Source of the DNA: a virus
Virus record (IMG/VR): IMGVR_UViG_3300043449_002450
Coordinates: 112,182-176,181 of that record
Strand: one strand, 5' to 3'
Length of the DNA stretch: 64,000 bases
The notes under the pieces are model-generated. The model was given only the letters and a program-made list of their open reading frames with translations. It made no database searches and was not told the DNA's origin. Below, one piece after another: positions 1-64,000 of the stretch. Within the stretch, counting starts at the first letter, position 1. Every line of letters starts with the position of its first letter. The position numbers and the translations under genes are program-made.

Positions 1-7
1 GGATTTC

Positions 8-868
8 TTGTCAATGGGCACTCAAAAATCAGACGCAGCAGGTCAAAAGCCCATTGAGCCTTCTAGAAAGGATGTAACAGATGCTAAACACACACTGCTT
101 GACACAGCAGCACAGTTTTTAGCTGCTCGAATTCCGTTCGGTGACGTTTACTATGGCTTCAGGGCTTTCAAGACATTTAAAGAAATCGAAGAACAGTCAA
201 AAAAGCTCAATGAACTTTTGAGCAAGTCGGGTGTGTCAGTTGATCTCATGGCACCACCAGAGGCAAATGTTGACACAATTAAGAAGCTGTTCATAACATC
301 AGCAGCGGATCGTGCGATGCTTAAGAAGAGCACGGTAACCATCGCGCTAAAGTGCTATGACTTCTTCACTGATCTCATCTCTTCTGTTCCACTCGAAGTT
401 TTTCCTCCTCTTGCGATGCTTGACACCGCCATCGATGTGGGTATAAGCACCGTCGCGACCATAACACCCGATGAAACTTTAGCGATAAAGCTTTTAGACT
501 TTGCGCTGAAGTATAATGAGACGTTGCGTGAGCTAGAAGGAAAGATTAGCGCCTATTTGCCGGGTGAAGACTTTGCACACCTTAATAAGGTTACTAACTT
601 TATAGGCAACCTAGCGCTCATCCACGGTTCTGTCTCAAGCGCAGAGAAAGAAATAGAAGTATCTGAAGATCCTGACATTCTCGCCGAGCGTCGCCGTCGG
701 AAGAAGAAGCGCAGCAACGAGATGTCGATGACTGCGAATATTGCAGGCTATGTGGGTCCGATGGCGTCGCCCAAGGATCCAAAACAATTCTATGGCAAGA
801 TGGCTAAGGCAGCGGGAGGTGAATATCTCACCTCAGATCCTGCGAAAACTCTTAGATCGAAGCCATGA
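8..868 (+). CDS. Hypothetical protein, probably 5'-truncated by the window edge
   Basis: Frame is open to the window start; C-terminal basic patch RRRRKKKR followed by EMSMTANIAGYVGPM; no recognisable domain. Confidence 0.6.
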   Translation: MSMGTQKSDAAGQKPIEPSRKDVTDAKHTLLDTAAQFLAARIPFGDVYYGFRAFKTFKEIEEQSKKLNELLSKSGVSVDLMAPPEANVDTIKKLFITSAADRAMLKKSTVTIALKCYDFFTDLISSVPLEVFPPLAMLDTAIDVGISTVATITPDETLAIKLLDFALKYNETLRELEGKISAYLPGEDFAHLNKVTNFIGNLALIHGSVSSAEKEIEVSEDPDILAERRRRKKKRSNEMSMTANIAGYVGPMASPKDPKQFYGKMAKAAGGEYLTSDPAKTLRSKP

Positions 869-900
869 AAACTCTCTCGCCACAGTCTATGATTGTGGTG
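866..900 (+). promoter_or_regulatory. Putative promoter TGAAA-N17-TATGAT with the -10 box at a hairpin apex
   Basis: TGAAA 866-870, TATGAT 888-893; stem 878-887/891-900 with G-T pairs; upstream of ssb. Confidence 0.45.
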
Positions 901-984
901 TGAGGCTTACAAGACAAGCCCCTAGAATCCTCTAGAGACTAAAAACTGTAAGTTGCACATTAAACATTAAAAGGTAAAAACAAC

Positions 985-1803
985 ATGGCAATTAATTTTG
1001 ACGCGCTCCGCAAGCGCCTTGACAATCTGTCTGGAAACAACAAGAAGAGCAACTCCTCCTGGAAGCCCAAGGAGGGTGAGGAGTATACCGTTCGCCTCCT
1101 TTCGTTCCCAAATAACGAGGGCCAGCCGTTCAAGGAGCTCTGGTTCTACTACAACATCGGCAACAACCCAGGTCTCCTCGCGCCCTATCAGTTTGGTCAG
1201 GCAGATCCGATCCAGGAGCTTATCAGCAAGCTCAAGGATGAGGGCACCAAGGAGTCCTACGAGCTCGCCAAGAAGCTCTACCCGAAGATGCGTTGCTACG
1301 CTCCGGTCATCGTCCGCGGCGAGGAGGACAAGGGAGTCCAGATCTGGGCATTCGGCAAGCAGGTCTACCAGACACTTCTCGGCATCATGCTTGATGAGGA
1401 CTACGGTGACATCACCGATCCTGAGGACGGTCGTGACGTGAAGGTCCGTTGCTTCAAGCCACCTGGCAAGAAGTATTCTGAGACCGAGGTCATGCCTCGT
1501 GGCAAGGCATCTGCGCTTAGCACTAATGTGACGCAGAACAAGCAGTGGCTCTCTAGCATTCCAGACGTCTCCAAGATGTTTGAGTCGAAGTCCTATGATG
1601 AGCTTTCTAAGATCATCAACGACTGGATTGATGGTGGCATGCCCGATGGTAACAGCGAGGGCACCTCCCGAGGACCGTCTGAGAAGGTTGCAACTGTGTC
1701 TGAGGAAGAGGACGAGGTTCCCGTTCAGAAGAAGACAACTTCCTCTGGCAATAAAAACTACAAGTCTCTCGACGACGCTTTTAGCGATCTAATCGAAGAC
1801 TAA
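985..1803 (+). CDS. Single-stranded DNA-binding protein, T4 gp32-like
   Basis: WKP..VRLL..PF.E.WFYY N-terminus, YGDITDPEDGRD motif, acidic C-terminus SLDDAFSDLIED; precedes recA and the helicase. Confidence 0.8.
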   Translation: MAINFDALRKRLDNLSGNNKKSNSSWKPKEGEEYTVRLLSFPNNEGQPFKELWFYYNIGNNPGLLAPYQFGQADPIQELISKLKDEGTKESYELAKKLYPKMRCYAPVIVRGEEDKGVQIWAFGKQVYQTLLGIMLDEDYGDITDPEDGRDVKVRCFKPPGKKYSETEVMPRGKASALSTNVTQNKQWLSSIPDVSKMFESKSYDELSKIINDWIDGGMPDGNSEGTSRGPSEKVATVSEEEDEVPVQKKTTSSGNKNYKSLDDAFSDLIED

Positions 1804-1810
1804 GGTTAAT

Positions 1811-1852
1811 CGGGCGCAGGATGTAAATGCAGATCCTGCGCCCGTATTGTTT
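1811..1852 (+). terminator. 12-bp hairpin (terminator-like) overlapping a TGTAA-N18-TATTGT promoter
   Basis: cgggcgcaggat 1811-1822 / atcctgcgcccg 1833-1844, followed by tattgttt. Confidence 0.6.
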
Positions 1853-1866
1853 CTAAAGGAGAAAAT

Positions 1867-3018
1867 ATGGCAAGAGGCTCAAGAGAAAAGCGAGGCGATG
1901 AGACAGCAGGTGACTTTACAGCTGAGCTAATATCGTCACTCAACAAAGAAAATGGATCTAGGATTGCTTATAACCTGGCAGAGGATGAATCGCCAACGCA
2001 CGTCAAGAGCTGGGTATCTACAGGGTCCACACTTCTTGACTACTGCGTTTCAAACCGCCGGAACGGCGGCCTGCCGGTAGGTCGTATCATTGAGATCTTC
2101 GGACCGCCGTCTATCGGCAAGTCTCACATTGCAACGCAGATCGCCCGGTCAACTCAGCAGATGGGTGGAATCGTTGTTTACATCGATACCGAGAATGCCA
2201 CTTCTGTTGAGAACCTCCAGGCGCTAGGCGTCGACGTCAGCAAGAGATTTGTCTATGTTGACACACACTGCACAGAGGAGGTCTTCGACACAGCGGAGAA
2301 GACCATCGTCAAGGCGAAGGCGATGCAGAAGGACGTTCCAATCACGATTGTGTGGGACTCGGTGGCTGCAAGCTCTCCGAAGGCCGAGCTTTTAGGTGAC
2401 TATGACAAGGATAGCATCGGTCTGCAAGCTCGCGCGATTTCAAAGGGAATGAGAAAGATCACAGGGGTCATCGGAGACATGTCGGTCCTCATGATCTGCC
2501 TCAATCAGATCCGCACAAAGATCGGCGTTCTTCATGGCGACCCGACAACCGTGCCAGGTGGAATGGCGATCCCATTCCATGCAACAACCCGTCTCAAGCT
2601 AGGTGCAGGTCAGCAGATCCAGAACAAGAACGGTGACATCATTGGAATTCACGTGTCCGCAAAGACTGTGAAGAACAAGGTTGCACCACCATTCAGGACA
2701 GCAAACTTTCAGATCCATTTCGGCAAGGGCATTGTCGAGCACGAGGAGGTCTTTGACGTTCTGCGTGACGCGGGTGAGCGCCAGGTTGGGAACAAGATGA
2801 TCTGCGTCTCCGGCGATGGTGCATGGAAGGTGTTCACAGTGACCGATCTAGATCGTGGCGTCGTGATCATTGAGAAGAAGTTCCACAAGGCCGAGTTCGG
2901 TGAGATCATGAAGACGCCAGAATACAAGGCATACATCGATGACCTGATCGAGGCTGTCATGGTTAGGACCAAGGACGACCCGCAGACAACAGAGGATGTT
3001 GAGGGAGAAGCTGAGTGA
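1867..3018 (+). CDS. recA: RecA/UvsX recombinase
   Basis: STGS..LD, GRIIEIFGPPSIGKS (Walker A), YIDTENA, VWDSVAA, LNQIR, KNKVAPPF. Confidence 0.95.
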   Translation: MARGSREKRGDETAGDFTAELISSLNKENGSRIAYNLAEDESPTHVKSWVSTGSTLLDYCVSNRRNGGLPVGRIIEIFGPPSIGKSHIATQIARSTQQMGGIVVYIDTENATSVENLQALGVDVSKRFVYVDTHCTEEVFDTAEKTIVKAKAMQKDVPITIVWDSVAASSPKAELLGDYDKDSIGLQARAISKGMRKITGVIGDMSVLMICLNQIRTKIGVLHGDPTTVPGGMAIPFHATTRLKLGAGQQIQNKNGDIIGIHVSAKTVKNKVAPPFRTANFQIHFGKGIVEHEEVFDVLRDAGERQVGNKMICVSGDGAWKVFTVTDLDRGVVIIEKKFHKAEFGEIMKTPEYKAYIDDLIEAVMVRTKDDPQTTEDVEGEAE

Positions 3019-3971
3019 CTGGAGATGCATCGATTCTATTGGTCGATGCACTCAACCTCTTCACGAGGCATTACGTAGCACATCCCGCTTTGGGTGAGAA
3101 CGGTAATCATGTTGGAGGCATTGTTGGGTTTCTCAACGAGGTCAAGAACATGTGCTTCCGTTTTCGCCCAAAGCGAGTCTACGTTGTCTGGGAAGGCGGT
3201 GGGTCCTCGCGCCGTCGGGCTCTTTACCCAGACTACAAGGGACACCGTCGTCCCGAACGTCTTAACAGGTATTACGAGAATGATATACCGCAGACTGTGT
3301 CAGACCGTAATGACCAGATAGCCGCACTAGTCAAGATCATGAAATCGATGCCGATCTGCCAGATGTATGCGCAAGATTGCGAAGCAGATGATGTCATTGC
3401 TTACATCTGTCGATACCTGCATGCTGATTGTCTTCACGTCATCTTGTCTGCAGATAAAGACTACTACCAACTTATTCGTGACAATTCCATCATCTACTCG
3501 CCCACCTGGAAGAAGATTGTGGACACAGCGGATGTGATCAATAGATTCGGAGCGCACCCAAATAACTTTGCTCTTGCAAAGTCAATCTGTGGAGATGACT
3601 CAGATAATATACCCGGTGTTAGCGGGGTTGGGTTTAAGACACTTTCAAAGAGATTCCCAGAGCTACTAGGTGAGAGCGATATAAGGCTGGACCAGTTCAT
3701 GGAGTTGGCCCGTCAGCGTCAGACAGGTAAGGTCAAGGTGATTAATGAGATCGTCAACTCTAACGATCTGATCGCTAGAAACTGGCAGCTTGTTCACCTT
3801 GACACAGCATCGATTCATCCACAACAAATAGCTAAAATCACGCACACCTATGAAAATTGGGAGCCCAAGCGAGATAAAATCTCTCTTGTGAGAGACATAC
3901 AAAAAATCGGTGTAAGGAACTTTGATACGGATTCTCTGTTCTATGCCGTTAGCCACATTGGTGCAAAATGA
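3015..3971 (+). CDS. 5'-3' exonuclease / flap endonuclease (T4 RNase H / PolI N-domain family)
   Basis: LLVDALNL, YPDYKGHR, EADDVIA, SADKDYYQL, GDDSDNIPGVSGVG. Confidence 0.93.
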   Translation: MTGDASILLVDALNLFTRHYVAHPALGENGNHVGGIVGFLNEVKNMCFRFRPKRVYVVWEGGGSSRRRALYPDYKGHRRPERLNRYYENDIPQTVSDRNDQIAALVKIMKSMPICQMYAQDCEADDVIAYICRYLHADCLHVILSADKDYYQLIRDNSIIYSPTWKKIVDTADVINRFGAHPNNFALAKSICGDDSDNIPGVSGVGFKTLSKRFPELLGESDIRLDQFMELARQRQTGKVKVINEIVNSNDLIARNWQLVHLDTASIHPQQIAKITHTYENWEPKRDKISLVRDIQKIGVRNFDTDSLFYAVSHIGAK

Positions 3972-5341
3972 GTGATGCTTACTTTAGCCAGTATGGGAAG
4001 GGATTCCAAGAGAAGATCTTCCAGGCATTCTTGACAGATCGTCCCTGGGCAACGCAGATGATCGAGATCATGACGCCGCAATACTTCGATCTCAAGTATC
4101 TGCAGTATCTGTGCAACAGCTACTTCAATTACTACAAGAAATACAAGGACTTTCCCACCCTAAACTTGCTCATCACTATCATACGTGATGATCTTCGAGA
4201 GGGGAAGGATACTATCCTTCGTGACCAGATCGTTGATTTCTTGCAGCGGATTCGTGTCAACCCAGACATGGGTGATATTGCCTATGTCAAGGAAAAGACT
4301 CTCGACTTTTGTCGAAAGCAAGCGATGAAAGATGCGCTAGAAAAAGCTGTCGAGATGATCGCCACAGATAATTTAGATTCTGTTGTCGGTGTCATGAAGC
4401 AGGCCCTGTCTGCAGGGACTCCAGCCACAACAGGGCATGATTTCTTCGCAGATATCGAGGCAAGATTTGTCAAGACCCGACGCTCTACATGTCCGACTGG
4501 AATCAAGCATCTTGATGCACAGGACATTCTCAACGGGGGTCTAGGTAAAGGTGAGCTCGGCGTTGTAGTTGCACCTACTGGTGTCGGCAAGAGTCACTAT
4601 CTTGTGTCCGTGGGTGCTCACGCTCTCAAGATGGGGAAGAACGTGCTGCACTACACATTCGAGCTATCAGAAGCTGCAGTCGGTCTAAGATATGATTCAA
4701 ATTTGTGCAGCATACCAAGCAATGATGTCATTGATAAGAAAGAAGAAGTCTTATCTTTCTACAAGGACAACCAGGATCTCGGGCGCCTGATCATCAAAGA
4801 ATATCCAACGGGAACTGCATCTGTTCAAACGCTTCGAAACCACATCGAGAAGCTACTGCTAAAGTCTTTCACGCCTAACATTATCTTGATTGACTACGCT
4901 GACATCATGCGTTCGTCACGGGCATTTGATTCTCTTAGGCATGAATTGAAGCTTGTCTACGAGGAGCTACGAAATTTGGCGATGGATCTCAATGTTCCTA
5001 TCTGGACAGCGTCACAGGCAAATCGTGATGCAGCAAATTCTGATGTCGTCGGTCTAGAAAATATGTCTGAGGCGTATGGCAAGGCGATGGTTGCTGACGT
5101 TGTTGTCTCTGTCTCACGAAAGCCAAATGAGAAGGCGACGGGTGCGGGCCGGCTCTTTGTTGCAAAGAATCGTGCTGGTCGGGATGGCATGCTCTTCCCG
5201 ATTCGAATAGATACTGCTATGTCGAAGTTCACTGTCCTAGAAGACGCAGCAGAGATGTCCATGGATGATGTGTTAGCTACCGACAAGACGAGCATGAAGA
5301 ATCTGCTCAAAGAGAAGTGGCGCGAGGTTAACTCAAAGTAG
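3968..5341 (+). CDS. Replicative DnaB/gp41-like helicase
   Basis: APTGVGKS (Walker A), YTFELSE, IIKEYPT, LIDYADIM, WTASQANR, KNRAG. Confidence 0.93.
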   Translation: MSDAYFSQYGKGFQEKIFQAFLTDRPWATQMIEIMTPQYFDLKYLQYLCNSYFNYYKKYKDFPTLNLLITIIRDDLREGKDTILRDQIVDFLQRIRVNPDMGDIAYVKEKTLDFCRKQAMKDALEKAVEMIATDNLDSVVGVMKQALSAGTPATTGHDFFADIEARFVKTRRSTCPTGIKHLDAQDILNGGLGKGELGVVVAPTGVGKSHYLVSVGAHALKMGKNVLHYTFELSEAAVGLRYDSNLCSIPSNDVIDKKEEVLSFYKDNQDLGRLIIKEYPTGTASVQTLRNHIEKLLLKSFTPNIILIDYADIMRSSRAFDSLRHELKLVYEELRNLAMDLNVPIWTASQANRDAANSDVVGLENMSEAYGKAMVADVVVSVSRKPNEKATGAGRLFVAKNRAGRDGMLFPIRIDTAMSKFTVLEDAAEMSMDDVLATDKTSMKNLLKEKWREVNSK

Positions 5342-5375
5342 CCGCCCTGTAACTTAATTGGAGAGTATAACAAGA

Positions 5376-7847
5376 ATGTCTGACCAATCTGTCATTGATT
5401 ATTTCGGCGGCGATGATCTCGCTGCCGATGTATTTGGTAAATACATCCTCAGGGATGCGCAGGGCAATCAGCTTGAGCGTTCACCTGTCGATATGCATCG
5501 GCGTCTTGCCAGAGAATTCGCACGAATAGAGGAAAAGTATCCAAACCCGATGTCGGAGGATGAGATCTTTAGACTTCTTGATGGATTCAAGCAGGTTGTC
5601 CCGCAGGGTTCACCGTTGTCAGGAATTGGCAACCCATACCAGCTGCAAAGTCTATCCAACTGCTTTGTGGTCGACCAGCCCCACGACAGCTACGCGGGCA
5701 TCCTGTTCACAGATCAGGAGCAGGTCCAGATCATGAAGCGCCGAGGTGGAGTCGGATTTGACATCTCCACGATCCGCCCAAAGGGCCAACCGACTTCCAA
5801 TGCTGCCCGGACGACAGACGGTATTGGTGTCTTCATGGAGAGGTTCAGCAACACCTGTCGTGAAGTTGCCCAGGGAGGCCGGCGCGGCGCGCTCATGCTC
5901 ACGATCGATTGTCGTCACCCCGAGATCGAGACCTTCATCGACATCAAGCGCGACCTGAAGAAGGTCACTGGTGCCAACATCTCGATCCGCTTCACCGATG
6001 AGTTCATGAAGGCAGTGGAGAGCAACGTCGGGTTCTGCCTCCGCTGGCCAGTCGAGGCACGCCCCGAGGACGCAGAGATCGTCAAGATGGTCGACGCGAA
6101 GCAGATATGGGACAAGTTTGTCGACGCCGCATGGGCTTCTGCAGAGCCCGGAGCACTGTTCTGGGATGCTGTGGTCAATAACGGAATTGTCGATTGTTAT
6201 CGTGATGTTGGCTACAAGACGATCTCTACAAATCCGTGCGGTGAGATCCCGCTCAGCCCCTACGACTCCTGTCGCTTGATGGTTGTCAATCTCACGTCGT
6301 TTGTCAATGGTCCGTTTAGCGCGAATCCATCGTTTGATTTTGCAAGATTTAATGATGTTGTCATGAAAGCGCAGCGACTCATGGACGATCTTGTGGATCT
6401 CGAGGTGGAGTGCGTCGATCGGATCCTCGAGAAGATTGAGAGAGATCCCCAGCCTGAGAATGTGAAGGCCATCGAGCTGCAGCTCTGGAAGAAGATTCGC
6501 GCGGCAGGTCTCAACGGTCGTAGAACAGGTCTAGGAGTAACAGGACTTGGTGACACGCTTGCCGCGCTAAACATCCAGTATGGAAGCAAGTGCTCGATCG
6601 AAGTGACAGAGGAAATCTACAAGGCTCTCGCGGTCGGTGCTCATCGTTCATCTTTGGTCATGGCGAAAGAGCGCGGTGCATTCCCAGTGTGGGACTACCA
6701 GAAAGAGAAGGATCACCCCTATCTTCAGAAAGTGATAAACACATGCAACGGTGAATATCATGACATGTGGCGAACCACAGGCCGTCGAAACATCGCGCTA
6801 ACAACAACTGCGCCTGTTGGATCGATCTCCTGCCTCACGCAGACCACAAGCGGAATCGAGCCCGCATTCCTCCTCTCCTATAAGCGTCGCCGCAAGATTA
6901 CACAAAGTGATACTAAGACTGTTCCAGACTTCGTAGACCCATTGGGTGATAAGTGGCAAGAATATACTGTCTACCACCACTGGTTCAAGAAGTGGATGGA
7001 AGTGACAGGAAAGTCAGATCCAAAAGAGAGCCCATACTGGGGTGGAACTGCCAACGATATTGATTGGGTAAAATCAGTTGAGATCCAGGCAGCAGCACAG
7101 CGGTGGATCGACCACAGTATTAGCAAGACTTGCAATCTTCCAAACACAGCCACACGTGAGATCGTCAATGACGTCTATCTTAAGGCGTGGCGCGAGGGAT
7201 GCAAGGGATTCACGGTCTACCGTGACGGATGCAGGACAGGTGTTCTCATCTCAACAGAGGAGAAGAAAGAGACACCCAAGACTGCTGCAGACGTCCATCC
7301 CAAGCGCCCCAAGGAGCTACCTTGTGACATCCACCGCGTCAACATAAAGGACGATGCGGGAAATACACAGTCATGGATGGTCTTGGTCGGCCTTAAAGAT
7401 GGCGCACCATACGAAGTCTTCAGCGGCCTAGCAGAGCACATCGAGGTCCCCAAGAAGACCAAGAGTGGTGTCCTCATCCGTAACGGCAAGAAGGACGGTG
7501 TTGCCACCTACAACCTTCGTGTCCCAGTCGGCAATGACGATGAGATCCTCTTCAAGGACGTGGTGAACCTGTTCGCCAACCCGACACAGGGTGCCTTCAC
7601 GAGGACGATCTCTCTGGCACTCCGGCACGGCATCCCGGTCAACTTCGTGGTAGACCAGCTCCAGAAGGATAAGGACTCAGATATGTTCACGTTCTCACGG
7701 TGTGTCGCTCGTGTTCTCAAGGGCTACATTCCAGATGGGACCAAGTCGACGTCGGAGAAGAAGTGCAAGGAGTGCGGTAGCGATCAGGTCTTCTACATGG
7801 AAGGATGCATCACCTGCCAGTCTTGCGGTTCTAGCAAGTGCTCTTAA
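5376..7847 (+). CDS. nrdJ: Class II (adenosylcobalamin-dependent) ribonucleotide reductase
   Basis: LSNCFV, RRGGVG, TNPCGE (thiyl radical Cys), APVGSIS..TSGIEP, C-terminal KCKECG..CITCQSCGSSKC; no nrdB adjacent; ATG 5376 preferred to TTG 5358. Confidence 0.88.
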   Translation: MSDQSVIDYFGGDDLAADVFGKYILRDAQGNQLERSPVDMHRRLAREFARIEEKYPNPMSEDEIFRLLDGFKQVVPQGSPLSGIGNPYQLQSLSNCFVVDQPHDSYAGILFTDQEQVQIMKRRGGVGFDISTIRPKGQPTSNAARTTDGIGVFMERFSNTCREVAQGGRRGALMLTIDCRHPEIETFIDIKRDLKKVTGANISIRFTDEFMKAVESNVGFCLRWPVEARPEDAEIVKMVDAKQIWDKFVDAAWASAEPGALFWDAVVNNGIVDCYRDVGYKTISTNPCGEIPLSPYDSCRLMVVNLTSFVNGPFSANPSFDFARFNDVVMKAQRLMDDLVDLEVECVDRILEKIERDPQPENVKAIELQLWKKIRAAGLNGRRTGLGVTGLGDTLAALNIQYGSKCSIEVTEEIYKALAVGAHRSSLVMAKERGAFPVWDYQKEKDHPYLQKVINTCNGEYHDMWRTTGRRNIALTTTAPVGSISCLTQTTSGIEPAFLLSYKRRRKITQSDTKTVPDFVDPLGDKWQEYTVYHHWFKKWMEVTGKSDPKESPYWGGTANDIDWVKSVEIQAAAQRWIDHSISKTCNLPNTATREIVNDVYLKAWREGCKGFTVYRDGCRTGVLISTEEKKETPKTAADVHPKRPKELPCDIHRVNIKDDAGNTQSWMVLVGLKDGAPYEVFSGLAEHIEVPKKTKSGVLIRNGKKDGVATYNLRVPVGNDDEILFKDVVNLFANPTQGAFTRTISLALRHGIPVNFVVDQLQKDKDSDMFTFSRCVARVLKGYIPDGTKSTSEKKCKECGSDQVFYMEGCITCQSCGSSKCS

Positions 7848-7879
7848 TAAATTGATCGAGAGACGCGTATAATAGATGT

Positions 7880-8482
7880 ATGAACATCATCACACGCGTC
7901 TCTCCCCTCATTAAGGAATGCGAACTTCGCGCTCCGCCTATCATCATCCGCGTCAATAAGTTCGATGAGGACTCAGCAAAGGAGTTTGTCCAGCACATGT
8001 CGATTGCCCAGTCTTCTGGGCAAAATGTGATTCCTGTCGTCATCGACAGCTATGGCGGTCAGGTCTACTCTCTTATGACCATGATCGATGCAATCAAGGG
8101 GTCACGAGTTCCTGTCGCGACCATCGTCGAGGGTAAGGCGATGTCCTGCGGCGCTGTCCTGTTGACTTGTGGCGCGCCTGGCATGCGCTATGCATCTCCT
8201 CACTCCACCATCATGATCCACGAGGTAGCGTCTGGTGGTGCTGGCAAGGTCGAGGAGATCAAGGCAGATGCCAAGGAGACAGATCGACTCAATGAGAAGA
8301 TCTTCAAGCTTATGGCAGACAACATTGGTAAGGATGAATCATTCTTCCTCGATGAGATCCATCACAAGAAGCATGCAGACTGGTATCTTGAGCCAGAAGA
8401 AGCAAAAGAGATTGGCCTTATTAACCATGTTAAGATTCCAGAGATGATGTTAACTGTTGACGTCAAATATAAGTTTGAATAG
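7880..8482 (+). CDS. clpP: ClpP-family protease subunit
   Basis: IDSYGGQV, GKAMSCG (catalytic Ser), IMIHE (His), DWYLEPEEAKEIGLI. Confidence 0.9.
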   Translation: MNIITRVSPLIKECELRAPPIIIRVNKFDEDSAKEFVQHMSIAQSSGQNVIPVVIDSYGGQVYSLMTMIDAIKGSRVPVATIVEGKAMSCGAVLLTCGAPGMRYASPHSTIMIHEVASGGAGKVEEIKADAKETDRLNEKIFKLMADNIGKDESFFLDEIHHKKHADWYLEPEEAKEIGLINHVKIPEMMLTVDVKYKFE

Positions 8483-8768
8483 AAGAGCAGAACTACTATT
8501 AAAAGTTGTCACATGGAGACTCTTCTCCATGTGTTACGGCTTTTCGATCGCATACTTTTTCACAAATAACGCCATGGAATCTCTAGGAATTGTGGCTCTA
8601 ACAGGATCCACTTTGACACTTTTGCAGTGGCTTTTTGAGATTTTGTGGGATAACCACATCAGGGAGCGCTTAAGATATGCCCTTTCAAGAGAACAAGGTA
8701 GAGCTAGTTGGCTATTATGGTGGCGACGAGGCACACGCGCTGTCAGCGTGGACGAGCACAAGCCGTGA
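8475..8768 (+). CDS. Small membrane protein (DUF2061-like)
   Basis: LLKVVTWRLFS motif, two hydrophobic segments and E.LW; start uncertain; 3' end overlaps thyX. Confidence 0.5.
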   Translation: MNRRAELLLKVVTWRLFSMCYGFSIAYFFTNNAMESLGIVALTGSTLTLLQWLFEILWDNHIRERLRYALSREQGRASWLLWWRRGTRAVSVDEHKP

Positions 8769-9342
8769 CCTAACAGAGGAGAAGCGGAATCGAATCCCGA
8801 CGCTCCTAAAAATGCTTGCAGAAAATGGACACGAGACACCGTTTGAGAAGAGCTCACTTCATTTTCTAGTGACAGTTGACACAGCAACACACATCCACCT
8901 CCTAAAGCATCGCATTGGCGTGTCCATTAATGGCGAATCAGCACGCTACAAAGAGCTGCGTGATGATAAATACTTTCTTCCAAAAGACTGGCCGCTAGAG
9001 GAGCAGGCGCTTTATGTTGCCTTCATGGAGGACGCTCTCATGCGCTATCATGATGCGCTCGAGCGCTTCTTCGAGAATGGCATGAATCGAAAGCGTGCGA
9101 AAGAATCGGCTAGATTCTACCTTCCCTATGGCAACCAGGTTACATTGGATGTGATGTTTAACTGGAGATCTTTTAACCACTTTCTTGGCCTACGCATGAA
9201 GCAAGACGCCCAGAGAGAAGTTAGAGAGCTAGCAGAAAAGATGCTACTCCTAGTAAGGAACATTCCAGGTGATCCGTTCAAGCACACGATCGAAGCATTC
9301 GGTCATCTTGATGATGTCGAGCAGTTTTCTCCGCCTTACTAA
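8677..9342 (+). CDS. thyX: FAD-dependent thymidylate synthase ThyX (copy 1)
   Basis: GHETPFE, KHRIGVSINGESARY, KESARFYLP, NWRSFNHFLGLR, AQREVR. Confidence 0.92.
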   Translation: MPFQENKVELVGYYGGDEAHALSAWTSTSRDLTEEKRNRIPTLLKMLAENGHETPFEKSSLHFLVTVDTATHIHLLKHRIGVSINGESARYKELRDDKYFLPKDWPLEEQALYVAFMEDALMRYHDALERFFENGMNRKRAKESARFYLPYGNQVTLDVMFNWRSFNHFLGLRMKQDAQREVRELAEKMLLLVRNIPGDPFKHTIEAFGHLDDVEQFSPPY

Positions 9343-9354
9343 TAAGTAAGAGCG

Positions 9355-9675
9355 ATGCCCTCAAAATACGCACCAGCACCCGACTCAACTTCACAGAAGG
9401 TCATTAGATTCTTCCTAAAGAAGCTAAAGAAGTCGGGTCATTCTGCATTTGAGATCGATAAGGAAACGAGACGCTTCACGTCGATCTATAGCTCTGTTGT
9501 CAATCATGCAATGAACGCAAAAGGTCAATCACGGAAGCAAGCGCACAAGTATGCCTTAAAGGTCTACACAGAGCAAGCCCCAAAATGGGCGGCCAAAGTT
9601 CTAAAGAAGAGTAAAGCTTCCAAAAAGAAGGCGCTCAAAGAGGTTATTAGGTTGATCATCGATACACTCATGTAA
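9355..9675 (+). CDS. Basic hypothetical protein
   Basis: Lys-rich; ends ALKEVIRLIIDTLM; ATAAGTA at 9342-9348 upstream. Confidence 0.6.
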   Translation: MPSKYAPAPDSTSQKVIRFFLKKLKKSGHSAFEIDKETRRFTSIYSSVVNHAMNAKGQSRKQAHKYALKVYTEQAPKWAAKVLKKSKASKKKALKEVIRLIIDTLM

Positions 9676-9703
9676 AACACAAAATTTGTGTTTATTATGA
9701 TTT

Positions 9704-10135
9704 ATGCGTGCTCCCCCGTCGCCTTATAGTCTAATACAAGAGAAGGTCCAGGATGATCCCTGGCGTGTCTTTGTTGTTTGCATATTCTGCAACTTGACTA
9801 AGCGTGTTGATGCCGAGCCCATCATGTGGAAGTTCTTTGACAGATGGCCAGACGCATCATCTGCTGCGCTTGCGGATCAAGAAGAGATCCGTCTAATGAT
9901 CAAGGATCTTGGTCTTGGAGAACGACGTAGCAAGACCCTTGTAAGGATGTCTCAAGATTATCTTTCGTGGAACTCCCGTGACCCTGGAGACCTCTATGGT
10001 ATTGGAGAATATGCAACAGCAGCCTACAAGATTTTCTGTGAACACGCGTGGAGCCAGATCGCTGAGCCAAAGGACGGCGCACTGAAGAAGTATTGGAAAT
10101 GGATCAACAACGTGCAGGAGGTTAGAAATGCCTGA
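9704..10135 (+). CDS. Stand-alone MBD4-like HhH DNA glycosylase (G:T/G:U mismatch type)
   Basis: PPSPYSLIQE..DPW..IFCNLT, LGL..R.KT, LYGIGEY...Y.IFC, EPKD.AL..Y..W; parallels the MBD4 catalytic domain from memory. Confidence 0.8.
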   Translation: MRAPPSPYSLIQEKVQDDPWRVFVVCIFCNLTKRVDAEPIMWKFFDRWPDASSAALADQEEIRLMIKDLGLGERRSKTLVRMSQDYLSWNSRDPGDLYGIGEYATAAYKIFCEHAWSQIAEPKDGALKKYWKWINNVQEVRNA

Positions 10136-10925
10136 GGGGCCAGAAGTTAGGATCGTTACAGACGGATTGCGACGCTCTATCCTAGACCAGAAAATTGTAT
10201 CGGCATCTATTATAAGCGGTCGCTATGCTAAGCGCTCGCCTGATGGGTGGAACCTTCTGCAGGTTCCTAGGCAAGTTATTGATGTGAGCTGCAAGGGTAA
10301 ATTTATCTACATGTCTCTTGAAGGCGACACATACCTTCTAAGCACGCTGGGTATGACAGGATCATGGTCATCAAATCTGACTAAGCACAGTCGAATTAAG
10401 ATTGAGCTAGAGAGCGGTGGGACGGTCTACTTCAACGATATGAGAAATTTTGGGACAGTAAAATTGATCTCATCTCGGGACCAGCTAGATAAGAAGCTGA
10501 AAGAACTGGGACCTGATATGCTATCTGAAGACGTGACAGATACAGTCTTTCTTAGATCTATTAGAAGATATAATAAGACACTAGCAGAAGTGTTAATGGA
10601 CCAGAAAGTAGTTTGTGGTGTAGGAAACTATCTTAAATCAGAATCTCTATATTTTAGCGGTCTTGATCCTCACCGTCTAACATCAACTTTAAGTGACGAA
10701 GAAATTAAAAATCTTAATAAAGTCATCAAAAAGGTGATTAGAACTTCTTATGAGACAGGAGGCGCGACGATCTACACTTTCTCCAACTTTGATGGAGAGA
10801 AGGGCGATTACACCAAGCGTTTTGCTGTCTACAATCAGACCCAGGATCCTCTGGGCAACAAGATCAAAAGGGAAACGACAAGGGACGGTCGGACAACCTT
10901 TTGGGTTCCAGGAATTCAAAAATAA
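10128..10925 (+). CDS. Fpg/Nei DNA glycosylase/AP lyase with a zinc-less finger
   Basis: N-terminal PEGPE, KGK, LGMTG, FNDMRNFG, LMDQ..GVGNYL.SE; C-terminal GRTTFWVP lacking Cys. Confidence 0.92.
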   Translation: MPEGPEVRIVTDGLRRSILDQKIVSASIISGRYAKRSPDGWNLLQVPRQVIDVSCKGKFIYMSLEGDTYLLSTLGMTGSWSSNLTKHSRIKIELESGGTVYFNDMRNFGTVKLISSRDQLDKKLKELGPDMLSEDVTDTVFLRSIRRYNKTLAEVLMDQKVVCGVGNYLKSESLYFSGLDPHRLTSTLSDEEIKNLNKVIKKVIRTSYETGGATIYTFSNFDGEKGDYTKRFAVYNQTQDPLGNKIKRETTRDGRTTFWVPGIQK

Positions 10926-10934
10926 GAGGAAAAG

Positions 10935-11180
10935 ATGGAAACAAATAGTTACAAGCTTTCTGATGATGTGATTGGTCAGGTTGCAAAGCTTCTACAGCTA
11001 GCCATTATCACAGGAACAGACGTCGTCGACAATCTCAGGACCCTTAAGGTCAAGCTTGATGTCGATTCTGGTTTGGTTGTTCCAGACCCAGACTACATCA
11101 AGACTTTCGACGAGAACCTAACACGCCTTGTCGCAACAGCAGCGATGGTATCTGCTCATGACGATGAGGGAGAAAACTAG
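10935..11180 (+). CDS. Hypothetical protein
   Basis: RBS GAGGA, operon-coupled. Confidence 0.65.
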   Translation: METNSYKLSDDVIGQVAKLLQLAIITGTDVVDNLRTLKVKLDVDSGLVVPDPDYIKTFDENLTRLVATAAMVSAHDDEGEN

Positions 11181-11554
11181 TGGCCGATAAGCTCGATCTA
11201 ATGTTTGATATGCGGGCCAAGTTCATGGATGAGCTTCGTAAGAAGCACCCGGACGCCTATCCAGACATGCCCGTTGATCTAACTAGCAAGAAGTCGCAAC
11301 AGCACCTCAGGGATCTCGCTCTGCGTGGCGTCGAGGAGGTCTTTGAGGCTGTCCAGCACCTTAAGAACTGGAAGCCACATAGGGAGACTGAGGTCGCCGA
11401 TTTTGATCGCGCGGCTTTCAAAGAGGAGATGGTTGATTCATTCAACTACTTCCTGTCTCTTCTCATCCTGATGGGTGTTACACCGGACGAACTTTACCAA
11501 GCTTACGTCGATAAAGATCAGGTCATACACGGTAGAATAAAAGGTAACTACTGA
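11180..11554 (+). CDS. All-alpha NTP pyrophosphatase (dimeric dUTPase/dCTPase, T4 gp56/MazG-like)
   Basis: EEVFEA..NWKPH..KEEMVD..Y..K. Confidence 0.8.
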   Translation: MADKLDLMFDMRAKFMDELRKKHPDAYPDMPVDLTSKKSQQHLRDLALRGVEEVFEAVQHLKNWKPHRETEVADFDRAAFKEEMVDSFNYFLSLLILMGVTPDELYQAYVDKDQVIHGRIKGNY

Positions 11555-11561
11555 GGATCAT

Positions 11562-12497
11562 ATGAAATTGTCTGACGCGCTCCAGCGCCAGCGTGTGTTT
11601 TCTGATCTGTTCTTTGATTCCACCAAGTTTGATGATGCCAAGCGCGAGGAGATGACAAAGTCTTTCGCGCTTGCATTGCATGGCGAAGTATCAGAACTTA
11701 TCAGCTCGATCAACTTCAAGGACCATCACTCAAATAGGAAAACTCCTGATCGGGAGAAGATCCTATACGAGTCGATCGACGTGATGCGTTATCTCTTCGC
11801 GATCATGAATGTATGGGGATGTGAACCTGACGAGGTCGAGACAGCCTTTGAAGATAAGGACACATTCCTACACATGCGCCATCGTATCGAGAACGCAAAG
11901 TGGGACGGTCGCCCGGTCCTCCTCGTCGACGTCGATGATGTTATTGCGCACTTCAGGAAGGACTACTTCGAGTGGCTTAGCGACAAACACGGAATCAACA
12001 TCCCGTTGGACTATCCGGAATACTACGCATCCTCACCACTGCACGAGCGTGGCATCAACCCAGAAGCTTCCTTTAAGGAATTCATTAGCGAGCGTCGACT
12101 CCGTGTCATCGAGCCCATAGAGGGTGTCCGCGCCGTGCTTAGGGAGGCGCAGAAGATGGGTTTTTGGATCCAGCTTCTGACTGCACGTCCCGACCAGAAT
12201 CTCATTTGCCTCTATGACACCTACCACTGGATAGACAAGATGAGCATCCCATTTGATGGGATTGCTTTCAGCGGTGAAAAATACAGGTGGCTTGTGCAGA
12301 GTCAGTTTTATGGTCATGTAGCAGCATGCATCGATGATTCGCCCAAGCACGCGGCAGAGTATGCAAATCACGGTCTTCTTGTAATCTCACCGAAGCTTTC
12401 GTATAATGAATCATTGAGAGACGTAAAAAACGTCATTCGATATGGCAGCGTCGATGAGCTGCTTGAACAGATCACAGCACTTAAAGAAAAGAGGTAA
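11562..12497 (+). CDS. Fusion: all-alpha NTP pyrophosphatase plus HAD 5'-(deoxy)nucleotidase (NT5C-like)
   Basis: N-terminal GEVSEL..YESIDV..K; C-terminal DVDDVI, LTARP, K, IDDSP HAD motifs I-IV. Confidence 0.75.
   Translation: MKLSDALQRQRVFSDLFFDSTKFDDAKREEMTKSFALALHGEVSELISSINFKDHHSNRKTPDREKILYESIDVMRYLFAIMNVWGCEPDEVETAFEDKDTFLHMRHRIENAKWDGRPVLLVDVDDVIAHFRKDYFEWLSDKHGINIPLDYPEYYASSPLHERGINPEASFKEFISERRLRVIEPIEGVRAVLREAQKMGFWIQLLTARPDQNLICLYDTYHWIDKMSIPFDGIAFSGEKYRWLVQSQFYGHVAACIDDSPKHAAEYANHGLLVISPKLSYNESLRDVKNVIRYGSVDELLEQITALKEKR
12380..12407 (+). promoter_or_regulatory. Internal promoter TGTAA-N17-TATAAT upstream of thyX-2
   Basis: TGTAA 12380-12384, TATAAT 12402-12407; matches the window-wide consensus. 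Confidence 0.55.
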
Positions 12498-12499
12498 AA

Positions 12500-13447
12500 A
12501 TGCCCCAGAATCTAGACCTACAACCTATCACCCTTCCCATGGCGATCCGCTTCGGCGAGAAGCCCACAACCGAGTTTGTCAACAGCCTTGATGCACTCAA
12601 GCTCGAGCTTGTTGACGCTCCGGACCCCTACACCATTCGACAGGCTGTCTACTGCTTTGTCAAGTCGACCTGGGCTGACCAGCATGTTCCATTCCGCGAT
12701 GCATCTGATGCTGATCTCTCGAAGACTCTTGAGGACGTCTTCGCAGGACGTGCTCTTCCTGCAGCGATGGAGCTGATCGGTCTCACCTTCCTCGTGGGTG
12801 GCATCGACACACAGACCGTGACTCACCTCATCCGCCACCGTGCAGGTTCCTTCGCAGCACAGTGCACCGGCGACCGTTGGCTCTCTCACGAGCGCAGCCT
12901 TGTTCCTGGTTCCATCCAGAACAGTCCGGAGTTCTATGCCCGGTGGCAGGCGCATGTCCAGGAGGCGAAGGAGCTCTACACAGACATGGTCGACTCCAAG
13001 CAGATCAGCCTGATGGATGCTCGCCACGTCCTTCCCAAGTGCCTTGAGACCTTCTACTACATGCGCATGAACATCCGTGACGCGTTTGGTTTCATCAAGC
13101 AGCGGCAGGATAAGCAGATCCAGCCCGAGGAGGACAACATCCTCGCAGCTCTCATGGCCCGCGAGATCATCAAGATCTTCCCTGAGGCACACGTGGCGAT
13201 CAACCTCCGCGAGCCTGCCTGGCACTACATCAAGACGTTTCGCAATGGCACGGGCACCAACCTCTACTGGCCTGATGAGGACAGTGAGAAGCACCTTACA
13301 TACCACCCGAACGACACGATCTACCAGGCAACTCGTGACGACATGAATGGCGCGGATGGCGGCGTCCCACACTTCCGCAAGCTCTGGAATGAGATCCTGT
13401 CTGACATCGACACTCTCGTTACTAACTACAAGAATAGCAAGGTATAA
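12500..13447 (+). CDS. Divergent ThyX-like flavoprotein (copy 2)
   Basis: THLIRHRAGSFAAQC (RHR-x7-C instead of RHR-x7-S), DARHVLP, N.R..FIKQR; long N- and C-terminal extensions. Confidence 0.75.
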   Translation: MPQNLDLQPITLPMAIRFGEKPTTEFVNSLDALKLELVDAPDPYTIRQAVYCFVKSTWADQHVPFRDASDADLSKTLEDVFAGRALPAAMELIGLTFLVGGIDTQTVTHLIRHRAGSFAAQCTGDRWLSHERSLVPGSIQNSPEFYARWQAHVQEAKELYTDMVDSKQISLMDARHVLPKCLETFYYMRMNIRDAFGFIKQRQDKQIQPEEDNILAALMAREIIKIFPEAHVAINLREPAWHYIKTFRNGTGTNLYWPDEDSEKHLTYHPNDTIYQATRDDMNGADGGVPHFRKLWNEILSDIDTLVTNYKNSKV

Positions 13448-13449
13448 CA

Positions 13450-13893
13450 ATGAATAACGTCTACATCGCAAGTGGCTGGTTCTCTCCTGAATGGCTCCAG
13501 GAGGTCGAGGACATCAAGAAGGTCCTCGAGGATCTCGACCTCGCTTACTTCTCTCCCAAGGACTATGCCATCGCAGAGGCTGACTCTTCGACTGACACCC
13601 AGAAGCAGATCTTTGACGGCAACGTCAAACACCTTGACACCTGTGACTGGATGGTCTGCAATACCCGCAATAAGGATATGGGATCGATCTGGGAGGCAGG
13701 TTATTTCTACAGTCTCAACAAGCCCATCGTCTACTTCTGTGCAGGTCTACCACCGGGCGCCAAGTTTAATCTGATGCTTGCAGCAAGTGGTGTTGCTGTG
13801 TGCACATCCGTCCAGGACCTACGTGATTATCTTCGTCAGTGCAAGGAGGCAGGCAAGCTCTTGCCACGCACCTACGGCGGATTGATCGAGTAG
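13450..13893 (+). CDS. Nucleoside 2-deoxyribosyltransferase family (NDT/DNPH1/MilB-like N-glycosidase)
   Basis: VYIASGWFS, FSP, DMGSIWEAGY (catalytic Glu), NLML. Confidence 0.85.
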   Translation: MNNVYIASGWFSPEWLQEVEDIKKVLEDLDLAYFSPKDYAIAEADSSTDTQKQIFDGNVKHLDTCDWMVCNTRNKDMGSIWEAGYFYSLNKPIVYFCAGLPPGAKFNLMLAASGVAVCTSVQDLRDYLRQCKEAGKLLPRTYGGLIE

Positions 13894-13906
13894 CCTGCAG
13901 TAATGC

Positions 13907-13948
13907 TTCAAGCCTCACCAACGTGATAAATAGTTGGTGAGGCTTGAA
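13907..13948 (+). promoter_or_regulatory. Perfect 16-bp hairpin with ATAAATA in the loop and the SD plus start codon in the 3' arm
   Basis: ttcaagcctcaccaac 13907-13922 / gttggtgaggcttgaa 13933-13948; loop gtgataaata. Confidence 0.75.
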
Positions 13949-14402
13949 CTATATGGATAGAATGATGATTAGGCGCATGGTTCTGAAAGAGATGCATGAT
14001 CACATGGCGCATGCACATCACAAGCACCGCCACCATGATGAAGAACACGATGATCATGAGGGGCGCGTCTTTCACCACAACGGAGCTGAGGCTGAGAGTG
14101 ACATGATTCACTCCAATCTCTGGACTCTCAAGACACAGGCTTGTGATCTCTACGATATGATCGGAGATAGAGACGATCTTCCAGAGTGGGTCCAGGAGAA
14201 AATAGCTGTTGCTGGATCGATGCTCGATTCAGTCTACGACTATCTTCACTATGAGTATCATGGCGAGGAAGAAGATAGACACGTTCACAGTGATAGAATT
14301 GCTTCTTTTGAGACAGGACACAACTTTGCTTCTGATGCTGATGTTTATGTCGCTCATTTAAATGAAAAGGCGTCGCGGCGCCTTCGCAGAAGAAGAGCCT
14401 GA
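13944..14402 (+). CDS. His-rich hypothetical protein (probable late/virion protein)
   Basis: HDHMAHAHHKHRHHDEEHDDHE tract; LPEWVQEKI..DYL motif; start TTG 13944 or ATG 13953. Confidence 0.7.
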   Translation: MNYMDRMMIRRMVLKEMHDHMAHAHHKHRHHDEEHDDHEGRVFHHNGAEAESDMIHSNLWTLKTQACDLYDMIGDRDDLPEWVQEKIAVAGSMLDSVYDYLHYEYHGEEEDRHVHSDRIASFETGHNFASDADVYVAHLNEKASRRLRRRRA

Positions 14403-14428
14403 ATGTGAATCCAGCCCACGGTCGTGGG

Positions 14429-14456
14429 TGTAAAATAAGGCCACGGTGGCTATGAT
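14429..14456 (+). promoter_or_regulatory. Promoter TGTAA-N17-TATGAT
   Basis: TGTAA 14429-14433, TATGAT 14451-14456; upstream of the epimerase-dnaE operon. Confidence 0.55.
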
Positions 14457-14462
14457 GTGAGC

Positions 14463-15443
14463 ATGAAAGTTCTCATTACTGGCCACCGTGGCTTTATAGC
14501 GTCTAATCTTCCAAGAGCACTCGAGGATCTGGGTCATGAGGTCGTCGCTCCTCATGATATCCACCTGGACTTCAAAATCAAGTCAGGCGAGCATTGCGTC
14601 CACAGGAACTCTGAGGATCATTGGGCGCGTGAGCTTGACTATCACGGCGTCGACGTTGTCATACACAACGCTGCGCTTGTTGGAACAGATGTTGTCGCGC
14701 TTAATCCCTCTGAGGCAACACTTTCTAACGTGACCGGGACATACAACATCTGTCGAGCTGCTGAAAAATCTGGTGCAGCTTTGCTCTATCTGGGCACAAC
14801 TGTGATCTATGACACAGATCGCTATCAAGATGTTGAGATCACTGAGCGATCCTCGCACGGCCCGCAGACGCTTTACGGTTCTCTGAAACTGGCAGGCGAG
14901 CACATCGTCCGCGCACACAGCACGAGGTGGTCGATCGTCCGCCCGCTCTTCTGCTACGGCGGCGTAGGTGACAACAACTCACTGATCGCGAAGGGGTTCT
15001 TTGGTGCTGCCAGCGGCAAGGAGAAGATCGACATGTTCCTCGATCCGAAGAAGATCAAGGACTACATGCGCGTGGAGGACTTCTGCGATGCTGTGGCAAC
15101 TGTCGTGGACAAGGAGCTCTGGAACGATGACTGGAACGTCGCAGCGGAGACGCCTGAGAACACGGGCAAGATCGTCGAGATGATGAGCGAGATCTCGTGC
15201 AAGGATCTAAAGGGTGTGGTAAAATGGCACCCAGGAACCGACTACTTGGGTAACCATCGTCTAAGCTCACAGAAGTTCAGGGATGCATCTGGTTGGTCTC
15301 CAAAGTTCGACCTATATGGTGGCTTGAAAAAGTCATGGAATGACATCCAGCGCAATCTGGGTTCAACGGATTACAATCCCCTCCGCTACCTGGAAGATGC
15401 CAAGAAGCGCGGCCTTGATCTCACACAATTCTTCAACCGGTGA
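14463..15443 (+). CDS. NAD-dependent sugar-nucleotide epimerase/dehydratase (extended SDR) 1
   Basis: VLITGHRGFIA, HNAA, YGSLK (YxxxK), R...YG, DYMRVED. Confidence 0.88.
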   Translation: MKVLITGHRGFIASNLPRALEDLGHEVVAPHDIHLDFKIKSGEHCVHRNSEDHWARELDYHGVDVVIHNAALVGTDVVALNPSEATLSNVTGTYNICRAAEKSGAALLYLGTTVIYDTDRYQDVEITERSSHGPQTLYGSLKLAGEHIVRAHSTRWSIVRPLFCYGGVGDNNSLIAKGFFGAASGKEKIDMFLDPKKIKDYMRVEDFCDAVATVVDKELWNDDWNVAAETPENTGKIVEMMSEISCKDLKGVVKWHPGTDYLGNHRLSSQKFRDASGWSPKFDLYGGLKKSWNDIQRNLGSTDYNPLRYLEDAKKRGLDLTQFFNR

Positions 15444-15449
15444 AATAAC

Positions 15450-18400
15450 ATGAGTATCATTCGACCTCCGGATCGGTTTGTGGGCCTCCATGCCCACTCC
15501 GGTTTCTCGACCATGGACGGCCTCGGCTATCCTGCCCAGCACATTGACTTTGTGCTGAAGAACGGCATGGATGCCTGGGCACTGACAGACCACGGCAACG
15601 GCAGCGGTCTTGCCCACGCTCAGTCACACGCTAAGAAGATGAAGAAGGCTGGCCAGAAGTATCGCCAGCTGAACGGCGTGGAGTTCTACTTTGTCCCATC
15701 GTTGAAGAACTGGGCAGATCAGTATCAAGATCACAAGGACGCTGTCGCTGCCGCTCGTTCTGAGAAGAAGGCGAAGGAGGCGACCGACATCGATGCTGAT
15801 GATGAGGCAGGTGCAGGTCACATCATCGAGAACGAGGACGAGACCAAGGACGCTTCTGCGCTGTCTGTCAAGGATGATGAGTGGAAGCGTCGTTATCACC
15901 TTGTCGTCATTGCCAAGAACAAGCAGGGCCTGTCCAACCTCTTCACTCTTGTCAAGCGGTCCTTCAAGGAGGGGTATTACCGGTTCCCGCGCATCGACTT
16001 TGATATGCTTAAGGAGCACGGCGAAGGCCTCGTCGTCTCGACAGCATGCATCGGCGGAATCATGTCCAACCGCGTCCTCCGCGGCCAGGCAATGCAGAAG
16101 TCTGATGCTGAGATCCAGCGTGATCTCAAGAACCTGACAGATCGATTTGTCGATGCGGTCGGCCTTGAGAACTTCAACCTCGAGATCCAGTTCAATAAGC
16201 TGCAGGCACAGCACGATGTCAACCGCCATCTGATCCAACTGCACAAGAGCACAGGTGTCCCGCTGGTTGCAACTTGCGACAGCCACTATCCTACACCCGA
16301 CAAGTGGAAGACCCGTGAGCTCTACAAGAAGCTGGCGTGGATGAATGCCAAGGAGGAGCCCAAGCCCCTCCCAGCTTTCGATGAGCTGAAGTGTGAGCTC
16401 TACCCGAAGAACGCCGAGCAGATGTGGGAGGAGTTCAACCGCCACACCGATGACTATGCCTTCTACAAGGGCAACGAGGAGCTGGTCCGCGATGCGATCG
16501 AGCGGACCCATGACATCGCCTGGCAGCAGTGTGAGGACGTCTGGGTTGACACGGGAGCAAAGCTTCCTGTGTTCGCAACTCCCGAGAAGAGCGAGTTCCA
16601 GCAGCTTCTGGATCTCGTCAAGGAACGGATGATCGATATCGGCCTGCACGAGAAGCCGGAGTATGTTGAGCGTGTGAAAGAAGAGCTCTCAGACATCAAG
16701 CATCTGGGACATGCCTCTTACTTCCTCACGATGTATAAGATCTTCCATCGTGCAGAGCAAAAGACTCTCCTCGGGCCAGGCCGTGGATCTGCTCCTGGTT
16801 CTCTCGTCAACTACATCCTCGGGATTACACAGATTGATCCGCTTCCGTTCGGTCTCCTCTGGAATCGCTTCCTTGGTCGGCATCGTGTGTCTTGGCCTGA
16901 TATTGACTCCGATGCTGGTGATCGTGACGTTCTTATTGACGCGGCACGTGAGCTCTTCGGTGACGATGCTGTCATTCCCGTCTCCAACTTCAACACCCTG
17001 AAGCTGAAGTCGCTGGTGAAGGACGTCGCGAAGTTCTTCAATGTTCCGTTCGATGAGGTCAATGCGGTCACTGGTCCGCTCCAGGATGAGGTCATGCCAC
17101 ATGCTAAGGATGATGACCAGGAGAAATCGGTCTTCGTTCTGAAGCATGATGACTGCATGAAGTATTCTCCAAAATACAAGGCCTTCATGGAGAAATACCC
17201 GGAGGTGGAGGAGCACGTTAATGCGCTCTTCATGGAGAACCGATCGATCGGCCGTCACGCTGGCGGCGTCCTCGTTGCAGAACCCAAGGCGTTGGCCGAA
17301 GGCATGCCCATCATCGGTGTTCGCGGTGAATTGCAGACACCGTGGACAGAAGGTATGAACTTCCGCAACCTGGAGGATAACGGCTTCCTCAAGTTCGACT
17401 TCCTCGGCCTAACACTGCTCAAGGACGTAGAGAACTGCATCAAGCGGATCCTAATTGGGCAAGGTAATCCTGAGCCGACATTCCTTCAAATCAAGGAGTT
17501 CTTTGACCAGAATCTTAATTGCCGAACGGTCAATCAAGACGATCCTGAAGTTTGGAAGCATGTGTATCATGACGGACGATTTGTCGGTGTCTTCCAGTTC
17601 ACAGCGGACGGTGCAAGGCGGTTCTGCTTGGATGCAAAGCCGACAAACATCGGCGAGCTGGCGGCTCTAACTGCAATCTATCGGCCAGGTCCGCTGAAGG
17701 CGAACGTTCACAAGCTCTATGTCAAGGCCAAGAAGGATGCCGACAACATCAAGTATGACCATCCAGTCATCCAGGAAGTGCTAGGGCCCACGTTTGGTTA
17801 CGTCGTCTTCCAGGAGCAGTTCATGATGCTGGCCCAAAAGCTAGCAGGGTTCTCTCCTGGCGAGGCTGACCAACTCCGCAAGACTCTTGTCAAGAAATCG
17901 CTGGACACGCTGGGCAAGAAGTCTTCTGAGAAGGAGGCTGCACGGAAGCAGTTCATCGACGGTGCGCTTGCTCTGCACGGTGTGCCCGAGAAGGTGACAG
18001 GACCGCTATGGGATACGATCGAGGCGTTCTCGGTATACGGCTTCAACAAGTCACACTCGGTCTCCTACGCGATCGATTCCTACTACGCAGCATGGTTGCA
18101 CACCCACTATGAGAAGGAGTGGCTGGCAACAATCCTACAGTCTGAGACCGGTAATCCCAAGGGCATCGCAAAGGCCATTGCAGAGATCAAGCAGATCGGT
18201 TACAAGTTCGCGCAAGTCGACATTAACTACTCGGGTCTCGAATGGCAATACTCTGAGGAGGCACAGGCATTCGTTGCGCCCCTTACCTCGGTCAAGGGGC
18301 TAGGTGATGCGGCAGTTGCCGAGATCTTCCAGAATCGTCCTTACCGCGGTCTTGATGATCTATTCTTCGATGAGGAAGGTGAGTGGCGTCACTCCAAGCT

Positions 18401-19016
18401 GAACAAGGGTTGCCTTGAGTCTCTAGTTCTTGTTGAAGGTTTCGGTTCTCTCAAGGAAATGCGAGATGGCACACTCAAGAATCACAACCAGCTCCACAAC
18501 CTGCTGTCTTCAAACTATGATGCCCTTCGCAAGGGTCGCATGGGCATGACCAAGACTGCTGCCAAAAAATACGAGAAAGAACACGGGACCAAGCCAGATG
18601 CACTTTCGATGATGATCCCTGAGGTAAATCATATCGAGGACTGGACGAGAACACAGAAGATCGCAAACATCGTGGAGGTCTTGTCCTCTGCGCCAGAGGA
18701 TCTGATCTTCCCGCCCGACATCATGCGCAAGGTTAAGAAGTCACAGGTTCAGGCGCTTTATGACCTCGAACCCGGAGAGCCAGGCATCGTATGGTTCTGC
18801 GCCACAGCAGTGACCAAGAAGGTGACCAAGAATAATAAACAGTTCTATGTGTTCGATACAGTTGATGATCAGAGCCGCACTATTCGACTTCGTGTTTGGG
18901 GACAGTTCAAGACCGAGCCTGAGCCCTACACGATCTGGATGGCTGAGGCTGAACGTGATCCAAATTGGGGACCTTCAACAATGGCATCTAAACTTCGGCG
19001 TGTGGAGACAAAGTGA
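15450..19016 (+). CDS. dnaE: DNA polymerase III alpha subunit (family C)
   Basis: PHP LHAHSGFS..DG, ALTDHG, GPGRGSA, PDIDSD, HAGGV, KFDFLGL, YRPGP, YGFNKSHS; no intein seen. Confidence 0.97.
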   Translation: MSIIRPPDRFVGLHAHSGFSTMDGLGYPAQHIDFVLKNGMDAWALTDHGNGSGLAHAQSHAKKMKKAGQKYRQLNGVEFYFVPSLKNWADQYQDHKDAVAAARSEKKAKEATDIDADDEAGAGHIIENEDETKDASALSVKDDEWKRRYHLVVIAKNKQGLSNLFTLVKRSFKEGYYRFPRIDFDMLKEHGEGLVVSTACIGGIMSNRVLRGQAMQKSDAEIQRDLKNLTDRFVDAVGLENFNLEIQFNKLQAQHDVNRHLIQLHKSTGVPLVATCDSHYPTPDKWKTRELYKKLAWMNAKEEPKPLPAFDELKCELYPKNAEQMWEEFNRHTDDYAFYKGNEELVRDAIERTHDIAWQQCEDVWVDTGAKLPVFATPEKSEFQQLLDLVKERMIDIGLHEKPEYVERVKEELSDIKHLGHASYFLTMYKIFHRAEQKTLLGPGRGSAPGSLVNYILGITQIDPLPFGLLWNRFLGRHRVSWPDIDSDAGDRDVLIDAARELFGDDAVIPVSNFNTLKLKSLVKDVAKFFNVPFDEVNAVTGPLQDEVMPHAKDDDQEKSVFVLKHDDCMKYSPKYKAFMEKYPEVEEHVNALFMENRSIGRHAGGVLVAEPKALAEGMPIIGVRGELQTPWTEGMNFRNLEDNGFLKFDFLGLTLLKDVENCIKRILIGQGNPEPTFLQIKEFFDQNLNCRTVNQDDPEVWKHVYHDGRFVGVFQFTADGARRFCLDAKPTNIGELAALTAIYRPGPLKANVHKLYVKAKKDADNIKYDHPVIQEVLGPTFGYVVFQEQFMMLAQKLAGFSPGEADQLRKTLVKKSLDTLGKKSSEKEAARKQFIDGALALHGVPEKVTGPLWDTIEAFSVYGFNKSHSVSYAIDSYYAAWLHTHYEKEWLATILQSETGNPKGIAKAIAEIKQIGYKFAQVDINYSGLEWQYSEEAQAFVAPLTSVKGLGDAAVAEIFQNRPYRGLDDLFFDEEGEWRHSKLNKGCLESLVLVEGFGSLKEMRDGTLKNHNQLHNLLSSNYDALRKGRMGMTKTAAKKYEKEHGTKPDALSMMIPEVNHIEDWTRTQKIANIVEVLSSAPEDLIFPPDIMRKVKKSQVQALYDLEPGEPGIVWFCATAVTKKVTKNNKQFYVFDTVDDQSRTIRLRVWGQFKTEPEPYTIWMAEAERDPNWGPSTMASKLRRVETK

Positions 19017-19921
19017 TTCAATTCGATCTTCGTAGCGTGACAATCGAGGGGCCAGACTGCTCAGGCAAGTCAACCCTCTATTATGGGATTCATAAGCTCA
19101 CAAACTTCAAGTGGAACATCCAGGATAGAAGCACATTGTCCATGCTCTGCTACGCGAAGATGTATGGGCGCGATGTGTCTGTCTGGCGCAGGCTTCTTGA
19201 TGAGGAACTGAAAGTCATCAATAATGCTGTCATTGTCCTCTTGCCAGAGCCTGATGATCTTGTCCAGCGGTTGCGCACTCGAGGTGATGACTTCCAGGAC
19301 GAGGAATCTATCGTTCGCCTCCTGCAGATATTTGAAGAGGAGACGGATAAGATCAAAGGTTATCCTAACGTCAAGGTCATAAGGGCCTTGCCAGATCCTG
19401 CTAAGGTTGTTAGCTGGTTGCAATCGCGCGAGCACCTCACATATTCTGATATCGCTCGTGACATCGAAGCTCATGCTGATGGGACAATCAAGCAGGAAAC
19501 GACACTACTCAGAGCTTTCTGGCTTGACTCACACTTCGAGACGTTGGATGAGGCAGCTCTTCACTATGAGCATGAGATCGAGTATTACAATGAGACCAGA
19601 GCCAAGCTGATTAGGAAGATCAATGATGAGCTTGTAGGTAATAATGAATATAAGCGCCCACAGGATCTAAAGTCCCGTCGCTTTATACTGACGCAGGACA
19701 CATGCATATCTTATGTCCATTTTTTGGTTAGAGATGACTTTGTAATATGCAGCTCGACTGTGAGGTCATCTGAGTGCAGTCAGACGTTCCACAGAGATAT
19801 TCATTTTATCGCCGATCTTGCACGCGTGTTCAAGAACATGCTCAACCTCAGCCCTAAGATGCCTGTCTCATTTTCTTTGACCATGGACTCGGCACATATT
19901 ATCCGCAGCGCTGTAAGATAG
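19013..19921 (+). CDS. Fusion: dNMP (thymidylate) kinase-like plus compact thymidylate-synthase/dCMP-hydroxymethylase-like domain
   Basis: IEGPDCSGKST and DRS (TMK); C-terminal SRR..TCISYVHF.VR..VRSSE....RDIHF parallels TS SRR..PC..QF..QRSxD..N. Confidence 0.7.
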   Translation: MIQFDLRSVTIEGPDCSGKSTLYYGIHKLTNFKWNIQDRSTLSMLCYAKMYGRDVSVWRRLLDEELKVINNAVIVLLPEPDDLVQRLRTRGDDFQDEESIVRLLQIFEEETDKIKGYPNVKVIRALPDPAKVVSWLQSREHLTYSDIARDIEAHADGTIKQETTLLRAFWLDSHFETLDEAALHYEHEIEYYNETRAKLIRKINDELVGNNEYKRPQDLKSRRFILTQDTCISYVHFLVRDDFVICSSTVRSSECSQTFHRDIHFIADLARVFKNMLNLSPKMPVSFSLTMDSAHIIRSAVR

Positions 19922-19936
19922 CGCTTTGGAGGGAGT

Positions 19937-20923
19937 ATGTCTAGAGTTTTAGTAACAGGTGGTGCAGGATTCATAGGCTCACACCTGGTTGATGGCCTCG
20001 TGAGTCAAGGGTATAAGGTTGACGTCGTCGATGATCTCAGATCTGGTGATCTTGGCAATCTATCCAACCACACCTATAGAACAGTGCCAGGAATGCTGAT
20101 AGACCAGCTTGATATTAATTTGAAGCTAGACACTCCCATTCGTGTCATCATGGATGATTTTGCTTCTAATGCTGTGCTGAATAGAATTGCGTCAGGAAAG
20201 TATGATGTAATATTTCATCTTGCTGCAGAACCAAGCGTGCCGTTCTCAGTAGAGTGGCCCGCACTTACAACTGATGAGAACTTTTCTAAATATGTTAAAT
20301 TGCTTACGGCCGCTCGTGGTAATACTAGCAGAGTAGTTTTTGCATCGTCAGCTGCTGTCTATGGTGATATAAAGCAGCTTCCCATACATGAAGATCTTCC
20401 TACCAAGCCTGTGAGTCCTTATGGACTACAGAAAAAGATGGGTGAGGAGATGGGTGAGATGTTTAGCGATCTTTATAAACTTGATGTTGTCTCGTTAAGG
20501 TTTTTTAACGTCTTTGGTCCACGACAAAAAGGAGCAGGTGCTTATGCAAATGCCATATCATCTTGGTGCTGCGCTGCGTTTGAGAATAGACCACTAAGAT
20601 CAGATGGCACAGGTGACCAGACACGTGATCTTTGCTACGTCGGTGAGATAGTGAATGCTTGCATAGCAGCTGGGAGATATACAGGAAAGTTTGCAGGTGA
20701 AAAGATCAATGTTTGCACAGGCACACAGAGAAGCAACAACTCTATCCTTAAGTTCTTTCTTGACCGACATGATAGTTTAAAGATTACAAGCTCACCCAAG
20801 CGCCCAGGCGACGTCGATCATATTCTAGGATCAGATATCAAGATGCGAAAATACTTAGGAGATTGTGCTACACTAAGCTTTGACGAAGCACTCGATATAA
20901 CTTTAAAGAGTTGGGGTCTGTAA
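19937..20923 (+). CDS. NAD-dependent sugar-nucleotide epimerase/dehydratase (extended SDR) 2
   Basis: VTGGAGFIG, FHLAA, SSAAVYG, YGLQK, RFFNVFGP, G.Q.RD, RPGD. Confidence 0.92.
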   Translation: MSRVLVTGGAGFIGSHLVDGLVSQGYKVDVVDDLRSGDLGNLSNHTYRTVPGMLIDQLDINLKLDTPIRVIMDDFASNAVLNRIASGKYDVIFHLAAEPSVPFSVEWPALTTDENFSKYVKLLTAARGNTSRVVFASSAAVYGDIKQLPIHEDLPTKPVSPYGLQKKMGEEMGEMFSDLYKLDVVSLRFFNVFGPRQKGAGAYANAISSWCCAAFENRPLRSDGTGDQTRDLCYVGEIVNACIAAGRYTGKFAGEKINVCTGTQRSNNSILKFFLDRHDSLKITSSPKRPGDVDHILGSDIKMRKYLGDCATLSFDEALDITLKSWGL

Positions 20924-21474
20924 TGAGTTCACCAAGATTTGTTATTTATTGCGGTCCAATGATGAGCTCTAAGACGACTCGTCTCATTGCTGCAATCGAG
21001 AGATATCGTTTTAAGAACAAGAAGGTATTCTCCTTCAAGCCCAAGCTTGACAGTCGATATACGCCTGACGAGATCTGCACACATAGCGGCAGCAAGATTA
21101 ACGCAAGAGTTATCACAAGCGGAAGCGACATCACAAAATGTGTCATGTTTGATGAGCCTGATGTCATTGCTGTCGATGAAGCATTCATGATTGATGGCGT
21201 CGCTGAGGCACTAATAGATGCTTACAGGCGTGGTGTTACCGTGCTGGTGTCTACGATTGAGCTGTCCTCATCTTGCAATGTCTTTGCTGAAGTGGAGAAG
21301 ATGCTACCCTGGGCGACAGAGATTGAGAAGTGCACTGCAGTTTGCGTCGTATGCGGAGAAGATGCACAATACACCCATCGGAAGGTTGATAATCTGGGAG
21401 AGATCGCCGTCGGAGGCGCAGAGTTATATGAACCGAGATGCTGGTTGCATCATGCAACGGCACGCCTCCAGTAG
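20923..21474 (+). CDS. tdk: Thymidine kinase (type II)
   Basis: GPMMSSKT P-loop, DSRY, VDEA, CVVC, GG..YEPRC..H. Confidence 0.88.
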   Translation: MSSPRFVIYCGPMMSSKTTRLIAAIERYRFKNKKVFSFKPKLDSRYTPDEICTHSGSKINARVITSGSDITKCVMFDEPDVIAVDEAFMIDGVAEALIDAYRRGVTVLVSTIELSSSCNVFAEVEKMLPWATEIEKCTAVCVVCGEDAQYTHRKVDNLGEIAVGGAELYEPRCWLHHATARLQ

Positions 21475-21480
21475 TATAAT
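21453..21480 (+). promoter_or_regulatory. Promoter TGCAA-N17-TATAAT
   Basis: TGCAA 21453-21457, TATAAT 21475-21480. Confidence 0.55.
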
Positions 21481-21495
21481 TGAGCTAGGGCAGTC

Positions 21496-22329
21496 ATGAT
21501 CGATCCAAACAGCGTCAATCTGGTTATCTACCACGCATCTTGCACTGATGGATTTGGTGCTGCTTATGCAGCATGGAAGCTCCTTGGTGACAGAGCTGAG
21601 TATCACGCAGCGAAATACGGCGAATCGCCACCTGACGTCAAGGGCAAAAATGTAGTTGTCCTTGACTTCTCTTATGATAATTCGACAACAAAGAAGCTTA
21701 TGAAGGAAGCCAAAAGCTTCTTTATCCTTGATCATCACAAGTCAGCAATGGTCGAGCTTCACGACATTACTTGCACACATTTTGATATGAACCACAGCGG
21801 TGCAATGCTATCATGGAAGTTCTTCCATCCGGGCAAGGAAGCGCCTCGCATGATTAAGTTCATCGAGGACCGCGACCTCTGGAAGTGGGACATTCCATAT
21901 TCGAAGGAGTTCTCTGCTGCCTTTGACATGGTGCCTTATGACTTTGAAGAGTTTGACAAATATCTTGATGACTCTGCAGTCGATGATGCTCAGGAGCGAG
22001 GTGCTTACATCCTTGCTTATTCCAAGACGGTCATCTCCAAGATCGCGAAGCACGCTGCACCACGCAGATTAGCCGGTAAAGACGTCCTGGTCGTCAATTC
22101 ACCACACTGGATGTCAGAGATTGGCAACGCGCTCTCCCCTAAGTGTGACTTCGCCGTGATCTGGTTCTATGACCATGATACACGCCAAGTGAAGGTGAGT
22201 CTCAGAGCACATCATGACGACTCCGACGTGAGTGAGGTCGCGAAGAAGTTCGGCGGTGGGGGACACCGGAAGGCAGCAGGTTTTAGTCTACCAACAAACG
22301 TCAGTATCGAAACAATCTTTGACAAGTGA
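21496..22329 (+). CDS. DHH/DHHA1 phosphoesterase
   Basis: YHASCTDG, LDF, LDHH, DRDLW, SLR, GGGGH..AAGF. Confidence 0.9.
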   Translation: MIDPNSVNLVIYHASCTDGFGAAYAAWKLLGDRAEYHAAKYGESPPDVKGKNVVVLDFSYDNSTTKKLMKEAKSFFILDHHKSAMVELHDITCTHFDMNHSGAMLSWKFFHPGKEAPRMIKFIEDRDLWKWDIPYSKEFSAAFDMVPYDFEEFDKYLDDSAVDDAQERGAYILAYSKTVISKIAKHAAPRRLAGKDVLVVNSPHWMSEIGNALSPKCDFAVIWFYDHDTRQVKVSLRAHHDDSDVSEVAKKFGGGGHRKAAGFSLPTNVSIETIFDK

Positions 22330-22796
22330 TGCTAATGACTAATATGATTGACAGGCCAACGTGGGACAGCGTGTGGATGGATGTTGCTAAGACAATCGCA
22401 CAACGCTCGCCTGATCCTAACCACAAAGTTGCTGCTATTGTTGTAACAGATGACAACACACAGCTCCTGTCGTTGGGTTACAACGGCGATCATGCAGGCG
22501 GCACAAATATTAGAGAATCTGATGAGCCAGGTGAATCTGGATTCATCCATGCTGAGGTAAATGCGCTGATAAAACTTGACTATAACAACCCTAAACGTAA
22601 GGTAATGTATGTTACTCTGAGCCCATGCAAGATGTGTGCGAAGTCGATCGTGAACGCAGGCATATCAGAGGTCGTGTTTTCTGAGATTTACCGCGATTCA
22701 ATTGGCATCAAGATACTGGAATCAGCAGGTATCCACGTTAGGAAGATAAATAGCTTTAGAGCGGGTTTGACGCATGACAAGACTCACAGCGGCTGA
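22326..22796 (+). CDS. dCMP deaminase
   Basis: RPTWD, RS.D, GYNG, HAEVNA, SPCKMC. Confidence 0.92.
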   Translation: MMLMTNMIDRPTWDSVWMDVAKTIAQRSPDPNHKVAAIVVTDDNTQLLSLGYNGDHAGGTNIRESDEPGESGFIHAEVNALIKLDYNNPKRKVMYVTLSPCKMCAKSIVNAGISEVVFSEIYRDSIGIKILESAGIHVRKINSFRAGLTHDKTHSG

Positions 22797-23037
22797 TATT
22801 GAGAAAATGCTGAACCAGAAGATTCAAGAGAATTTAAAGGTGACGGCGGGCAAAGGCAAGAAGCAGAAAATACTGATTCAGAACGGATTCAAGATTATGC
22901 ATCTTGAGTCGGGGTTGATCTATACAGTCAATAAAGTGACAATTGATGGCAAAAAACCCGTTATACACGCAGTAAGTGGCGACGGTAATGACATCGTGAT
23001 CACATCAAAAGATTTTAAGAATTACAAGGGGACATGA
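22774..23037 (+). CDS. Hypothetical protein
   Basis: ATAAATA at 22746; IEKMLNQKIQE tag-like N-terminus. Confidence 0.6.
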   Translation: MTRLTAADIEKMLNQKIQENLKVTAGKGKKQKILIQNGFKIMHLESGLIYTVNKVTIDGKKPVIHAVSGDGNDIVITSKDFKNYKGT

Positions 23038-23732
23038 TGATTAGGAACTCCGACATATCAAGGATAATCAACGAGTCTCTTAAGACTGATACCGACAAGC
23101 GACTTAATGAGTCGCTTGTCGCTCAAGAGAAGCAATTTAATTTAGCCACTGAGTTCCAGAGCGGTGCCACGAAGAAGGCCCACGAAGGACTTTACCAGAA
23201 GTATTTAGAGACATTTAATAGAATCAGCGCAGAGCTAGATACAGCTGATAGATCAGCAGCAAGTTCTAATGGTTCTGTTTATAGATCACTGAAGGAAGAT
23301 GAGACCTACAACATGAACGCCGTGTATCTGCACGAGCTTTATTTTGCGAACATCAGTGATCTAGCCAGTAATATAGGCATGGACTCATTGACGTTCATGC
23401 GCTTTTCTAGAGACTTTGGAGATTTTGACAAGTGGCAGAATGACTTTATTGCTTGCTGTCTGTCTTCTCGATGCGGTTGGGCTATCACCTATTACAACAT
23501 TTACACGCAGACATACATGAACACTTTCATGGATCTTCACAGCTTGCAGGTTCCTGTTGGTTGCATACCTGTCCTTGTCATGGATGTTTGGCAACATGCA
23601 TACTACAAGGATTATCTTTCTGATGTCAAGACATACACATATGCTATGATGAAAGAAATTAACTGGAGCACCGTGGAGGAGCGCGTCAAGCGTGCTGAGA
23701 AGATAGCTGTGGTTATCAAGGGAGGTATGTGA
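23034..23732 (+). CDS. Fe/Mn superoxide dismutase-like protein with an N-terminal extension
   Basis: H...Y..Y, N..LHELYF, GWA, P.LVMDVWQHAYY. Confidence 0.82.
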   Translation: MMIRNSDISRIINESLKTDTDKRLNESLVAQEKQFNLATEFQSGATKKAHEGLYQKYLETFNRISAELDTADRSAASSNGSVYRSLKEDETYNMNAVYLHELYFANISDLASNIGMDSLTFMRFSRDFGDFDKWQNDFIACCLSSRCGWAITYYNIYTQTYMNTFMDLHSLQVPVGCIPVLVMDVWQHAYYKDYLSDVKTYTYAMMKEINWSTVEERVKRAEKIAVVIKGGM

Positions 23733-24283
23733 TGCGTAGGTTGCTTAACGAGGACGAAAACGACTCACCTGTTGCAGGCATGATGAAGAATGTTGAGGCT
23801 CCTCCCGATTCTGTTGACGACATCATCGATTCTCTCATTATAAGATATGAGAATGAGTCAGTCAAGGATGAAGAGGATGAGTCTGAGCAGATGTTCGAGT
23901 CTTTACGCAGAAAGTCACTTCGGTTTCTCTTTGAACAAGAGGGAGACGCAGCGGGTGCAGAGCCAAATGCCGAGCCACCCGAGGGGAGCGAAACACCGAA
24001 AGAGGATGTCCCGGCTGCTGAGACTGCAAAACCACCACTAGACATTGATCTTTTTACCAAGAAGATCGCTAGACTTGTGTTAAACGGGAGAAACATGATA
24101 CCGCTAGAGGAGGTTATTATCTCACGTGCGCAGTCATTCTTGAGCAAGAATTACGGCAAGGATTACGTTGATCAAATGCAGGATATCCTTGATCAGCAGT
24201 TTGACTTTGATCTGACGGGTGAAGAAGACGTCATCGACGTTCCCATAGCAGCAGGTGCAGCAGGCAAGTCATCTGGCGCTTAG
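23729..24283 (+). CDS. Acidic hypothetical protein
   Basis: RRLLNE N-terminus; coupled GTGA overlap. Confidence 0.65.
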   Translation: MMRRLLNEDENDSPVAGMMKNVEAPPDSVDDIIDSLIIRYENESVKDEEDESEQMFESLRRKSLRFLFEQEGDAAGAEPNAEPPEGSETPKEDVPAAETAKPPLDIDLFTKKIARLVLNGRNMIPLEEVIISRAQSFLSKNYGKDYVDQMQDILDQQFDFDLTGEEDVIDVPIAAGAAGKSSGA

Positions 24284-24289
24284 CCAAAA

Positions 24290-24598
24290 ATGAAAAGAAC
24301 AAAAAAAGAGCAAAAACTAATAGACCTGACGACAAGAAAGTCAATACACGTCAGCATGACGTCAGGGACACATTCACAGTTTAGAATAGCGTGTTTCAAG
24401 CATAAAGTTAGCATGCAAGAGGCAATCGAAGAGTTTGCCTCTCTTATCGCAAATGATAACCCAGATATGATTTCTGTCCTTGAAGAAATTGCGATGAGAA
24501 AACTTAATAAAGAACTGCGAAAGTTTGATAACAGCGACACAGATAGCATCTATGATATTTTAGAGCTTGAAAACCCACTTAAGGACAAAGGGCTGTGA
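24290..24598 (+). CDS. Putative ribbon-helix-helix DNA-binding protein
   Basis: KSIHVSM strand followed by two helices (H..FRIAC..KVSMQEAIEEF). Confidence 0.5.
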   Translation: MKRTKKEQKLIDLTTRKSIHVSMTSGTHSQFRIACFKHKVSMQEAIEEFASLIANDNPDMISVLEEIAMRKLNKELRKFDNSDTDSIYDILELENPLKDKGL

Positions 24599-24864
24599 TG
24601 AAACTAATTGGCAGTTACTTAAATAACCTCTTAGAGCTTGATGAGATCAAACAGAACAACGAGCTCATGGCTGAGAGAGTCTCTGCTTTAGAAAAGAAAG
24701 TAGCTGATCTGGAAAAAATAAACGAAGATCTATCACGCTCCGTTGCAGCTATAGCAATAATTCAAGCTAATTTATTAAAAGAACTTCAAAACTTGTTCAG
24801 TAGCGCGAAGAAAACAACGCCTCGCATTTTTGCTCAACGTAAAACGGATGATTATACTAATTGA
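24595..24864 (+). CDS. Coiled-coil hypothetical protein
   Basis: Heptad repeat pattern. Confidence 0.6.
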   Translation: MMKLIGSYLNNLLELDEIKQNNELMAERVSALEKKVADLEKINEDLSRSVAAIAIIQANLLKELQNLFSSAKKTTPRIFAQRKTDDYTN

Positions 24865-24900
24865 TACTTAGAACGATAGTTAGCTTAGAAGGACGACGAC

Positions 24901-27003
24901 ATGAATGTCATTGTGAAGAAGCACGCACTGCAACAGCTTATAAGCACTCTTGCCGAAGAGAGAAGCTTTCACTCAAGACGCTATGACCAGATCGCAGGAG
25001 ACGACAAGCCGGTCCTGCCTGATGCTCAAATGGCGTCACAGTTAAGCACAGAACAGGTTCCAGTCGCAGATCCTGACTTCTTGCCAGTCAACAAACAACA
25101 GCTCAAGAAAGCAGCTACACAGATCGCTGACAATGTGCCACCCGAGAAGATACAGAAATACTATAGCGGTCTCAAGAAGCTCTTAAGAAAGACAGCAGAG
25201 AATGATACACCCGTCTTAGCTGAGAACGATCTTGTAGAGTTGCTTCGTAAATCATTGGCAGAGGCTCGTGGTGAAGGACGCGGTCTTGAAAAATCAGATC
25301 AGGAGCTTGCATCACAGCTGGCAGCAGCATCAGCAGCTTCTGCACTACAAACAAACATTGATCTTGCAACTCAATCAGCAGAGCAGTCAGGACCTGAGGC
25401 GATTGGGGATTTAAAGAGCACTCTTGTTGGCACCATAAATCGGCTGGTCGATGAATATGAGAAGAAGAAGAATGACGGCGAGCATTTTCCCGACGAGAGC
25501 GGATATGCAGAACTCGTTGCAGATCTTGCCAAGCCAGAATCTTACACAGTCAACAAGAGCAGTAACGAATTGACAATCAGAGCAGGCGGCGCGTCCTTCA
25601 AGGACCGTTTTAATTTGGCTTCGCTTAATCCTAACATCACGCCAAAAGTGATTGCAAGAGCTGCGAAAGAGGTAGCTAACGAGACCATTGGTGACATTGT
25701 TGGGAGCCGCGCTACTAGCAGGTTCCTTGGCGATCCTAACGCGCCTTTCAATCGCCCACGGCAGCGTTACGGCGAGCTTGGCATGATCGCGAAGGACGTC
25801 GCGCGCGGTGCTTTCGCACAGCTCGGTGACGCGTTACCCGATAAGAGCGCGCTTTCTGAGGACCAGATTGATGACTTCATCCGTGTCTTCACAGATTTCG
25901 TAACAACGCAGCTTGGCGACGGCAATAAGCAGTTCACCTATAACGTCCAAGAAGATCCAAACAGCGTGAACGTCGAGCCAATATCTGTCACTATAACACT
26001 CGATGTCCCAGACTCATCATCACTTCCCGCCACAGTTCGCCAGTTTACTAAGACATCACAGTCACTGTCAGGTGTCAAAGCTAGCGACCCTGCCCAGACA
26101 ATGGATAAGCTTAAGGCTATGATCGTGTCTGAGATCGAAGCGGTGCGTGCTGATATTCTTGCAAAAGCAGATGAGACGCTTGCCAAGCGCAAGGTCAAGT
26201 CATTCAAGCCCTCTGGTGAAGGCAGAAACTTTGCCAGCGACATTCTGCGCAGGTTTGGTGGAACGCGTCGTGACGCCCCGGCAGAGCGAGTGAGAGCCGC
26301 AGCTCAAGAGCTAGGAAAGGAGCTTGGCACCGATCCTATGAATACGCTGACAAGCTTGGACGTTCTTGATCCTCGCGCGCTTGATCTACGTGAAAACCTA
26401 CTTGGCCAGTTCACGCCTACCTTGTCTGACATTGTTGATGAAGCTTCCAAGATGTTTGAAGATTCTCAATTTGTCTTTGAAGCTACCATGGCAGACATTG
26501 ATGACTCAATACAAACCAAGGGTGGCGACGTCTGGGATATTGTTTACGATCTCTTCAAGGACACCCTTAAGGAATTTGGTGAGAAGCCTGAGAAAGGCTT
26601 GCCGCCCGTGGACTTCTTTAAGACATACCAGCGAATCATCTCTAACCCGAAGTTTAGGGAATACGTTGTCGCCCGCGGCGGCGGCACAGCCCGATCAGAC
26701 ATGTTCGAGAGGTCAGGAAAATACTTCTTTGACTCCGACACAACGTTCGTGGGCAATCTAATGTTGATTAGGAAGTATCTTCTTGCAACAGGCCGCGGCA
26801 AGGACGCTGCTGAACTCATCTACGATGAGGATAGCAATGAATATCCAGTTGTTACTGCATTCGGTGAATTCGTCGGTAGTAACATAGTTTCAGGAGAGAA
26901 GGATTACGATGACATGGTCAAGAAAATCGTGAAGCTCATCGAGTCTAAGCATCCTGAGTTTGTCCGTGCTGCCAAGCCAAAGAAGGAAAAGAAGGAGAAG
27001 TAA
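24901..27003 (+). CDS. Large hypothetical protein (probable late/virion)
   Basis: ATACTTA 24864 and ATAGTTA 24876 upstream; LQQLISTLAEE tag-like N-terminus. Confidence 0.75.
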   Translation: MNVIVKKHALQQLISTLAEERSFHSRRYDQIAGDDKPVLPDAQMASQLSTEQVPVADPDFLPVNKQQLKKAATQIADNVPPEKIQKYYSGLKKLLRKTAENDTPVLAENDLVELLRKSLAEARGEGRGLEKSDQELASQLAAASAASALQTNIDLATQSAEQSGPEAIGDLKSTLVGTINRLVDEYEKKKNDGEHFPDESGYAELVADLAKPESYTVNKSSNELTIRAGGASFKDRFNLASLNPNITPKVIARAAKEVANETIGDIVGSRATSRFLGDPNAPFNRPRQRYGELGMIAKDVARGAFAQLGDALPDKSALSEDQIDDFIRVFTDFVTTQLGDGNKQFTYNVQEDPNSVNVEPISVTITLDVPDSSSLPATVRQFTKTSQSLSGVKASDPAQTMDKLKAMIVSEIEAVRADILAKADETLAKRKVKSFKPSGEGRNFASDILRRFGGTRRDAPAERVRAAAQELGKELGTDPMNTLTSLDVLDPRALDLRENLLGQFTPTLSDIVDEASKMFEDSQFVFEATMADIDDSIQTKGGDVWDIVYDLFKDTLKEFGEKPEKGLPPVDFFKTYQRIISNPKFREYVVARGGGTARSDMFERSGKYFFDSDTTFVGNLMLIRKYLLATGRGKDAAELIYDEDSNEYPVVTAFGEFVGSNIVSGEKDYDDMVKKIVKLIESKHPEFVRAAKPKKEKKEK

Positions 27004-27006
27004 GAA

Positions 27007-27354
27007 GTGTCTCTCTACTTTCTAGACAAGACTATGAGGAGGCCCAACGGTTCTCTAAATGAGAATTTTGATCTTCCCATAAGAGTAAAGAAAGAATCTT
27101 GGGAACACCTCACAAATCCACGTCGAATCGGTAAAAACTATGCATTCGACAACGCACAACAAATTAGATACTTCATAAGCTCAATTTTTGAGCAGCTTGA
27201 CATCGATAGACATCCTGTCAAGATCACAATTGATGATCATGATGTTAGCGTTGAACTTTACACAAAGATCATAGATGATGTTACCGAAGTGGACCTTGAA
27301 ATGGCACGTGCACTTGACGAGATCTACGAAGAATCTTCTCTTATAGTGAGTTAA
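27007..27354 (+). CDS. Pterin-4-alpha-carbinolamine dehydratase-like protein (degenerate)
   Basis: W..I.K.Y.F..F..HP..I..V.V.L.T..VTE.D..MA..LD pattern; His triad incomplete. Confidence 0.55.
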   Translation: MSLYFLDKTMRRPNGSLNENFDLPIRVKKESWEHLTNPRRIGKNYAFDNAQQIRYFISSIFEQLDIDRHPVKITIDDHDVSVELYTKIIDDVTEVDLEMARALDEIYEESSLIVS

Positions 27355-27355
27355 A

Positions 27356-27670
27356 ATGAGCCTCTTGATTAGTGATTCGCTTGTTGGTCTTGTAGATGAA
27401 GAAACGCTTATGGGAGGATTTGACTTCTTGGGCGAGGTCACCATAGATGGGAGCAAGTATAGAATAGACGCATTTGTAGCGGACCAGAAGACCATACGGT
27501 TCTACGCGGTCGCGCCGCACGAGATTGCATTGAAATTGTTAGACCTTAAAGCGGGCAATACAGTTAAAATGTCGTTAGGTGATGTCTTCGAAGCTGAGGG
27601 CAAAATTATACAAATCGGGTGGGATGACACACCTCGAGGCGGTCGTGTAATATTGTGCATGGCAAGGTAG
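27356..27670 (+). CDS. Hypothetical protein
   Basis: Operon-coupled ORF. Confidence 0.6.
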   Translation: MSLLISDSLVGLVDEETLMGGFDFLGEVTIDGSKYRIDAFVADQKTIRFYAVAPHEIALKLLDLKAGNTVKMSLGDVFEAEGKIIQIGWDDTPRGGRVILCMAR

Positions 27671-27693
27671 ATAGTTAGCAACAGAGGCACGCG

Positions 27694-27867
27694 ATGGAAA
27701 AGTTCACATTTGACAAATTTATTGACGATATCTGCAAGCGCGAGGAAGACACACGTAGACAGCTTGAAGAGCATGCTCAGGGTCAGGAAGAGCACCCACA
27801 GAGAATCTATAATCGGCTGTATCGTGAGCACCAGCAAAATAGAATCGTGTATAGGAGGCCAGAGTGA
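27694..27867 (+). CDS. Small hypothetical protein (57 aa, not in the ORF track)
   Basis: MEKFTFDKFIDDICKREE...; ATAGTTA 27671 upstream; GTGA overlap with the next gene. Confidence 0.6.
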   Translation: MEKFTFDKFIDDICKREEDTRRQLEEHAQGQEEHPQRIYNRLYREHQQNRIVYRRPE

Positions 27868-28538
27868 GCACGGTCAAGATTAAGACTGCAGCAGGCCTTG
27901 AGAAGTTCCTGCGCATTCTTGCTGAAGAGAGTGTGTCAATGGCGCAGGCAGAGCCACGCTCACAAGAGCCTGCACGCCAGCGTGACATCATCAAGAGGAT
28001 GAAGCAGGATAAGCTATCATTGAGCGAGGAAGATCCTGAGCGTGCAGCTCCCGAAGCACCTGCTGATAGCGAACCTCCACCGGCTCCCGATAAGCCAGCA
28101 GCTCAAACACCCAAAGATGTTGAGCCTAGTGAGATCAATCCCACTCTTGACGCAATCATAAGGGCAATCAAAGAGATACGCAGCGGATTTGGCGCTGATG
28201 ACAGCGCCATAGAGCAAGAGCTGAGCAATTACTTTGATAGGCTTGATGAGGCTGAAAAAGTGACAATGATTGTGTTGATGAGAAGTGTGGGTGACATAAT
28301 GCGCAGAGAAGCAACGGGAGCCACTGCACCTGAGCCCGCCCAATACAATGTTGTCATGTCTATGAAGTCAGCAGAAAAAGCGACACCCGCCCCTGCTGAG
28401 GCACCACAGACTGCTAGTGAGCCACCACAGGCAGCTGGGAGTGGTGAGGATACAACACCGCCCATCAAGGTCGGAGAACCCGTATCTGAAGCATATAGAC
28501 GCCGGATTAAGGATTTACTCAGCAGAAATAAGTCATAG
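27864..28538 (+). CDS. Pro/Ala-rich hypothetical protein
   Basis: LEKFLRILAEE tag-like N-terminus. Confidence 0.7.
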   Translation: MSTVKIKTAAGLEKFLRILAEESVSMAQAEPRSQEPARQRDIIKRMKQDKLSLSEEDPERAAPEAPADSEPPPAPDKPAAQTPKDVEPSEINPTLDAIIRAIKEIRSGFGADDSAIEQELSNYFDRLDEAEKVTMIVLMRSVGDIMRREATGATAPEPAQYNVVMSMKSAEKATPAPAEAPQTASEPPQAAGSGEDTTPPIKVGEPVSEAYRRRIKDLLSRNKS

Positions 28539-28547
28539 ATTCTCTTT

Positions 28548-28754
28548 ATGAGAAAGATCACTGTTCAAAAAGATGATATGACTTATGAGATAGATGTGTC
28601 ACCTGCTCTTATAGGGCAGGTTTCAAATCGTTTGATGTTGCCTGCAGATGCTATCTCAGATCAAGATATCGTTAAATTCGTTGTTGATGCTGCTACACAG
28701 GCGTTCGATCGCGCCGCTGTTGAATACTTAAGATCTGATGGCAAAGATACCTGA
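28548..28754 (+). CDS. Hypothetical protein
   Basis: ORF in operon. Confidence 0.55.
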   Translation: MRKITVQKDDMTYEIDVSPALIGQVSNRLMLPADAISDQDIVKFVVDAATQAFDRAAVEYLRSDGKDT

Positions 28755-28953
28755 AAATTATGGGACGTTAAAATACTTGCACGAGCTTGATGAGATACTG
28801 AACGACCTAGATGGCGTCAGAAGTCATCTAGGTCGTCTTGAACGCAAGGAAAGGTTCACAATTTCACGCGCGATGGAGAGCCTCCGCTACCTTAGACGCA
28901 AGGCATCGCGCCACGGTCTCAAGGTCGGTCTCCTTGAGGAGGAAGACTTATGA
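28738..28953 (+). CDS. Hypothetical protein
   Basis: ATACTTA 28724-28730 directly upstream. Confidence 0.6.
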   Translation: MAKIPENYGTLKYLHELDEILNDLDGVRSHLGRLERKERFTISRAMESLRYLRRKASRHGLKVGLLEEEDL

Positions 28954-29837
28954 ATGCTTTGAGAACATACGTCCGCGCCGTCCTCTCTGAGGCCGTAGGT
29001 CAGGTCACATACCAGCGGACCGATATAGGCAGAGCAGCGGATAAATTCAGCGGTGCCGATGAACTCAACCCTGGCGGATCAGTTCTGGCGAGCGCTGTCA
29101 AGGGCATGGCCACGCTTGGCACAGCCGCTAAAGTCATGTCTAGGACAAAGTCAGGCAAAGTTGCTGCAGGCTGGAATGCAACAAAAGGCTCTAGAAAAAA
29201 TGTTCTCTCTGCTGTTGGCGCGTTGGGTGTTGTTGGATACGCTGTAAGTCAAGATTTTGCTTCTAAAAGAAGTAATGCAGACGCAAAAGATGATGATGAT
29301 GAGCGCTTAAGAGCGCAGATGGCTCAATTCCACGAGAAGCTGATAGCATCGCTGGATGCAACCCAGACACAAATGCTTGAAAGTTTCAGGACGCCCGAGG
29401 TTAGATCTGCAAGCTCTGATCAAATGACACCTGATAAGGCCAAGGCGCTCTTGACGAATTTTAAAGCCAACTACACAAAATATGTCGGCGACTACACTCG
29501 AAAAGGATCCGTGCCCTTAAACAATCGATATGCAGATGTTTTCATGGGGTCCACCGAGACAGGATCAGCCAAGGGTAGACTAGAAAGTATCATCAAAGAT
29601 ACGGCAGCCAACACGAAAGAGTTTGATGAAGCAGGACTCAGATACTACGCGTCTTGCGTCATGCAGATATATGAGGCACAGCTAATTGTTGCTGCGATGA
29701 CCGAAGACCTCGCTGTCATTCCTGATGAGATTACAGACAAGAAGACGTTCCAGGCAGCGTCGGATCAATTCAAGACAAGAATTGATAGCACAAAAGCGCT
29801 TAAGGAGGCGCTTGACGTTACTAGCGGAATGGAATAA
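28950..29837 (+). CDS. Tagged hypothetical protein with one hydrophobic segment
   Basis: MNALRTYVRAVLSEA tag; VLSAVGALGVVGYAV segment. Confidence 0.7.
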   Translation: MNALRTYVRAVLSEAVGQVTYQRTDIGRAADKFSGADELNPGGSVLASAVKGMATLGTAAKVMSRTKSGKVAAGWNATKGSRKNVLSAVGALGVVGYAVSQDFASKRSNADAKDDDDERLRAQMAQFHEKLIASLDATQTQMLESFRTPEVRSASSDQMTPDKAKALLTNFKANYTKYVGDYTRKGSVPLNNRYADVFMGSTETGSAKGRLESIIKDTAANTKEFDEAGLRYYASCVMQIYEAQLIVAAMTEDLAVIPDEITDKKTFQAASDQFKTRIDSTKALKEALDVTSGME

Positions 29838-29890
29838 CGTTTTAACGTGCATCCCGCGCTGTCTAAGATCGCTTAAAGCACGGAGTTTCT

Positions 29891-30226
29891 ATGTCTTGGT
29901 TTCCAGAGATCATGTATGAGGAGGAGGATAATGGTGTTTCCTCTAAGATACCTTTTATTGCCGTTCCAGCTGACCAGGAGATGCCTAAGTTCCTGTTTAT
30001 CTTTGAGAGCAGAGAGACAGGTGAGTTCGAGCCGGGCCCAGAGGGTGAGGATCTACCCGTCGTGCAGCTAGATCTACATCAGTATGCTGATATGACACGC
30101 TTGAAGGCGGGACTCGATGCAGAGACCTTTGACAAGGTGAGAGGTGTTCTCGGCCTAGAGCCTTTAGGCACGGCTGCTTCTAAAGGCGCAAAAATAACGC
30201 AGAACATCAGAAAAAATCTGAGCTGA
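29891..30226 (+). CDS. Hypothetical protein
   Basis: RBS GGAG; TTTAA-N18-TAAGAT upstream. Confidence 0.7.
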   Translation: MSWFPEIMYEEEDNGVSSKIPFIAVPADQEMPKFLFIFESRETGEFEPGPEGEDLPVVQLDLHQYADMTRLKAGLDAETFDKVRGVLGLEPLGTAASKGAKITQNIRKNLS

Positions 30227-30257
30227 CGTATAGTTAAATTTGACGCAGGAGTTTAAA

Positions 30258-30776
30258 ATGCGCTTTGATGTTAATCGTATCTGTGAGCTCGCCGGCATTG
30301 GAGCAGCATCCGGTGGTCTAATGAATGAGGCAGTAACTGCCGCACCCCCAGCAACTGCCAAGCCTGCACCAGGTGCCAAGCCTGCACCAGGTGCCAAGCC
30401 CGCCCCGGCTCCCACAGCCACAACCAAGCCACCAGGTCAGGCGCCTAAGCCAGCTGCTGAGGGTGATGAACATGACGAAGGCTACCATCTTGATGAGATG
30501 GGCTATGAGGAAGGCGACTACCACATGGAAGAGATGAGCATCGATGACGGCGATGTCTATGAGATCGATGAATATGCTCTCATGGAGGCGCTCGTTGGCA
30601 TGCGTCAGCGTCGCCTTGAGGAGTCACAGGTCCGTGACACAGTTCGTGATGAGATTCGTCGCGCGCTCAGCGACCGAAGCGGTTCTTGGATTTACGGTGC
30701 CAATAAGCCCACCAACAGCAAGGCTGGCCAGATCGCTCGTGGCGGATTTGGAATTGGATTTGGTTTCCGTCGCTAA
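30258..30776 (+). CDS. Low-complexity late protein (possible scaffold/internal head protein)
   Basis: ATAGTTA 30230; RBS AGGAG; R..ELAGI..LMNE, PAPGAK repeats, acidic LDEM/MEEM repeats. Confidence 0.65.
   Translation: MRFDVNRICELAGIGAASGGLMNEAVTAAPPATAKPAPGAKPAPGAKPAPAPTATTKPPGQAPKPAAEGDEHDEGYHLDEMGYEEGDYHMEEMSIDDGDVYEIDEYALMEALVGMRQRRLEESQVRDTVRDEIRRALSDRSGSWIYGANKPTNSKAGQIARGGFGIGFGFRR
30356..30400 (+). repeat. 18-nt tandem repeat x2.5 (TGCCAAGCCTGCACCAGG) encoding AKPAPG
   Basis: Units at 30356-30373 and 30374-30391, partial unit 30392-30400. Confidence 0.9.
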
Positions 30777-30813
30777 TTAGATAAAACATAGATCATTAGA
30801 AGTTAAAAAACTG

Positions 30814-30851
30814 GCTCCGGTCCTCTATGATAAAGGGGACCGGAGCTTTTT
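30814..30851 (+). terminator. Rho-independent terminator whose loop carries TATGAT and whose 3' arm carries the next RBS
   Basis: gctccggtcctct / aggggaccggagc followed by TTTTT. Confidence 0.75.
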
Positions 30852-31181
30852 ATGACTTATGAAGTTGGCCAAATCGTGTATCTATTGAGCAATAATGACA
30901 TGAAGATCTTCCCAGTGCAGGTCGTAGAAGAGATCACTAGAAAGCGGATCGGAGGTGAAGATGTGACATATAAGATTGTCCTGCCCAATAAGGCACGAAC
31001 ACAAGCTGATCTTGAGAGCATGGATGCGACCCCTTTTACTTCGCCAGGTGAGCTTAGGACACACATGATTGAAAACGCGATACGCATGATTGACACCATG
31101 ATAGAGCGTGCCAATCGAATGAGTGTGCAAGCGTTCGAAACAGCTCAACCCGTGCAAGACGACGAGAGTGTGGTAGAATAG
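30852..31181 (+). CDS. Hypothetical protein (SH3/KOW-like N-terminus)
   Basis: YEVGQIVYL pattern. Confidence 0.65.
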   Translation: MTYEVGQIVYLLSNNDMKIFPVQVVEEITRKRIGGEDVTYKIVLPNKARTQADLESMDATPFTSPGELRTHMIENAIRMIDTMIERANRMSVQAFETAQPVQDDESVVE

Positions 31182-31195
31182 ACTAGAGGTAAAAA

Positions 31196-32002
31196 ATGAA
31201 GGTCGCGCTTCTAGATGGTTACAATCTCATGCATCGCTCACGCTTCGGTGTCAAGGGTGAGAACAGCACAGTGTTCACTTTCTTCCGCAGCTTGCGTCCG
31301 CTAATCGAGGCACTTTCACCCGACAAGGTGTATCTCGTCCTCGAGGGCGTGCCGGTCCACCGCCAGGCACTTGATTCAGAATATAAAGCTAATCGACGAA
31401 TCGAAGAAGGAACGAAACAGCATGAGGAGATGCTAGAGTTTCGTCGGCAGAAGAGGATCATCATTGACCTCCTCCAGCACTTTCCTATCACACTCGCTAA
31501 GCATCCTGAGCTTGAGTGCGACGATACCATTGCGTCTCTCTCTCGGGCACACGCCGCTGATGAGGTTACCATCGTCAGCACGGACACTGACTTCTACCAG
31601 CTCCTAGGCCAAGAAAATCTACGAATCTACAATCCTGTCCGTAAGGAGTATGTCGTGCCTGTCGAGTATGATTATCTCGCTTGGAAGGCTCTCCGCGGCG
31701 ACAAGACAGACAACGTTCCATCTGTTGCTGGCCTCACTGACAAGGCAGCTGAGAAGCTGCTTGCCAATCCTCAGAAGCTCGAATCATTCCTCAATGAGGG
31801 AAATAACCGAGCTGATTACGCACGCAATCTGGAGCTAATTGGGTTCAAGTATGTGGGCCCAGATGTCATTAATTATGTTGTTGGAAATCCTGACTGGGGA
31901 AAATTGCGCTCTCACCTAACAGGGCTCAAGTTCTTCTCCATGACCAACGACAAGGCATGGAAGAACTACACGGCGACCTTTGAGGCTATTTACTCCCGCT
32001 GA
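31196..32002 (+). CDS. Second 5'-3' exonuclease/flap endonuclease
   Basis: LLDGYNL, YKANR, ECDDTIA, STDTDFYQL, GDKTDNVP. Confidence 0.9.
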   Translation: MKVALLDGYNLMHRSRFGVKGENSTVFTFFRSLRPLIEALSPDKVYLVLEGVPVHRQALDSEYKANRRIEEGTKQHEEMLEFRRQKRIIIDLLQHFPITLAKHPELECDDTIASLSRAHAADEVTIVSTDTDFYQLLGQENLRIYNPVRKEYVVPVEYDYLAWKALRGDKTDNVPSVAGLTDKAAEKLLANPQKLESFLNEGNNRADYARNLELIGFKYVGPDVINYVVGNPDWGKLRSHLTGLKFFSMTNDKAWKNYTATFEAIYSR

Positions 32003-32016
32003 CGCGTGTTTATGAT

Positions 32017-32211
32017 GTGCTCATGGAAGCACATCTTACAGACAATCAACAACAACAGCTCCGGCAGCGCGGTGTCATCGCACATGATGAGATCGCGATC
32101 CGAATGGGCGATCTTGTGATCGCAGAGAACGTCGTCACCCGTAACCGGCGCGTGATCGAGGCGGCACAACTTTCTGAGGACATGCGTCCCCGCCGCGTCC
32201 TGAGGGATTAA
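32017..32211 (+). CDS. Hypothetical protein
   Basis: Abuts groEL; not GroES-like by eye. Confidence 0.55.
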   Translation: MLMEAHLTDNQQQQLRQRGVIAHDEIAIRMGDLVIAENVVTRNRRVIEAAQLSEDMRPRRVLRD

Positions 32212-33804
32212 ATGCACGAAGAGACTGACAAGCTTGTTCTCTTTGATCATGACACACGCGACCGCCTGTTAAAGGGAGTCAACACACTTGCTGACGCGGT
32301 CAAGGTGACGATGGGACCCCGCGGTAGGAATGTGATCATTGAGCGACCTGGGCAGCACCCTATCCTCACAAAGGATGGCGTGACTGTTGCTAGAGCTATC
32401 AACCTGCGTGACAAGGTCGCCAATCTAGGCGCACAGATGGCTAAGGAAGCAGCCTCGCGGACAGCAGACGAGGCAGGTGATGGGACGACCACAGCCACAG
32501 TCCTCACACAGGCGATCTATGCTGAAGGGCTCAAGATGCTCGCCGCGGGATACTCAGCCTCAGATCTCAAGAAGGGCATCGACATGGCTGTCGATGAGGC
32601 GCTGGATGCTATAACAGGCATATCGACACCTGTCGCTGGCGAGGAGGATCTACTTAGGGTTGCAACAGTTTCTGCTAATGGCGAGACAGAGCTGGGCGAG
32701 CTCATCTCGCGTGCGATCAAGACAGTCGGTCAGGACGGTGTTGTCACAGTCGAGGAGGCGAAGGGATTCAGCAGCTCGCTTAACGTGGTATCGGGCGCTC
32801 GACTCGAGCGAGGCTACCTGTCTCCTTATTTTGTCACAAACCAGGATAAGATGGTCTGCGAGCTTGATCGGCCTGTTGTCCTAGTTCTTAATACGCGCCT
32901 TGACACGCTTCGTGATATCGCAGGATTTCTTGAGCGAGTTCTAGCTGCCAAGAGGCCCTTACTCTTGATCTGTGAAGACGTCGATGGTGAGGCATTGCAG
33001 GGGCTCGTTGTCAATAAGCTCAAGGGAATTCTGAATGTCTGCGCAATAAGGCTTCCTGGGATTGGCGAGAGCAGATATGACTACGCGCAAGATCTTGCAT
33101 CTTTGCTAGGCACCACAGTCTTTCACACATCTGACGTGAGCAGCCTTGCTTCCACTTCGATCGACTCTCTAGGTTCGTGTCTTCGTGCAACAATCAGCAA
33201 GTCAGAGTCTATTCTTGTTGGCGCAAAGGGCACGGCTGAGTCATACGCAGATCGTGTCGAGGAGATCAGAGCACGTGCTGCTGAGACACCTGACGAGGAT
33301 GAGCGCGAACATTGCAAGCGTCGTCTAGCCTTGCTTTCCGGAGGTGTTGCCGTGCTCAAGGTGGGCGGCGCTACAGAGGCTGAACTCCGAGAAAGACGAG
33401 ACCGAGTTGATGATGCTCTTCATGCAACGCAGGCAGCTCTTCGTGAAGGAATAGTCCCCGGCGGTGGAGTAGCCCTGGCCCGCGCGAGCAAGCAGCTTTC
33501 CGAAGTGCAACCTGGGCCATACACCGCGGGCAGGCAGGTCGTGAGGCACGCTTGCAGCATGCCACTACGTCAGATTGTTGCAAACAGTGGTGGTGTTCCA
33601 GACATTGTCTTAGCACGCGTGCTTGAAGGTGAGACACGTCAGGGATACAATGCCTACACTGAGACATACGGTGATATGCTTGAAATGGGCATCATTGATC
33701 CTGCTAGAGTGGTTCGTTGCGCTCTGAAGAACGCAGCATCTGCTGCTGGAATGATGCTTACAGCAGGATGCACTCTTGTCGAGGACGAAGGCGGCGCTGC
33801 TTGA
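32212..33804 (+). CDS. groEL: GroEL-like chaperonin
   Basis: AVKVTMGPRGRNV, TKDGVTVA, AGDGTTTATVL, GYLSPYF, VGGATE.E, GIVPGGG, GIIDP; no GGM tail. Confidence 0.96.
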   Translation: MHEETDKLVLFDHDTRDRLLKGVNTLADAVKVTMGPRGRNVIIERPGQHPILTKDGVTVARAINLRDKVANLGAQMAKEAASRTADEAGDGTTTATVLTQAIYAEGLKMLAAGYSASDLKKGIDMAVDEALDAITGISTPVAGEEDLLRVATVSANGETELGELISRAIKTVGQDGVVTVEEAKGFSSSLNVVSGARLERGYLSPYFVTNQDKMVCELDRPVVLVLNTRLDTLRDIAGFLERVLAAKRPLLLICEDVDGEALQGLVVNKLKGILNVCAIRLPGIGESRYDYAQDLASLLGTTVFHTSDVSSLASTSIDSLGSCLRATISKSESILVGAKGTAESYADRVEEIRARAAETPDEDEREHCKRRLALLSGGVAVLKVGGATEAELRERRDRVDDALHATQAALREGIVPGGGVALARASKQLSEVQPGPYTAGRQVVRHACSMPLRQIVANSGGVPDIVLARVLEGETRQGYNAYTETYGDMLEMGIIDPARVVRCALKNAASAAGMMLTAGCTLVEDEGGAA

Positions 33805-33816
33805 TAAATAGATTCG

Positions 33817-34158
33817 ATGCGCTACTTAAACGAAGACAAGACACTCAACAGCAAGCTGCTCAAGATCTCGGTATCGGTGACGATGACCGAGGAATCTCAC
33901 GTGCCTGACACCATGCTACTGATTCGATGCTTACCCGCAGTGGCTGTCGTTGGCCAGTCTGATAGGGTCGAGCGATCGCAGGCGACAGGAACGATTCTTG
34001 ATCTGTATATCAAGTTCCTGCCCAATCCCGGATCTCTCTACAAGAATCTCATGGACCTCTGTAGGGCGATCAAGAAGCTAAAGGGCGTCAAGCACATCAA
34101 GATCGAGCGTGTAGGTGGAAGAACTGTAACCTACAAAGGCCAGGCGATCGTCATATGA
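33817..34158 (+). CDS. Hypothetical protein
   Basis: ATAAATA 33804 upstream; begins MRYLNE. Confidence 0.65.
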   Translation: MRYLNEDKTLNSKLLKISVSVTMTEESHVPDTMLLIRCLPAVAVVGQSDRVERSQATGTILDLYIKFLPNPGSLYKNLMDLCRAIKKLKGVKHIKIERVGGRTVTYKGQAIVI

Positions 34159-34364
34159 ATGCGCATCTCATCGCGGGATTTAGATCGGATCTCGAGGTGG
34201 GGATGGGCTACCTCAAGATCAGCAAGTCTATCAAGGATATTGGCGATGTCAGGCAAGCGAGAGGTGTCTACGTCTGCACTGTCAAGCTCGCCAAGCCTTT
34301 TAACGAAGTCGCTGCCGACATATCAGCAAGATTCGGTAGGTTCGTTCAACTTAGAAAAGTTTAG
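34155..34364 (+). CDS. Hypothetical protein
   Basis: ATGA overlap. Confidence 0.55.
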   Translation: MNAHLIAGFRSDLEVGMGYLKISKSIKDIGDVRQARGVYVCTVKLAKPFNEVAADISARFGRFVQLRKV

Positions 34365-34451
34365 TTGTAAAGTCGCCCCATCCCATCCTATTATTGTTAT
34401 GTCCAGCAGGACAGCTAACTAAAACAAGGTAATGAGCAAGGAGACATAGAG

Positions 34452-34673
34452 TTGAGGGTTGGAACTTTTGATGAGCTAGGTATGCGTGAGCTTCATGAGC
34501 TTGAGCAGATGCAGTCATTCTACAAGGATAGGATCCGGTCATGCAAGCGAAACGGAGAGCCAACGAAGCACTTCGAGGTTGAGCTTACCTACGTGCAGCG
34601 CGAGCTTGAGATCCGAGAGAAGCGCGCACTTTTTGTCGAAAAAATGAATCGTGCCCCTGTTCAAAACGGTTAG
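34452..34673 (+). CDS. Hypothetical protein
   Basis: RBS AAGGAG plus TTG; TGTAA-N18-TATTAT at 34366-34394. Confidence 0.6.
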   Translation: MRVGTFDELGMRELHELEQMQSFYKDRIRSCKRNGEPTKHFEVELTYVQRELEIREKRALFVEKMNRAPVQNG

Positions 34674-34706
34674 CGTGATTACATTGCGTGTGCACAAGGA
34701 GGCAAA

Positions 34707-35084
34707 GTGAGATACGCTTTTATGAATGATCCGTTCGATTTCATCAGTAACACTCGAAATAGTGTCACGCCACGCATCAACGTGGGTCACAATAAGGAGG
34801 GCATCATGCTACAAGTTGCCCTCCCGGGTTTCTCTCGATCAGATATTGATGTTGAGGTTGCAAATGGCAGGCTCAATGTCCGAGCGAAGAGCAACAATGC
34901 TGCATCTAACTATGAGTTCTCCACACAGGAGTTCAAGATTGGCGATTACACCCAGTCTTGGAGCCTTCCTAAGAATGTGAACTCTGATGCAGTCGAGGCA
35001 GAGTATGAGGCAGGAATCCTCTCGGTGACACTGCCGTATAGCCAGAGCAATCGCGAAAACGTTCGTAAGATTGCACTAGGCTGA
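34707..35084 (+). CDS. Small heat-shock protein (Hsp20/alpha-crystallin)
   Basis: PRINV, LPGFSRSDIDVEV, LP..V..A.YE.GIL.V.LP. Confidence 0.9.
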   Translation: MRYAFMNDPFDFISNTRNSVTPRINVGHNKEGIMLQVALPGFSRSDIDVEVANGRLNVRAKSNNAASNYEFSTQEFKIGDYTQSWSLPKNVNSDAVEAEYEAGILSVTLPYSQSNRENVRKIALG

Positions 35085-35089
35085 TCAAC

Positions 35090-35129
35090 CACGGGCCCGC
35101 AGCGAATACCTGCGGGCCCGTGCGTGTTT
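35090..35129 (+). terminator. 13-bp GC hairpin (probable terminator)
   Basis: cacgggcccgcag 35090-35102 / ctgcgggcccgtg 35110-35122; weak T-tract. Confidence 0.65.
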
Positions 35130-35167
35130 GGCGCAATATGGTAGAATAGTAACACAAGGAGGCAAAC

Positions 35168-35908
35168 GTGGCAGAAATGGAGACATACTTTAAGCATCTT
35201 TCTCGTGGTCGGCTTCTCACCCGTGAGGAGGAGGTCGAGCTTTCCCAGCTCATCGAGGCAGGCGATAAGCGCGCACGGGATCGAATGATCGAGTCAAATC
35301 TTCGACTCGCAGTTTCGATCGCCAAGCGGCACCAGCGTAGCGGCTGTAACCTGGAGGATCTGATTCAGGAGTCGAACGTGGGCCTGATCAAGGCAGTAGA
35401 TCGGTTCGACTGGCGTCGAGGCTTCAAGTTCTCCACCTACGCGTCCTGGTGGATCAAGCAGGCGGTCCGACGACACGTCACTGACACGTCGTCCGACATT
35501 CGCGTTCCGGCACACACGACCGCTCTCGCGTATCGGATCTCGGTCTTTGTCGATGAATATGAGAATGAGTTCAACACTCGACCCACCGTCGAGGAGATCG
35601 CCGAGATGATGTGCGTCCCGGTGTCTACTGTTCAGGAGCTCATGAACAGCAGCGGTGTTCGATCGATGGTCTCTCTGGACGCGATGATCGGAGATGAGGA
35701 CGGCAAGAAGATCCTCGAGACGATTCCGGACGACAACGCAGTCTCGCCCGATGAGGCTATTGATCGCGAGAAGATCCTCAGCGCGATCAGCCGCTGCCTT
35801 GACAAGCTCACTCCCCGAGAGGAGCAGGTCCTTCGTCTTCGGTTTGGCGTGTCTGATGTGCAGGATACTAGCAACTTTCCCGAACAGCTCTTTACTGGAG
35901 GCATCTAA
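35168..35908 (+). CDS. RNA polymerase sigma-70 family factor (RpoD/RpoS-like regions 1.2-4)
   Basis: LLTREEE, ESNLRLAVSIAK, DLIQESNVGLIKAVDRFD.RRGFKFSTYASWWIKQA, IRVP, SLD, LTPREEQVLRLRFG; region 4.2 HTH appears absent. Confidence 0.93.
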   Translation: MAEMETYFKHLSRGRLLTREEEVELSQLIEAGDKRARDRMIESNLRLAVSIAKRHQRSGCNLEDLIQESNVGLIKAVDRFDWRRGFKFSTYASWWIKQAVRRHVTDTSSDIRVPAHTTALAYRISVFVDEYENEFNTRPTVEEIAEMMCVPVSTVQELMNSSGVRSMVSLDAMIGDEDGKKILETIPDDNAVSPDEAIDREKILSAISRCLDKLTPREEQVLRLRFGVSDVQDTSNFPEQLFTGGI

Positions 35909-35910
35909 TC

Positions 35911-36198
35911 ATGGCTAAGCCCAAGGGACACAAGTCCCAGCACGGCTACTCTGTCTTTTCTGAGTTCAACGGTGGCCTTGGCTACAAGGACATCGCAGAG
36001 AAGATGACTGAGACGGGTCACAAGATGAACCTGTCGACTGCACGAAACGTCCTCGTCTCAGCCTTGGACAAGGTGGCGCGGGAGGTTTGCAGTGCCTACG
36101 GCGTCGAGGCAACAGACGAGGATCTCAAGCGGATCGCATCTGACCCGCGCTTCCAGTCTGGCATCTATGACATGCTAAACGAGCGCAGCAAGCGTTGA
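35911..36198 (+). CDS. Putative HTH DNA-binding protein
   Basis: LGYKDIAEKM....MNLSTARN...AL.K resembles a sigma region-4 type HTH. Confidence 0.5.
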   Translation: MAKPKGHKSQHGYSVFSEFNGGLGYKDIAEKMTETGHKMNLSTARNVLVSALDKVAREVCSAYGVEATDEDLKRIASDPRFQSGIYDMLNERSKR

Positions 36199-36238
36199 TA
36201 TTTAACACGAGGCACAACAGCCTCGACGGGAGGCTAAA

Positions 36239-36466
36239 ATGGACGGGTGCTTCTACGATCAAGAGACAAAGACAGTAATCCTCAAGTTCGACCGGACGAT
36301 GATCAATATCGACCTCGAGGATTTCATGGACATGCTTTACAGCCTTCACGAGGCGAAGATAGCCATCCAGGAGGATCCTGAGGTTGAGCTAGGCACGTTC
36401 ACAGATGAGGATGGTAAGACCTGGGAGCAGTTTGTTGTAAAGGGCGAAGACGAAGAGTATAGTTGA
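36239..36466 (+). CDS. Hypothetical acidic protein
   Basis: RBS GGAGG. Confidence 0.6.
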   Translation: MDGCFYDQETKTVILKFDRTMINIDLEDFMDMLYSLHEAKIAIQEDPEVELGTFTDEDGKTWEQFVVKGEDEEYS

Positions 36467-36492
36467 GTCACTAAACAAGGAGTTTATAGAAT

Positions 36493-36714
36493 ATGTCCAC
36501 GACAGATAAGGTAGCAATTGCAGAGCTAGTTGAGCGCATCAAGCAGATCGATAATGAGATCAAGCTTCTCCAGGAGGATCGAAAGACTGTCCTCGATGAC
36601 TACAAGGACAAGCTTGACATTAAGGCATTCAAGGCTGCCCTTCGCATTGTCAAGCTCCGAAAGGATGTCGACGAGACAGAGCTTGACAGTATTATTGACG
36701 TCCTGGAGGCCTAA
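36493..36714 (+). CDS. DUF2312/GapR (T4 DsbA-like) DNA-binding protein
   Basis: ELVERI...E.K.L.ED.K.V...K...D.KA...LRI.K pattern; TGTAA-N17-TATAGT at 36436-36463. Confidence 0.7.
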   Translation: MSTTDKVAIAELVERIKQIDNEIKLLQEDRKTVLDDYKDKLDIKAFKAALRIVKLRKDVDETELDSIIDVLEA

Positions 36715-37187
36715 TGGGCAACTTCATCACCCGGCGCGGTCTCAACAAGCTTGAAGCAGTGCTACTCAAGCTGAAGACGACCGACCTTCGAGCAGCGCAG
36801 GAGCAGGTCAACGATGCGCGGGAGGAGGGGCGTCTGGAGGAAAACGAGGGTTACCTCCACGCTCAGGAGCAGTGCAGGATGATTGAGGGTCGGATCGCTG
36901 AGCTCGAAGATTCGCTGTCCACACTCGAGGTCTTTGAGGGTCCCGTCTCGACAGACGTCGTTGGCTTCTGTAGCTACGTCACCATCGAGGATGTTGATAC
37001 AGGCAAGACACGTGTTGTGCAGATTGTCAATGAGTTCGAGGCAAACATCAGCGTCGGAATGCTCAGCATCAACTCTCCCCTCGGTAGCATCTTGCTTGGC
37101 AGCGCCGTTGATGATGAGGTCGAGCTCATAACGCCTCGTGGCACAACCAACTATCGAATCTTGAAGATCGAGTCGAGTAGTTTCTAA
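36714..37187 (+). CDS. greA: GreA/GreB-family transcription factor with an altered catalytic tip
   Basis: IT..G..KL, AREEGRLEENEGY..A, V.F.S.V, S..SPLG..LLG..V.D.V..TP.G. Confidence 0.85.
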   Translation: MGNFITRRGLNKLEAVLLKLKTTDLRAAQEQVNDAREEGRLEENEGYLHAQEQCRMIEGRIAELEDSLSTLEVFEGPVSTDVVGFCSYVTIEDVDTGKTRVVQIVNEFEANISVGMLSINSPLGSILLGSAVDDEVELITPRGTTNYRILKIESSSF

Positions 37188-37198
37188 CACGTGCGTGC

Positions 37199-37232
37199 GT
37201 GGGTCCTGGGTGCTATAATGCCTAGGACCCAC
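37199..37232 (+). promoter_or_regulatory. 13-bp hairpin with TATAAT in the loop
   Basis: gtgggtcctgggt / gcctaggacccac; loop gctataat; TGCGT 17 nt upstream of the -10. Confidence 0.6.
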
Positions 37233-37243
37233 TTGGAGTATTC

Positions 37244-37825
37244 GTGAACATCTTCGTCCTAGATAATGATCCCGTTCGTGCAGCGCAATATCACTGCGAT
37301 AAGCACATCTGCAAGATGATTCTTGAGAGCGCACAGATGCTATGCGCTGCGCACTGGATCGGCTGGCAGCGGATGCTCAATCCGCCTACCAAGCTTAAGC
37401 AGCGTGAGATGCAGGCCTGGCTACGTGAGAATGTGCACACCAGCCTACAGCCACCCTGGAAGATGACGCACGTCGGGCACCCATGCACTCAGTGGACACA
37501 GCGTGTGTGGGGAAATTACATGTGGCACAGCCGGCTTGGCCTAGCACTTTGTGAGGAATACACGCGCCGTTACGGCCGAGAGCATAAGTCTCTTGCCGTT
37601 CACCGCTGGCTAAATCGTCACATCCCACCCACCTTCGAGAGCACAGTTCCCGATCCCGTTGGAATGACACCTTTCGCAGTCTGCATGCCAGATGAATGTA
37701 AAGTGCCCGATGACCCTGTAGCATCTTACAGGATCTACTACAACCAGAAGAAGGTCAGGTTTGCCCGATGGGCACACTCAGAAAGGCCCACCTGGTTCAT
37801 CCAGGATCAGCAGGAGACAAAGTGA
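37244..37825 (+). CDS. Pyrimidine-dimer DNA glycosylase/DenV-related family protein
   Basis: MNIFVLD.DP..AA..HCDKH..KMILESAQML, HPC..W, EYT.RYG..H, MP..SYR.YY. Confidence 0.75.
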   Translation: MNIFVLDNDPVRAAQYHCDKHICKMILESAQMLCAAHWIGWQRMLNPPTKLKQREMQAWLRENVHTSLQPPWKMTHVGHPCTQWTQRVWGNYMWHSRLGLALCEEYTRRYGREHKSLAVHRWLNRHIPPTFESTVPDPVGMTPFAVCMPDECKVPDDPVASYRIYYNQKKVRFARWAHSERPTWFIQDQQETK

Positions 37826-39489
37826 GCGGTATCACCAAGGAGAAATGGGTCGGGTTCTTTCCTTTCAAGGAGCCACGTCCGGAGCAGGAGGAGGCGATCA
37901 ACTTCATCCTCCGGTCATTTCTAGAGGACGGCAAGCGTTTTGTGATCGCTGACCTTGGGACAGGCATCGGCAAGTCCGCGATCGGTGTGACTGTCGCACG
38001 CTATCTAAACGCGAACTCACCGCCCGTCGTCCTCCAGCAACCTCCCGGCGAGGAGCCTGTTCTCGATTGCAAGCCGGGTGCATGGTTCCTGACGACGCAA
38101 AAGATCCTCCAGGAGCAGTATCTAGACGACTTCGGCGGTGGCAAGGGCTGCATGCGCGACATCAAGTCAGCCTCCAACTACAAGTGCAGCTACTACAAGA
38201 AGCTCACATGCAGCGAGGGACAGGGGATGCTCCGGACTGCGGACAAGGCATCCAAGTTCTGGAAGTCTTGCATGTTCAACTGCAATTACAAGCTGCAGCG
38301 CAAGTCCTTCCTCGAGGCATCAGAATCTGTCACCAACTTTTCCTACGCGCTGACCGAGGCAAACTACAGCGGCAAGATCACGAAGCGGAATCTCATGGTT
38401 GTTGACGAGTGTCACAACGCCGAGAATGAGCTCTGCCGCTTCATCGAGGCATCGGTGTCCGACCGCTCTGCTGCAGCTTTGGGCCTCGAGTGGCCACAGA
38501 TCAACACATACGCTCAGGCGTTGAAATGGGTGAAGGAGACTTACCTGCCCGCAGCAAAGGTGGCAGCAGCTGACATGGAGCGGGATGCTGAGGACTTCAA
38601 GCAGTTGGAAGGCCATGAGAAGGAGTATGGTGACCTCGTCAAGCGGCTCGAGACCCTAAAGGGTCACGTTGTCAAGATCGACAGCTTCATCCAGTGCTCC
38701 GATCCTGAGAACTGGATCGTTGATATTCTCCCGCCTGTGGGCAAGGTGTCAGGTAAGATCACCTTCAAGCCCATCGACGTGAGCCCATACACAGAGCAGA
38801 ACCTGTTCCGGCTTGGCAAGCGAGTCCTCCTCATGTCGGCAACCGTGATCAACACTGAGGCATTCGCCGAGGCGCTGGGCATTCCAGAGGCAGATTATGC
38901 TGCGATCACGATGCCTACACCGTTCCCTGTCGCTAACCGCCCGATCTACTTCCACCCGATCGGGCGGATGACCGCAGACAACATCGATGACTCGCTACCC
39001 AAGGTAGCAGCAGCGCTGCGCGAGATCTTGAAGGAGCATAAGGCAGACAAGGGCATCATCCACTGCCACTCCTACAAGATCGTCTCCTACCTGCGGAAGC
39101 ACCTAAAGTCTGATCGGCTCATCTTCCATGACGCGCATGACCGTGATGAGGCGCTGGCGAAGCACATCGCCGACCCGAAGCCCACGGTGCTTGTGTCACC
39201 TAGCATGTCGGAGGGAGTCGACCTTCGTGACAACCTGGCGCGGTTCCAGATCCTTCTGAAGGTGCCCTATCCCTCTCTTGGTGACAAGATCGTGAAGAAG
39301 CGGATGCACCGCTGGAAGTGGTGGTATCCTCTCCAGACAGTGAAGACGATCGTCCAGTCTGTGGGCCGCGGAGTGCGATCTGAGACAGATCATGCTGTCA
39401 CATACATCCTCGATGCCGATTGGCAGCGGTTCTACGGCCAGAACCGCGACATGTTCCCAAAGGCCTTCCGTGACGCGGTGCAGAAGTGA
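37822..39489 (+). CDS. DinG/XPD-family SF2 helicase with Fe-S cysteines
   Basis: R.EQ, GTGIGKS, LQEQY, four Cys, VVDECH, MSAT, EGVD, KVPYP, Q..GR.VR..D; GTG 37822 with RBS AGGAG. Confidence 0.88.
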   Translation: MSGITKEKWVGFFPFKEPRPEQEEAINFILRSFLEDGKRFVIADLGTGIGKSAIGVTVARYLNANSPPVVLQQPPGEEPVLDCKPGAWFLTTQKILQEQYLDDFGGGKGCMRDIKSASNYKCSYYKKLTCSEGQGMLRTADKASKFWKSCMFNCNYKLQRKSFLEASESVTNFSYALTEANYSGKITKRNLMVVDECHNAENELCRFIEASVSDRSAAALGLEWPQINTYAQALKWVKETYLPAAKVAAADMERDAEDFKQLEGHEKEYGDLVKRLETLKGHVVKIDSFIQCSDPENWIVDILPPVGKVSGKITFKPIDVSPYTEQNLFRLGKRVLLMSATVINTEAFAEALGIPEADYAAITMPTPFPVANRPIYFHPIGRMTADNIDDSLPKVAAALREILKEHKADKGIIHCHSYKIVSYLRKHLKSDRLIFHDAHDRDEALAKHIADPKPTVLVSPSMSEGVDLRDNLARFQILLKVPYPSLGDKIVKKRMHRWKWWYPLQTVKTIVQSVGRGVRSETDHAVTYILDADWQRFYGQNRDMFPKAFRDAVQK

Positions 39490-39632
39490 TGATTAGGTGG
39501 GCATTCATCCTCATGAATGGGGTCATGGCAGGAATAAACATTCACCAGGCCAATTATATTTGGGTTGGGATCAATGTTGCCTGCGCGTCACTACTCATCA
39601 TCGGCGCCGGCGGATCTGACAAGAAGGAGTGA
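39489..39632 (+). CDS. Small membrane protein (47 aa, not in the ORF track)
   Basis: MIRWAFILMNGVMAG...VACASLLIIGAG; stop/start coupling at the 5' end, 2 nt before the next ATG. Confidence 0.55.
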   Translation: MIRWAFILMNGVMAGINIHQANYIWVGINVACASLLIIGAGGSDKKE

Positions 39633-39634
39633 TC

Positions 39635-40102
39635 ATGGCATGGATGACAGGAGCAGACACACCGACCGATTGGGATGCAGTCATTGAGGATGCTCGAGGC
39701 CACGCGGTCCGCGGCGGAGGAATATACGTTGGCTGTGACAGCCATTATGCATCTGGAACTTGCACCTATGTCGTCGCCGTCTGCCTCCACGGCGCTGCGG
39801 ACCAACAAGGTGGTAGATACTACTTCCTTCGTGACAAGGTCCCGATGCCTGGCGGAAAGGCGATGATGTGGCTCAGGATCACTGAAGAGGCCAATCGTGC
39901 GGTTTCTGTCGCGATGACATTGATGGGCTCTGTCCCTGATGCGAGGATCGAGGTCCACCTTGACGTCTCATCTGACAGGAAGCACGCATCAGGCGCGTTA
40001 TCTGAGTCACTATCGGGATATGCAAGAGCAGCTGGGTTCGTGTGCAGGGTTAAGCCCGCGGGATGGGCTGCAACGTCTATCGCAGATGGGCACACTCGCT
40101 AG
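39635..40102 (+). CDS. RNase H-like YkuK/DUF458 family protein
   Basis: IYVGCDS, E...V..A, EVHLDV, VKP..WAATSIAD. Confidence 0.8.
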   Translation: MAWMTGADTPTDWDAVIEDARGHAVRGGGIYVGCDSHYASGTCTYVVAVCLHGAADQQGGRYYFLRDKVPMPGGKAMMWLRITEEANRAVSVAMTLMGSVPDARIEVHLDVSSDRKHASGALSESLSGYARAAGFVCRVKPAGWAATSIADGHTR

Positions 40103-40989
40103 ACTGCTGTAGGACGACCTGATGTGTCCGGTCTACGCTTGAGCTTTCCTTCTGTCTCAAAGCGCTCTGCTAGGACTTGTCTCGCACAATCGATCATCGG
40201 CGTTTGTATTGTCCCAATTTTAATAGGACCAACCATCATGTCTTTAACATCATACTCAGGAACTTTAATTGATTCGAACGATTTGCGAATTTTCTCAATC
40301 TGCGCAGAAGATGCCTTATCTGCTTGCTCAATTGCCTCCATGGCTTCGATAGCACGCAACATTTTCCTACCGGACTCAGCTTCAGCCGCATATTCTCCGA
40401 TAAGCGTCTGGTTCCTAAATAGTAAATCTATTGACAATATACTCAAAGATTCTTTTACAATCCACCCGAGAATCGTTGGTGCTTGATCTAAGCAGGCCTT
40501 GATTGAAATCCATATCTTTTCGAGTGTTGTCATAGATGACGCCAGACCAAGCTCGACGTTAAGTGGGTTTGTCATCCACATGGTGAGACGATATATGATT
40601 AGATCAACTAAGATCTCACAAAGAAGTGCTGTTGTCTTTTGATGCTTCTCTTTGTCTGATGCGACAGGCGACATGTTGACAACTATGATCTTGTAAGATT
40701 TTGATAAGATTTGAACAGCCGTTGTTCCTTGCGCAATTGTGCGCAAGACGCCAGAGAGCCGTGATAAAGCGGGCCAAGACAGCGACGCTGCTCCAGCTGC
40801 CTCGAGAGCAATTACGCCACCCACCCACATCGCTATAAGCGTGTCAGTGTCATATGTAATGATGTCATCACACGGTCCTGGCGCATTAGCTGTTGGAATG
40901 AAGATCAACGGAAGCATTGAAAATTCATTTATAGCGCCGCTAGATTGCACGGTCTCGCGTATAAAGTGTCTAAGCGTTCTTAGCTGCAT
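40099..40989 (-). CDS. Tagged hypothetical protein with hydrophobic segments (only clear minus-strand gene)
   Basis: MQLRTLRHFIRETV..INE; RBS AAGGA; divergent from 41048. Confidence 0.72.
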   Translation of the reverse strand: MQLRTLRHFIRETVQSSGAINEFSMLPLIFIPTANAPGPCDDIITYDTDTLIAMWVGGVIALEAAGAASLSWPALSRLSGVLRTIAQGTTAVQILSKSYKIIVVNMSPVASDKEKHQKTTALLCEILVDLIIYRLTMWMTNPLNVELGLASSMTTLEKIWISIKACLDQAPTILGWIVKESLSILSIDLLFRNQTLIGEYAAEAESGRKMLRAIEAMEAIEQADKASSAQIEKIRKSFESIKVPEYDVKDMMVGPIKIGTIQTPMIDCARQVLAERFETEGKLKRRPDTSGRPTAV

Positions 40990-41047
40990 ATAATCTTCAT
41001 CCTTGATGCGTAAGATCGATAATACATATTAGCTGGAAGGCAAAGAT

Positions 41048-43477
41048 ATGAAAGTTCTAATTTCTGAGGTAGCGCTAAGGCGTGCAATTGCGAAAATGTT
41101 GCTAGAAGCTCGCCAGACCGTAAATTTCTTAGAACGCATGGATGAAAAAGCTGTAGCAGCAGTAAAAAATGATGTTATACAGTTTCTTAACATCGTTTTT
41201 CTCAATATCGATGATGCTGAAACGCATACTGATAATCCATTAGCATCCGCCGAAATGTTTGGCACGAGCTACAATGTCACGCTTGGCGAATTAAATATTG
41301 ATAGTCTTAATGGCGATGATCTAAATACTATTTATACGGGCTATCTGGCTGTAAAGTTTGGATCATACGTAAAGACGCCAGGTGGTGCCACTGTGCCCAT
41401 CTATGACCTAGTCGGTGAACTTGACGGTGTCATGATATCTCTGGGTTATGGACAAAATCTTTCTATAAAAGATCTCAACCGGTTCACTCTAAACCTAACA
41501 CGTGGCGGACCGTTGACAGCGCAATCCGATGATCCGAGCGTTGCGAAATCGCGCGACCCAAGTGCAGAGACAGGAACTGCAACGTATTACTCAGAGGAGC
41601 CTGAACCAGGGGAGCCGGAGTCGGGTCGTGAGTCTACAGTTGCAATATCAGATCTAATAGACACGCTTGTGAAAGGCTCTAATGTGACCGGCAACATCCA
41701 AGAGTTTCTTGGAAAGTATCGAGCCGAGCAGGTTACACCACTAGCAGACAGCCTTTCAATTATTGTCGATGCTATGGCATCTGCGGGACCTATAAAGGGC
41801 CTCACATCAATCTTTACTGTTGATATTTTGAACCCAACTGAGCTCGAAGACGTTGCAAATGAGCTATTAAAATCCTATAAGTCACCTGTGACGCTAGCTG
41901 CAACAGCTGCACGTCCCCCAAGCGTTGCAGCATACTCGCTTGTTGACGCGTGCAATTTAAGCTACGGTGATGAGAAATCTGGCCTCAAAGAATTTGCGGG
42001 TCTCTTCTTGGTCTCTCTTGTATTGAATTCAATCTTAATTGCCAGGGGCGTGGGCGTGAGCAATCCAGCATTTTCAGGCGCTGAGAAGCGCCTCAGAAGG
42101 TTAACACGCAATGTAGAAGAGCTGGATGTAAAACTTGCTACACTTAAAGGCACGCCCCAATATGAAAGGTTTATGGCAGTCAAGAAAGAATTGGAGGCTA
42201 TAAAGCTCGAAGCTGAGAAGGCTGTGAGCGACCTAAAGACATCTAAAGAAATTGCTACGTCCTCGCCAGACGCCAGAAAATTTATAACACCTAGCTCTAA
42301 TCTCGATAGCGACGTAATCGATCTAAAACAAAAAGTAGCTGACAAGGCGTTAAATCTAGCCAGAGACAAGCAGGCAATGAGTGCATATCTCGAAGATTAC
42401 TCGGCCTACAGACAAGCACTCATTGATGAGCAGGAAAAGATTAGAAAGTCATATGACGCTGCAAAAACAGCGCTTGAGGCTCGCGCCACGAGAAAGTATG
42501 AGTCCGATTTGGCACTATATAATCAGGCAAACAAGAGCACAAAAGGCAGATCAACTGTTCCAGTTCCCTCGTTACCAGCAGATCCGACGCCAGATGAAAT
42601 CATCAGTCGAGCGCTGGGCACCACTGATCCCGCGCGCATCGCTGAGTTTAGGCGCGTCCTAGATATCAGCATACCTCCAGCAAAGCCGCCGCCAACGTCA
42701 ACATCGTTGCCCACCACAGCCCGCGCGCCCAGGTCGCCTGTGAAGCCACCCCTTGCAGTTGGCGATCCAAGCACACCTGAATTTGAGGCGTGGGTCAAAA
42801 ATGTCGAGACCTTCAAGCAGAAAATTGATGATATTGAGACACTTGAAACACTTGTTGCACGCAAGAGAGCAGAAGTCAGCAGAACTGAGGGGAGAATTCC
42901 TACCAATGTTGATGCTGAGCTTCGAGGCATAGAAGCTGATATTGAGGACGCCAAAACCATAGTTGATAGATTCAAAAAGCAGAAAGCATCTCTTGAAGAT
43001 GGCATGCCTGATACAGGAGAAACAACGAGCCAGTGGGTGGCACGCGCCGTGGACGACTTTACCCAAATTCATGGAATTGGCTCCCTGCTAGGTAAATTTG
43101 TTACCATGGTAGCATTAACTGAGGTTGCAGCAATCGCGGTAGCAGCTATCTATAGATCTTTCTCCACGTGGTCGCCAGATGAGCAGCTTATCTCGCAGTG
43201 TCTTGATAGAGGTTTCACTCAATACGCAGGCGGCCAAGCCAATTTTAAGCCAAGCGCGTCTATGAACAAACTAGAGAGCATGGCTGCTGATGTATACTCA
43301 TCGGGCACGATAGCTCGAGCACGACTCGATTGGTTCAACACAAAAGAAGAGGAGCAGGCCTACTACGCCCTAGCGAGGGCGGTCGCGAAGTTTGCAAGTG
43401 AAGCAGTGTCACCCAGCGGTGCAACATCAACCGCTGCGGCTTCGCTCCAGACAGCACTCGACAAGGTGAAAGCATGA
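41048..43477 (+). CDS. Large tagged protein with coiled coils and hydrophobic segments
   Basis: ISEVALRRAIAKMLLEA tag; ATACATA 41022. Confidence 0.78.
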   Translation: MKVLISEVALRRAIAKMLLEARQTVNFLERMDEKAVAAVKNDVIQFLNIVFLNIDDAETHTDNPLASAEMFGTSYNVTLGELNIDSLNGDDLNTIYTGYLAVKFGSYVKTPGGATVPIYDLVGELDGVMISLGYGQNLSIKDLNRFTLNLTRGGPLTAQSDDPSVAKSRDPSAETGTATYYSEEPEPGEPESGRESTVAISDLIDTLVKGSNVTGNIQEFLGKYRAEQVTPLADSLSIIVDAMASAGPIKGLTSIFTVDILNPTELEDVANELLKSYKSPVTLAATAARPPSVAAYSLVDACNLSYGDEKSGLKEFAGLFLVSLVLNSILIARGVGVSNPAFSGAEKRLRRLTRNVEELDVKLATLKGTPQYERFMAVKKELEAIKLEAEKAVSDLKTSKEIATSSPDARKFITPSSNLDSDVIDLKQKVADKALNLARDKQAMSAYLEDYSAYRQALIDEQEKIRKSYDAAKTALEARATRKYESDLALYNQANKSTKGRSTVPVPSLPADPTPDEIISRALGTTDPARIAEFRRVLDISIPPAKPPPTSTSLPTTARAPRSPVKPPLAVGDPSTPEFEAWVKNVETFKQKIDDIETLETLVARKRAEVSRTEGRIPTNVDAELRGIEADIEDAKTIVDRFKKQKASLEDGMPDTGETTSQWVARAVDDFTQIHGIGSLLGKFVTMVALTEVAAIAVAAIYRSFSTWSPDEQLISQCLDRGFTQYAGGQANFKPSASMNKLESMAADVYSSGTIARARLDWFNTKEEEQAYYALARAVAKFASEAVSPSGATSTAAASLQTALDKVKA

Positions 43478-45822
43478 TCAATCCTCATCTGGAATCGCTT
43501 CAAGAGCTGCGTGGCATCATTAGATCACTTCTACTGGAAGGAGCGCCACCGCCAGAGACTTTCACAAGAAAAAGTGACAGCACGACCTTTGCTAAGGCGT
43601 CAGGACCGGATGTTGGTAATCCCAGAAAGCCTTACAAGTATACGGGCACCCCTAGGGGTGGCAAAGAGGAAACTCTCACATTCACTGATAATGCGGATGC
43701 CAACGCTAAGATTGCAAAACTGACGGGCACTGCTGCACCCGCCGCTGCGCCTGGTGCTAAAAAGAGTGACAAAGCAGATGGCAAAGTCGCAAGTCTTGAC
43801 AGCAGCGTAAGTTTTGAAAAGTTGAACAGAACGCTTGTCACGTATCACGACAAAAATGGTCTGCAACTTGGACCAGCTGGGTATAACGGCAAAGTCATCA
43901 ATGCCGACAAAATACCCACCGAGATGACAGCCAAGCCAAACATCGCTTCTGCAGCGACTGTCGCCTACCTGATCAGCGTGTGCGAGAGCTTACAGGCCAA
44001 AGTCAACGAGGCAAAGTCACAACAAGATAAGGAGAGCTTCTTCACACGTTGGAAAAATCGAAAGCAGCGCTCTGCACAAATTAGCAGCATTGATCAGCTA
44101 TATGACGAGACTGCTTGGAAAGCGCTTATCACATCGCTCAAGAATAGCGATTCACGCCCGTCCGGCATCACACCAGTGCTTGTTACATACATCAACGCCG
44201 TCAAAGATGATGTCTCCCAAGATCCCGACGGTTTCGCAAGATACATCAGCGACCTTGCATCAGCTTTGCAGACGCCCGGTGCGGATGCCGTGGCGGTCTC
44301 ATCAGGTGCCGCCCCAACGCCGGCACCAGCTGCTACTGGCGGTGACATGTCTGATCTTGCTCCGCTCAAAGCTTTCCTCACGGGCAAGGATTCTATCACG
44401 GGTGTCAAAGGCCAGATTGATGATAAAAATGTCGTTACTGCTCTAGTTGGGTTCATAAACAAAACCCTTGCAACTTCACCAACAGATCGCAGCTTCACAG
44501 ATTCGTCATCGACAAATGAGCTCATCATGAGTGCTCTCAACGGATTGCAGTCTGCAAAGAAGACTTCTGATCTTAACGCGTGGAAGGGCATAAAACACTT
44601 GGGCCAGGAGTTCCCAGGAACAGCAGCAGGCCTCGTCCAGTTCCTCAAGTTCTCCTATATAATGCGTGCAGGAGACACAGCGCAAGCAGCCGCGTCCGCA
44701 ATGGGTTATGCTGATCCTAGCAGCATCTACACGCCTCAAGACGCGGATTCCGCCTTCAAGGCAGCGCGGATTGTGGGCGCACTGTCACCTGTCGCATACA
44801 TGACGATCAAGGGTCCCGATGGCAAGATACCCAAGGACGCACGTCTCGTGATTAGCAAGCAGCGCGTAGGGACAACAACCGCAGAGCTGCAGAACCTTCC
44901 AGGCACAGGGCGCGACGTCTTTGTAACAACTTTCACCGCAGACTATCCCGATGGCGCAGCGCTTGTCTTCGGTAAGACTAAGGGACAATCTGGCAACGCC
45001 ATAGTTGACTATGATGGTCCTACATCAAAGACGATTGTAGACGCAGGAATGGAGCAGGGCATTGTTCTCACATTGCAGATTGGTGACAATGTCTATGTGA
45101 AGGAGGGCGCGCAGTTCACATTAGGCAGCGTCATAACTTTTACAGCGGGTGACATAAAGGGCGCAGGGTCCGCGTCTGCTGCAGGACCTGACTTCGTCGA
45201 TCTCGCAGGCATGCCAGCGGGCGTCACTGATGTCAGAGGTGTCTCGCAGGAAGGACCGATCCAGTTCAAGTTCCGCAACATCTACCCCGACCGTGAGGGG
45301 CGACTGCAGGCGGGCGACATCGATGCGACGCTTGACAAGAAGGTCTCGATGAACCGTGATAGGTTCACGATTAGTGTCACTCCGGCGAACAACGATCCCT
45401 CCTCGTTCATCCTCGTCCCCGTCCCAATCAAGCAGAGTCTCCAGGAGGGAGCGCACTGGACCCTCAAGCTGCTTGACACAGGCGCCTCAAAGAAGCAGAG
45501 CGTTGTCCTAGTTCCTCTCACCGCGATCGAATACAACTTCAAGGGGAATAAGATCGGCTACGGTGAATCCTATGACAACCTGACGACAGTCAGCATCACA
45601 CCCTACGAGGGCGCGCTCGGCGCGGATGAAGGTCTCAACGTCAAGACAGTGGGGCAGGTGCTCCAGGATCCTGAGCTTGAGCTCACTCAAGATGACATAG
45701 ATGCGGCCGTGCGCAACTATCTTGTGTCAGACAAGAACCCGATCGGCGGTCCCATGCTGTCATCTGGCCCGCTTCACAACACGATGAACACATATCGTCG
45801 CGCCACCCGGGTCACATTCTAG
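43474..45822 (+). CDS. Large tagged Ala/Gly/Thr-rich protein
   Basis: LQELRGIIRSLLLEG tag; ATGA coupling. Confidence 0.78.
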   Translation: MINPHLESLQELRGIIRSLLLEGAPPPETFTRKSDSTTFAKASGPDVGNPRKPYKYTGTPRGGKEETLTFTDNADANAKIAKLTGTAAPAAAPGAKKSDKADGKVASLDSSVSFEKLNRTLVTYHDKNGLQLGPAGYNGKVINADKIPTEMTAKPNIASAATVAYLISVCESLQAKVNEAKSQQDKESFFTRWKNRKQRSAQISSIDQLYDETAWKALITSLKNSDSRPSGITPVLVTYINAVKDDVSQDPDGFARYISDLASALQTPGADAVAVSSGAAPTPAPAATGGDMSDLAPLKAFLTGKDSITGVKGQIDDKNVVTALVGFINKTLATSPTDRSFTDSSSTNELIMSALNGLQSAKKTSDLNAWKGIKHLGQEFPGTAAGLVQFLKFSYIMRAGDTAQAAASAMGYADPSSIYTPQDADSAFKAARIVGALSPVAYMTIKGPDGKIPKDARLVISKQRVGTTTAELQNLPGTGRDVFVTTFTADYPDGAALVFGKTKGQSGNAIVDYDGPTSKTIVDAGMEQGIVLTLQIGDNVYVKEGAQFTLGSVITFTAGDIKGAGSASAAGPDFVDLAGMPAGVTDVRGVSQEGPIQFKFRNIYPDREGRLQAGDIDATLDKKVSMNRDRFTISVTPANNDPSSFILVPVPIKQSLQEGAHWTLKLLDTGASKKQSVVLVPLTAIEYNFKGNKIGYGESYDNLTTVSITPYEGALGADEGLNVKTVGQVLQDPELELTQDDIDAAVRNYLVSDKNPIGGPMLSSGPLHNTMNTYRRATRVTF

Positions 45823-45901
45823 GGGGGCACACGATAAATCGAACGGGACCTACCAGAAGCTGGCTGGGTCAACTCGAAAGAAATAATGGGTAGATAAACA
45901 C

Positions 45902-46183
45902 TTGTCGAGAAAAACGCAACACGCATCATCTGGGGCAGCATGGTGGCTTTACATCGTCGAGTGCGCTGATGGAAGCTTATACACTGGTGTGACGACCGAC
46001 GTCAGCCGCAGGATCGCGGAGCACAACGGAAGCTCGCGCGGTGCCAGATACACGAGGAGCAGGCGCCCTGTCACTCTTCGTTACATGCAGCCCTGCATCG
46101 ATCGATCCGACGCCCAGAAGCACGAGGCGAGGATCAAGCGACTTAGCAGGGCGGATAAGCTTCGCCTGCTGGAGAAAATATGA
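45902..46183 (+). CDS. GIY-YIG nuclease (UPF0213/YhbQ-like)
   Basis: LYIVECADGSLYTGVTTD..RR..EHN..GARYT..RRPV.L..A.K.E..IK. Confidence 0.9.
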   Translation: MSRKTQHASSGAAWWLYIVECADGSLYTGVTTDVSRRIAEHNGSSRGARYTRSRRPVTLRYMQPCIDRSDAQKHEARIKRLSRADKLRLLEKI

Positions 46184-46473
46184 CGCGCACGATCCGACGC
46201 TCGGCTATCAGAGACCTTCCGCCCACAGCTGACAGCCCGCAGGCGCCTCCCGCGGTCACATCGACGCCAACGCAGGGCGCGCGCATCAAGGTGAAAACAT
46301 TCAGCGGCGTGACTATTGACGCTGTCATCCGCGACGTCCGCAATGTGGGTGATGGCTGGATCGCGACAGCACGGATGACCGATCATATGCAGCTCGCCCT
46401 CCTCCGCCGTGCGGGTGTCCCCGCTCACGCCATCGATGAGGACTTTACCGTCTTTGACTGGCAGGTCATCTGA
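46180..46473 (+). CDS. Hypothetical protein
   Basis: ATGA coupling, RBS GGAG. Confidence 0.6.
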   Translation: MTRTIRRSAIRDLPPTADSPQAPPAVTSTPTQGARIKVKTFSGVTIDAVIRDVRNVGDGWIATARMTDHMQLALLRRAGVPAHAIDEDFTVFDWQVI

Positions 46474-46492
46474 CAAAGAGATAGTTATGCAC

Positions 46493-47008
46493 ATGGAAAA
46501 CATCGTCACAATCAAGATCGAGCAGAGCGGAGACCAGGTCCTTCACGAGTTCTACTTCTCCTACATTGCCTACCTCAGGGCAGCATACGTCTGGTTCCAC
46601 TCAGCGCACCACGCGACACGCGGCGTCTCATTCTCGGGTGATCACACATCTCTCTACACGAAGATCTATGAGTTCTTCGAGGCGGAGATCGATGGTGTCA
46701 TCGAGAAGGGTGTCGCGCAGGTGGGCATGGAGCTTGTCTGTCCGAAAGAGCAGCTCGCTGCAGCGGCACAGATTGTCTGCTGCTATCCCTCACCCGCCAC
46801 CGTGTCTCCCACCGCCATCGCGGCAACGGGCCTTTGCTTCGTCAAGGACATCGTCGAGTTCATCGAGGAGCAATTTAAGTGTCTGGAGGACAAGGGCTGC
46901 CTCAGCCTTGGGCTCAATGACATGCTAGCCGCACACGCCAATGGGATCGAGACCTTCATCTATCTGCTCAAGCAGCGGACAGCTGTTGAGATGGAAGGCA
47001 ACCTTTAA
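46493..47008 (+). CDS. Dps/ferritin-like protein
   Basis: H..H....G..F..DH..LY..IY......D...E; ATAGTTA 46481. Confidence 0.7.
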   Translation: MENIVTIKIEQSGDQVLHEFYFSYIAYLRAAYVWFHSAHHATRGVSFSGDHTSLYTKIYEFFEAEIDGVIEKGVAQVGMELVCPKEQLAAAAQIVCCYPSPATVSPTAIAATGLCFVKDIVEFIEEQFKCLEDKGCLSLGLNDMLAAHANGIETFIYLLKQRTAVEMEGNL

Positions 47009-47037
47009 TCTCGGCATGCACGCTGTAGAATGGATGC

Positions 47038-47532
47038 ATGAGCATATTCACACATCCAAAACACTTAGTTGAGGCAGCAGCAGCTGACGGTCCCTGGCCC
47101 GATCGTGGCTGTGTAGTCACCTCCGGCGGCTTTGACCCAATGCACGTGGGTCACCTTCGCTGCATCCTAGAATCGGCTGACCTTGCACAGCGTTCTGGCA
47201 TGCCGCTTATCGTCATCGTCAACGGCGACGGATTCTTGCACAGGAAGAAGGGTTACGCCTTCATGCCTCACGAGGAGCGCATGGAGATAATCGCAGGAAT
47301 CCGCGGTGTCGATCATGTCGTGGGCTGGGATGACGGCAGCCAGTTCGTCACAGAAGCGCTCCGCATCCTGCGCCCTGCCTTCTTCACGAAGGGCGGAGAT
47401 CGTGACACAGCAGCGAATGTCCCGGAGTTCGACCTTTGTAATGCGATCCGCTGCACCGTATTATTTGGTGTCGGCGGCGGCAAGATCCAATCATCTTCGG
47501 ATCTTGTCCGCGCCATTAAGGAGCACCGATGA
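47038..47532 (+). CDS. Cytidylyl/adenylyltransferase (TagD/RfaE-like)
   Basis: SGGFDPMHVGH, VN.D..L..KKG, ER.EI, KGGDR, K.QSSS. Confidence 0.9.
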   Translation: MSIFTHPKHLVEAAAADGPWPDRGCVVTSGGFDPMHVGHLRCILESADLAQRSGMPLIVIVNGDGFLHRKKGYAFMPHEERMEIIAGIRGVDHVVGWDDGSQFVTEALRILRPAFFTKGGDRDTAANVPEFDLCNAIRCTVLFGVGGGKIQSSSDLVRAIKEHR

Positions 47533-47876
47533 GGATCGTCAAGAAGCCGTGGGGCCATGAGGAGATTTGGGCAGAGACCGACAAGTATCTGGGTAAGATC
47601 CTCTACATCAATGCCGGAAAGCGTCTATCTCTTCAATATCACGAGCGCAAGGTTGAGACAATCCGAGTCCTCCAGGGCAAGCTAATGCTTGTCATCCAAG
47701 AGGGGCGAGATGGTCCCATCTACAATAAGACCTTGTCTGAGGGTGAGACATACCATGTCGCGCAGGGCACGATCCACAGGTTCTGTGCGGGCGATGCAGA
47801 TGTCTCGATCGTCGAGGTCTCCACGCCCGAGATAGATGATGTCGTCAGGCTGGAGGATGACTATGCAAGGAACTAA
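47529..47876 (+). CDS. Cupin (mannose-6-phosphate isomerase type II C-terminal-like)
   Basis: KPWG, LSLQYH..K.E, HR, EVST..DDVVRLEDDY.R. Confidence 0.85.
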   Translation: MRIVKKPWGHEEIWAETDKYLGKILYINAGKRLSLQYHERKVETIRVLQGKLMLVIQEGRDGPIYNKTLSEGETYHVAQGTIHRFCAGDADVSIVEVSTPEIDDVVRLEDDYARN

Positions 47877-48360
47877 TACACCTGAGGTTTCTGCCGGCGT
47901 CGTTGTCATGCGAAATGACCCAAAGAAGGGCTGGTGTGTCCTCGCCTTGCGTATTGGTAGTCGATTCGACCTACCCAAGGGGCACGTTGAGGAGAAGCAC
48001 CTTGAGTCTGCTAATCCCATCTTGGCATGCGCTGCTGATGAACTAGATCAGGAGGCCGACATTGATCTCCTGCCCCCGGGATCGCCACTAGATCCAACAG
48101 TGAAGATCGCAGCCCTCATCAGCGCAGAATACTACACGTGCAGCAACTTGAACAAGTCGGGCGAGGTGAAGAAGAACGTTCACCTCTTTGCTGCCATAAC
48201 TGAATGCCCCGACGCGACAATCAAGATGAATCCAGAGAGCCAGATCTACGAGCACGATGAGGTCGTCTGGATTTCCGCAGGAAAGGTTGAGACATCGAGA
48301 ATACACCCATATCTGAAGCCAGGCGTCATGTGGGCATTGAGCTTTATCAGGGAGGAATGA
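47863..48360 (+). CDS. NUDIX hydrolase (Ap4A-hydrolase-like, degenerate Nudix box)
   Basis: SAGVVV, FDLPKGHVE....A.DELDQEAD, EH....W. Confidence 0.7.
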   Translation: MQGTNTPEVSAGVVVMRNDPKKGWCVLALRIGSRFDLPKGHVEEKHLESANPILACAADELDQEADIDLLPPGSPLDPTVKIAALISAEYYTCSNLNKSGEVKKNVHLFAAITECPDATIKMNPESQIYEHDEVVWISAGKVETSRIHPYLKPGVMWALSFIREE

Positions 48361-48633
48361 GTGAGCGACAAGGATGATGTCACCTATAAGAAGGGTGACT
48401 TTGTCATGCTGCGTCCAATCAGCACGGGTAGCACAAAGGCGGTGAAGGCAGAGGTTCTCATCCTCTATGAGAATGGAACAGTGATCCACGCTTACGATTA
48501 TGAGAATCACTGTTACCGGACAGTGCCCAAGGAAAATATAGAGGGGTTTGTGGGAGAAAAGGCCGCCGCTGCCGTGCAGCGAGCGAAGGAGAAGGCTCTA
48601 AAGTTCTCTCCCAAGAAGAAAGAGACGAAGTAG
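48361..48633 (+). CDS. Hypothetical protein (SH3-like)
   Basis: RBS GGAGG; YKKGDFV pattern. Confidence 0.6.
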   Translation: MSDKDDVTYKKGDFVMLRPISTGSTKAVKAEVLILYENGTVIHAYDYENHCYRTVPKENIEGFVGEKAAAAVQRAKEKALKFSPKKKETK

Positions 48634-48672
48634 ACCGGCTGGTCGCCTACTTAGTAACAGGAGGTATGCGAT

Positions 48673-48750
48673 ATGGCTTGTGTTCTAATTTCCTTCGGCT
48701 CGGGTGACAAGAGCACAAGCTTCTCTCGCACCCCACACCCCGGCCGGTAA
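48673..48750 (+). CDS. Putative 25-aa peptide
   Basis: Strong SD AGGAGG 8 nt before ATG; CTACTTA 48647 upstream. Confidence 0.35.
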   Translation: MACVLISFGSGDKSTSFSRTPHPGR

Positions 48751-48760
48751 GGGGTGAAAC

Positions 48761-48913
48761 TTGAAAAACACAAAGCAGGCTCGAGTTGCGTCATTTGCTG
48801 ATAGGCTTTATCAATCGCTTGTCCTCACGCGTGTCTGTGTGGAGATGAGCAGCACATCAAGGGTGACGTCGAACTCAATCAAACGCATTGAGATGTGTGC
48901 CGTCCCCGAGTGA
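48761..48913 (+). CDS. Putative 50-aa protein
   Basis: SD-like GGGGTG plus TTG; fills the gap. Confidence 0.35.
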   Translation: MKNTKQARVASFADRLYQSLVLTRVCVEMSSTSRVTSNSIKRIEMCAVPE

Positions 48914-48951
48914 CCCGTGTATAGCCCGCTCGGGCGTGGTATAATTTGGTC

Positions 48952-49206
48952 ATGAACTGGACCAAGTCAGGACCCCACCCGAGCGGCATCACAATCTGGA
49001 AGTTGGATGATCCCACGCCATACGAGGATGTCACGATCCACTCCTTCAATGGCGGCGATCATACTGTCACATTTGATCGACATCAAGCGCCTCACATAGC
49101 AACACTTGAGCGAGCGCAACAGCTCGCTGAGATGACGATCGCACACGTCAGGAACCCGCCCAAGAAGCGGAGGAGCAAGAAGGATGAGAACCCTGCTGAC
49201 GTCTGA
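48952..49206 (+). CDS. Hypothetical protein
   Basis: TGTAT-N17-TATAAT at 48918-48945. Confidence 0.6.
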   Translation: MNWTKSGPHPSGITIWKLDDPTPYEDVTIHSFNGGDHTVTFDRHQAPHIATLERAQQLAEMTIAHVRNPPKKRRSKKDENPADV

Positions 49207-49705
49207 TATTCACTTCTTCCACAAGAATATCATCGCATACTGCGCTCGCCCATACTTTGATGAGTATGACATGAACCAGAGGATCGCAGGTCGCTGGGGC
49301 CAGCAGGCGCTCCCAGATGATCGCATCATCTTTGTGGGAGACCTGTCTGCAGGCCTGCAAGGCCGCCAGGCAGATCTGTCAAAGATCATCAAAGACCTTC
49401 CCGGTAGGAAGACCCTTGTGCGTGGAAACCATGATCACATGCCCGATGCCTGGTATCTGGATGCCGGATTCGAGTCGGTTGTGCCCTGGCTTTGGGAGGA
49501 TGGTATTCTCTACATCCACAAGCCTGCCACCGCAGGAAACGATGAGACGCTGGATCTCATGGCTAAGTGCGACCCGAAGCTGATCATTCATGGTCACATT
49601 CACAGCAAGCAGAACGGGCAGATCCCGGGTCATTACAACGTTGCCTGGGATTGGCATGGTGGTCTTGTCAACCTCACCGAAATCATCCGTGAGTGTAATC
49701 TTTAA
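49184..49705 (+). CDS. Calcineurin-like metallophosphoesterase
   Basis: SDIHF.H, VGD, GNHD, H.P, HGHIH. Confidence 0.9.
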   Translation: MRTLLTSDIHFFHKNIIAYCARPYFDEYDMNQRIAGRWGQQALPDDRIIFVGDLSAGLQGRQADLSKIIKDLPGRKTLVRGNHDHMPDAWYLDAGFESVVPWLWEDGILYIHKPATAGNDETLDLMAKCDPKLIIHGHIHSKQNGQIPGHYNVAWDWHGGLVNLTEIIRECNL

Positions 49706-49736
49706 GATTGCGCCCTAAGATGTTGTAGGAGAAATT

Positions 49737-50312
49737 ATGGGCAAGAAGAAAAAGAGCAAGTTCGAAAAGGGCGAGAAGGTGGTCGCACCCGCGATCCGCG
49801 CGCAAGCATTTCCGAAAAGCGAAAAGCCTGACGTGTGGCCCCTTGTCATCAAGGACATGGAGGAGCGTGATCGCCTAGGCAAGGCGAAGTATGGGATTCC
49901 ACTGCGGTCTTTTAACGGCAGAGATCCTCTGATCGATGCTTACCAGGAGGTCCTGGATATGTCCGTCTACCTGCGACAGGAGATAGAGGAGCGTCTTTAC
50001 GTCGATGACATCATCAGGTCTCTGCGAAGAATTCCAGGTTTGGAGGATGTTAATACGGGCAACCTTCTAGAGAATGTCGACTTCCTGGTCCAGAGGATTT
50101 GCAGTGTTGAAGAGCGGAGTGTCTCTCTTGCCTCTACGGTCTTGCACTATCAATCGACAGATCAATTTCTTGCTGGCTATCATGCTGGCATCGAGACGAC
50201 GACACGGATATTTGAGTCGGCTCGGGGCGAGGATTTAACAGATGATGAGTATGAGGAAGTATGTAACGAGGCCGAACGTGAGCTTGCCAACACACCGGAC
50301 CATGCAAGTTGA
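49737..50312 (+). CDS. Phage protein with an all-alpha NTP-pyrophosphatase-like N-terminal domain
   Basis: R...G..KYG..L..DAYQE.LD..VY; TGTAA-N17-TAAGAT at 49694-49721. Confidence 0.5.
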   Translation: MGKKKKSKFEKGEKVVAPAIRAQAFPKSEKPDVWPLVIKDMEERDRLGKAKYGIPLRSFNGRDPLIDAYQEVLDMSVYLRQEIEERLYVDDIIRSLRRIPGLEDVNTGNLLENVDFLVQRICSVEERSVSLASTVLHYQSTDQFLAGYHAGIETTTRIFESARGEDLTDDEYEEVCNEAERELANTPDHAS

Positions 50313-50484
50313 AGAGGGTGACCTTGTCATCGCCCCATCAGGACAGTGTGGCATCGTCATCGGCATCTACGGGCAAGGTTACTGCGAGGTCCTCATCAAC
50401 AAGGGCAAGAAAGACGCAAGGATCATCCCATATCGTCGAGAGGATCTCACTCCCGTCGGGCCCGGAGACCCTCAAAGAGGGTGA
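50302..50484 (+). CDS. Small KOW/SH3-like protein
   Basis: MQVEEGDLVI...G.CGIVI. Confidence 0.55.
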   Translation: MQVEEGDLVIAPSGQCGIVIGIYGQGYCEVLINKGKKDARIIPYRREDLTPVGPGDPQRG

Positions 50485-50488
50485 CCTG

Positions 50489-50620
50489 GTGATTGTCGAA
50501 GACGATCAAGTCGGGCTAGTCATAGAAGAGTCAGACACACAGAGGCTGTTTGTTAGAGTTCTAAAGAACGGCAAGATCTCATGGATACCGAAAAACAGAA
50601 TTAAGGTGCTTGATAGTTAA
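50489..50620 (+). CDS. Second small KOW/SH3-like ORF (start uncertain)
   Basis: (LKEGDL)VIVEDDQVGLVI...; GAGG 8 nt before GTG 50489. Confidence 0.45.
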   Translation: MIVEDDQVGLVIEESDTQRLFVRVLKNGKISWIPKNRIKVLDS

Positions 50621-50624
50621 AGCC

Positions 50625-52037
50625 ATGCGTAATAGAAAACACCTCAATGAAGACTTTGACATCATGGGATCGCTTCACAGCGCCGCTCGATCCTTTCTTG
50701 ACCTTCCAATCGTCAAGCGTGTGACTAGCGCTCTTCCTGGCGGCGAGGACTCACCAGAGGATGAGGAGGAGGTCGGCAAGCAGGGTGGGAAAAGAGCCTC
50801 TAAGGAGGATCTTGCTCAATCACTTGAGACAGCTGCAAATGAGTCGGTCCCTCTTAGCATCGCGTTAGACCTTGACACAGATAAAAGTGCCCTAATCATT
50901 GGAAGCAGCCAGGCCGGAGTTGTTGGCTATCCTGTCATGAAGTTGCTTGAAGGTCGCGGATTCAAGGAATTCAAATTCGATCCGACGCCTGCAAAGACGA
51001 TGCGGTATGTCTTCTCTTACGCAGCTGCTGTAGTGAAGGATCGATCAAAATATGATGTGATTGTTATCTTCCCAGGTTACAGATACGGCGAAGACCCAGA
51101 CACAGTTGAGGAAATTGTCAACCTATTCACACCTGGGCGATGCTTTGTTGTCGCACCACCCCCAGTAACCACAGTGACTAATCCTCTTGAAGCAGCCAAG
51201 CTAGGTCTCAACAAGGGAAATCCCGTCCAGGATAACTACTGGTTCAAGCTCCGCGGGGGGAAGTATGCAGCAGAACGTGAAGATTTCTGCAAGCGCCTAG
51301 AGTCTCTAGTCAGCAACGCGGGTGCGACCTACATCGACCCTAGAGATCTGAACCTGGGCGGTGAGATGCAAGAGTCGGGTATCCAGTTTCCAAATAGCCC
51401 AGATGGAATTCATCCCGCACCTGCAGTAATTGATGCTATAGCAATGGCTACAATAGATGCTATATTTGAATGCACGCTTCCCATCAATTCTGTCGACATT
51501 CTTTCCAAGATCACACCTGAACTCTTAGAAAGGCGTCCAGATATCGCCAGAAAGCTGGACGCATATAAGGGAATCAGCGGAATTCTAGCAGCAGCTAAGG
51601 GCATTGAGTCAACCGGAAGATATGGCAGTGGTTTTGGCCCGCGTAAGGCGCCAACTGCAGGAGCTTCAACTGATCACAAGGGCGTTGACATAGGACTTCC
51701 GATAGGAACTAATGTCCGTGCGATCATGGACGGAACAGTTCAGTATGTTGGTCTTAATAGCCCGACAGCAGGAAACTACATCGAAGTCATGCACGACGGT
51801 GGCGTCCTATCCCGATATATTCATGGATCTGAGATCCTCGCGAAGAAGGGTGAAAGAGTTAAGCAGGGTCAAGTCATCATGCTGTCTGGTAACACGGGCG
51901 TGTCGACAGGACCTCACTTGCATTTCGCGATCAATGTGAACGGTCGTCCTGTCGATCCAGTCGCGTGGCTCGATGACCATGACGAGGCAATCACACCCGT
52001 TAAGATTACAGGAAGAGAAGGGAGATTTTTAGCATGA
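50625..52037 (+). CDS. SGNH/GDSL-like domain plus M23 peptidoglycan endopeptidase
   Basis: LIIGSSQ..DGIHP (SGNH blocks I and V); HKGVD, GNYIEV.H, Y.H, GNTG.STGPHLHF; ATAGTTA 50613. Confidence 0.82.
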   Translation: MRNRKHLNEDFDIMGSLHSAARSFLDLPIVKRVTSALPGGEDSPEDEEEVGKQGGKRASKEDLAQSLETAANESVPLSIALDLDTDKSALIIGSSQAGVVGYPVMKLLEGRGFKEFKFDPTPAKTMRYVFSYAAAVVKDRSKYDVIVIFPGYRYGEDPDTVEEIVNLFTPGRCFVVAPPPVTTVTNPLEAAKLGLNKGNPVQDNYWFKLRGGKYAAEREDFCKRLESLVSNAGATYIDPRDLNLGGEMQESGIQFPNSPDGIHPAPAVIDAIAMATIDAIFECTLPINSVDILSKITPELLERRPDIARKLDAYKGISGILAAAKGIESTGRYGSGFGPRKAPTAGASTDHKGVDIGLPIGTNVRAIMDGTVQYVGLNSPTAGNYIEVMHDGGVLSRYIHGSEILAKKGERVKQGQVIMLSGNTGVSTGPHLHFAINVNGRPVDPVAWLDDHDEAITPVKITGREGRFLA

Positions 52038-52237
52038 TCAAAGTTGGTGACAAAGTTTTTCACGCTTATAACGGCAAGATCAGAGGAGTCGTGCGCAACA
52101 TTCGTCTCTCTGATGTCACAGCAAACCTGGACGCGGGTCCTGCCATGAAGCAGCGCATCGCCGCCATCGAGGTCAACTTGAATGGGCAGCAGCAGCTGGT
52201 CGAGGTCCTTGTAAAGGATCTTATGGTGGACGTATAA
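52034..52237 (+). CDS. Hypothetical SH3-like protein
   Basis: MIKVGDKV pattern. Confidence 0.6.
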   Translation: MIKVGDKVFHAYNGKIRGVVRNIRLSDVTANLDAGPAMKQRIAAIEVNLNGQQQLVEVLVKDLMVDV

Positions 52238-52260
52238 TCACACACTAGGACGAGGTGCCC

Positions 52261-52404
52261 ATGATCGAGTGGGTCTACGAGGCATCTAACATTCTGCTCT
52301 GGCTCTTGCTCGATGAAGAGGGCCGGCAGATTGCTGAGATTCTTTATTGCCTATTCGTGATCGGGCTCCTCGTCTTTCTACTAAAGTTGCGAGATGATAA
52401 GTGA
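52261..52404 (+). CDS. Small membrane protein (47 aa, not in the ORF track)
   Basis: RBS GAGG; hydrophobic; TGTAA-N18-TATAAT at 52210-52238. Confidence 0.55.
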   Translation: MIEWVYEASNILLWLLLDEEGRQIAEILYCLFVIGLLVFLLKLRDDK

Positions 52405-52646
52405 TCAAGCCCGGCAATCTTCACAGGCTGCAATCTAGCGGTAAGTGGTTCAGCGAGGACTCTAATGATGTTTGCGTAGGATCTGCACAAGGGGGAGAAT
52501 CAGTCTGGTTACCATCAGGCACCATTGTCATGATAGTTGCTCCCTATAAGGACACATCTCCCAAGGCGTGGACAGTCATGTATGGCGGAGATCTAGGATG
52601 GGTCTACAGCGACGAGATCGATAAAAAGGCGATCGGTCCGGTGTAA
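52401..52646 (+). CDS. Hypothetical SH3-like protein
   Basis: GTGA coupling; GDLGWV motif. Confidence 0.55.
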   Translation: MIKPGNLHRLQSSGKWFSEDSNDVCVGSAQGGESVWLPSGTIVMIVAPYKDTSPKAWTVMYGGDLGWVYSDEIDKKAIGPV

Positions 52647-52669
52647 AGAGGGGTAAGAAACGTTAAGAT
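52642..52669 (+). promoter_or_regulatory. Promoter of tRNA cluster 1, TGTAA-N17-TAAGAT
   Basis: TGTAA 52642-52646, TAAGAT 52664-52669. Confidence 0.6.
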
Positions 52670-52713
52670 ATAGGTGTGGCCGGCAAGGAACCGGCGGTTG
52701 ATAGAAAAGATAT

Positions 52714-52789
52714 GGGCCTTTAGCTCAATTGGCAGAGCAAGGGACTTTTAATCCCAAGGTTGTGGGTTCGATTCCCACAGGGCCCACCA
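52714..52789 (+). tRNA. tRNA-Lys(UUU)
   Basis: Cloverleaf GGGCCTT/AGGGCCC, loop CT-TTT-AA, TTCGATT, encoded CCA; A27:A43 mismatch. Confidence 0.93.
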
Positions 52790-52795
52790 CTTCAC

Positions 52796-52869
52796 TGGGG
52801 TGTCGTTCAACGGTAGGACAGCGGGCTTTGACCCCGCGAATGAAGGTTCGAATCCTTACGCCCCAACCA
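52796..52869 (+). tRNA. tRNA-Gln(UUG)
   Basis: TGGGGTG/CGCCCCA, GCGGG CT-TTG-AC CCCGC, TTCGAAT, CCA. Confidence 0.92.
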
Positions 52870-52874
52870 CTTCA

Positions 52875-52949
52875 GATCCCATCGTCTATCGGTTAGGACT
52901 CGAGACTTTCAATCTCGTAAGCTGGGTTCAACTCCCAGTGGGATCACCA
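52875..52949 (+). tRNA. tRNA-Glu(UUC)
   Basis: GATCCCA/TGGGATC, CGAGA CT-TTC-AA TCTCG, CCA. Confidence 0.93.
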
Positions 52950-52953
52950 CTTT

Positions 52954-53039
52954 GGCCCCTTGATGGAACGGTAGACATCGAAGACTTAAAATCTTTTGCC
53001 CGTTAGGGCGTGCCGGTTCGAGTCCGGCAGGGGCCACCA
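52954..53039 (+). tRNA. tRNA-Leu(UAA)
   Basis: GGCCCCT/AGGGGCC, CT-TAA-AA, long variable arm, CCA. Confidence 0.93.
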
Positions 53040-53043
53040 CTTC

Positions 53044-53130
53044 GGGAAGATGGTGAAATGGCAGACACAGGAGACTCAAAATCTCCCACTCAACGCGAGT
53101 TTGCGGGTTCAAGTCCCGCTCTTCCCACCA
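53044..53130 (+). tRNA. tRNA-Leu(CAA)
   Basis: GGGAAGA/TCTTCCC, GGAGA CT-CAA-AA TCTCC, long variable arm, CCA. Confidence 0.93.
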
Positions 53131-53165
53131 AATCAGTAACAGCATGATGCGGATACTTACATTAG

Positions 53166-54326
53166 ATGCCTAAGACTCTAAGAAACTTTATACGTGCTGT
53201 TCTCGCTGAGAACTACAACGTCTCTATTGTCGCTAGTCCTATCTCGACGGGCGAGAAGAGAAAGCGTGGCCAGCCACCTGAGAGTGACATCATCGCCAAT
53301 GTCATCATGACTAAGGGCGACTTTGATGATGTCGTCAAGATCGCCAACGAACGTGACGTCCTCCGTGCATTGGGCGATGAGACGGACCAGACGATCAAGC
53401 TGCGGATCGATGAGATCCGAGCCCGCGTCGGAGGCGGACCTGCCAACCTGGCTCGAGCGTTGATAAACCAGATCAAGCTGAATCAAGATCTACTTAACCA
53501 GGTCCTGTTCAATATGCCTGACGAGAATGGTGTTGTCACACCAACACATCCTAAGCTCGGTGAGGAATATCCTATTCCTCCCATGTTCAAGCAGTTGGCA
53601 ATGGTCGAGAAGCCAGGTGCCAAGGGTGTGGCAATCGGCAAGGGGGAGGCGCTTGCCATCCTCATGTTCGGACGTGCTGAGAATGCAGGGACGGAGCCCG
53701 ACCTGATCGTTAGCGAAGAGCTGAAGTTTAGCATCAAGTATTTCTCTGGAGCATCAGCGACAGTCTACGTCAGCGCGGGCCTCGCTGTCACACCTGGCAT
53801 CAACTCTCTTGTGGATGTAACTAGTAAGCTCCGCGATATCGCAACAGAGAAGGGTCTCTACTCAGGCGGTAAGGCGATCAGCAGGAACCAGATCGCAGCG
53901 CTGCTAATGACGCTGAAGAACGACATCGAGAGCCGCATCCCTGCCGATATGCGAAACATGACGATGTATTACTCGTCTGACATGCCCCGTGCTGACCTGG
54001 ATCCATCAGGAATCGCTGCCTACGAGGTGAACGAGACATACACTGCAAAGGCGCTGCTAGACATGATCGACCAGTGTGGTAACCTGTGGGACAAGACCGC
54101 GTTCTCGCAGTATCCGATCCTAGCGCTGCAGGGAACTTCGTCCATGAAGTTTGTGGCAGAGCCCGCATCTGACTCTAGGTTGGGCAGCATTAACTTTGGC
54201 AAGCCTATTCCGGAGCTAATGATCGCATCACCAACAAAGGCGAAGATGCTTGTGACGCCGGGTGCTAGCAGTCCTGCAGCAAGCACACCAGATGATGACG
54301 AGGAGCTCGAGGCAGATGGAGGATGA
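53166..54326 (+). CDS. Tagged hypothetical protein, possible degenerate PD-(D/E)xK fold
   Basis: MPKTLRNFIRAVLAEN tag; ATACTTA 53153; GKGE..PDLIV..FSIK. Confidence 0.7.
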   Translation: MPKTLRNFIRAVLAENYNVSIVASPISTGEKRKRGQPPESDIIANVIMTKGDFDDVVKIANERDVLRALGDETDQTIKLRIDEIRARVGGGPANLARALINQIKLNQDLLNQVLFNMPDENGVVTPTHPKLGEEYPIPPMFKQLAMVEKPGAKGVAIGKGEALAILMFGRAENAGTEPDLIVSEELKFSIKYFSGASATVYVSAGLAVTPGINSLVDVTSKLRDIATEKGLYSGGKAISRNQIAALLMTLKNDIESRIPADMRNMTMYYSSDMPRADLDPSGIAAYEVNETYTAKALLDMIDQCGNLWDKTAFSQYPILALQGTSSMKFVAEPASDSRLGSINFGKPIPELMIASPTKAKMLVTPGASSPAASTPDDDEELEADGG

Positions 54327-54954
54327 TCTTTTAAGAGAAGCAATCAGAGCGCTTCTGCAAGAGAAAGGCGACGTGGCAGTCGAGCCAACACGTCAATCTG
54401 GACCGATAGCCTACTATAAGATCAATGATCCTGTTGGAAAGCTTGCTCTAATTATGCCCGGCATCAACCATCCTAGTTATTCGACTGATATGCCAAAGAC
54501 TATTATGGAAAAATCCGAAGGCTATCTGCGTAGATTCTCCTACATTGTGCCAAATGGCACGGGAGTTTCTGTTGCTGCGGCGCTGGACGCGATCAATCGT
54601 GACAAGAAGGTTGACCTCAACACTGCGAGCGAGCGGATCCTTATTGGACACTCAGCAGGCGGTGCAGCTGTCCTAAGATACCTTACTACTAGCGGCGCTG
54701 GACCATTCAATAAGATCTACCTTTTAGATCCAACACCAACAGTTACTTCATTGCCTATGTCCGACTGCTCCAACGTCTTGTTAATACATAACTGGCGGAA
54801 CTGGAGTAGCGGCCAGGAGCGTCGCAAAGCATTTAATCTGCTGGGCAAAGACATCGCTAAGAAGGGTGGCGTTGCTGAAGAGAATATCATGAATCACATG
54901 GCGATACTTGATGAGGGTTTAACAAGAGCAGCAATGGGCGTTTTAGCTGTGTAA
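54316..54954 (+). CDS. Tagged alpha/beta hydrolase
   Basis: MEDDLLREAIRALLQE tag; MPG, GHSAGG nucleophile elbow, LLDP, C-terminal H. Confidence 0.78.
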   Translation: MEDDLLREAIRALLQEKGDVAVEPTRQSGPIAYYKINDPVGKLALIMPGINHPSYSTDMPKTIMEKSEGYLRRFSYIVPNGTGVSVAAALDAINRDKKVDLNTASERILIGHSAGGAAVLRYLTTSGAGPFNKIYLLDPTPTVTSLPMSDCSNVLLIHNWRNWSSGQERRKAFNLLGKDIAKKGGVAEENIMNHMAILDEGLTRAAMGVLAV

Positions 54955-54977
54955 TCTTTGATCACACACGTTATTAT
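54950..54977 (+). promoter_or_regulatory. Promoter of tRNA cluster 2, TGTAA-N17-TATTAT
   Basis: TGTAA 54950-54954, TATTAT 54972-54977. Confidence 0.6.
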
Positions 54978-54992
54978 AGGTCATAAGGCAAT

Positions 54993-55069
54993 GACCTCGT
55001 AGCTCAGCTGGATAGAGCAACGGTTTCCTAAACCGTAGGCCGGTGGTTCAAGTCCACTCGAGGTCGCCA
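54993..55069 (+). tRNA. tRNA-Arg(CCU)
   Basis: GACCTCG/CGAGGTC, ACGGT TT-CCT-AA ACCGT, A20, CCA. Confidence 0.93.
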
Positions 55070-55073
55070 CATC

Positions 55074-55147
55074 GCAGGCATGGCATATGGGTTGTGCACC
55101 AGCCTTCCAAGCTGGATAACCGGGTTCGAATCCCGGTGCCTGCTCCA
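55074..55147 (+). tRNA. tRNA-Gly(UCC)
   Basis: GCAGGCA/TGCCTGC, CCAGC CT-TCC-AA GCTGG, U73, CCA. Confidence 0.93.
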
Positions 55148-55163
55148 ACTCAAAACTTAATAA

Positions 55164-55435
55164 GCCCGATTAGCTCAGTTGGTTAGAGCAACGGACTGTC
55201 AAATGGCAGCTTTGGTGGGCAACCACCATCGAAAAGATCGTAAATTCGGTGAACTCCCTGTCGAAAGACGAGACAACGCCGAGCCAAGCCCGAGAGGGAA
55301 GGTGTAGAGACTATAATCGATCCATCCTACTGGGATGATGGCATAGTCCAGACCACGAACGGTGAAAACCGGCGATGAAAATCGAAGTGGTAGGTAATCC
55401 GTGGGTCCCCTGTTCAAGTCAGGGATCGGGCGCCA
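55164..55435 (+). tRNA. tRNA-Asn(GUU) split by an intron (exons 55164-55199 and 55395-55435)
   Basis: GCCCGAT/ATCGGGC, G73, CCA; spliced arm ACGGA CT-GT^T-AA TCCGT. Confidence 0.88.
55200..55394 (+). ncRNA. Group I self-splicing intron (195 nt, no ORF, IC3-like)
   Basis: P1 CUGU^C/GGCAG with U.G at the splice site; P AAUUCGGUGAA, Q AACGCCGAGC, R GUAGAGACUA, S GCAUAGUCC; P3 GAUCG/CGAUC; GNRA loops; terminal G. Confidence 0.9.
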
Positions 55436-55454
55436 TTTTAACAACAGGACAAAC

Positions 55455-55937
55455 ATGAGTCAGGATTACAAGAACAAGCTCAAGGAACTCGACCTCCCAG
55501 GCGACACCTGGGTCACACTCTCGACTTCTGATTTTGCAGAGGTCCTCCATTACAAGGATGACGCGGTCAATGACGCAGTTAATGAGACTGACGTAGTTCG
55601 CGAATTCAGTAATCTTGTCATGGCGCTTCCTAGCACTCGGCGCGACGGAATCCTCGCTGAACTTGAGGACGCATGCGGTCTCGAGATTCCTGCCCCCGAT
55701 GATGAGAACGCTGAGCCGCTCGACGCTGATCTAATTTGTGAGACAATCAAGGATAACTTCCACGATCAGGAATTCATCAGCTACGAGATCAAGAAGTACG
55801 ATCACAAGCGTGGGCGCTGCACTCTCACTGCAACAGTCGAGGTAACGCTCGATGAGCTGATGAACCTTGATTACAACATGCTCGGCTGGGAGATCGAGGT
55901 AGAGACGAAAAGTGGCACTCTGAGCATCGAGGTCTAG
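55455..55937 (+). CDS. Acidic hypothetical protein
   Basis: RBS AGGA; start moved out of the tRNA. Confidence 0.7.
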   Translation: MSQDYKNKLKELDLPGDTWVTLSTSDFAEVLHYKDDAVNDAVNETDVVREFSNLVMALPSTRRDGILAELEDACGLEIPAPDDENAEPLDADLICETIKDNFHDQEFISYEIKKYDHKRGRCTLTATVEVTLDELMNLDYNMLGWEIEVETKSGTLSIEV

Positions 55938-55980
55938 ACAGGGCAGGTGTAGATACTTAAGATAGTATCGGAGTAGCTTG

Positions 55981-57465
55981 ATGATAGATGTGATAAGGCA
56001 CGCGATTAGAGAGATGTTGCTCCAGGAGCGCGTCTTTGGAGCCCAAGCATTTGTCTATCACGGCTCTAGCACAGGACCTGACGTGATGATTGACATCCTG
56101 ACAAACGACACTTTTAGTCCAGGTTTAGGATTCGGGGGCGTGTATGGCAAAGGTCTCTATAACGTATACGACTATGAAGGGACACCGACAAGCAAGGGAG
56201 AATACGGTGAGTATGTCTACAAGCTAAGTGTCAATCTATACGGCTACATCTCCTTTGATGAGAATGTCACTGTCCTAATCTACGGCAAGAACCTAAGACC
56301 ATCAGAGCAAGCAGAATTGACAGGCGCGTCAAAGTATGTGGTCGAAGTTTTGCAAAAGTATGATGAGCCCAAAGAGGGAGAATTCACCTCAAAGCGCGCG
56401 TGGCCCGCATCAAAACTAATTAGAGGTCTTGTCAAGGGTCTCATCTTCACGGGCGGCAACGACGGTCGTGTCGCTCTCGCGTACGATCCTTCAACCGTCA
56501 CGCCTGTGGCATGGAAAAAAGTTACTGATGCCGATTGGACACCCGTAAATAGAGAGATAGTCAAGGGCTCGTTAAAAAAGAATCTACACGGTGGTTACGT
56601 CGCATCTAAATTTGAGAAACCTGAGGAAGATGATTTCATCCTGATTAACAAGGTTTCGCGTCTGCCACCTCACATGCGTGTCGTCAATAGAAGTTTGAAC
56701 CTGGCGAACACGGGCTTGGAGCGCTTACCAGATAATCTAACAGTTGAGGGTAATCTATCAATAGGGTCTAATCCGATAGATCATCTACCTTCTGGCCTGA
56801 CTGTGAATGGTAGCCTAACATTTCAGAAAACAGGCATCACCGAACTGCCACCGGATCTCAACGTAAGAGAGTTGACGATCGAAAATTCACCAATCCAAGA
56901 GCTGCCTCCCGGATTGTCTCTTCGCGATCTAAAGCTTATAGGATCTGCAATTACCAGTCTGCCTGATGACATTAGAATCAGAGGCGCACTTGTGATAAAG
57001 AACACAAATATCGCAGAGCTGCCACAACGCCTAGCAGACACACTTTGGTATCTAGAGTTAGACACAGTTCGAGGCATCACCCTGCCAAGAAGCATGAATG
57101 TCCCGGGCTCGTTTATAGTGCTCAATGCGCATAATGAAGGAGATGTCATCCTGCCTGACGCTTTAAGCACAGGGCATCTTAAATTGCACGGTAACGGAAT
57201 TACGCAGTTACCCAATAATCTCAGTGTAGACAAGACTATGGAGGTTCGCCACACGAGCATCAGATCTTTGCCGTCAAACCTTCATGCTGGCGGCTATCTG
57301 GATGTTGGCAATAACCCACAACTTACAGAGCTTCCACCGGGTCTTAGGGTAGATGGTCGGCTCAACGTTCACGGCACAGGCATCACCAGCATTCCTGCCG
57401 ACGCGCAGATTCGTGGTGAGATCACTGGTCTTAAGCGACAAGCGCGGGCTGTGGATGCATTTTAG
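55981..57465 (+). CDS. Tagged protein: ADP-ribosyltransferase-like (H-Y type) domain plus leucine-rich repeats
   Basis: IRHAIREMLLQE tag; VYHGS..YGKGLY..YG.YVYK; about 11 LPxxLxVxGxLxL repeats; ATACTTA 55953. Confidence 0.7.
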   Translation: MIDVIRHAIREMLLQERVFGAQAFVYHGSSTGPDVMIDILTNDTFSPGLGFGGVYGKGLYNVYDYEGTPTSKGEYGEYVYKLSVNLYGYISFDENVTVLIYGKNLRPSEQAELTGASKYVVEVLQKYDEPKEGEFTSKRAWPASKLIRGLVKGLIFTGGNDGRVALAYDPSTVTPVAWKKVTDADWTPVNREIVKGSLKKNLHGGYVASKFEKPEEDDFILINKVSRLPPHMRVVNRSLNLANTGLERLPDNLTVEGNLSIGSNPIDHLPSGLTVNGSLTFQKTGITELPPDLNVRELTIENSPIQELPPGLSLRDLKLIGSAITSLPDDIRIRGALVIKNTNIAELPQRLADTLWYLELDTVRGITLPRSMNVPGSFIVLNAHNEGDVILPDALSTGHLKLHGNGITQLPNNLSVDKTMEVRHTSIRSLPSNLHAGGYLDVGNNPQLTELPPGLRVDGRLNVHGTGITSIPADAQIRGEITGLKRQARAVDAF

Positions 57466-57509
57466 CTTTAATTCCAGCGCTGTAAGATTATCCTTAGAAA
57501 GGAAACAAC

Positions 57510-57827
57510 ATGATCACACGCAACGACAACGACGTCCAGCAGCTGTTAGATGAGAATCAACGAGTCATCATCATGTTCAGCGCATCATGGTGTGGCCCCT
57601 GCAAGACATTCAAGCCCAAGTTCCAAAACATCAGTCTTGAGAATCCAGACGTCGTCTTCGCTTATTGCGATATCGAGGAGACGAATGCACTGGCAACTGA
57701 GCTGGAGATCCAGTCGGTGCCTACCGTGGTCAGCTTCTTCGACGGGATCGAGGAGTCATCTGTCGTTGGACCGACGGTCGATAGGGTGAAGGAGCTGGTC
57801 GAAAAGCTGCGATCGAAGAATAGTTAG
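57510..57827 (+). CDS. trxA: Thioredoxin
   Basis: FSASWCGPCK, IQSVPT. Confidence 0.93.
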   Translation: MITRNDNDVQQLLDENQRVIIMFSASWCGPCKTFKPKFQNISLENPDVVFAYCDIEETNALATELEIQSVPTVVSFFDGIEESSVVGPTVDRVKELVEKLRSKNS

Positions 57828-57831
57828 ATGT

Positions 57832-59751
57832 ATGCTCCTCACAGAATCGCAGCTCCGTAGCATCATCAGCGCTCTCATCCTTGAAGGCTACAAGGATAAC
57901 CAGCGTCTTCTTATCCAAAAGCATCCTAGTCATGAAAATGTTCTCGGGACGATGTCGCCGAAATGGATCGAGTGGCTAATCGTAAGATATGGCGATCCTC
58001 CAAGCATAGAAGAAGATCATGTTTTCGAGGACGCGATTGTTACTCTTGTAAAGTTTGCAGAGCGCGACAATAGCTTAAGCACAAAGTATCGTGCAAATGC
58101 CAAATTCAGAGCTGCTGTCGATGAGTTTATCAAACCAAATGAGCGTGGGTGGGCAGACTGGTCCAACCCAAGAGATGCCTTGAAAGTATCTGTCGATCAG
58201 ATGGAAACGATCATGGGTCTCGCCGAGCGCAAAAAGCAAAGCGTCGAGGTCGATCAAGAAGAGGACATCGAGGGAGACAGGATCGGCAAGGTGGGACCCT
58301 GGAACTTGTGGGTTCCCACGTCAATGGAGCGTAGCTGCAAGATCGCGCAGTATGATCCGATCACCCGCGCTCCGAAGACGACCTGGTGCACAGCGAGGAC
58401 TGCCGGGTCAAACCTGTTCTACCACTATGTTGGTAGCCAAAACCAAGATATCGTCCTGTTCTACGTCATAAAGGACGACCCTGAAGCAGATGAAGACTGG
58501 CTATCAGTCGGTTATCTCAATGGAAAACCTGTCTTAAAAGGTCAGCGAGGCGGTCTATCAGTCACGCGTAGCAATAAAGGCCTGACACCCGAGACACTAC
58601 AGGCCATTCTGGGGGACAACTTTGACCCTATCATGGGGATGCTTGCCGAGAAAGCGAAAGAGATGTCAGGCGTCCATCCTGCAAAAGAAAAAGTCAGGGC
58701 AGCCGCGCGGGACCCCGAACTCTTCAAGAAGATGTTAAAGGGCCACTCGGAAGAAGAAAATAAAGCGATGAAGACCATGATCTCAGAGATGAAGGACATA
58801 TCACCCGAGGTCCTCACACTTCTCGCAGATGAGACAGACAGCCTCATCCTCTACAGGGTCACACATAATCCTCTGACACCCGCAGAAGCGCTTGAAAAGA
58901 TCGTGGACCGTGGGATAAAGACACACAACTGGACCGCGTCTTCGGAATTAGCCGCCCACCCCAATGCAACACCTGAGCTGTTGAGAAAACTTGCAGATTA
59001 TCTGCCCGAAAACTACCTCAGCACGGTCGCGGCAAATCCACGAACTCCCGTCGACGTGCTGCTAAATCTATCCAACGTCAACTCTTATTACATCTCAGCA
59101 GGACTTGTCAGGAACCCTTCCCTGCCCCCTGAGGGGATTGAGAACATCATCAACCAGGGACTGAATACGGTAAAAAATATTCCCGCCACCAGTATCGTTG
59201 AAAATCCTAACATAACACCCGACCAGCTCGTCAGGTTGATGGACATGTCAGCGCAGATAAAAGAATATGCTCTGAAAAGTCCCAAGCTACCGATGGATGT
59301 TCTCCTAGCACAGCTTGATCAACCGATATCCTGGGCCACGCGGCAGGCTTACCTAAATCCCAACGTTCCAGTTGAGCGCCTTGTCCAATTCATGGAAGAT
59401 CCCAAGAATGCTAGCTGGCAAAACGCGATGCTTCAAAATCCTGCCATGCCCGCAGACATCCTCCGCAAGTGGTATAATACGCCACACGAGGAGGGCGATG
59501 ATAGAATGTATTACATGCTTCGAAATCCGCGCCTGCCCGAGGACATCATGCTGGGTGTCGCGAAGAAGGGGAACAAAGATGAAAGGCAGACACTTGCTGG
59601 AAACCCGGGTGTTACAGATGCAGTCCTCCAGATCCTCGTCAGGGATCGCAGTGCCGGTGTAAGGGACTTCGCTATGCATGTGCTGCAGAAGCGTCAGGCT
59701 GCCGCCGTGAACGAAGCAGTTGCAAGAATAATCAGAAGATTGATTCGATAA
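57832..59751 (+). CDS. Tagged protein with a WCTA-motif domain and LRV/HEAT-like repeats
   Basis: LTESQLRSIISALILEG tag; SC...TTWCTA..FYHY; about 11 (A/L)xNPxxPxxxL repeats; ATAGTTA 57820. Confidence 0.78.
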   Translation: MLLTESQLRSIISALILEGYKDNQRLLIQKHPSHENVLGTMSPKWIEWLIVRYGDPPSIEEDHVFEDAIVTLVKFAERDNSLSTKYRANAKFRAAVDEFIKPNERGWADWSNPRDALKVSVDQMETIMGLAERKKQSVEVDQEEDIEGDRIGKVGPWNLWVPTSMERSCKIAQYDPITRAPKTTWCTARTAGSNLFYHYVGSQNQDIVLFYVIKDDPEADEDWLSVGYLNGKPVLKGQRGGLSVTRSNKGLTPETLQAILGDNFDPIMGMLAEKAKEMSGVHPAKEKVRAAARDPELFKKMLKGHSEEENKAMKTMISEMKDISPEVLTLLADETDSLILYRVTHNPLTPAEALEKIVDRGIKTHNWTASSELAAHPNATPELLRKLADYLPENYLSTVAANPRTPVDVLLNLSNVNSYYISAGLVRNPSLPPEGIENIINQGLNTVKNIPATSIVENPNITPDQLVRLMDMSAQIKEYALKSPKLPMDVLLAQLDQPISWATRQAYLNPNVPVERLVQFMEDPKNASWQNAMLQNPAMPADILRKWYNTPHEEGDDRMYYMLRNPRLPEDIMLGVAKKGNKDERQTLAGNPGVTDAVLQILVRDRSAGVRDFAMHVLQKRQAAAVNEAVARIIRRLIR

Positions 59752-59767
59752 AAAGCTTTCGAGCCCG

Positions 59768-59795
59768 TGTAAAGGGCACCAGGGCATACTATAAT
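59768..59795 (+). promoter_or_regulatory. Promoter of tRNA cluster 3, TGTAA-N17-TATAAT
   Basis: TGTAA 59768-59772, TATAAT 59790-59795. Confidence 0.65.
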
Positions 59796-59862
59796 AATAA
59801 CATAAGCTGGAACGGTTGCGAGGCCACTAAGATCTGCTCAACAAGATGACCACTACCAACAC

Positions 59863-59938
59863 AGGCGGGTAGCTCAGCGGTCAGAGCAGTTGGCTTATAT
59901 CCAATCGGTCGTGGGTTCAATCCCCACCCCGCCTACCA
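59863..59938 (+). tRNA. tRNA-Ile(UAU)
   Basis: AGGCGGG/CCCGCCT, GTTGG CT-TAT-AT CCAAT, A73, CCA. Confidence 0.88.
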
Positions 59939-59944
59939 TCTTCT

Positions 59945-60021
59945 CTCACCATAGCTCAGCTGGATAGAGCAGCAGCCTTCTAAGCTGCGGGTCATTGGTT
60001 CGAATCCAATTGGTGAGGCCA
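59945..60021 (+). tRNA. tRNA-Arg(UCU)
   Basis: CTCACCA/TGGTGAG, GCAGC CT-TCT-AA GCTGC, CCA. Confidence 0.93.
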
Positions 60022-60025
60022 CTTC

Positions 60026-60117
60026 GGGAGAGCTGCTAGGGCGGTGGTCTAGCAACGGGCTGTAAACCCGTTCCCATAGGGTAAACACTGTCGGTTCGAA
60101 TCCGACCTCTCCCACCA
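60026..60117 (+). tRNA. tRNA-Tyr(GUA), atypical D arm
   Basis: GGGAGAG/CTCTCCC, ACGGG CT-GTA-AA CCCGT, long variable arm, CCA; C at position 8. Confidence 0.88.
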
Positions 60118-60121
60118 CATT

Positions 60122-60197
60122 GGACCGGTAGCTCAGTCGGTAGAGCGTCGGACTCTTAATCCGCAGGTCGTGGGATCGTCCCCCACCCGGTCCACCA
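60122..60197 (+). tRNA. tRNA-Lys(CUU), atypical T loop
   Basis: GGACCGG/CCGGTCC, CT-CTT-AA, T loop ATCGTCC, CCA. Confidence 0.87.
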
Positions 60198-60217
60198 CCG
60201 ATAAGACAGGAGCGACA

Positions 60218-60316
60218 ATGAGTTTTGAGACTAAGAAGAAGATTGAGTTGGCCATTGTCATCATCGGTGGCATCATCCTATTCACCATGCCGATCTTTGT
60301 TATGATGGCTGCGTAA
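60218..60316 (+). CDS. 32-aa single-pass membrane peptide (not in the ORF track)
   Basis: RBS AGGAG; KKK followed by a hydrophobic stretch; TAATG coupling. Confidence 0.6.
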   Translation: MSFETKKKIELAIVIIGGIILFTMPIFVMMAA

Positions 60317-60552
60317 TGCGTCAGATGAAGCTTATCAACCTCTACTTTAACGTGACTGAGGTTCGCGATGCGCTTCGAGACTGGTGTGAGGTAAATCATC
60401 CAGAGCTTGTTGTGCACTTCTCACGTGAGTGCTCCATGGACTGGACCACTGACAGGCCTCGCGATCCTGAGCTCTGCCTCTCTTTCGACGGCGAGGTCGA
60501 AGACGTCCCAGCGAAAAGCGGTGATGAGACAAGGATCTTCATGAAGAGATAG
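60316..60552 (+). CDS. Hypothetical protein
   Basis: Coupled ORF between tRNAs. Confidence 0.55.
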   Translation: MRQMKLINLYFNVTEVRDALRDWCEVNHPELVVHFSRECSMDWTTDRPRDPELCLSFDGEVEDVPAKSGDETRIFMKR

Positions 60553-60565
60553 TCAGAATCTTTAT

Positions 60566-60642
60566 AGGCTCGTAGCTCAGCTGGTTAGAGCGCCTCTCTG
60601 ATACGGAGGAGGTCGACGGTTCGAACCCGTCCGAGCCTACCA
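60566..60642 (+). tRNA. tRNA-Ile(GAU)
   Basis: AGGCTCG/CGAGCCT, CCTCT CT-GAT-AC GGAGG, CCA. Confidence 0.92.
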
Positions 60643-60646
60643 TTTT

Positions 60647-60700
60647 TGTCGGATAGCTCAATGGCAGTCGCCACCCTTATACGGGGTGGATTTTGCAGGC
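60647..60700 (+). pseudogene. Degenerate tRNA remnant (Ile-UAU-like 5' half)
   Basis: TAGCTCAATGGCAG D-arm start and hairpin CCACCC-TTATACG-GGGTGG; no T arm or acceptor 3' strand. Confidence 0.45.
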
Positions 60701-60735
60701 TTAGGTCTCTTTCACACATCGATATATTTAGTATC

Positions 60736-62289
60736 ATGAATCTTACAACGTTACGTCATCTCATCCGTGAGATGATCCTTATTGAGAAGACACAGCCCGC
60801 GGCTCCAACAGCCGCTGCGCCGGCAACGAGCACATCGGCGAATATTCCGTCATATCACACTGAGAACTTGCCGAAAGCGCAGGCGTATGCGAAAAGTCTG
60901 GTCGCACCTCTAGCACCAGTGGGTGGCTACGTCATCCAGGTAGCAGGCGGCAAGGTGACGTTTGCTTCGGGCACGATCCTTCCCAACGGGGCTCTTAAAG
61001 CTGCAGGCGCGACCCCCGCGGTCCTTGAAAAATTTGCGCTGACGCTAGATCAAAATCTCAGGAGCTCGATAAAGAAAGGCCATTGGGCCATATCAAATCC
61101 TGCGCAGTGGACGAAGAACGTGCTCGACTGGAAGGACAAGGAGGGCAAGCAGCTCCTCGCGACGACTGGGGCGGCAAAAAACCTGCAGGACTACCTTATC
61201 AGCGAAATGGATGCGATGCCCATCACCATCACGATCGCCGACCCGGCAATTGGCACCAAGAAGCGTGGTGAAGCGTTCCCAGATCTGGCTGCTGGCACTT
61301 ACGCGTTTTACGAGACTGAAGCTGCGACCTACGTTTTCAACCTTGTGTCGGATACGGGGTGGAAAACGATCAAGCCGCTTACCATTACTTATCCTCACAA
61401 CAAAGTCGCTAGTGATAGAGCGGTCGCAATGATTGCTGGTTCATTGAAGGAGATGCTCGCAAATCCGGTGGGGGTCGAGCACGTGCCACGTCACGAGTTC
61501 GGTCATGCTGACGAGAATCTCATCACTTACTTTTTGCAGCAGGTGATAGCCCGAAGAGTCGGGAAAGGAATGACCGCGGCGGCGTCAGAAGTAACGGTCA
61601 CGGACGTCGACTCGGATGCGGTGACGCAGGCGCGACTTGGAAACTTTAAGAGCGCGGTCAAGAGACACTCAGCAGATCTCATAAACGCGCGGGTTGGCAG
61701 CCAGGTCGCTCAGTCTATCGTTAAGAGACGTCCAGAGCTTGGAAACGCCAAGACTGCGTTCCAACACCCAGACTATCTGTATTATTTAACAGCATACGCT
61801 GGTGTGTTGACCTCTCTTGGTTTAGTCCAGTACACCGACCACCCACTTGCTGCGTTCGGCGTGGCGCGTCCGGCGCCTGGGAGAAACGTCGTTGTGATCA
61901 AATCCAGCATGGTGATGGAGAATGAGAAGTCTGCTAAAGTCTTCAACGTGAACGCCGCGGGACCGGACTTCCTGCACCAGTCTGTTAAAGTTACCGGTGA
62001 GAGTCCCCAGGCCATCGTCGATACTGTGAAAGCTTATTCGGGTGATGGGGGCACATGGCCGTGGGATCCTGGTCACATTCTCGATACGTTAAAGATGTTG
62101 CAGCAAAATTTGGACCCAGGCGATACTGATCTCGATGCCGCGATCAACAAGCTGGCAAGTGACCCTGTCGCCGATGAGGAGGCCCGCCGCGCGCGGGTCC
62201 TCGCTGACCTGGCTGGTCCCGATTTCTTCTCGGCGGTGCAGACTGTCGCCGCGGCGGACGAGCTACCGCAGAATAGCTCGTCCGCTTGA
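60736..62289 (+). CDS. Tagged protein with an HEXXH (zincin-like) motif
   Basis: MNLTTLRHLIREMILIE tag; ATATTTA 60724; HEFGH at 61492-61506. Confidence 0.72.
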   Translation: MNLTTLRHLIREMILIEKTQPAAPTAAAPATSTSANIPSYHTENLPKAQAYAKSLVAPLAPVGGYVIQVAGGKVTFASGTILPNGALKAAGATPAVLEKFALTLDQNLRSSIKKGHWAISNPAQWTKNVLDWKDKEGKQLLATTGAAKNLQDYLISEMDAMPITITIADPAIGTKKRGEAFPDLAAGTYAFYETEAATYVFNLVSDTGWKTIKPLTITYPHNKVASDRAVAMIAGSLKEMLANPVGVEHVPRHEFGHADENLITYFLQQVIARRVGKGMTAAASEVTVTDVDSDAVTQARLGNFKSAVKRHSADLINARVGSQVAQSIVKRRPELGNAKTAFQHPDYLYYLTAYAGVLTSLGLVQYTDHPLAAFGVARPAPGRNVVVIKSSMVMENEKSAKVFNVNAAGPDFLHQSVKVTGESPQAIVDTVKAYSGDGGTWPWDPGHILDTLKMLQQNLDPGDTDLDAAINKLASDPVADEEARRARVLADLAGPDFFSAVQTVAAADELPQNSSSA

Positions 62290-62401
62290 ACATTTTGAAT
62301 TAGCGGGCGATAATAGCCATGTAATCTGCGGGACGAGTGTGCATAGTCAGTGGTGTGACCGCGCGGAGACCACGCTCTCCATTTGCATAATAGTTAGATC
62401 T

Positions 62402-63487
62402 ATGAAAGAAATGCTGCTTCGAAAACTGATCCGTGAAACTCTTCTGCTCGAAGCAAAGTTTCAGTATCCAGGTGGTGACTCCATCCACGGAGTTTTTGCC
62501 TTTTGGCGCTTCTTTCTCCGGAGTGACTTCGAAGAGATCAATGGTCGGTGGCCGACATATGGAGAATATGTCGATATCTTTCAGGGCGCGATTCCAGGAT
62601 TTGTCTACACCTACGGCAACAACGAGACACCTGACACACCGTTCGAGAGTGTCTTTGCACGCGAGCCAGGTGGCAAGTTCCTGGATAGAATCTATAAGCA
62701 GCTTGTGGCATTCATTGGAGACGATGACAGAAAGGACCTCAAGGTCTGCAGGGCGATCGAGCGTGTCGGAAATGCTCTGAGCCGTGAGGCAAAGGAGACA
62801 CGCAAGCGCAAGCGAGATGCTGAGGCGGCGGCTGAGCAGCTGAGAGCAGCGGAATACGCTGCTAGTTATGAGCCTACCGCGCCCGAAGGTGCACCTCTAG
62901 GAAAATACGCATTCTCACCCCAGCGGCAAGGTTCAATGCGCCCGCCACCTCCAGAGAGAAACCTGCCAGTGGAATCAGCGCTCCTCCGCTCCATCATCAG
63001 CCACTTCGAGGGACAAAGGCCTCTCACCAGACAGCAGTCCGATCTCGTCATGAGCTTTATTAGAGACGGCCTCTACACTGACGTCTTCAGAGAGCCACCG
63101 CCCGGGACCTTCTACCGCGGAATGCTCCTCGCGATCGAGGATCTCACAGCGATGGGCATTAGGATTCCTAGAATGGAGATAGGCGAAACGCTGGATATCG
63201 AGGACAATTTTACGATGATGCCACAAGGCAACAGGTTCTCTTCCTCCTGGTCATCAGACATCGAAGTCGCCAATAGATTCTCGCGTGGTAACCTGGGTCA
63301 ATCCGCTCGTGATGTCTACTCGGTCGTCTTTGCAGCAGGATCACAAGAAAATCCGGGTAAGTTCATTGACGCTGATGGGTTGTATGACTTAGACATGGAA
63401 GAAGGCGATTATTTTGCTGCAGAGAAAGAAGTCATTGGACTTGGACCCATCAATGCAAACGGGGTCAGAATTGTGAGGCTAGCATGA
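62402..63487 (+). CDS. Tagged protein with a C-terminal R-S-E ADP-ribosyltransferase-like domain
   Basis: LLRKLIRETLLLEA tag; ATAGTTA 62390; FYRG..SSWSS..VA..F..EKEV. Confidence 0.75.
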   Translation: MKEMLLRKLIRETLLLEAKFQYPGGDSIHGVFAFWRFFLRSDFEEINGRWPTYGEYVDIFQGAIPGFVYTYGNNETPDTPFESVFAREPGGKFLDRIYKQLVAFIGDDDRKDLKVCRAIERVGNALSREAKETRKRKRDAEAAAEQLRAAEYAASYEPTAPEGAPLGKYAFSPQRQGSMRPPPPERNLPVESALLRSIISHFEGQRPLTRQQSDLVMSFIRDGLYTDVFREPPPGTFYRGMLLAIEDLTAMGIRIPRMEIGETLDIEDNFTMMPQGNRFSSSWSSDIEVANRFSRGNLGQSARDVYSVVFAAGSQENPGKFIDADGLYDLDMEEGDYFAAEKEVIGLGPINANGVRIVRLA

Positions 63488-64000
63488 AACTAACAGAATC
63501 TACACTTCGATCACTAATACGTGAGGTCCTCACAGAATCGTCAGCTGCGCGACGCGCGCAGACCCGAGCCATCACGGGTGACCGCAACACGAAGCTGGAG
63601 ATCTGGCAGCTTGCTGACTCGCTGATCACGACGCCGCCGAGCGCACACTTCACGATGACGTCCATACAGAAGGTGGGCATTAATCCTGGGTCACGGTATA
63701 ACACACCGCTGGCCCTCTACGCGTATCCTGTCACCGATCACACCGTCGACCAGCTGATGGGAGTGTTTGAGCCTGATGCTGCGGCTCGAGCTAATGCTGG
63801 TGAAACCATCACAGCGGCAAAAGCTGCGTCTGTCGCAAAGAACAAGGCGGAGTTCAATAAGGGCGTTGAAGATGACATCAAATTAATTTCGCAGTTCACG
63901 CTAAACGAGCTATATCACCAGCTTCCATTTGTCGAGACCGCGCCCTACATCAACTTCTTCAGGCTGCAGCCCGACGGTGTCTTCTACACTTCGATCGGGA
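63484..64000 (+). CDS. Tagged hypothetical protein, 3'-truncated by the window edge (not in the ORF track)
   Basis: MKLTESTLRSLIREVLTES...KVGINP..YNTP..LYAYP; ATGA coupling; open to the window end. Confidence 0.75.
   Translation, partial: MKLTESTLRSLIREVLTESSAARRAQTRAITGDRNTKLEIWQLADSLITTPPSAHFTMTSIQKVGINPGSRYNTPLALYAYPVTDHTVDQLMGVFEPDAAARANAGETITAAKAASVAKNKAEFNKGVEDDIKLISQFTLNELYHQLPFVETAPYINFFRLQPDGVFYTSIG

What the first reader, a model, noticed from the sequence alone, without database searches (positions are those of the whole stretch)
11180..22796. Putative novel pyrimidine (hyper)modification pathway wrapped around dnaE
Seen, in order: an all-alpha dNTPase, a dNTPase-HAD nucleotidase fusion, a divergent ThyX, an NDT-family N-glycosidase, SDR epimerase 1, dnaE, a kinase/TS-fold fusion, SDR epimerase 2, TK, DHH and dCMP deaminase. 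A canonical ThyX at 8677 already covers dTMP supply. Established: base-substituting phages (T4 hmC, SPO1 hmU) combine a TS-fold modifier, a dedicated dNMP kinase and a dNTPase that removes the canonical nucleotide, and NDP-sugar enzymes supply glycosyl decoration. Inference: this phage makes a modified, possibly sugar-bearing, pyrimidine nucleotide before replication for use by its own family-C polymerase. I do not recognise this enzyme combination from characterised pathways. No glycosyltransferase is visible in the window.
Basis: partly seen in the sequence, partly recalled or inferred. Interest (0 to 1): 0.82.

Follow-up and report, generated by a model that had tools for sequence, protein, structure and literature searches.

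The report
Phage cytosine-modification module with ThyX paralogue
A large uncultured aquatic phage carries, around its DnaE polymerase, a widely conserved gene set (a nucleotide kinase fused to a stripped-down cytosine-type thymidylate-synthase domain, plus an unusual second ThyX) that most likely makes a C5-modified cytosine nucleotide for its DNA by a route not yet described.

Summary
Every listed gene is at the stated coordinates and in the stated family. The "kinase/TS-fold fusion" is confirmed by an AlphaFold model (pLDDT 94) and by fold and profile searches.

- **Kinase–TS fusion.** Its C-terminal ~150 residues form a minimal thymidylate-synthase fold. The closest structures are phage HY126 dCMP hydroxylase AfhB, T4 dCMP hydroxymethylase and MilA. 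It keeps the catalytic Cys, and its invariant Asp aligns with the cytosine-specifying Asp179 of T4 dCH. Its N-terminal half is a YorR/TMK-like kinase.
- **Precedent.** A TS homologue plus a YorR-like kinase is the published core of 5-hydroxycytosine phages (NAR 2026).
- **What is new.** This mini-TS co-occurs, in six of six informative phage lineages, with a long divergent ThyX ("ThyX2", signature RHR…AQCTGDR). One lineage is the cultivable Geobacillus phage GR1. A canonical ThyX is present alongside ThyX2 in this genome and in four of five large relatives.
- **Synteny.** The order o81, MazG, MazG–NT5C, ThyX2, NDT, DnaE, fusion, SDR2 is conserved across 80 IMG/VR loci.
- **Not shown.** The product's chemistry (5hm, 5ho or other), ThyX2's role and any sugar decoration. 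No glycosyltransferase lies in the module.

Other first-stage notes on this same genome flagged the same stretch. I looked up none on other DNA.

The parts
8677..9342 (+). ThyX1, canonical flavin-dependent thymidylate synthase (221 aa)
   Evidence: Pfam Thy1 120 bits. TIGR02170 scores 104.5, over the 87.9 cut-off. GHETPFE and KHR...S..SARY motifs are present.
9704..10135 (+). MBD4-like HhH-GPD DNA glycosylase (143 aa)
   Evidence: phmmer against PDB: mammalian MBD4 glycosylase domain, E=4e-32, end to end. Present upstream of the module in 40 of 82 loci.
10128..10925 (+). Fpg/Nei-family DNA glycosylase (265 aa)
   Evidence: Pfam H2TH, Fapy_DNA_glyco N-terminal and C-terminal domains. Found in 44 of 82 loci.
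10935..11180 (+). o81, conserved small helical protein of unknown function; first gene of the tight five-gene block
   Evidence: No Pfam or PHROG hit. Homologue in 72 of 82 loci, always just upstream of the MazG-like gene. Conserved LQLAILTGTDVVDNLR core.
11180..11554 (+). Stand-alone all-alpha (MazG/dimeric-dUTPase-like) dNTP pyrophosphatase, 124 aa
   Evidence: Pfam dUTPase_2, phrog_12184. EExxE...EExxD metal motifs are invariant. Found in 78 of 82 loci. About 34% identical to actinophage 'dUTPase/dCTP pyrophosphatase/MazG' genes.
11562..12497 (+). Fusion of an all-alpha NTP-pyrophosphatase-like domain (degenerate first metal motif) with an NT5C/HAD 5'-deoxynucleotidase, 311 aa
   Evidence: Pfam NT5C at residues 117-300 and dUTPase_2 at 24-92. 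HAD motifs D123/D125/D126, T207, K240 and D258/D259 are invariant. Found in 74 of 82 loci.
12500..13447 (+). ThyX2: long divergent ThyX paralogue (315 aa) with invariant VTHLIRHRAGSFAAQCTGDR signature and an 80-aa C-terminal extension
   Evidence: Pfam Thy1 71 bits, but under the TIGR02170 cut-off. More than 1200 metagenomic homologues. Against T. maritima ThyX: S88 to Cys, H53 to Leu, E86 to Ala, H178 to Gln, arginines kept. AF2 pLDDT 85 with a ThyX fold, TM up to 0.77.
13450..13893 (+). Nucleoside 2-deoxyribosyltransferase-family protein (147 aa)
   Evidence: Pfam Nuc_deoxyrib_tr 62 bits. Only PDB sequence hit is N-deoxyribosyltransferase 6evs, E=2.6e-11, with the WE catalytic Glu aligned. 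Found in 76 of 82 loci, usually directly after ThyX2.
13907..13948 (.). Perfect 16-bp inverted repeat (10-nt loop) between the NDT gene and the next ORF; possible operon boundary or regulatory hairpin
   Evidence: the repeat finder: arms 13907-13922 and 13933-13948, 100% complementary.
13944..14402 (+). His/Asp/Glu-rich 152-aa ORF, function unknown, present only in the closest relatives
   Evidence: No Pfam, PHROG or NCBIfam hit. Homologue in 7 of 82 loci. Sequence.
14457..15443 (+). SDR1: divergent extended SDR (RmlD/RmlB/epimerase-like), 328 aa
   Evidence: Pfam Epimerase 101 bits, RmlD_sub_bind 83 bits. Best PDB matches are dTDP-4-dehydrorhamnose reductase and dTDP-glucose dehydratase, at only E~1e-12. 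Found between NDT and DnaE in 44 of 82 loci.
15450..19016 (+). DnaE-type (family C) replicative DNA polymerase, 1188 aa
   Evidence: tblastn: about 30% identity to phage DnaE-like polymerases. 55-96% identity in the related loci.
19013..19921 (+). Bifunctional fusion (302 aa). Residues 1-150 form a YorR/TMK-like P-loop nucleotide kinase. Residues ~155-302 form a minimal thymidylate-synthase-fold domain of cytosine type ('mini-TS'). The start overlaps the dnaE stop.
   Evidence: AF2 pLDDT 94. Foldseek top hits are 9iqu/9iqc AfhB dCMP hydroxylase, then ThyA, MilA and T4 dCH. VIA: AfhB Z 12.1 over 149 aa, YorR Z 12.5. Profile against PDB: T4 dCH E=3e-4, AfhB E=0.015, with Cys and Asp179 aligned. 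Residue tally. The full-length fusion is present in 17 of 19 loci with room downstream of DnaE.
19937..20923 (+). SDR2: WbpP/WbgU/GalE-like UDP-hexose or UDP-HexNAc 4-epimerase, 328 aa
   Evidence: Pfam Epimerase 163 bits. PDB 6wjb E=2e-45, WbpP E=4e-33, WbgU E=4e-29. Follows the fusion gene in most relatives.
20911..21474 (+). Thymidine kinase (187 aa)
   Evidence: Pfam TK 120 bits.
21496..22329 (+). DHH/DHHA1 phosphoesterase (277 aa)
   Evidence: Pfam DHHA1/DHH. phrog_4771, E=7e-81.
22326..22796 (+). dCMP/cytidine deaminase (156 aa)
   Evidence: Pfam dCMP_cyt_deam_1 81 bits. HAEVNAL and PCKMC zinc motifs.

Best explanation
The stretch is the nucleotide-supply island of a large DnaE-replicating aquatic phage. 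Its distinctive core is a pre-replicative route to a C5-modified deoxycytidine nucleotide.

Proposed flow:
1. The all-alpha pyrophosphatases hydrolyse canonical dNTPs (dCTP and/or dUTP) to monophosphates. (Inferred.)
2. The minimal TS-fold domain of the 302-aa fusion protein binds dCMP. The family, the fold, the catalytic Cys231 and the Asp262 at the cytosine-specifying position are shown. The substrate is inferred.
3. That domain adds a substituent at C5: hydroxymethyl, hydroxyl or another one-carbon group. (Chemistry not resolved.)
4. The fused YorR/TMK-like kinase takes the product to the diphosphate. (Kinase fold and motifs shown; substrate inferred.)
5. Host NDP kinase and the phage DnaE put it into DNA. 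(Inferred.)

Roles of the other genes:
- ThyX2 is a flavoenzyme of the ThyX fold. It keeps the FAD- and nucleotide-binding arginines, but has an invariant Cys-x-x-Asp where ThyX has its Ser, and has lost the folate-stacking His. It is an obligate companion of the mini-TS across unrelated phages. It most likely catalyses or supports a C5 transfer on a pyrimidine nucleotide other than dTMP synthesis. (Inferred.)
- ThyX1 and the dCMP deaminase keep dTMP supply going, as td and cd do in T4.
- The NT5C domain, NDT and TK form a deoxynucleoside salvage and rebalancing branch.
- SDR2 could supply a UDP-sugar epimer for later decoration, but nothing ties it to DNA.
For: (1) The TS fold of residues ~155-302 is supported three ways.
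- AF2 gives pLDDT 94.
- Foldseek E=7.5e-7 to AfhB, then ThyA, MilA and T4 dCH.
- VIA gives Z 12.1 over 149 aa to AfhB and Z 11 to MilA and ThyA.

(2) The profile of 18 homologues hits T4 dCMP hydroxymethylase (E=3.3e-4) and AfhB (E=0.015). The family's Cys aligns to Cys148. Its invariant Asp aligns to the very residue that differs between wild-type T4 dCH and its D179N mutant entry.

(3) Over 174 family members:
- Cys in 165 of 169.
- Asp in 163 of 163 at the N177/D179 position.
- The Arg pair, Arg-Ser and His are kept.

(4) The kinase half matches YorR and TMK at Z 12.5. Its P-loop GPDCSGKS and its DR motif are invariant.

(5) Published precedent (PMC13326640):
- 5hodCMP synthases are TS homologues with N177D.
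- They sit next to YorR-like nucleotide kinases in DLP3, RB69 and RL38JI.
- They work together with MazG-type dCTPases.

(6) Synteny is conserved in 80 IMG/VR loci.

(7) A ThyX2-like gene lies within 6 kb of a mini-TS in six of six informative lineages, which use DnaE, PolA or PolB. The two genes are adjacent in Geobacillus phage GR1 and in L094. HAD/NT5C, a small TMK-like kinase, dUTPase_2 and dCMP deaminase recur there too.

(8) A canonical ThyX co-exists with ThyX2 here and in 4 of 5 large relatives, so ThyX2 is not simply the clade's thymidylate synthase.

(9) The MBD4-like glycosylase (E=4e-32) removes deamination products of C, 5mC and 5hmC in eukaryotes. That is established knowledge, and it fits a genome rich in modified cytosine.
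Against: - No chemical data exist. Sequence alone cannot show that the DNA is modified.
- The mini-TS lacks roughly the N-terminal 100 and C-terminal 55 residues of ThyA that carry much of the folate site, and it stays under Pfam PF00303 thresholds. Its cofactor is therefore unknown, and it could be a binding module rather than an enzyme.
- The published 5hoC marker (Asn at the D169 position) is not met here: the window has Glu254. That position flips among D, N and E about 30 times on a 152-sequence tree, so it does not predict the product in this family.
- No DNA glycosyltransferase, and no dCTPase of proven specificity, lies in the module.
- No trimeric dUTPase was found in the available half of the genome, so one MazG-like enzyme may be just the dUTPase.
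- ThyX2 keeps the Arg that contacts uracil O4 in ThyX. (The contact is from memory; the alignment is.) That speaks for a uracil substrate rather than a cytosine one.
- The genome record is only about 52% complete by CheckV.
Confidence: 0.55

Rival explanations
1. Ordinary housekeeping island. All enzymes only boost and balance canonical dNTP pools for a large phage. Its genes would be RNR, two thymidylate synthases, dUTPase-type pyrophosphatases, nucleotidase/NDT/TK salvage, a dNMP kinase and dCMP deaminase. ThyX2 would be a second, divergent dTMP synthase. The mini-TS would be a nucleotide-binding or regulatory appendage of the kinase. The SDRs would serve virion or cell-surface glycan synthesis.
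For: - Relatives fill gaps in the island with more plain nucleotide metabolism: GMP reductase, trimeric dUTPase and a phosphoribosyltransferase.
- No GT lies in the module.
- SDR2 is a standard UDP-hexose 4-epimerase.
- A large glycan island with GT2/GT4 genes lies elsewhere in the genome.
- NT5C, NDT and TK make a coherent salvage loop (established knowledge of Lactobacillus NDT salvage).
- GR1 has ThyX2 as its only TS-type gene.
Against: - The mini-TS keeps every catalytic residue of the TS superfamily and an invariant cytosine-type Asp. That is hard to explain for a non-catalytic module, and it is wrong for dTMP synthesis.
- ThyX2 fails the ThyX equivalog cut-off and has lost the Ser, His53 and His178 equivalents.
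- ThyX2 co-exists with a canonical ThyX in most genomes examined.
- The ThyX2/mini-TS pairing recurs across unrelated phages.
Confidence: 0.25
2. Thymine rather than cytosine is the replaced base. The MazG-NT5C fusion would drain dTTP through dTMP to thymidine. ThyX2 would convert dUMP, supplied by dCMP deaminase, into a non-methyl C5 derivative such as 5-hydroxymethyl-dUMP. A kinase would then activate it, by analogy with SPO1/phi-e type phages. This could also operate in addition to the cytosine route.
For: - ThyX2 keeps the arginines that bind dUMP phosphate and uracil in ThyX.
- The pyrophosphatase-nucleotidase fusion sits immediately upstream of ThyX2, with 2-nt spacing, and is conserved in 74 of 82 loci.
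- dTTPase and dTMP nucleotidase activities are hallmarks of hmU and U phages (established knowledge, from memory).
Against: - A canonical ThyX and a thymidine kinase are kept in the same genome. Both would feed dTTP.
- The substrate specificity of the MazG-like domains is unknown.
- The first metal motif of the fused pyrophosphatase domain is degenerate.
- No hmU-processing genes (5-HMUDK, aGPT-Pplase) were seen in the annotated part of the window.
Confidence: 0.12
3. The TS-like enzyme and the NDT-family protein act as MilA and MilB do in mildiomycin biosynthesis. They would release a free modified pyrimidine base or nucleoside as a small molecule, for example to interfere with host metabolism or defence, and not as a DNA building block.
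For: - The mini-TS matches MilA at Z 11.1.
- An NDT-family gene is part of the conserved core both in the aquatic clade and in GR1.
- MilA (TS fold) and MilB (NDT fold) are a known pair (established knowledge).
Against: - The TS domain is fused to a nucleotide kinase, which points forward to di- and triphosphates.
- The NDT protein's only solved relative by sequence is a true deoxyribosyltransferase, not MilB or BlsM.
- The module brackets the replicative polymerase.
Confidence: 0.05

Closest known systems
5-hydroxy-dCMP synthase (AfhB of phage HY126; RB69 gp48, DLP3 gp80) with its neighbouring YorR-like nucleotide kinase and MazG-type dCTPase (PMC13326640; PDB 9iqu/9iqc)
   Same: TS fold (best structural match). 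Catalytic Cys. Asp at the ThyA-N177 position. Partnership with a YorR-like kinase. All-alpha dNTP pyrophosphatases in the same genome.
   Different: - The domain here is about 150 aa against 217-240 aa, and it is fused to the kinase in one polypeptide.
- The D169N marker is not met in the window (Glu). It is met in about 40% of family members.
- No adjacent GT4 DNA glycosyltransferases or arabinose genes.
- Always accompanied by a ThyX2-type gene, which those systems lack as far as described.
T4 dCMP hydroxymethylase gp42 with dNMP kinase gp1, dCTPase/dUTPase gp56, dCMP deaminase cd, td and tk
   Same: Best sequence-profile match of the mini-TS (1b49, E=3.3e-4), with Cys148, the RS-x-D motif and Asp179 aligned. 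The overall pathway logic and the accessory enzymes (deaminase, TK, canonical TS, RNR) match.
   Different: - Most of the folate-binding N-terminal half and the C-terminal part are absent.
- The kinase is of the YorR/TMK type, not the gp1 type.
- The polymerase is DnaE, not family B.
- No alpha- or beta-glucosyltransferase was identified.
Flavin-dependent thymidylate synthase ThyX (Thy1, PF02511) and its paralogue PolB (UMP/dUMP methylase of polyoxin biosynthesis)
   Same: ThyX2 has the ThyX fold (TM 0.65-0.77). It keeps the RHR motif and the Arg147/Arg174 equivalents.
   Different: - 315 aa, with N- and C-terminal extensions.
- Ser88 to an invariant Cys within QCTGDR, with a 2-residue insertion.
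- His53 to Leu, Glu86 to Ala, His178 to Gln.
- Below the TIGR02170 cut-off.
- Co-exists with a canonical ThyX and is genomically tied to the mini-TS.
MilA/MilB (CMP hydroxymethylase plus hmCMP N-glycosidase) of mildiomycin biosynthesis
   Same: A cytosine-type TS-fold enzyme and an NDT-fold protein are encoded together. MilA is a structural match at Z 11.1.
   Different: The context is deoxynucleotide metabolism, with the TS domain fused to a kinase. The NDT protein resembles transferases rather than MilB. It is a phage replication module, not an antibiotic cluster.

Membership tests
Thymidylate synthase superfamily (ThyA / dCMP hydroxymethylase / 5hodCMP synthase), for residues ~155-302 of the fusion protein | TS alpha/beta fold | tested here: met
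   Foldseek E 7.5e-7 to 1e-4 to AfhB, ThyA, MilA and T4 dCH. VIA Z 12.1 (AfhB, 149 aa, rmsd 2.9) and Z 10.9-11.1 (MilA, ThyA).
Thymidylate synthase superfamily | Catalytic Cys (E. coli C146 / T4 dCH C148) | tested here: met
   Cys231 aligns with Cys148 of T4 dCH. Cys in 165 of 169 family members.
Thymidylate synthase superfamily | Phosphate-binding Arg pair (R126/R127), R166/S167 and the His207 equivalent | tested here: met
   S221-R222-R223, R251-S252 and H295 are invariant or nearly so. Mapping to E. coli numbers follows motif spacing and the T4 dCH and AfhB alignments.
Thymidylate synthase superfamily | Full-length folate-binding architecture; passes Pfam PF00303 | tested here: not met
   The domain is only about 150 aa. 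No PF00303 hit for any of 18 members at E<=1, nor in the six-frame genome search.
Cytosine-specific branch (dCMP hydroxymethylase / 5hodCMP synthase / MilA) | Asp in place of ThyA Asn177 (T4 dCH Asp179) | tested here: met
   Asp262 aligns with the residue that distinguishes 1b49 (D) from the D179N entry 6l18. Asp in 163 of 163 members.
5hodCMP synthase (Lee et al. 2026 diagnostic) | Asn in place of ThyA Asp169 | tested here: not met
   The window has Glu254. The family has D 75, N 68, E 16 and H 4. The residue changes about 30 times on the tree. The GR1 mini-TS is of the N type.
dNMP/TMP kinase (YorR/TMK/dNK-like P-loop kinases), for residues 1-150 | P-loop, DR(S/Y) NMP-site motif, kinase fold | tested here: met
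   GPDCSGKS and D38-R39 are invariant. YorR: E=5e-6 by sequence and Z 12.5 by structure.
ThyX (flavin-dependent thymidylate synthase), for ThyX2 | Pfam Thy1 domain and ThyX fold | tested here: met
   PF02511 71 bits against a 24.8 cut-off. Foldseek to ThyX structures, TMt 0.62-0.77.
ThyX (functional equivalog) | TIGR02170 equivalog score; ThyX motif RHRxxSxxxxSxRY; folate-stacking His53 | tested here: not met
   TIGR02170 50.3 bits against an 87.9 cut-off. The second Ser is replaced by an invariant Cys with a 2-aa insertion. His53 to Leu and His178 to Gln. The best PDB sequence match is the S88C mutant 3g4c.
Nucleoside 2-deoxyribosyltransferase family | Pfam domain and catalytic Glu in the D-x-G-[ST]-x-W-E motif | tested here: met
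   PF05014 62 bits. Alignment with 6evs keeps DxGTxWE as DMGSIWE. Whether it acts as a transferase or a hydrolase was not testable.
Glycosylated-cytosine DNA systems (T4 glc-hmC; RB69/DLP3 ara-hoC; RL38JI) | DNA glycosyltransferase(s) encoded with the base-modifying enzyme | tested here: not met
   No GT was found in the annotated part of the window (about 5.4-24.3 kb) or by tblastn with this genome's GT-island ORFs and the GR1 GT in the 10-kb flanks of 82 related loci. GT2/GT4 genes lie at genome positions 28-46 kb. GR1 does have a GT 3 kb from ThyX2.
Glycosylated-cytosine DNA systems | dCTP pyrophosphatase that removes the canonical nucleotide | tested here: inconclusive
   Two all-alpha NTP pyrophosphatase domains are present. 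Relatives are annotated variously as dUTPase, dCTPase or MazG. Specificity cannot be read from sequence.

The most novel reading that the evidence does not exclude
A ThyX-family flavoenzyme (ThyX2) and a minimal, kinase-fused TS-fold enzyme together form a previously undescribed two-enzyme system for making a non-canonical C5-substituted pyrimidine (most likely cytosine) nucleotide. ThyX2 would either perform a flavin-relayed one-carbon transfer, using its invariant Cys/Asp pair, or supply the cofactor chemistry that the truncated TS domain has lost. This would be the first ThyX-family member recruited to DNA base modification. It would be abundant in aquatic large phages and present in cultivable Geobacillus phage GR1.
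Probability: 0.35. Interest if true: 0.85.

Novelty: new variant of a known kind. Interest (0 to 1): 0.7.

Why it matters
- **Why base modifications matter.** Phage DNA base modifications decide sensitivity to restriction, CRISPR and type IV systems. They are also a source of new enzymes and sequencing artefacts.
- **Current state of knowledge.** All nucleotide-level pyrimidine modifiers described so far belong to the classical ThyA superfamily.
- **What this finding adds.** A minimal TS core of about 150 aa is fused to its kinase (383 clusters at 50% identity). It is systematically linked to a distinct, very abundant ThyX paralogue (more than 1200 metagenomic homologues) across phages with DnaE, PolA and PolB replicases.
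- **If confirmed.** It would add a second enzyme superfamily to DNA hypermodification. It would define how small a functional TS can be. It would also flag a large fraction of aquatic large-phage DNA as chemically non-canonical.
- **Testability.** The question can be tested directly, because phage GR1 of Geobacillus stearothermophilus carries the ThyX2/mini-TS pair.

Tried and rejected
- **A kinase-TS-SDR2 triple fusion in L020 and L028.** This was an artefact of my own ORF-extension script. An in-frame stop separates the two genes.
- **ThyX2 as the clade's only thymidylate synthase.** The idea came from ThyX1 appearing in only 12 of 82 flanks. I rejected it because 4 of 5 large related contigs carry a canonical ThyX elsewhere.
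- **Complex prediction of ThyX2 with the mini-TS domain.** No verdict (score 0.01). This is not evidence either way.
- **megablast and tblastn against isolate phages.**
  - No DNA match for the region.
  - No tblastn hit for the fusion protein.
  - ThyX2 hit only GR1.
  - The best DnaE hit was about 30% identical.
- **The 7-8 kb insertion between ThyX2 and NDT in the closest relatives (L005 etc.).** It holds only hypothetical proteins, with no modification enzymes.
- **Gaps after SDR2 in L037 and L061.** They hold GMP reductase, trimeric dUTPase and a PRTase, and no GT.
- **Six-frame genome searches in the available 176 kb.** No match for PF00303 (ThyA), PF00145 (C5 DNA methylase) or PF00692 (trimeric dUTPase).
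- **Profile of the small MazG-like protein against PDB sequences.** Nothing significant.
- **Promoter and terminator scan.** Counts were close to those of shuffled controls (21 against a mean of 17 promoter-like sites; 18 against 11 terminator-like sites), so I defined no operon boundaries from them.
- **Word-index homologue search with the mini-TS region.** It found only 7 proteins. The exhaustive profile search was needed.
- **Literature.** I found no paper on ThyX-family enzymes in phage DNA modification or on phage GR1 DNA chemistry. The primary AfhB paper (He et al.) is not in the library.

Full report
**1. What is there**

The window is the last 64 kb of a 176,181-bp linear IMG/VR virus record. 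CheckV rates the record about 52% complete. All genes run on the + strand and there are 12 tRNA genes.

Between 5.3 and 24 kb lies a replication and nucleotide-metabolism island. Its genes, in order:
- RNR and ClpP
- canonical ThyX1
- an MBD4-like glycosylase overlapping an Fpg/Nei glycosylase
- a tight five-gene block, o81 / MazG-like / MazG-like–NT5C fusion / ThyX2 / NDT, with spacings from -1 to 8 nt
- a perfect 16-bp hairpin
- a His-rich ORF
- SDR1
- DnaE
- a 302-aa fusion gene whose start overlaps the dnaE stop
- SDR2, TK, DHH and dCMP deaminase

It missed the two small ORFs.

**2. The kinase/TS fusion is real and is of cytosine type**

- *Fold.* An alignment of 19 homologues gave an AlphaFold model with pLDDT 94.
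  - Foldseek ranks phage HY126 dCMP hydroxylase AfhB (9iqu, 9iqc) first, followed by ThyA, MilA and T4 dCMP hydroxymethylase.
  - VIA-align gives Z 12.1 over 149 residues for AfhB and about Z 11 for MilA and ThyA.
  - The N-terminal half matches YorR, deoxyadenosine kinase and TMK at Z 12.5.
- *Sequence.* A profile of the C-terminal 150 residues hits T4 dCH (E=3.3e-4) and AfhB (E=0.015).
  - The family's Cys aligns to Cys148.
  - Its RS-x-(D/E/N) motif aligns to the RSND of dCH and the RSQN of AfhB.
  - Its invariant Asp aligns to the exact residue that differs between wild-type dCH and the D179N mutant entry.
- *Family.* An exhaustive profile search finds 383 clusters. Most are about 300-aa fusions and some are stand-alone proteins of 150-200 aa. 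Over 174 sequences:
  - the Cys is present in 165 of 169;
  - the Asp is present in 163 of 163;
  - the ThyA-D169 position is D in 75, N in 68, E in 16 and H in 4.
- *Limits.* The window protein has Glu254 at the D169 position. That position changes about 30 times on a 152-sequence tree, and the window's nearest relatives outside its own 80%-identity group are of the N type. I therefore do not use it to name the product. The domain has no Pfam PF00303 hit. It lacks most of the N- and C-terminal parts of ThyA, so its cofactor is open.

**3. Published precedent**

Lee et al. (NAR 2026, PMC13326640) report the following:
- RB69, DLP3, RL38JI and other phages make 5-hydroxy-dCMP with flavin-using TS homologues that carry N177D and D169N.
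- YorR-like 'nucleotide kinases' sit next to these genes, for example DLP3_078 (Foldseek match 3kb2).
- MazG-type dCTPases and GT4-like DNA glycosyltransferases complete those systems.

The fusion protein in this window is that kinase/TS pair in one chain. The concept is therefore known, but this form of it is not.

**4. ThyX2**

- *Divergence.* ThyX2 passes Pfam Thy1 but fails the ThyX equivalog model (50 against 88 bits).
- *Abundance and signature.* It has more than 1200 metagenomic homologues, many on contigs of 100-300 kb. They share an invariant VTHLIRHRAGSFAAQCTGDR signature.
- *Comparison with T. maritima ThyX.*
  - The RHR motif and the Arg147 and Arg174 equivalents are kept.
  - Ser88 is replaced by Cys; the best PDB sequence hit is the S88C mutant.
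  - His53 becomes Leu, Glu86 becomes Ala and His178 becomes Gln.
  - There is a two-residue insertion that brings in an invariant Asp.
- *Fold.* The model (pLDDT 85) has the ThyX fold.
- *Inference.* A Cys near C6 plus a nearby Asp is the same solution that cytosine-C5 enzymes use. ThyX2 may therefore be a flavin-dependent C5 transferase acting on a pyrimidine nucleotide other than in dTMP synthesis. The retained Arg174 equivalent argues for a uracil-type substrate, so this stays open.

**5. Conservation and linkage**

- *Synteny.* Eighty IMG/VR loci share the order o81, MazG, MazG–NT5C, ThyX2, NDT, (SDR1), DnaE, fusion, SDR2, TK, DHH.
  - Homologues appear in 72, 78, 74 and 76 of 82 loci for the four genes that flank ThyX2.
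  - The full-length fusion is present in 17 of 19 loci that have room downstream of DnaE.
- *ThyX1 and ThyX2 together.* A canonical ThyX co-exists with ThyX2 in 4 of 5 large relatives.
- *The same pairing outside this clade.* Every informative context has a ThyX2-like gene close to the mini-TS.
  - In Geobacillus phage GR1, the 'hypothetical protein' directly after ThyX2 is a stand-alone mini-TS (E=9e-9, N type). An NDT, a split YorR-like P-loop protein, a nitroreductase-type flavoprotein, a GT and a DnaE-like polymerase lie nearby.
  - L094 has the order HD, ThyX2, mini-TS.
  - A PolA phage (L095), a PolB phage (L097/L098) and another DnaE phage (L099/L100) each have a long ThyX-like gene within 6 kb of a mini-TS. 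They also carry HAD/NT5C, a small TMK-like kinase, dUTPase_2 and dCMP deaminase.

That makes six of six informative lineages. The seventh contig (L096, 929 bp) is too short to judge.

**6. Accessory genes**

- *SDR2* is a WbpP/WbgU/GalE-like 4-epimerase (E=2e-45).
- *SDR1* is a divergent RmlD/RmlB-like SDR.
- *Glycosyltransferases.* None lies in the annotated part of the window or in the flanks of relatives. GT2 and GT4 genes sit at genome positions 28-46 kb. An unchecked first-stage note describes a glycan island there, next to virion genes. Sugar decoration of DNA is therefore possible but unsupported.
- *The NDT protein* resembles a true deoxyribosyltransferase. Together with the NT5C domain and TK it makes a plausible salvage loop.
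- *The HhH-GPD protein* is a close homologue of the mammalian MBD4 glycosylase domain (E=4e-32).

**7. Verdict**

The most likely reading (0.55) is a pre-replicative cytosine C5-modification pathway of the T4/RB69 type, built from new parts: a minimal TS fused to its kinase, with an obligate ThyX2 companion.

Rivals:
- a purely housekeeping island (0.25);
- thymine replacement through ThyX2 (0.12, and it could co-occur with the cytosine route);
- a MilA/MilB-like free-base product (0.05).

The product's chemistry, ThyX2's function and any glycosylation remain inferred. GR1 offers a direct experimental test.

Noticed in passing
window 9704-10135 and 10128-10925: A stand-alone homologue of the mammalian MBD4 glycosylase domain (E=4e-32, end to end) overlaps an Fpg/Nei gene by 8 nt. 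The pair recurs upstream of the module in about half of the related loci. It is unusual for a phage and may be tied to repair of deaminated modified cytosine.
   Followed up: partly
L001 (Geobacillus phage GR1, OK896991) 12969-13424; record 29720-30175: The annotated 'hypothetical protein' UDY80710 directly after the ThyX2-type gene is a stand-alone mini-TS with the RSSN (D169N-type) motif. A nitroreductase-type flavoprotein, a glycosyltransferase, an HD protein, an amidoligase and a gamma-glutamylcyclotransferase lie nearby. GR1 is a cultivable candidate for modified DNA.
   Followed up: partly
window 13907-13948: A perfect 16-bp inverted repeat with a 10-nt loop lies between the NDT gene and the His-rich ORF, and overlaps that ORF's start.
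   Followed up: partly
window 13944-14402: A 152-aa ORF very rich in His, Asp and Glu (HxHHKHRHHDEEHDDHE...), with no family hit. It is present only in the closest relatives and may be a metal-binding protein.
   Followed up: no
window 10935-11180: An 81-aa protein with no known family but a strongly conserved LQLAILTGTDVVDNLR core. It heads the MazG/ThyX2/NDT block in 72 of 82 related loci.
   Followed up: partly
genome G000:C1 about 25-50 kb (outside the window): A cluster holds at least four GT2 and three GT4 matches, flanked by SDR-like ORFs. A first-stage note also lists gmd/fcl and methyltransferases there and places the island next to virion genes. It is a candidate for virion or other glycan synthesis.
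   Followed up: partly
L005-L009, L017 (closest relatives), locus coordinates about 10950-17300: A 6-8 kb insertion of hypothetical genes separates ThyX2 from NDT in the closest relatives but is absent from this window. One of its genes has weak carbohydrate-binding-like hits.
   Followed up: partly
L014 (IMGVR_UViG_3300007735_000739): In this relative the RNR and DnaE genes are interrupted by inteins or HNH elements. The NDT domain sits in a longer 279-aa protein, followed by a class I methyltransferase.
   Followed up: no
window 52714-60642: Twelve tRNA genes lie in three clusters: Lys, Gln, Glu, Leu x2, Arg x2, Gly, Ile x2, Tyr and Lys.
   Followed up: no
window 23034-23732: A 232-aa protein has an Fe/Mn superoxide dismutase C-terminal domain. 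It is conserved downstream of the dCMP deaminase in a few relatives.
   Followed up: no
L002 11666-12748 and L037 18750-19811: GMP reductase/IMPDH-family genes are inserted in the same nucleotide island in relatives. In L002 the gene lies between ThyX2 and NDT.
   Followed up: no

Follow-up and report, generated by a model that had tools for sequence, protein, structure and literature searches.

In phage T4 IPI, IPII and IPIII (internal proteins), together with Alt, carry a capsid-targeting sequence (CTS) that is removed by the prohead protease gp21 (Mullaney and Black 1996; PMC9026906, PMC3012670). The CTS is 10-19 residues in length, gp21 cleaves after L/I-x-E and the internal proteins, diverse in other respects, have only this sequence in common; the T4 precedent was accurately described in the original prediction made for the DNA considered here (PMC9026906, PMC3012670). 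In the giant phages phiKZ, 201phi2-1 and SPN3US gp21-like proteases cut propeptides and ejection proteins after S/A/G-x-E or a similar motif (PMC5694885, PMC7411985, PMC10052503). The Dar antirestriction proteins of phage P1 are packaged into the head (PMC9024508), and AcrIF11 is an ADP-ribosyltransferase (ART) anti-CRISPR (PDB code 6kyf; bioRxiv 10.1101/2024.08.26.609590).

The DNA comes from a 176-kb record of an uncultured large phage of the T4 type. The window analysed, a stretch of 64,000 nucleotides to which the positions below refer, carries 11 of at least 16 proteins that share an N-terminal tag. All 11 proteins for which the tag had been predicted begin with L/I-R-x-x-I/V-R-x-x-L-x-E, in each case at the coordinate given for it and 1-10 codons after an ATG. 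The longest open reading frames at three of these loci start at 54262, 60646 and 62135; these were replaced by starts at 54316, 60736 and 62402, which make the tag N-terminal. Database homologues of the 54316 and 55981 proteins begin at the matching position.

When the whole record is scanned with a profile trained on the tag, 16 matches score 9 bits or more and the background reaches at most 7.2 bits. Every one of the 16 lies 1-10 codons past an ATG with a long reading frame behind it, and none falls inside a protein. The matches include the profile's own training sequences, and for that reason the independent test is an untrained pattern. Applied loosely, this pattern matches at 14 N-termini and at 5 internal positions (binomial p 5e-9), the internal occurrences being at chance level. 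Shuffled controls, in which an equal frequency of the motif had been named as evidence against a tag, give 0.8 N-terminal matches (maximum 5) and 4.3 internal ones, as opposed to the 14 N-termini of the real proteins. The shared tag is thereby confirmed. Four looser versions proposed at 13944, 23034, 24901 and 27864 have scores at the level of the background, and as true tags they are doubtful. The 23034 protein, a homologue of Fe/Mn superoxide dismutase that is probably untagged, was dropped, and a His-rich protein of 149 residues (13953-14402, plus strand) is a doubtful member, its loose tag-like N-terminus scoring less than the strict profile requires. The tag is absent from the helicase, FEN nuclease, DnaE, chaperonin and sigma factor, as the prediction that no replication or nucleotide enzyme carries it would have it.

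Hydrophobic residues occupy positions 1, 4, 5, 8 and 9 of the tag and are flanked by two arginines, in the manner of an amphipathic helix. Arginine is found at position 2 in 16 of 16 tags, encoded by CGA, CGT, AGA or AGG, and the leucines use six codons. Since the arginine codons are drawn from both codon families, selection acts on the peptide and not on the DNA. L/I-x-E occurs inside the first 22 residues of all 16 strict tags compared with 52 of 195 (27%) among all open reading frames. In 12 of the 16 it is placed exactly at the helix end; the other four have to rely on an internal I-R-E or a later site downstream of the helix.

For 20 proteins with a strict or loose tag, Pfam and PHROGs returned next to no matches, and no paralogy was found among the tagged cargoes. 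The cargoes are up to 809 residues long with near-neutral charge, and the proteins concerned, at least 16, occupy 10% of the record. All those in the window are encoded on the plus strand, with one exception. The orphan of 295 residues at 28950-29837 is the product of the second gene in its operon, with the tag at residues 4-14, ending L-S-E; no match was found in Pfam, PHROG or Atlas (the ESM Atlas gave nothing usable). The exception is an orphan of 296 residues (40099-40989, minus strand), which lacks the terminal L-x-E and has I-R-E, with I-N-E at residue 22. It is divergent from 41048-43477, an orphan of 809 residues with two hydrophobic segments that is matched by the tag profile, and the 58-nt spacer holds a copy of the motif ATAnnTA on each strand. 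The stop of the latter gene overlaps the start of 43474-45822, which belongs to the same operon and encodes an orphan of 782 residues with a tag ending L-L-E at residue 22. Further orphans are encoded at 53166-54326 (386 residues, tag ending L-A-E at residue 15), at 62402-63487 (361 residues, with a tagged homologue of 55% identity in the related phage G004) and at 63484-64000 (at least 172 residues, running past the end of the window and of the contig).

Four cargoes have some indication of fold or function. The protein of 212 residues at 54316-54954 is a probable alpha/beta hydrolase with G-H-S-A-G and a weak match to an esterase PHROG; it has two database homologues only, both of which keep the tag, with a variable linker after L-L-Q-E. 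LRV-type repeats are suggested for the 639 residues encoded at 57832-59751 (Pfam LRV_2, 26.9 bits with a cut-off of 27), and H-E-F-G-H at residue 253 makes the product of 60736-62289 (517 residues) a possible zinc protease. The fourth, of 494 residues (55981-57465), combines an ART fold with leucine-rich repeats (LRR). Of the two ART-like domains in the list of cargoes originally drawn up, this is the only one supported; the profile comparison aligned the other protein, that at 62402, to the ART-LRR family over the tag alone.

In the 55981 protein the tag (residues 2-14) is followed by the ART domain (approximately residues 20-230) and the LRR domain (approximately 215-490). In the AF2 model (mean pLDDT 89) the tag is a low-confidence helix detached from the fold. 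The LRR domain has a match with Z of 18.8. The N-terminal domain, modelled with a pLDDT of 86, finds AcrIF11 (6kyf) as its best Foldseek match, with E of 4e-4 and 15% sequence identity. About 40 of 50 rows returned by VIA are ART-fold proteins with Z of 4-6.3, modest values, so that the assignment rests on the consistency of the match list. The model of this domain conforms to the ART fold, with its split beta-sheet, and we assign the domain to that fold as a structural prediction. The tag is carried by 94 of 120 homologues, and in 88 homologues of the cargo the glutamate of L-L-x-E is invariant and the residue between is free. Of the NAD-site motifs looked for, Y-H-G-S/T has Tyr26 and Gly28 invariant, with Y-T-G-S in some homologues, and Y-G-K-G-L-Y is nearly invariant. 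No invariant glutamate was found among the homologues for the third position of the H-Y-E class; an invariant aspartate in V-Y-D-P may replace it. One relative has 12 copies of the ART-LRR family.

The motif ATAnnTA had been predicted to precede tagged genes or the first genes of their operons, and it does so. Of 94 plus-strand copies 38 lie within 40 nt upstream of a start, a 10-fold enrichment over the 3.7 expected, and the reverse-complement control gives 7 of 54. On the plus strand ATACTTA at 28724 heads the operon containing 28950, ATACATA at 41022 is 19 nt upstream of 41048, ATACTTA at 53153 is 6 nt ahead of the 53166 ATG and a further copy at 55953 lies ahead of 55981. The spacing is 5 nt for ATAGTTA at 57820-57826, ATATTTA at 60724 and ATAGTTA at 62390, ahead of the ATG codons at 57832, 60736 and 62402, respectively; the first is an example of the late-promoter-like form. 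ATAAATA is found upstream of the loosely tagged gene at 13953. Outside the window the motif also precedes scaffold, tail and baseplate-region genes, and it may be a late-type promoter motif of tagged and structural genes. In G004 the exact motif stands before 3 of 17 tagged genes, the others having the variant ATAAACTA.

More than 600 related contigs were recovered in one search. Two relatives of approximately 255 kb, G004 and G005, have about 15-18 tags each, mostly on other cargo; the genome-wide profile scan that had been proposed thus finds 16 tags in the record and similar numbers in these two phages. The fragments G001 and G002 have 1-3 tags only. The 36 tagged proteins counted in four phages represent 22 families of cargo. 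The tagged genes are in a non-syntenic, hypervariable genome region, and the peptide is kept across phages with capsid proteins only 65% identical. No cultured phage matched the window by megablast. The closest cultured capsid proteins are 42% identical (Flavobacterium phage immuto) and that phage has one weak tag match; no cultured model phage with the tag set was found by megablast, the capsid search or the tag scan of immuto. CheckV estimates the completeness of the record at 52% and it may be incomplete. As to circularity, the last open reading frame would reach its stop 51 codons past the start of the contig, but a terminal overlap is absent.

The record contains T4-type head genes for a portal (PF07230), a protease (PF03420, E 1e-25) and a gp23-like capsid protein (PF07068). 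The S77 (gp21-like) prohead protease shares 32% identity with T4 gp21 (E 1e-22) and retains the H-P and S-S-R-G-x-G-S catalytic motifs. The gene after the protease encodes a core protein whose N-terminus resembles the tag; its sequence, L-K-x-I-V-K-E-C-L-V-E-I-L-S-E-G, is conserved throughout the relatives. In genome coordinates the protease gene is at 83252-83860, the core protein gene at 83862-84377 and the scaffold gene at 85841-87241. L-x-E sites are retained at the T4 cut positions in the capsid protein, in the protease and in this core protein. The protease N-terminus is L-L-T-E-W where the T4 counterpart has L-L-I-E-T-W, and the capsid protein has L-L-R-E at approximately residue 61, kept in about 80 relatives.

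The resemblance to T4 consists in a short N-terminal propeptide, putative here, that heads unrelated proteins and closes with L/I-x-E, and in a head of the gp20/gp21/gp23 type. In both the genes lie in variable loci; they are late in T4 and may be so here. In both one cargo has an ART fold (Alt in T4, 55981 here). However, IPII and IPIII of T4 begin M-K-T-Y-Q-E-F-I-A-E, a sequence that agrees with the tag in no more than a hydrophobic P3 and the glutamate at P1; the tag is an analogue and not a homologue of the CTS. The tag is 11-22 residues in length as opposed to the 10 of that sequence, and the cargo proteins number at least 16 compared with four. T4 internal proteins are small and basic whereas the cargoes here are large and not basic, although Alt is also large, and the ART class is probably H-Y (PARP/AcrIF11-like) and not R-S-E as in Alt.

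In phiKZ, 201phi2-1 and SPN3US, as proposed here, a gp21 homologue processes many proteins inside the head after glutamate and protein is ejected in large mass, but the propeptides are mostly longer than 100 residues with a different cleavage motif. We know of no report of a shared short tag on them. The P1 Dar proteins, by description, also have N-terminal targeting regions that load anti-defence proteins into the capsid for injection. P1 differs in its head type, its loading order is hierarchical and protein-dependent, and no short tag is common to the proteins. AcrIF11 is likewise a phage-encoded enzyme of the ART fold; it has neither tag nor LRR domain and is related to the predicted enzyme only at the identity given above.

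We consider it likely that the tag is a T4-like capsid-targeting propeptide of new sequence that serves many more cargoes. The tagged proteins would be synthesized late in infection, alongside the head proteins, and the amphipathic helix would dock them onto the prohead scaffolding core, probably through the contacts that the core protein makes with its own N-terminus, which is similar and strongly conserved. The S77 protease would then cleave after L/I-x-E at the helix end, leaving the cargo free inside the head to exit together with the DNA when the next cell is infected. The original prediction of an address label that loads effectors into the head holds as far as its in-silico consequences go; docking, cutting, packaging and injection are what we infer from them. 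Exchangeable cargoes in a hypervariable region are what one would expect if they serve in host takeover or anti-defence. Several features count against a capsid-targeting role: the tag does not resemble the CTS in sequence, L/I-x-E is short enough to occur by chance in the first 22 residues of more than a quarter of all open reading frames, and the cargoes are large and near-neutral, unlike T4 internal proteins. The four tags with no L-x-E at the helix end, the weak motif in G004, the few tags of G001 and G002 and the possible incompleteness of the record weigh in the same direction.

The helix might instead address proteins to the cell membrane, to the baseplate or tail or to a phage-made compartment, the prohead protease being uninvolved. 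A generic amphipathic helix with two arginines also suits membrane binding, the frequency of L/I-x-E by chance leaves room for such a role, and one strict tag, at 74688 of the genome, is among tail and baseplate-region genes. We nevertheless judge it improbable: a closing glutamate that is invariant in 88 homologues beside a free neighbour agrees more with a protease site than with a helix in the membrane, the tag-like sequence closest to it on a conserved protein belongs to the gene adjoining the prohead protease, in the head module, and, one cargo excepted, nothing resembling a signal peptide or a transmembrane segment comes after the tags. It is less probable again that the tag is a leader read by a modifying enzyme or chaperone. 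A GroEL-type chaperonin is indeed situated among the tagged genes, but the tag has no conserved Cys, Ser or Thr position and none of the 10 larger untagged open reading frames scanned in the region is a candidate maturase. A radical-SAM leader in particular is rejected, since PF04055 has no match in the record, which thus has no radical-SAM/SPASM enzyme, and is positive in 14 of 14 control genomes.

The shared start could also be a by-product of gene shuffling, a conserved promoter and start module spread from gene to gene by recombination, or reflect a preferred context of translation initiation, with no role in sorting. The tagged genes do lie in a hyperplastic region, and the motif is often just 5-6 nt before the ATG, so that promoter and start form one compact module. 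Against this, the tags are alike in amino acids and not in codons (four for arginine from two families, six for leucine), so there has been no recent copying at the DNA level, and the peptide stays under purifying selection in phages with capsid proteins only 65% identical. We give this explanation very little weight.

A bolder version of the capsid-targeting proposal is possible though doubtful: the tag copies the conserved core-protein N-terminus, so that any protein could be loaded by gaining the helix, and a widespread aquatic clade injects a fast-evolving arsenal of up to approximately 18 proteins per phage, including ART-LRR enzymes whose repeats pick host defence targets. If true, phages would have their equivalent of the type III LRR effectors of bacteria and of enzymatic anti-CRISPRs that arrive ahead of any phage gene expression.

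The idea of such a propeptide is already established for T4, and the advance is therefore in scale, tag sequence and cargo, not in principle. If the tag works as the CTS does, it would give a second targeting peptide, unrelated in sequence, with which foreign proteins could be loaded into T4-type capsids, and a simple sequence rule would mark the proteins injected with the DNA by a large uncultured group of aquatic phages. About 10% of an otherwise unannotatable genome would then fall into one functional class, pre-made host-takeover or anti-defence proteins, and the rule would direct attention to novel families of enzymes, ART-LRR among them, acting in the first seconds of infection.

The eleven N-terminal helices in the window predicted to share the pattern L/I-R-x-x-I/V-R-x-x-L-x-E on unrelated proteins were all confirmed as described. 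A profile built from them and scanned over six frames of the whole genome (the 176,181 bp record) gave five further tags, at genome 2809, 5389, 8439, 9558 and 74688. The rebuilt profile scores these 16 tags, which are its own training sequences, at 9-17 bits against a background of at most 7.2 bits across all six frames; each lies one to ten codons past an ATG and heads a long ORF. Since the 16 matches are the training set, an untrained loose pattern serves as the independent test. It matched 14 times in the first 40 residues versus five times in the remaining 86% of protein sequence (binomial p 5e-9). The means in 200 protein shuffles were 0.8 N-terminal (maximum five) and 4.3 internal matches, so the internal frequency is at chance and the N-terminal frequency approximately 17-fold above it. 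Seven further N-termini, of the kind proposed as looser versions, score at background and one belongs to a superoxide dismutase homologue.

The window is the final 64 kb of one virus contig, which encodes a DnaE-type polymerase and for which no close cultured relative was found. A T4-type head module is present in the genome outside the window, with a portal (genome 80335-82389, PF07230), an S77 prohead protease (83252-83860, PF03420), an acidic scaffold-like protein (85841-87241) and a gp23-type capsid protein (87268-89196, PF07068). Capsid proteins with 62-82% identity to this one are carried by more than 600 IMG/VR contigs, and the closest from cultured phages, Flavobacterium phage immuto and Microcystis phage Mel-JY01, are about 42% identical. 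At 642 amino acids the gp23 homologue exceeds that of T4 by some 120 residues; its match to Pfam Gp23 begins at residue 365, and a large insertion separates this part from the propeptide.

Compared with T4 gp21, the protease has 32% identity (E 1e-22) and retains the His-Pro and Ser-Ser-Arg-Gly-x-Gly-Ser motifs. In T4, gp21 cleaves after L/I-x-E, and the capsid targeting sequence (CTS) of internal proteins is an N-terminal propeptide of 10-19 residues with L/I-x-E at its end (PMC9026906). The protease N-terminus is L-L-T-E-W in this clade versus L-L-I-E-T-W in T4. The capsid protein has L-L-R-E at about residue 61, directly ahead of the glycine-rich stretch that opens the mature region; it is the counterpart of T4 L-T-E-65 and is kept in approximately 80 relatives. 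With such sites at the T4 positions in both proteins, the cutting rule seems to be conserved. All 16 tags contain L/I-x-E within 22 residues, compared with 27% of all ORFs, and many have two sites, one within the helix (I-R-E) and one closing it (L-x-E). Among 88 homologues of the protein starting at window position 55981 the glutamate of L-L-x-E is invariant, both leucines reach 90% conservation or more, and x is free. In the AlphaFold model the tag of this protein (residues 2-14) is a helix of low confidence, detached from the confident fold, which starts at residue 22.

The gene directly after the protease (genome 83862-84377; positions 3862-4377 of the head-module stretch L005) encodes a core-like protein whose N-terminus, L-K-x-I-V-K-E-C-L-V-E-I-L-S-E-G, is kept by all relatives and matches the tag in spacing, with lysine for arginine. 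Three or four L-x-E sites are stacked there. The next small gene (L005:4410-4700, to genome 84700) starts L-T-P-x-x-L-R-R-L-V-L-E-E, a tag-like build also conserved in all relatives. These two N-termini suggest that the tag may dock in the way that conserved core proteins do.

Synteny with three long relatives holds for the structural and replication genes and is absent for almost all tagged genes, a comparison in which two relatives' contigs stop near the tagged region. These non-syntenic genes occupy two stretches with little shared content, genome 137-176 kb and 1-10 kb. In the relative G004 (257 kb), whose capsid protein is 66% identical, 17-18 proteins carry the tag, and G005 (255 kb) has 15 tag matches, mostly within 226-238 kb; 36 tagged proteins from four phages fall into 22 cargo families. 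Where a cargo is common to phages the tag is kept: it is present in 94 of the 120 homologues found for 55981 and in both homologues of the probable hydrolase 54316. The G004 homologue of the genome 8439 protein has a shortened tag, L-I-R-E-F-L-A-E, and a few distant 55981 homologues have a different N-terminus. In a few homologues (P0046 and P0113) the tag is replaced by L-L-A-E-W-K-E-Y and L-L-E-T-W-M-K-F-L, resembling the capsid propeptide motif, L-L-E-K-W here and L-L-N-K-W in T4; this N-terminus may represent a further type of tag used by other lineages.

The tagged proteins total 5,874 residues, 10% of the record, with no detectable similarity among cargoes, almost no Pfam or PHROG matches and no strongly basic member. 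Two ADP-ribosyltransferase (ART)-like cargoes had been proposed and one is supported. The N-domain of 55981, folded alone (pLDDT 86), matches AcrIF11 (6kyf, E 4e-4; identity of the entry confirmed), an anti-CRISPR with ADP-ribosylating activity, and its VIA list is mostly ART-fold proteins at Z 4-6.3 (PARPs, diphtheria-type toxins, Rhs and toxin-antitoxin ARTs). Two of its motifs, Y-H-G-S/T and Y-G-K-G-L-Y, are consistent with the H-Y class, with Y-T-G-S replacing Y-H-G-S/T in some homologues. The other candidate, 62402, aligns to the ART family over the tag only. Of the predicted repeats, the leucine-rich type occupies residues ~215-490 of 55981 (Z 18.8 to 4u08); the LRV type on 57832 scores just below the Pfam cut-off. 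Motifs point to a hydrolase at 54316 (G-H-S-A-G, with a weak esterase match) and, at 60736, to the predicted HEXXH protein (H-E-F-G-H); 41048 has two hydrophobic segments. The ART-LRR family of 55981-57465 has over 160 metagenome members with varying repeat numbers and about 12 tagged paralogues in G004 (1-2000, 180-187 kb and 253-257 kb; stretches L113, L122 and L125), where tandem arrays of them lie at either end of the contig. Amid or near the tagged genes, without a strict tag, are a GroEL-type chaperonin (window 32212-33804, +), a 475-residue protein with an M23 peptidase domain at its C-terminus (50610-52037, +) and the Fe/Mn superoxide dismutase homologue (23034-23732, +).

ATAnnTA has 94 plus-strand copies, 38 of them within the 40 nt ahead of a start (3.7 expected); in the reverse-complement control the figure is seven of 54. 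As predicted, 11 tagged genes follow the motif themselves and the remaining five of the 16 are next in a motif-headed operon. The motif is also found ahead of the scaffold gene and of many genes of the tail and baseplate region, a distribution that fits a putative late promoter related to the TATAAATA of T4. In G004 only three of 17 tagged genes have exact ATAnnTA, and seven have ATAAACTA instead. Spacing to the start is bimodal (loci: window 53153-53168, 57820-57834, 60724-60738 and 62390-62404; genome 9546, 49451, 100827, 121523 and 145985), 5-6 nt in nine genes and 18-24 nt, usually with GGAG, in fourteen. The shorter spacing is too tight for a ribosome-binding site; if ATAnnTA is a -10-type late promoter, this class would yield leaderless mRNAs. 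A sigma-70 family factor (window 35168-35908, +) has regions 1.2, 2 and 3 and only the start of region 4, and is a possible reader of promoters lacking a -35 element.

Could the tag serve another purpose? As a leader for a modifying enzyme it lacks its partner: the record has no radical-SAM gene, and a scan of the ten larger untagged ORFs in the tagged region showed no candidate maturase. A relic of gene shuffling is unlikely because the tag codons are diverse, the invariant arginine being encoded by CGA, CGT, AGA and AGG and the leucines by six codons, which indicates selection on the peptide and not on DNA. The tag may alternatively address proteins to another destination.

A full-text search found no paper describing such an expanded tag and cargo set. 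The system shares every CTS feature that can be tested in sequence except similarity to the T4 tag itself; the tag is a new sequence, and so an analogue, and its cargoes are many more and much larger than those of T4. We infer that it works like the T4 CTS, in which case the tagged proteins would be packaged, cleaved and injected.
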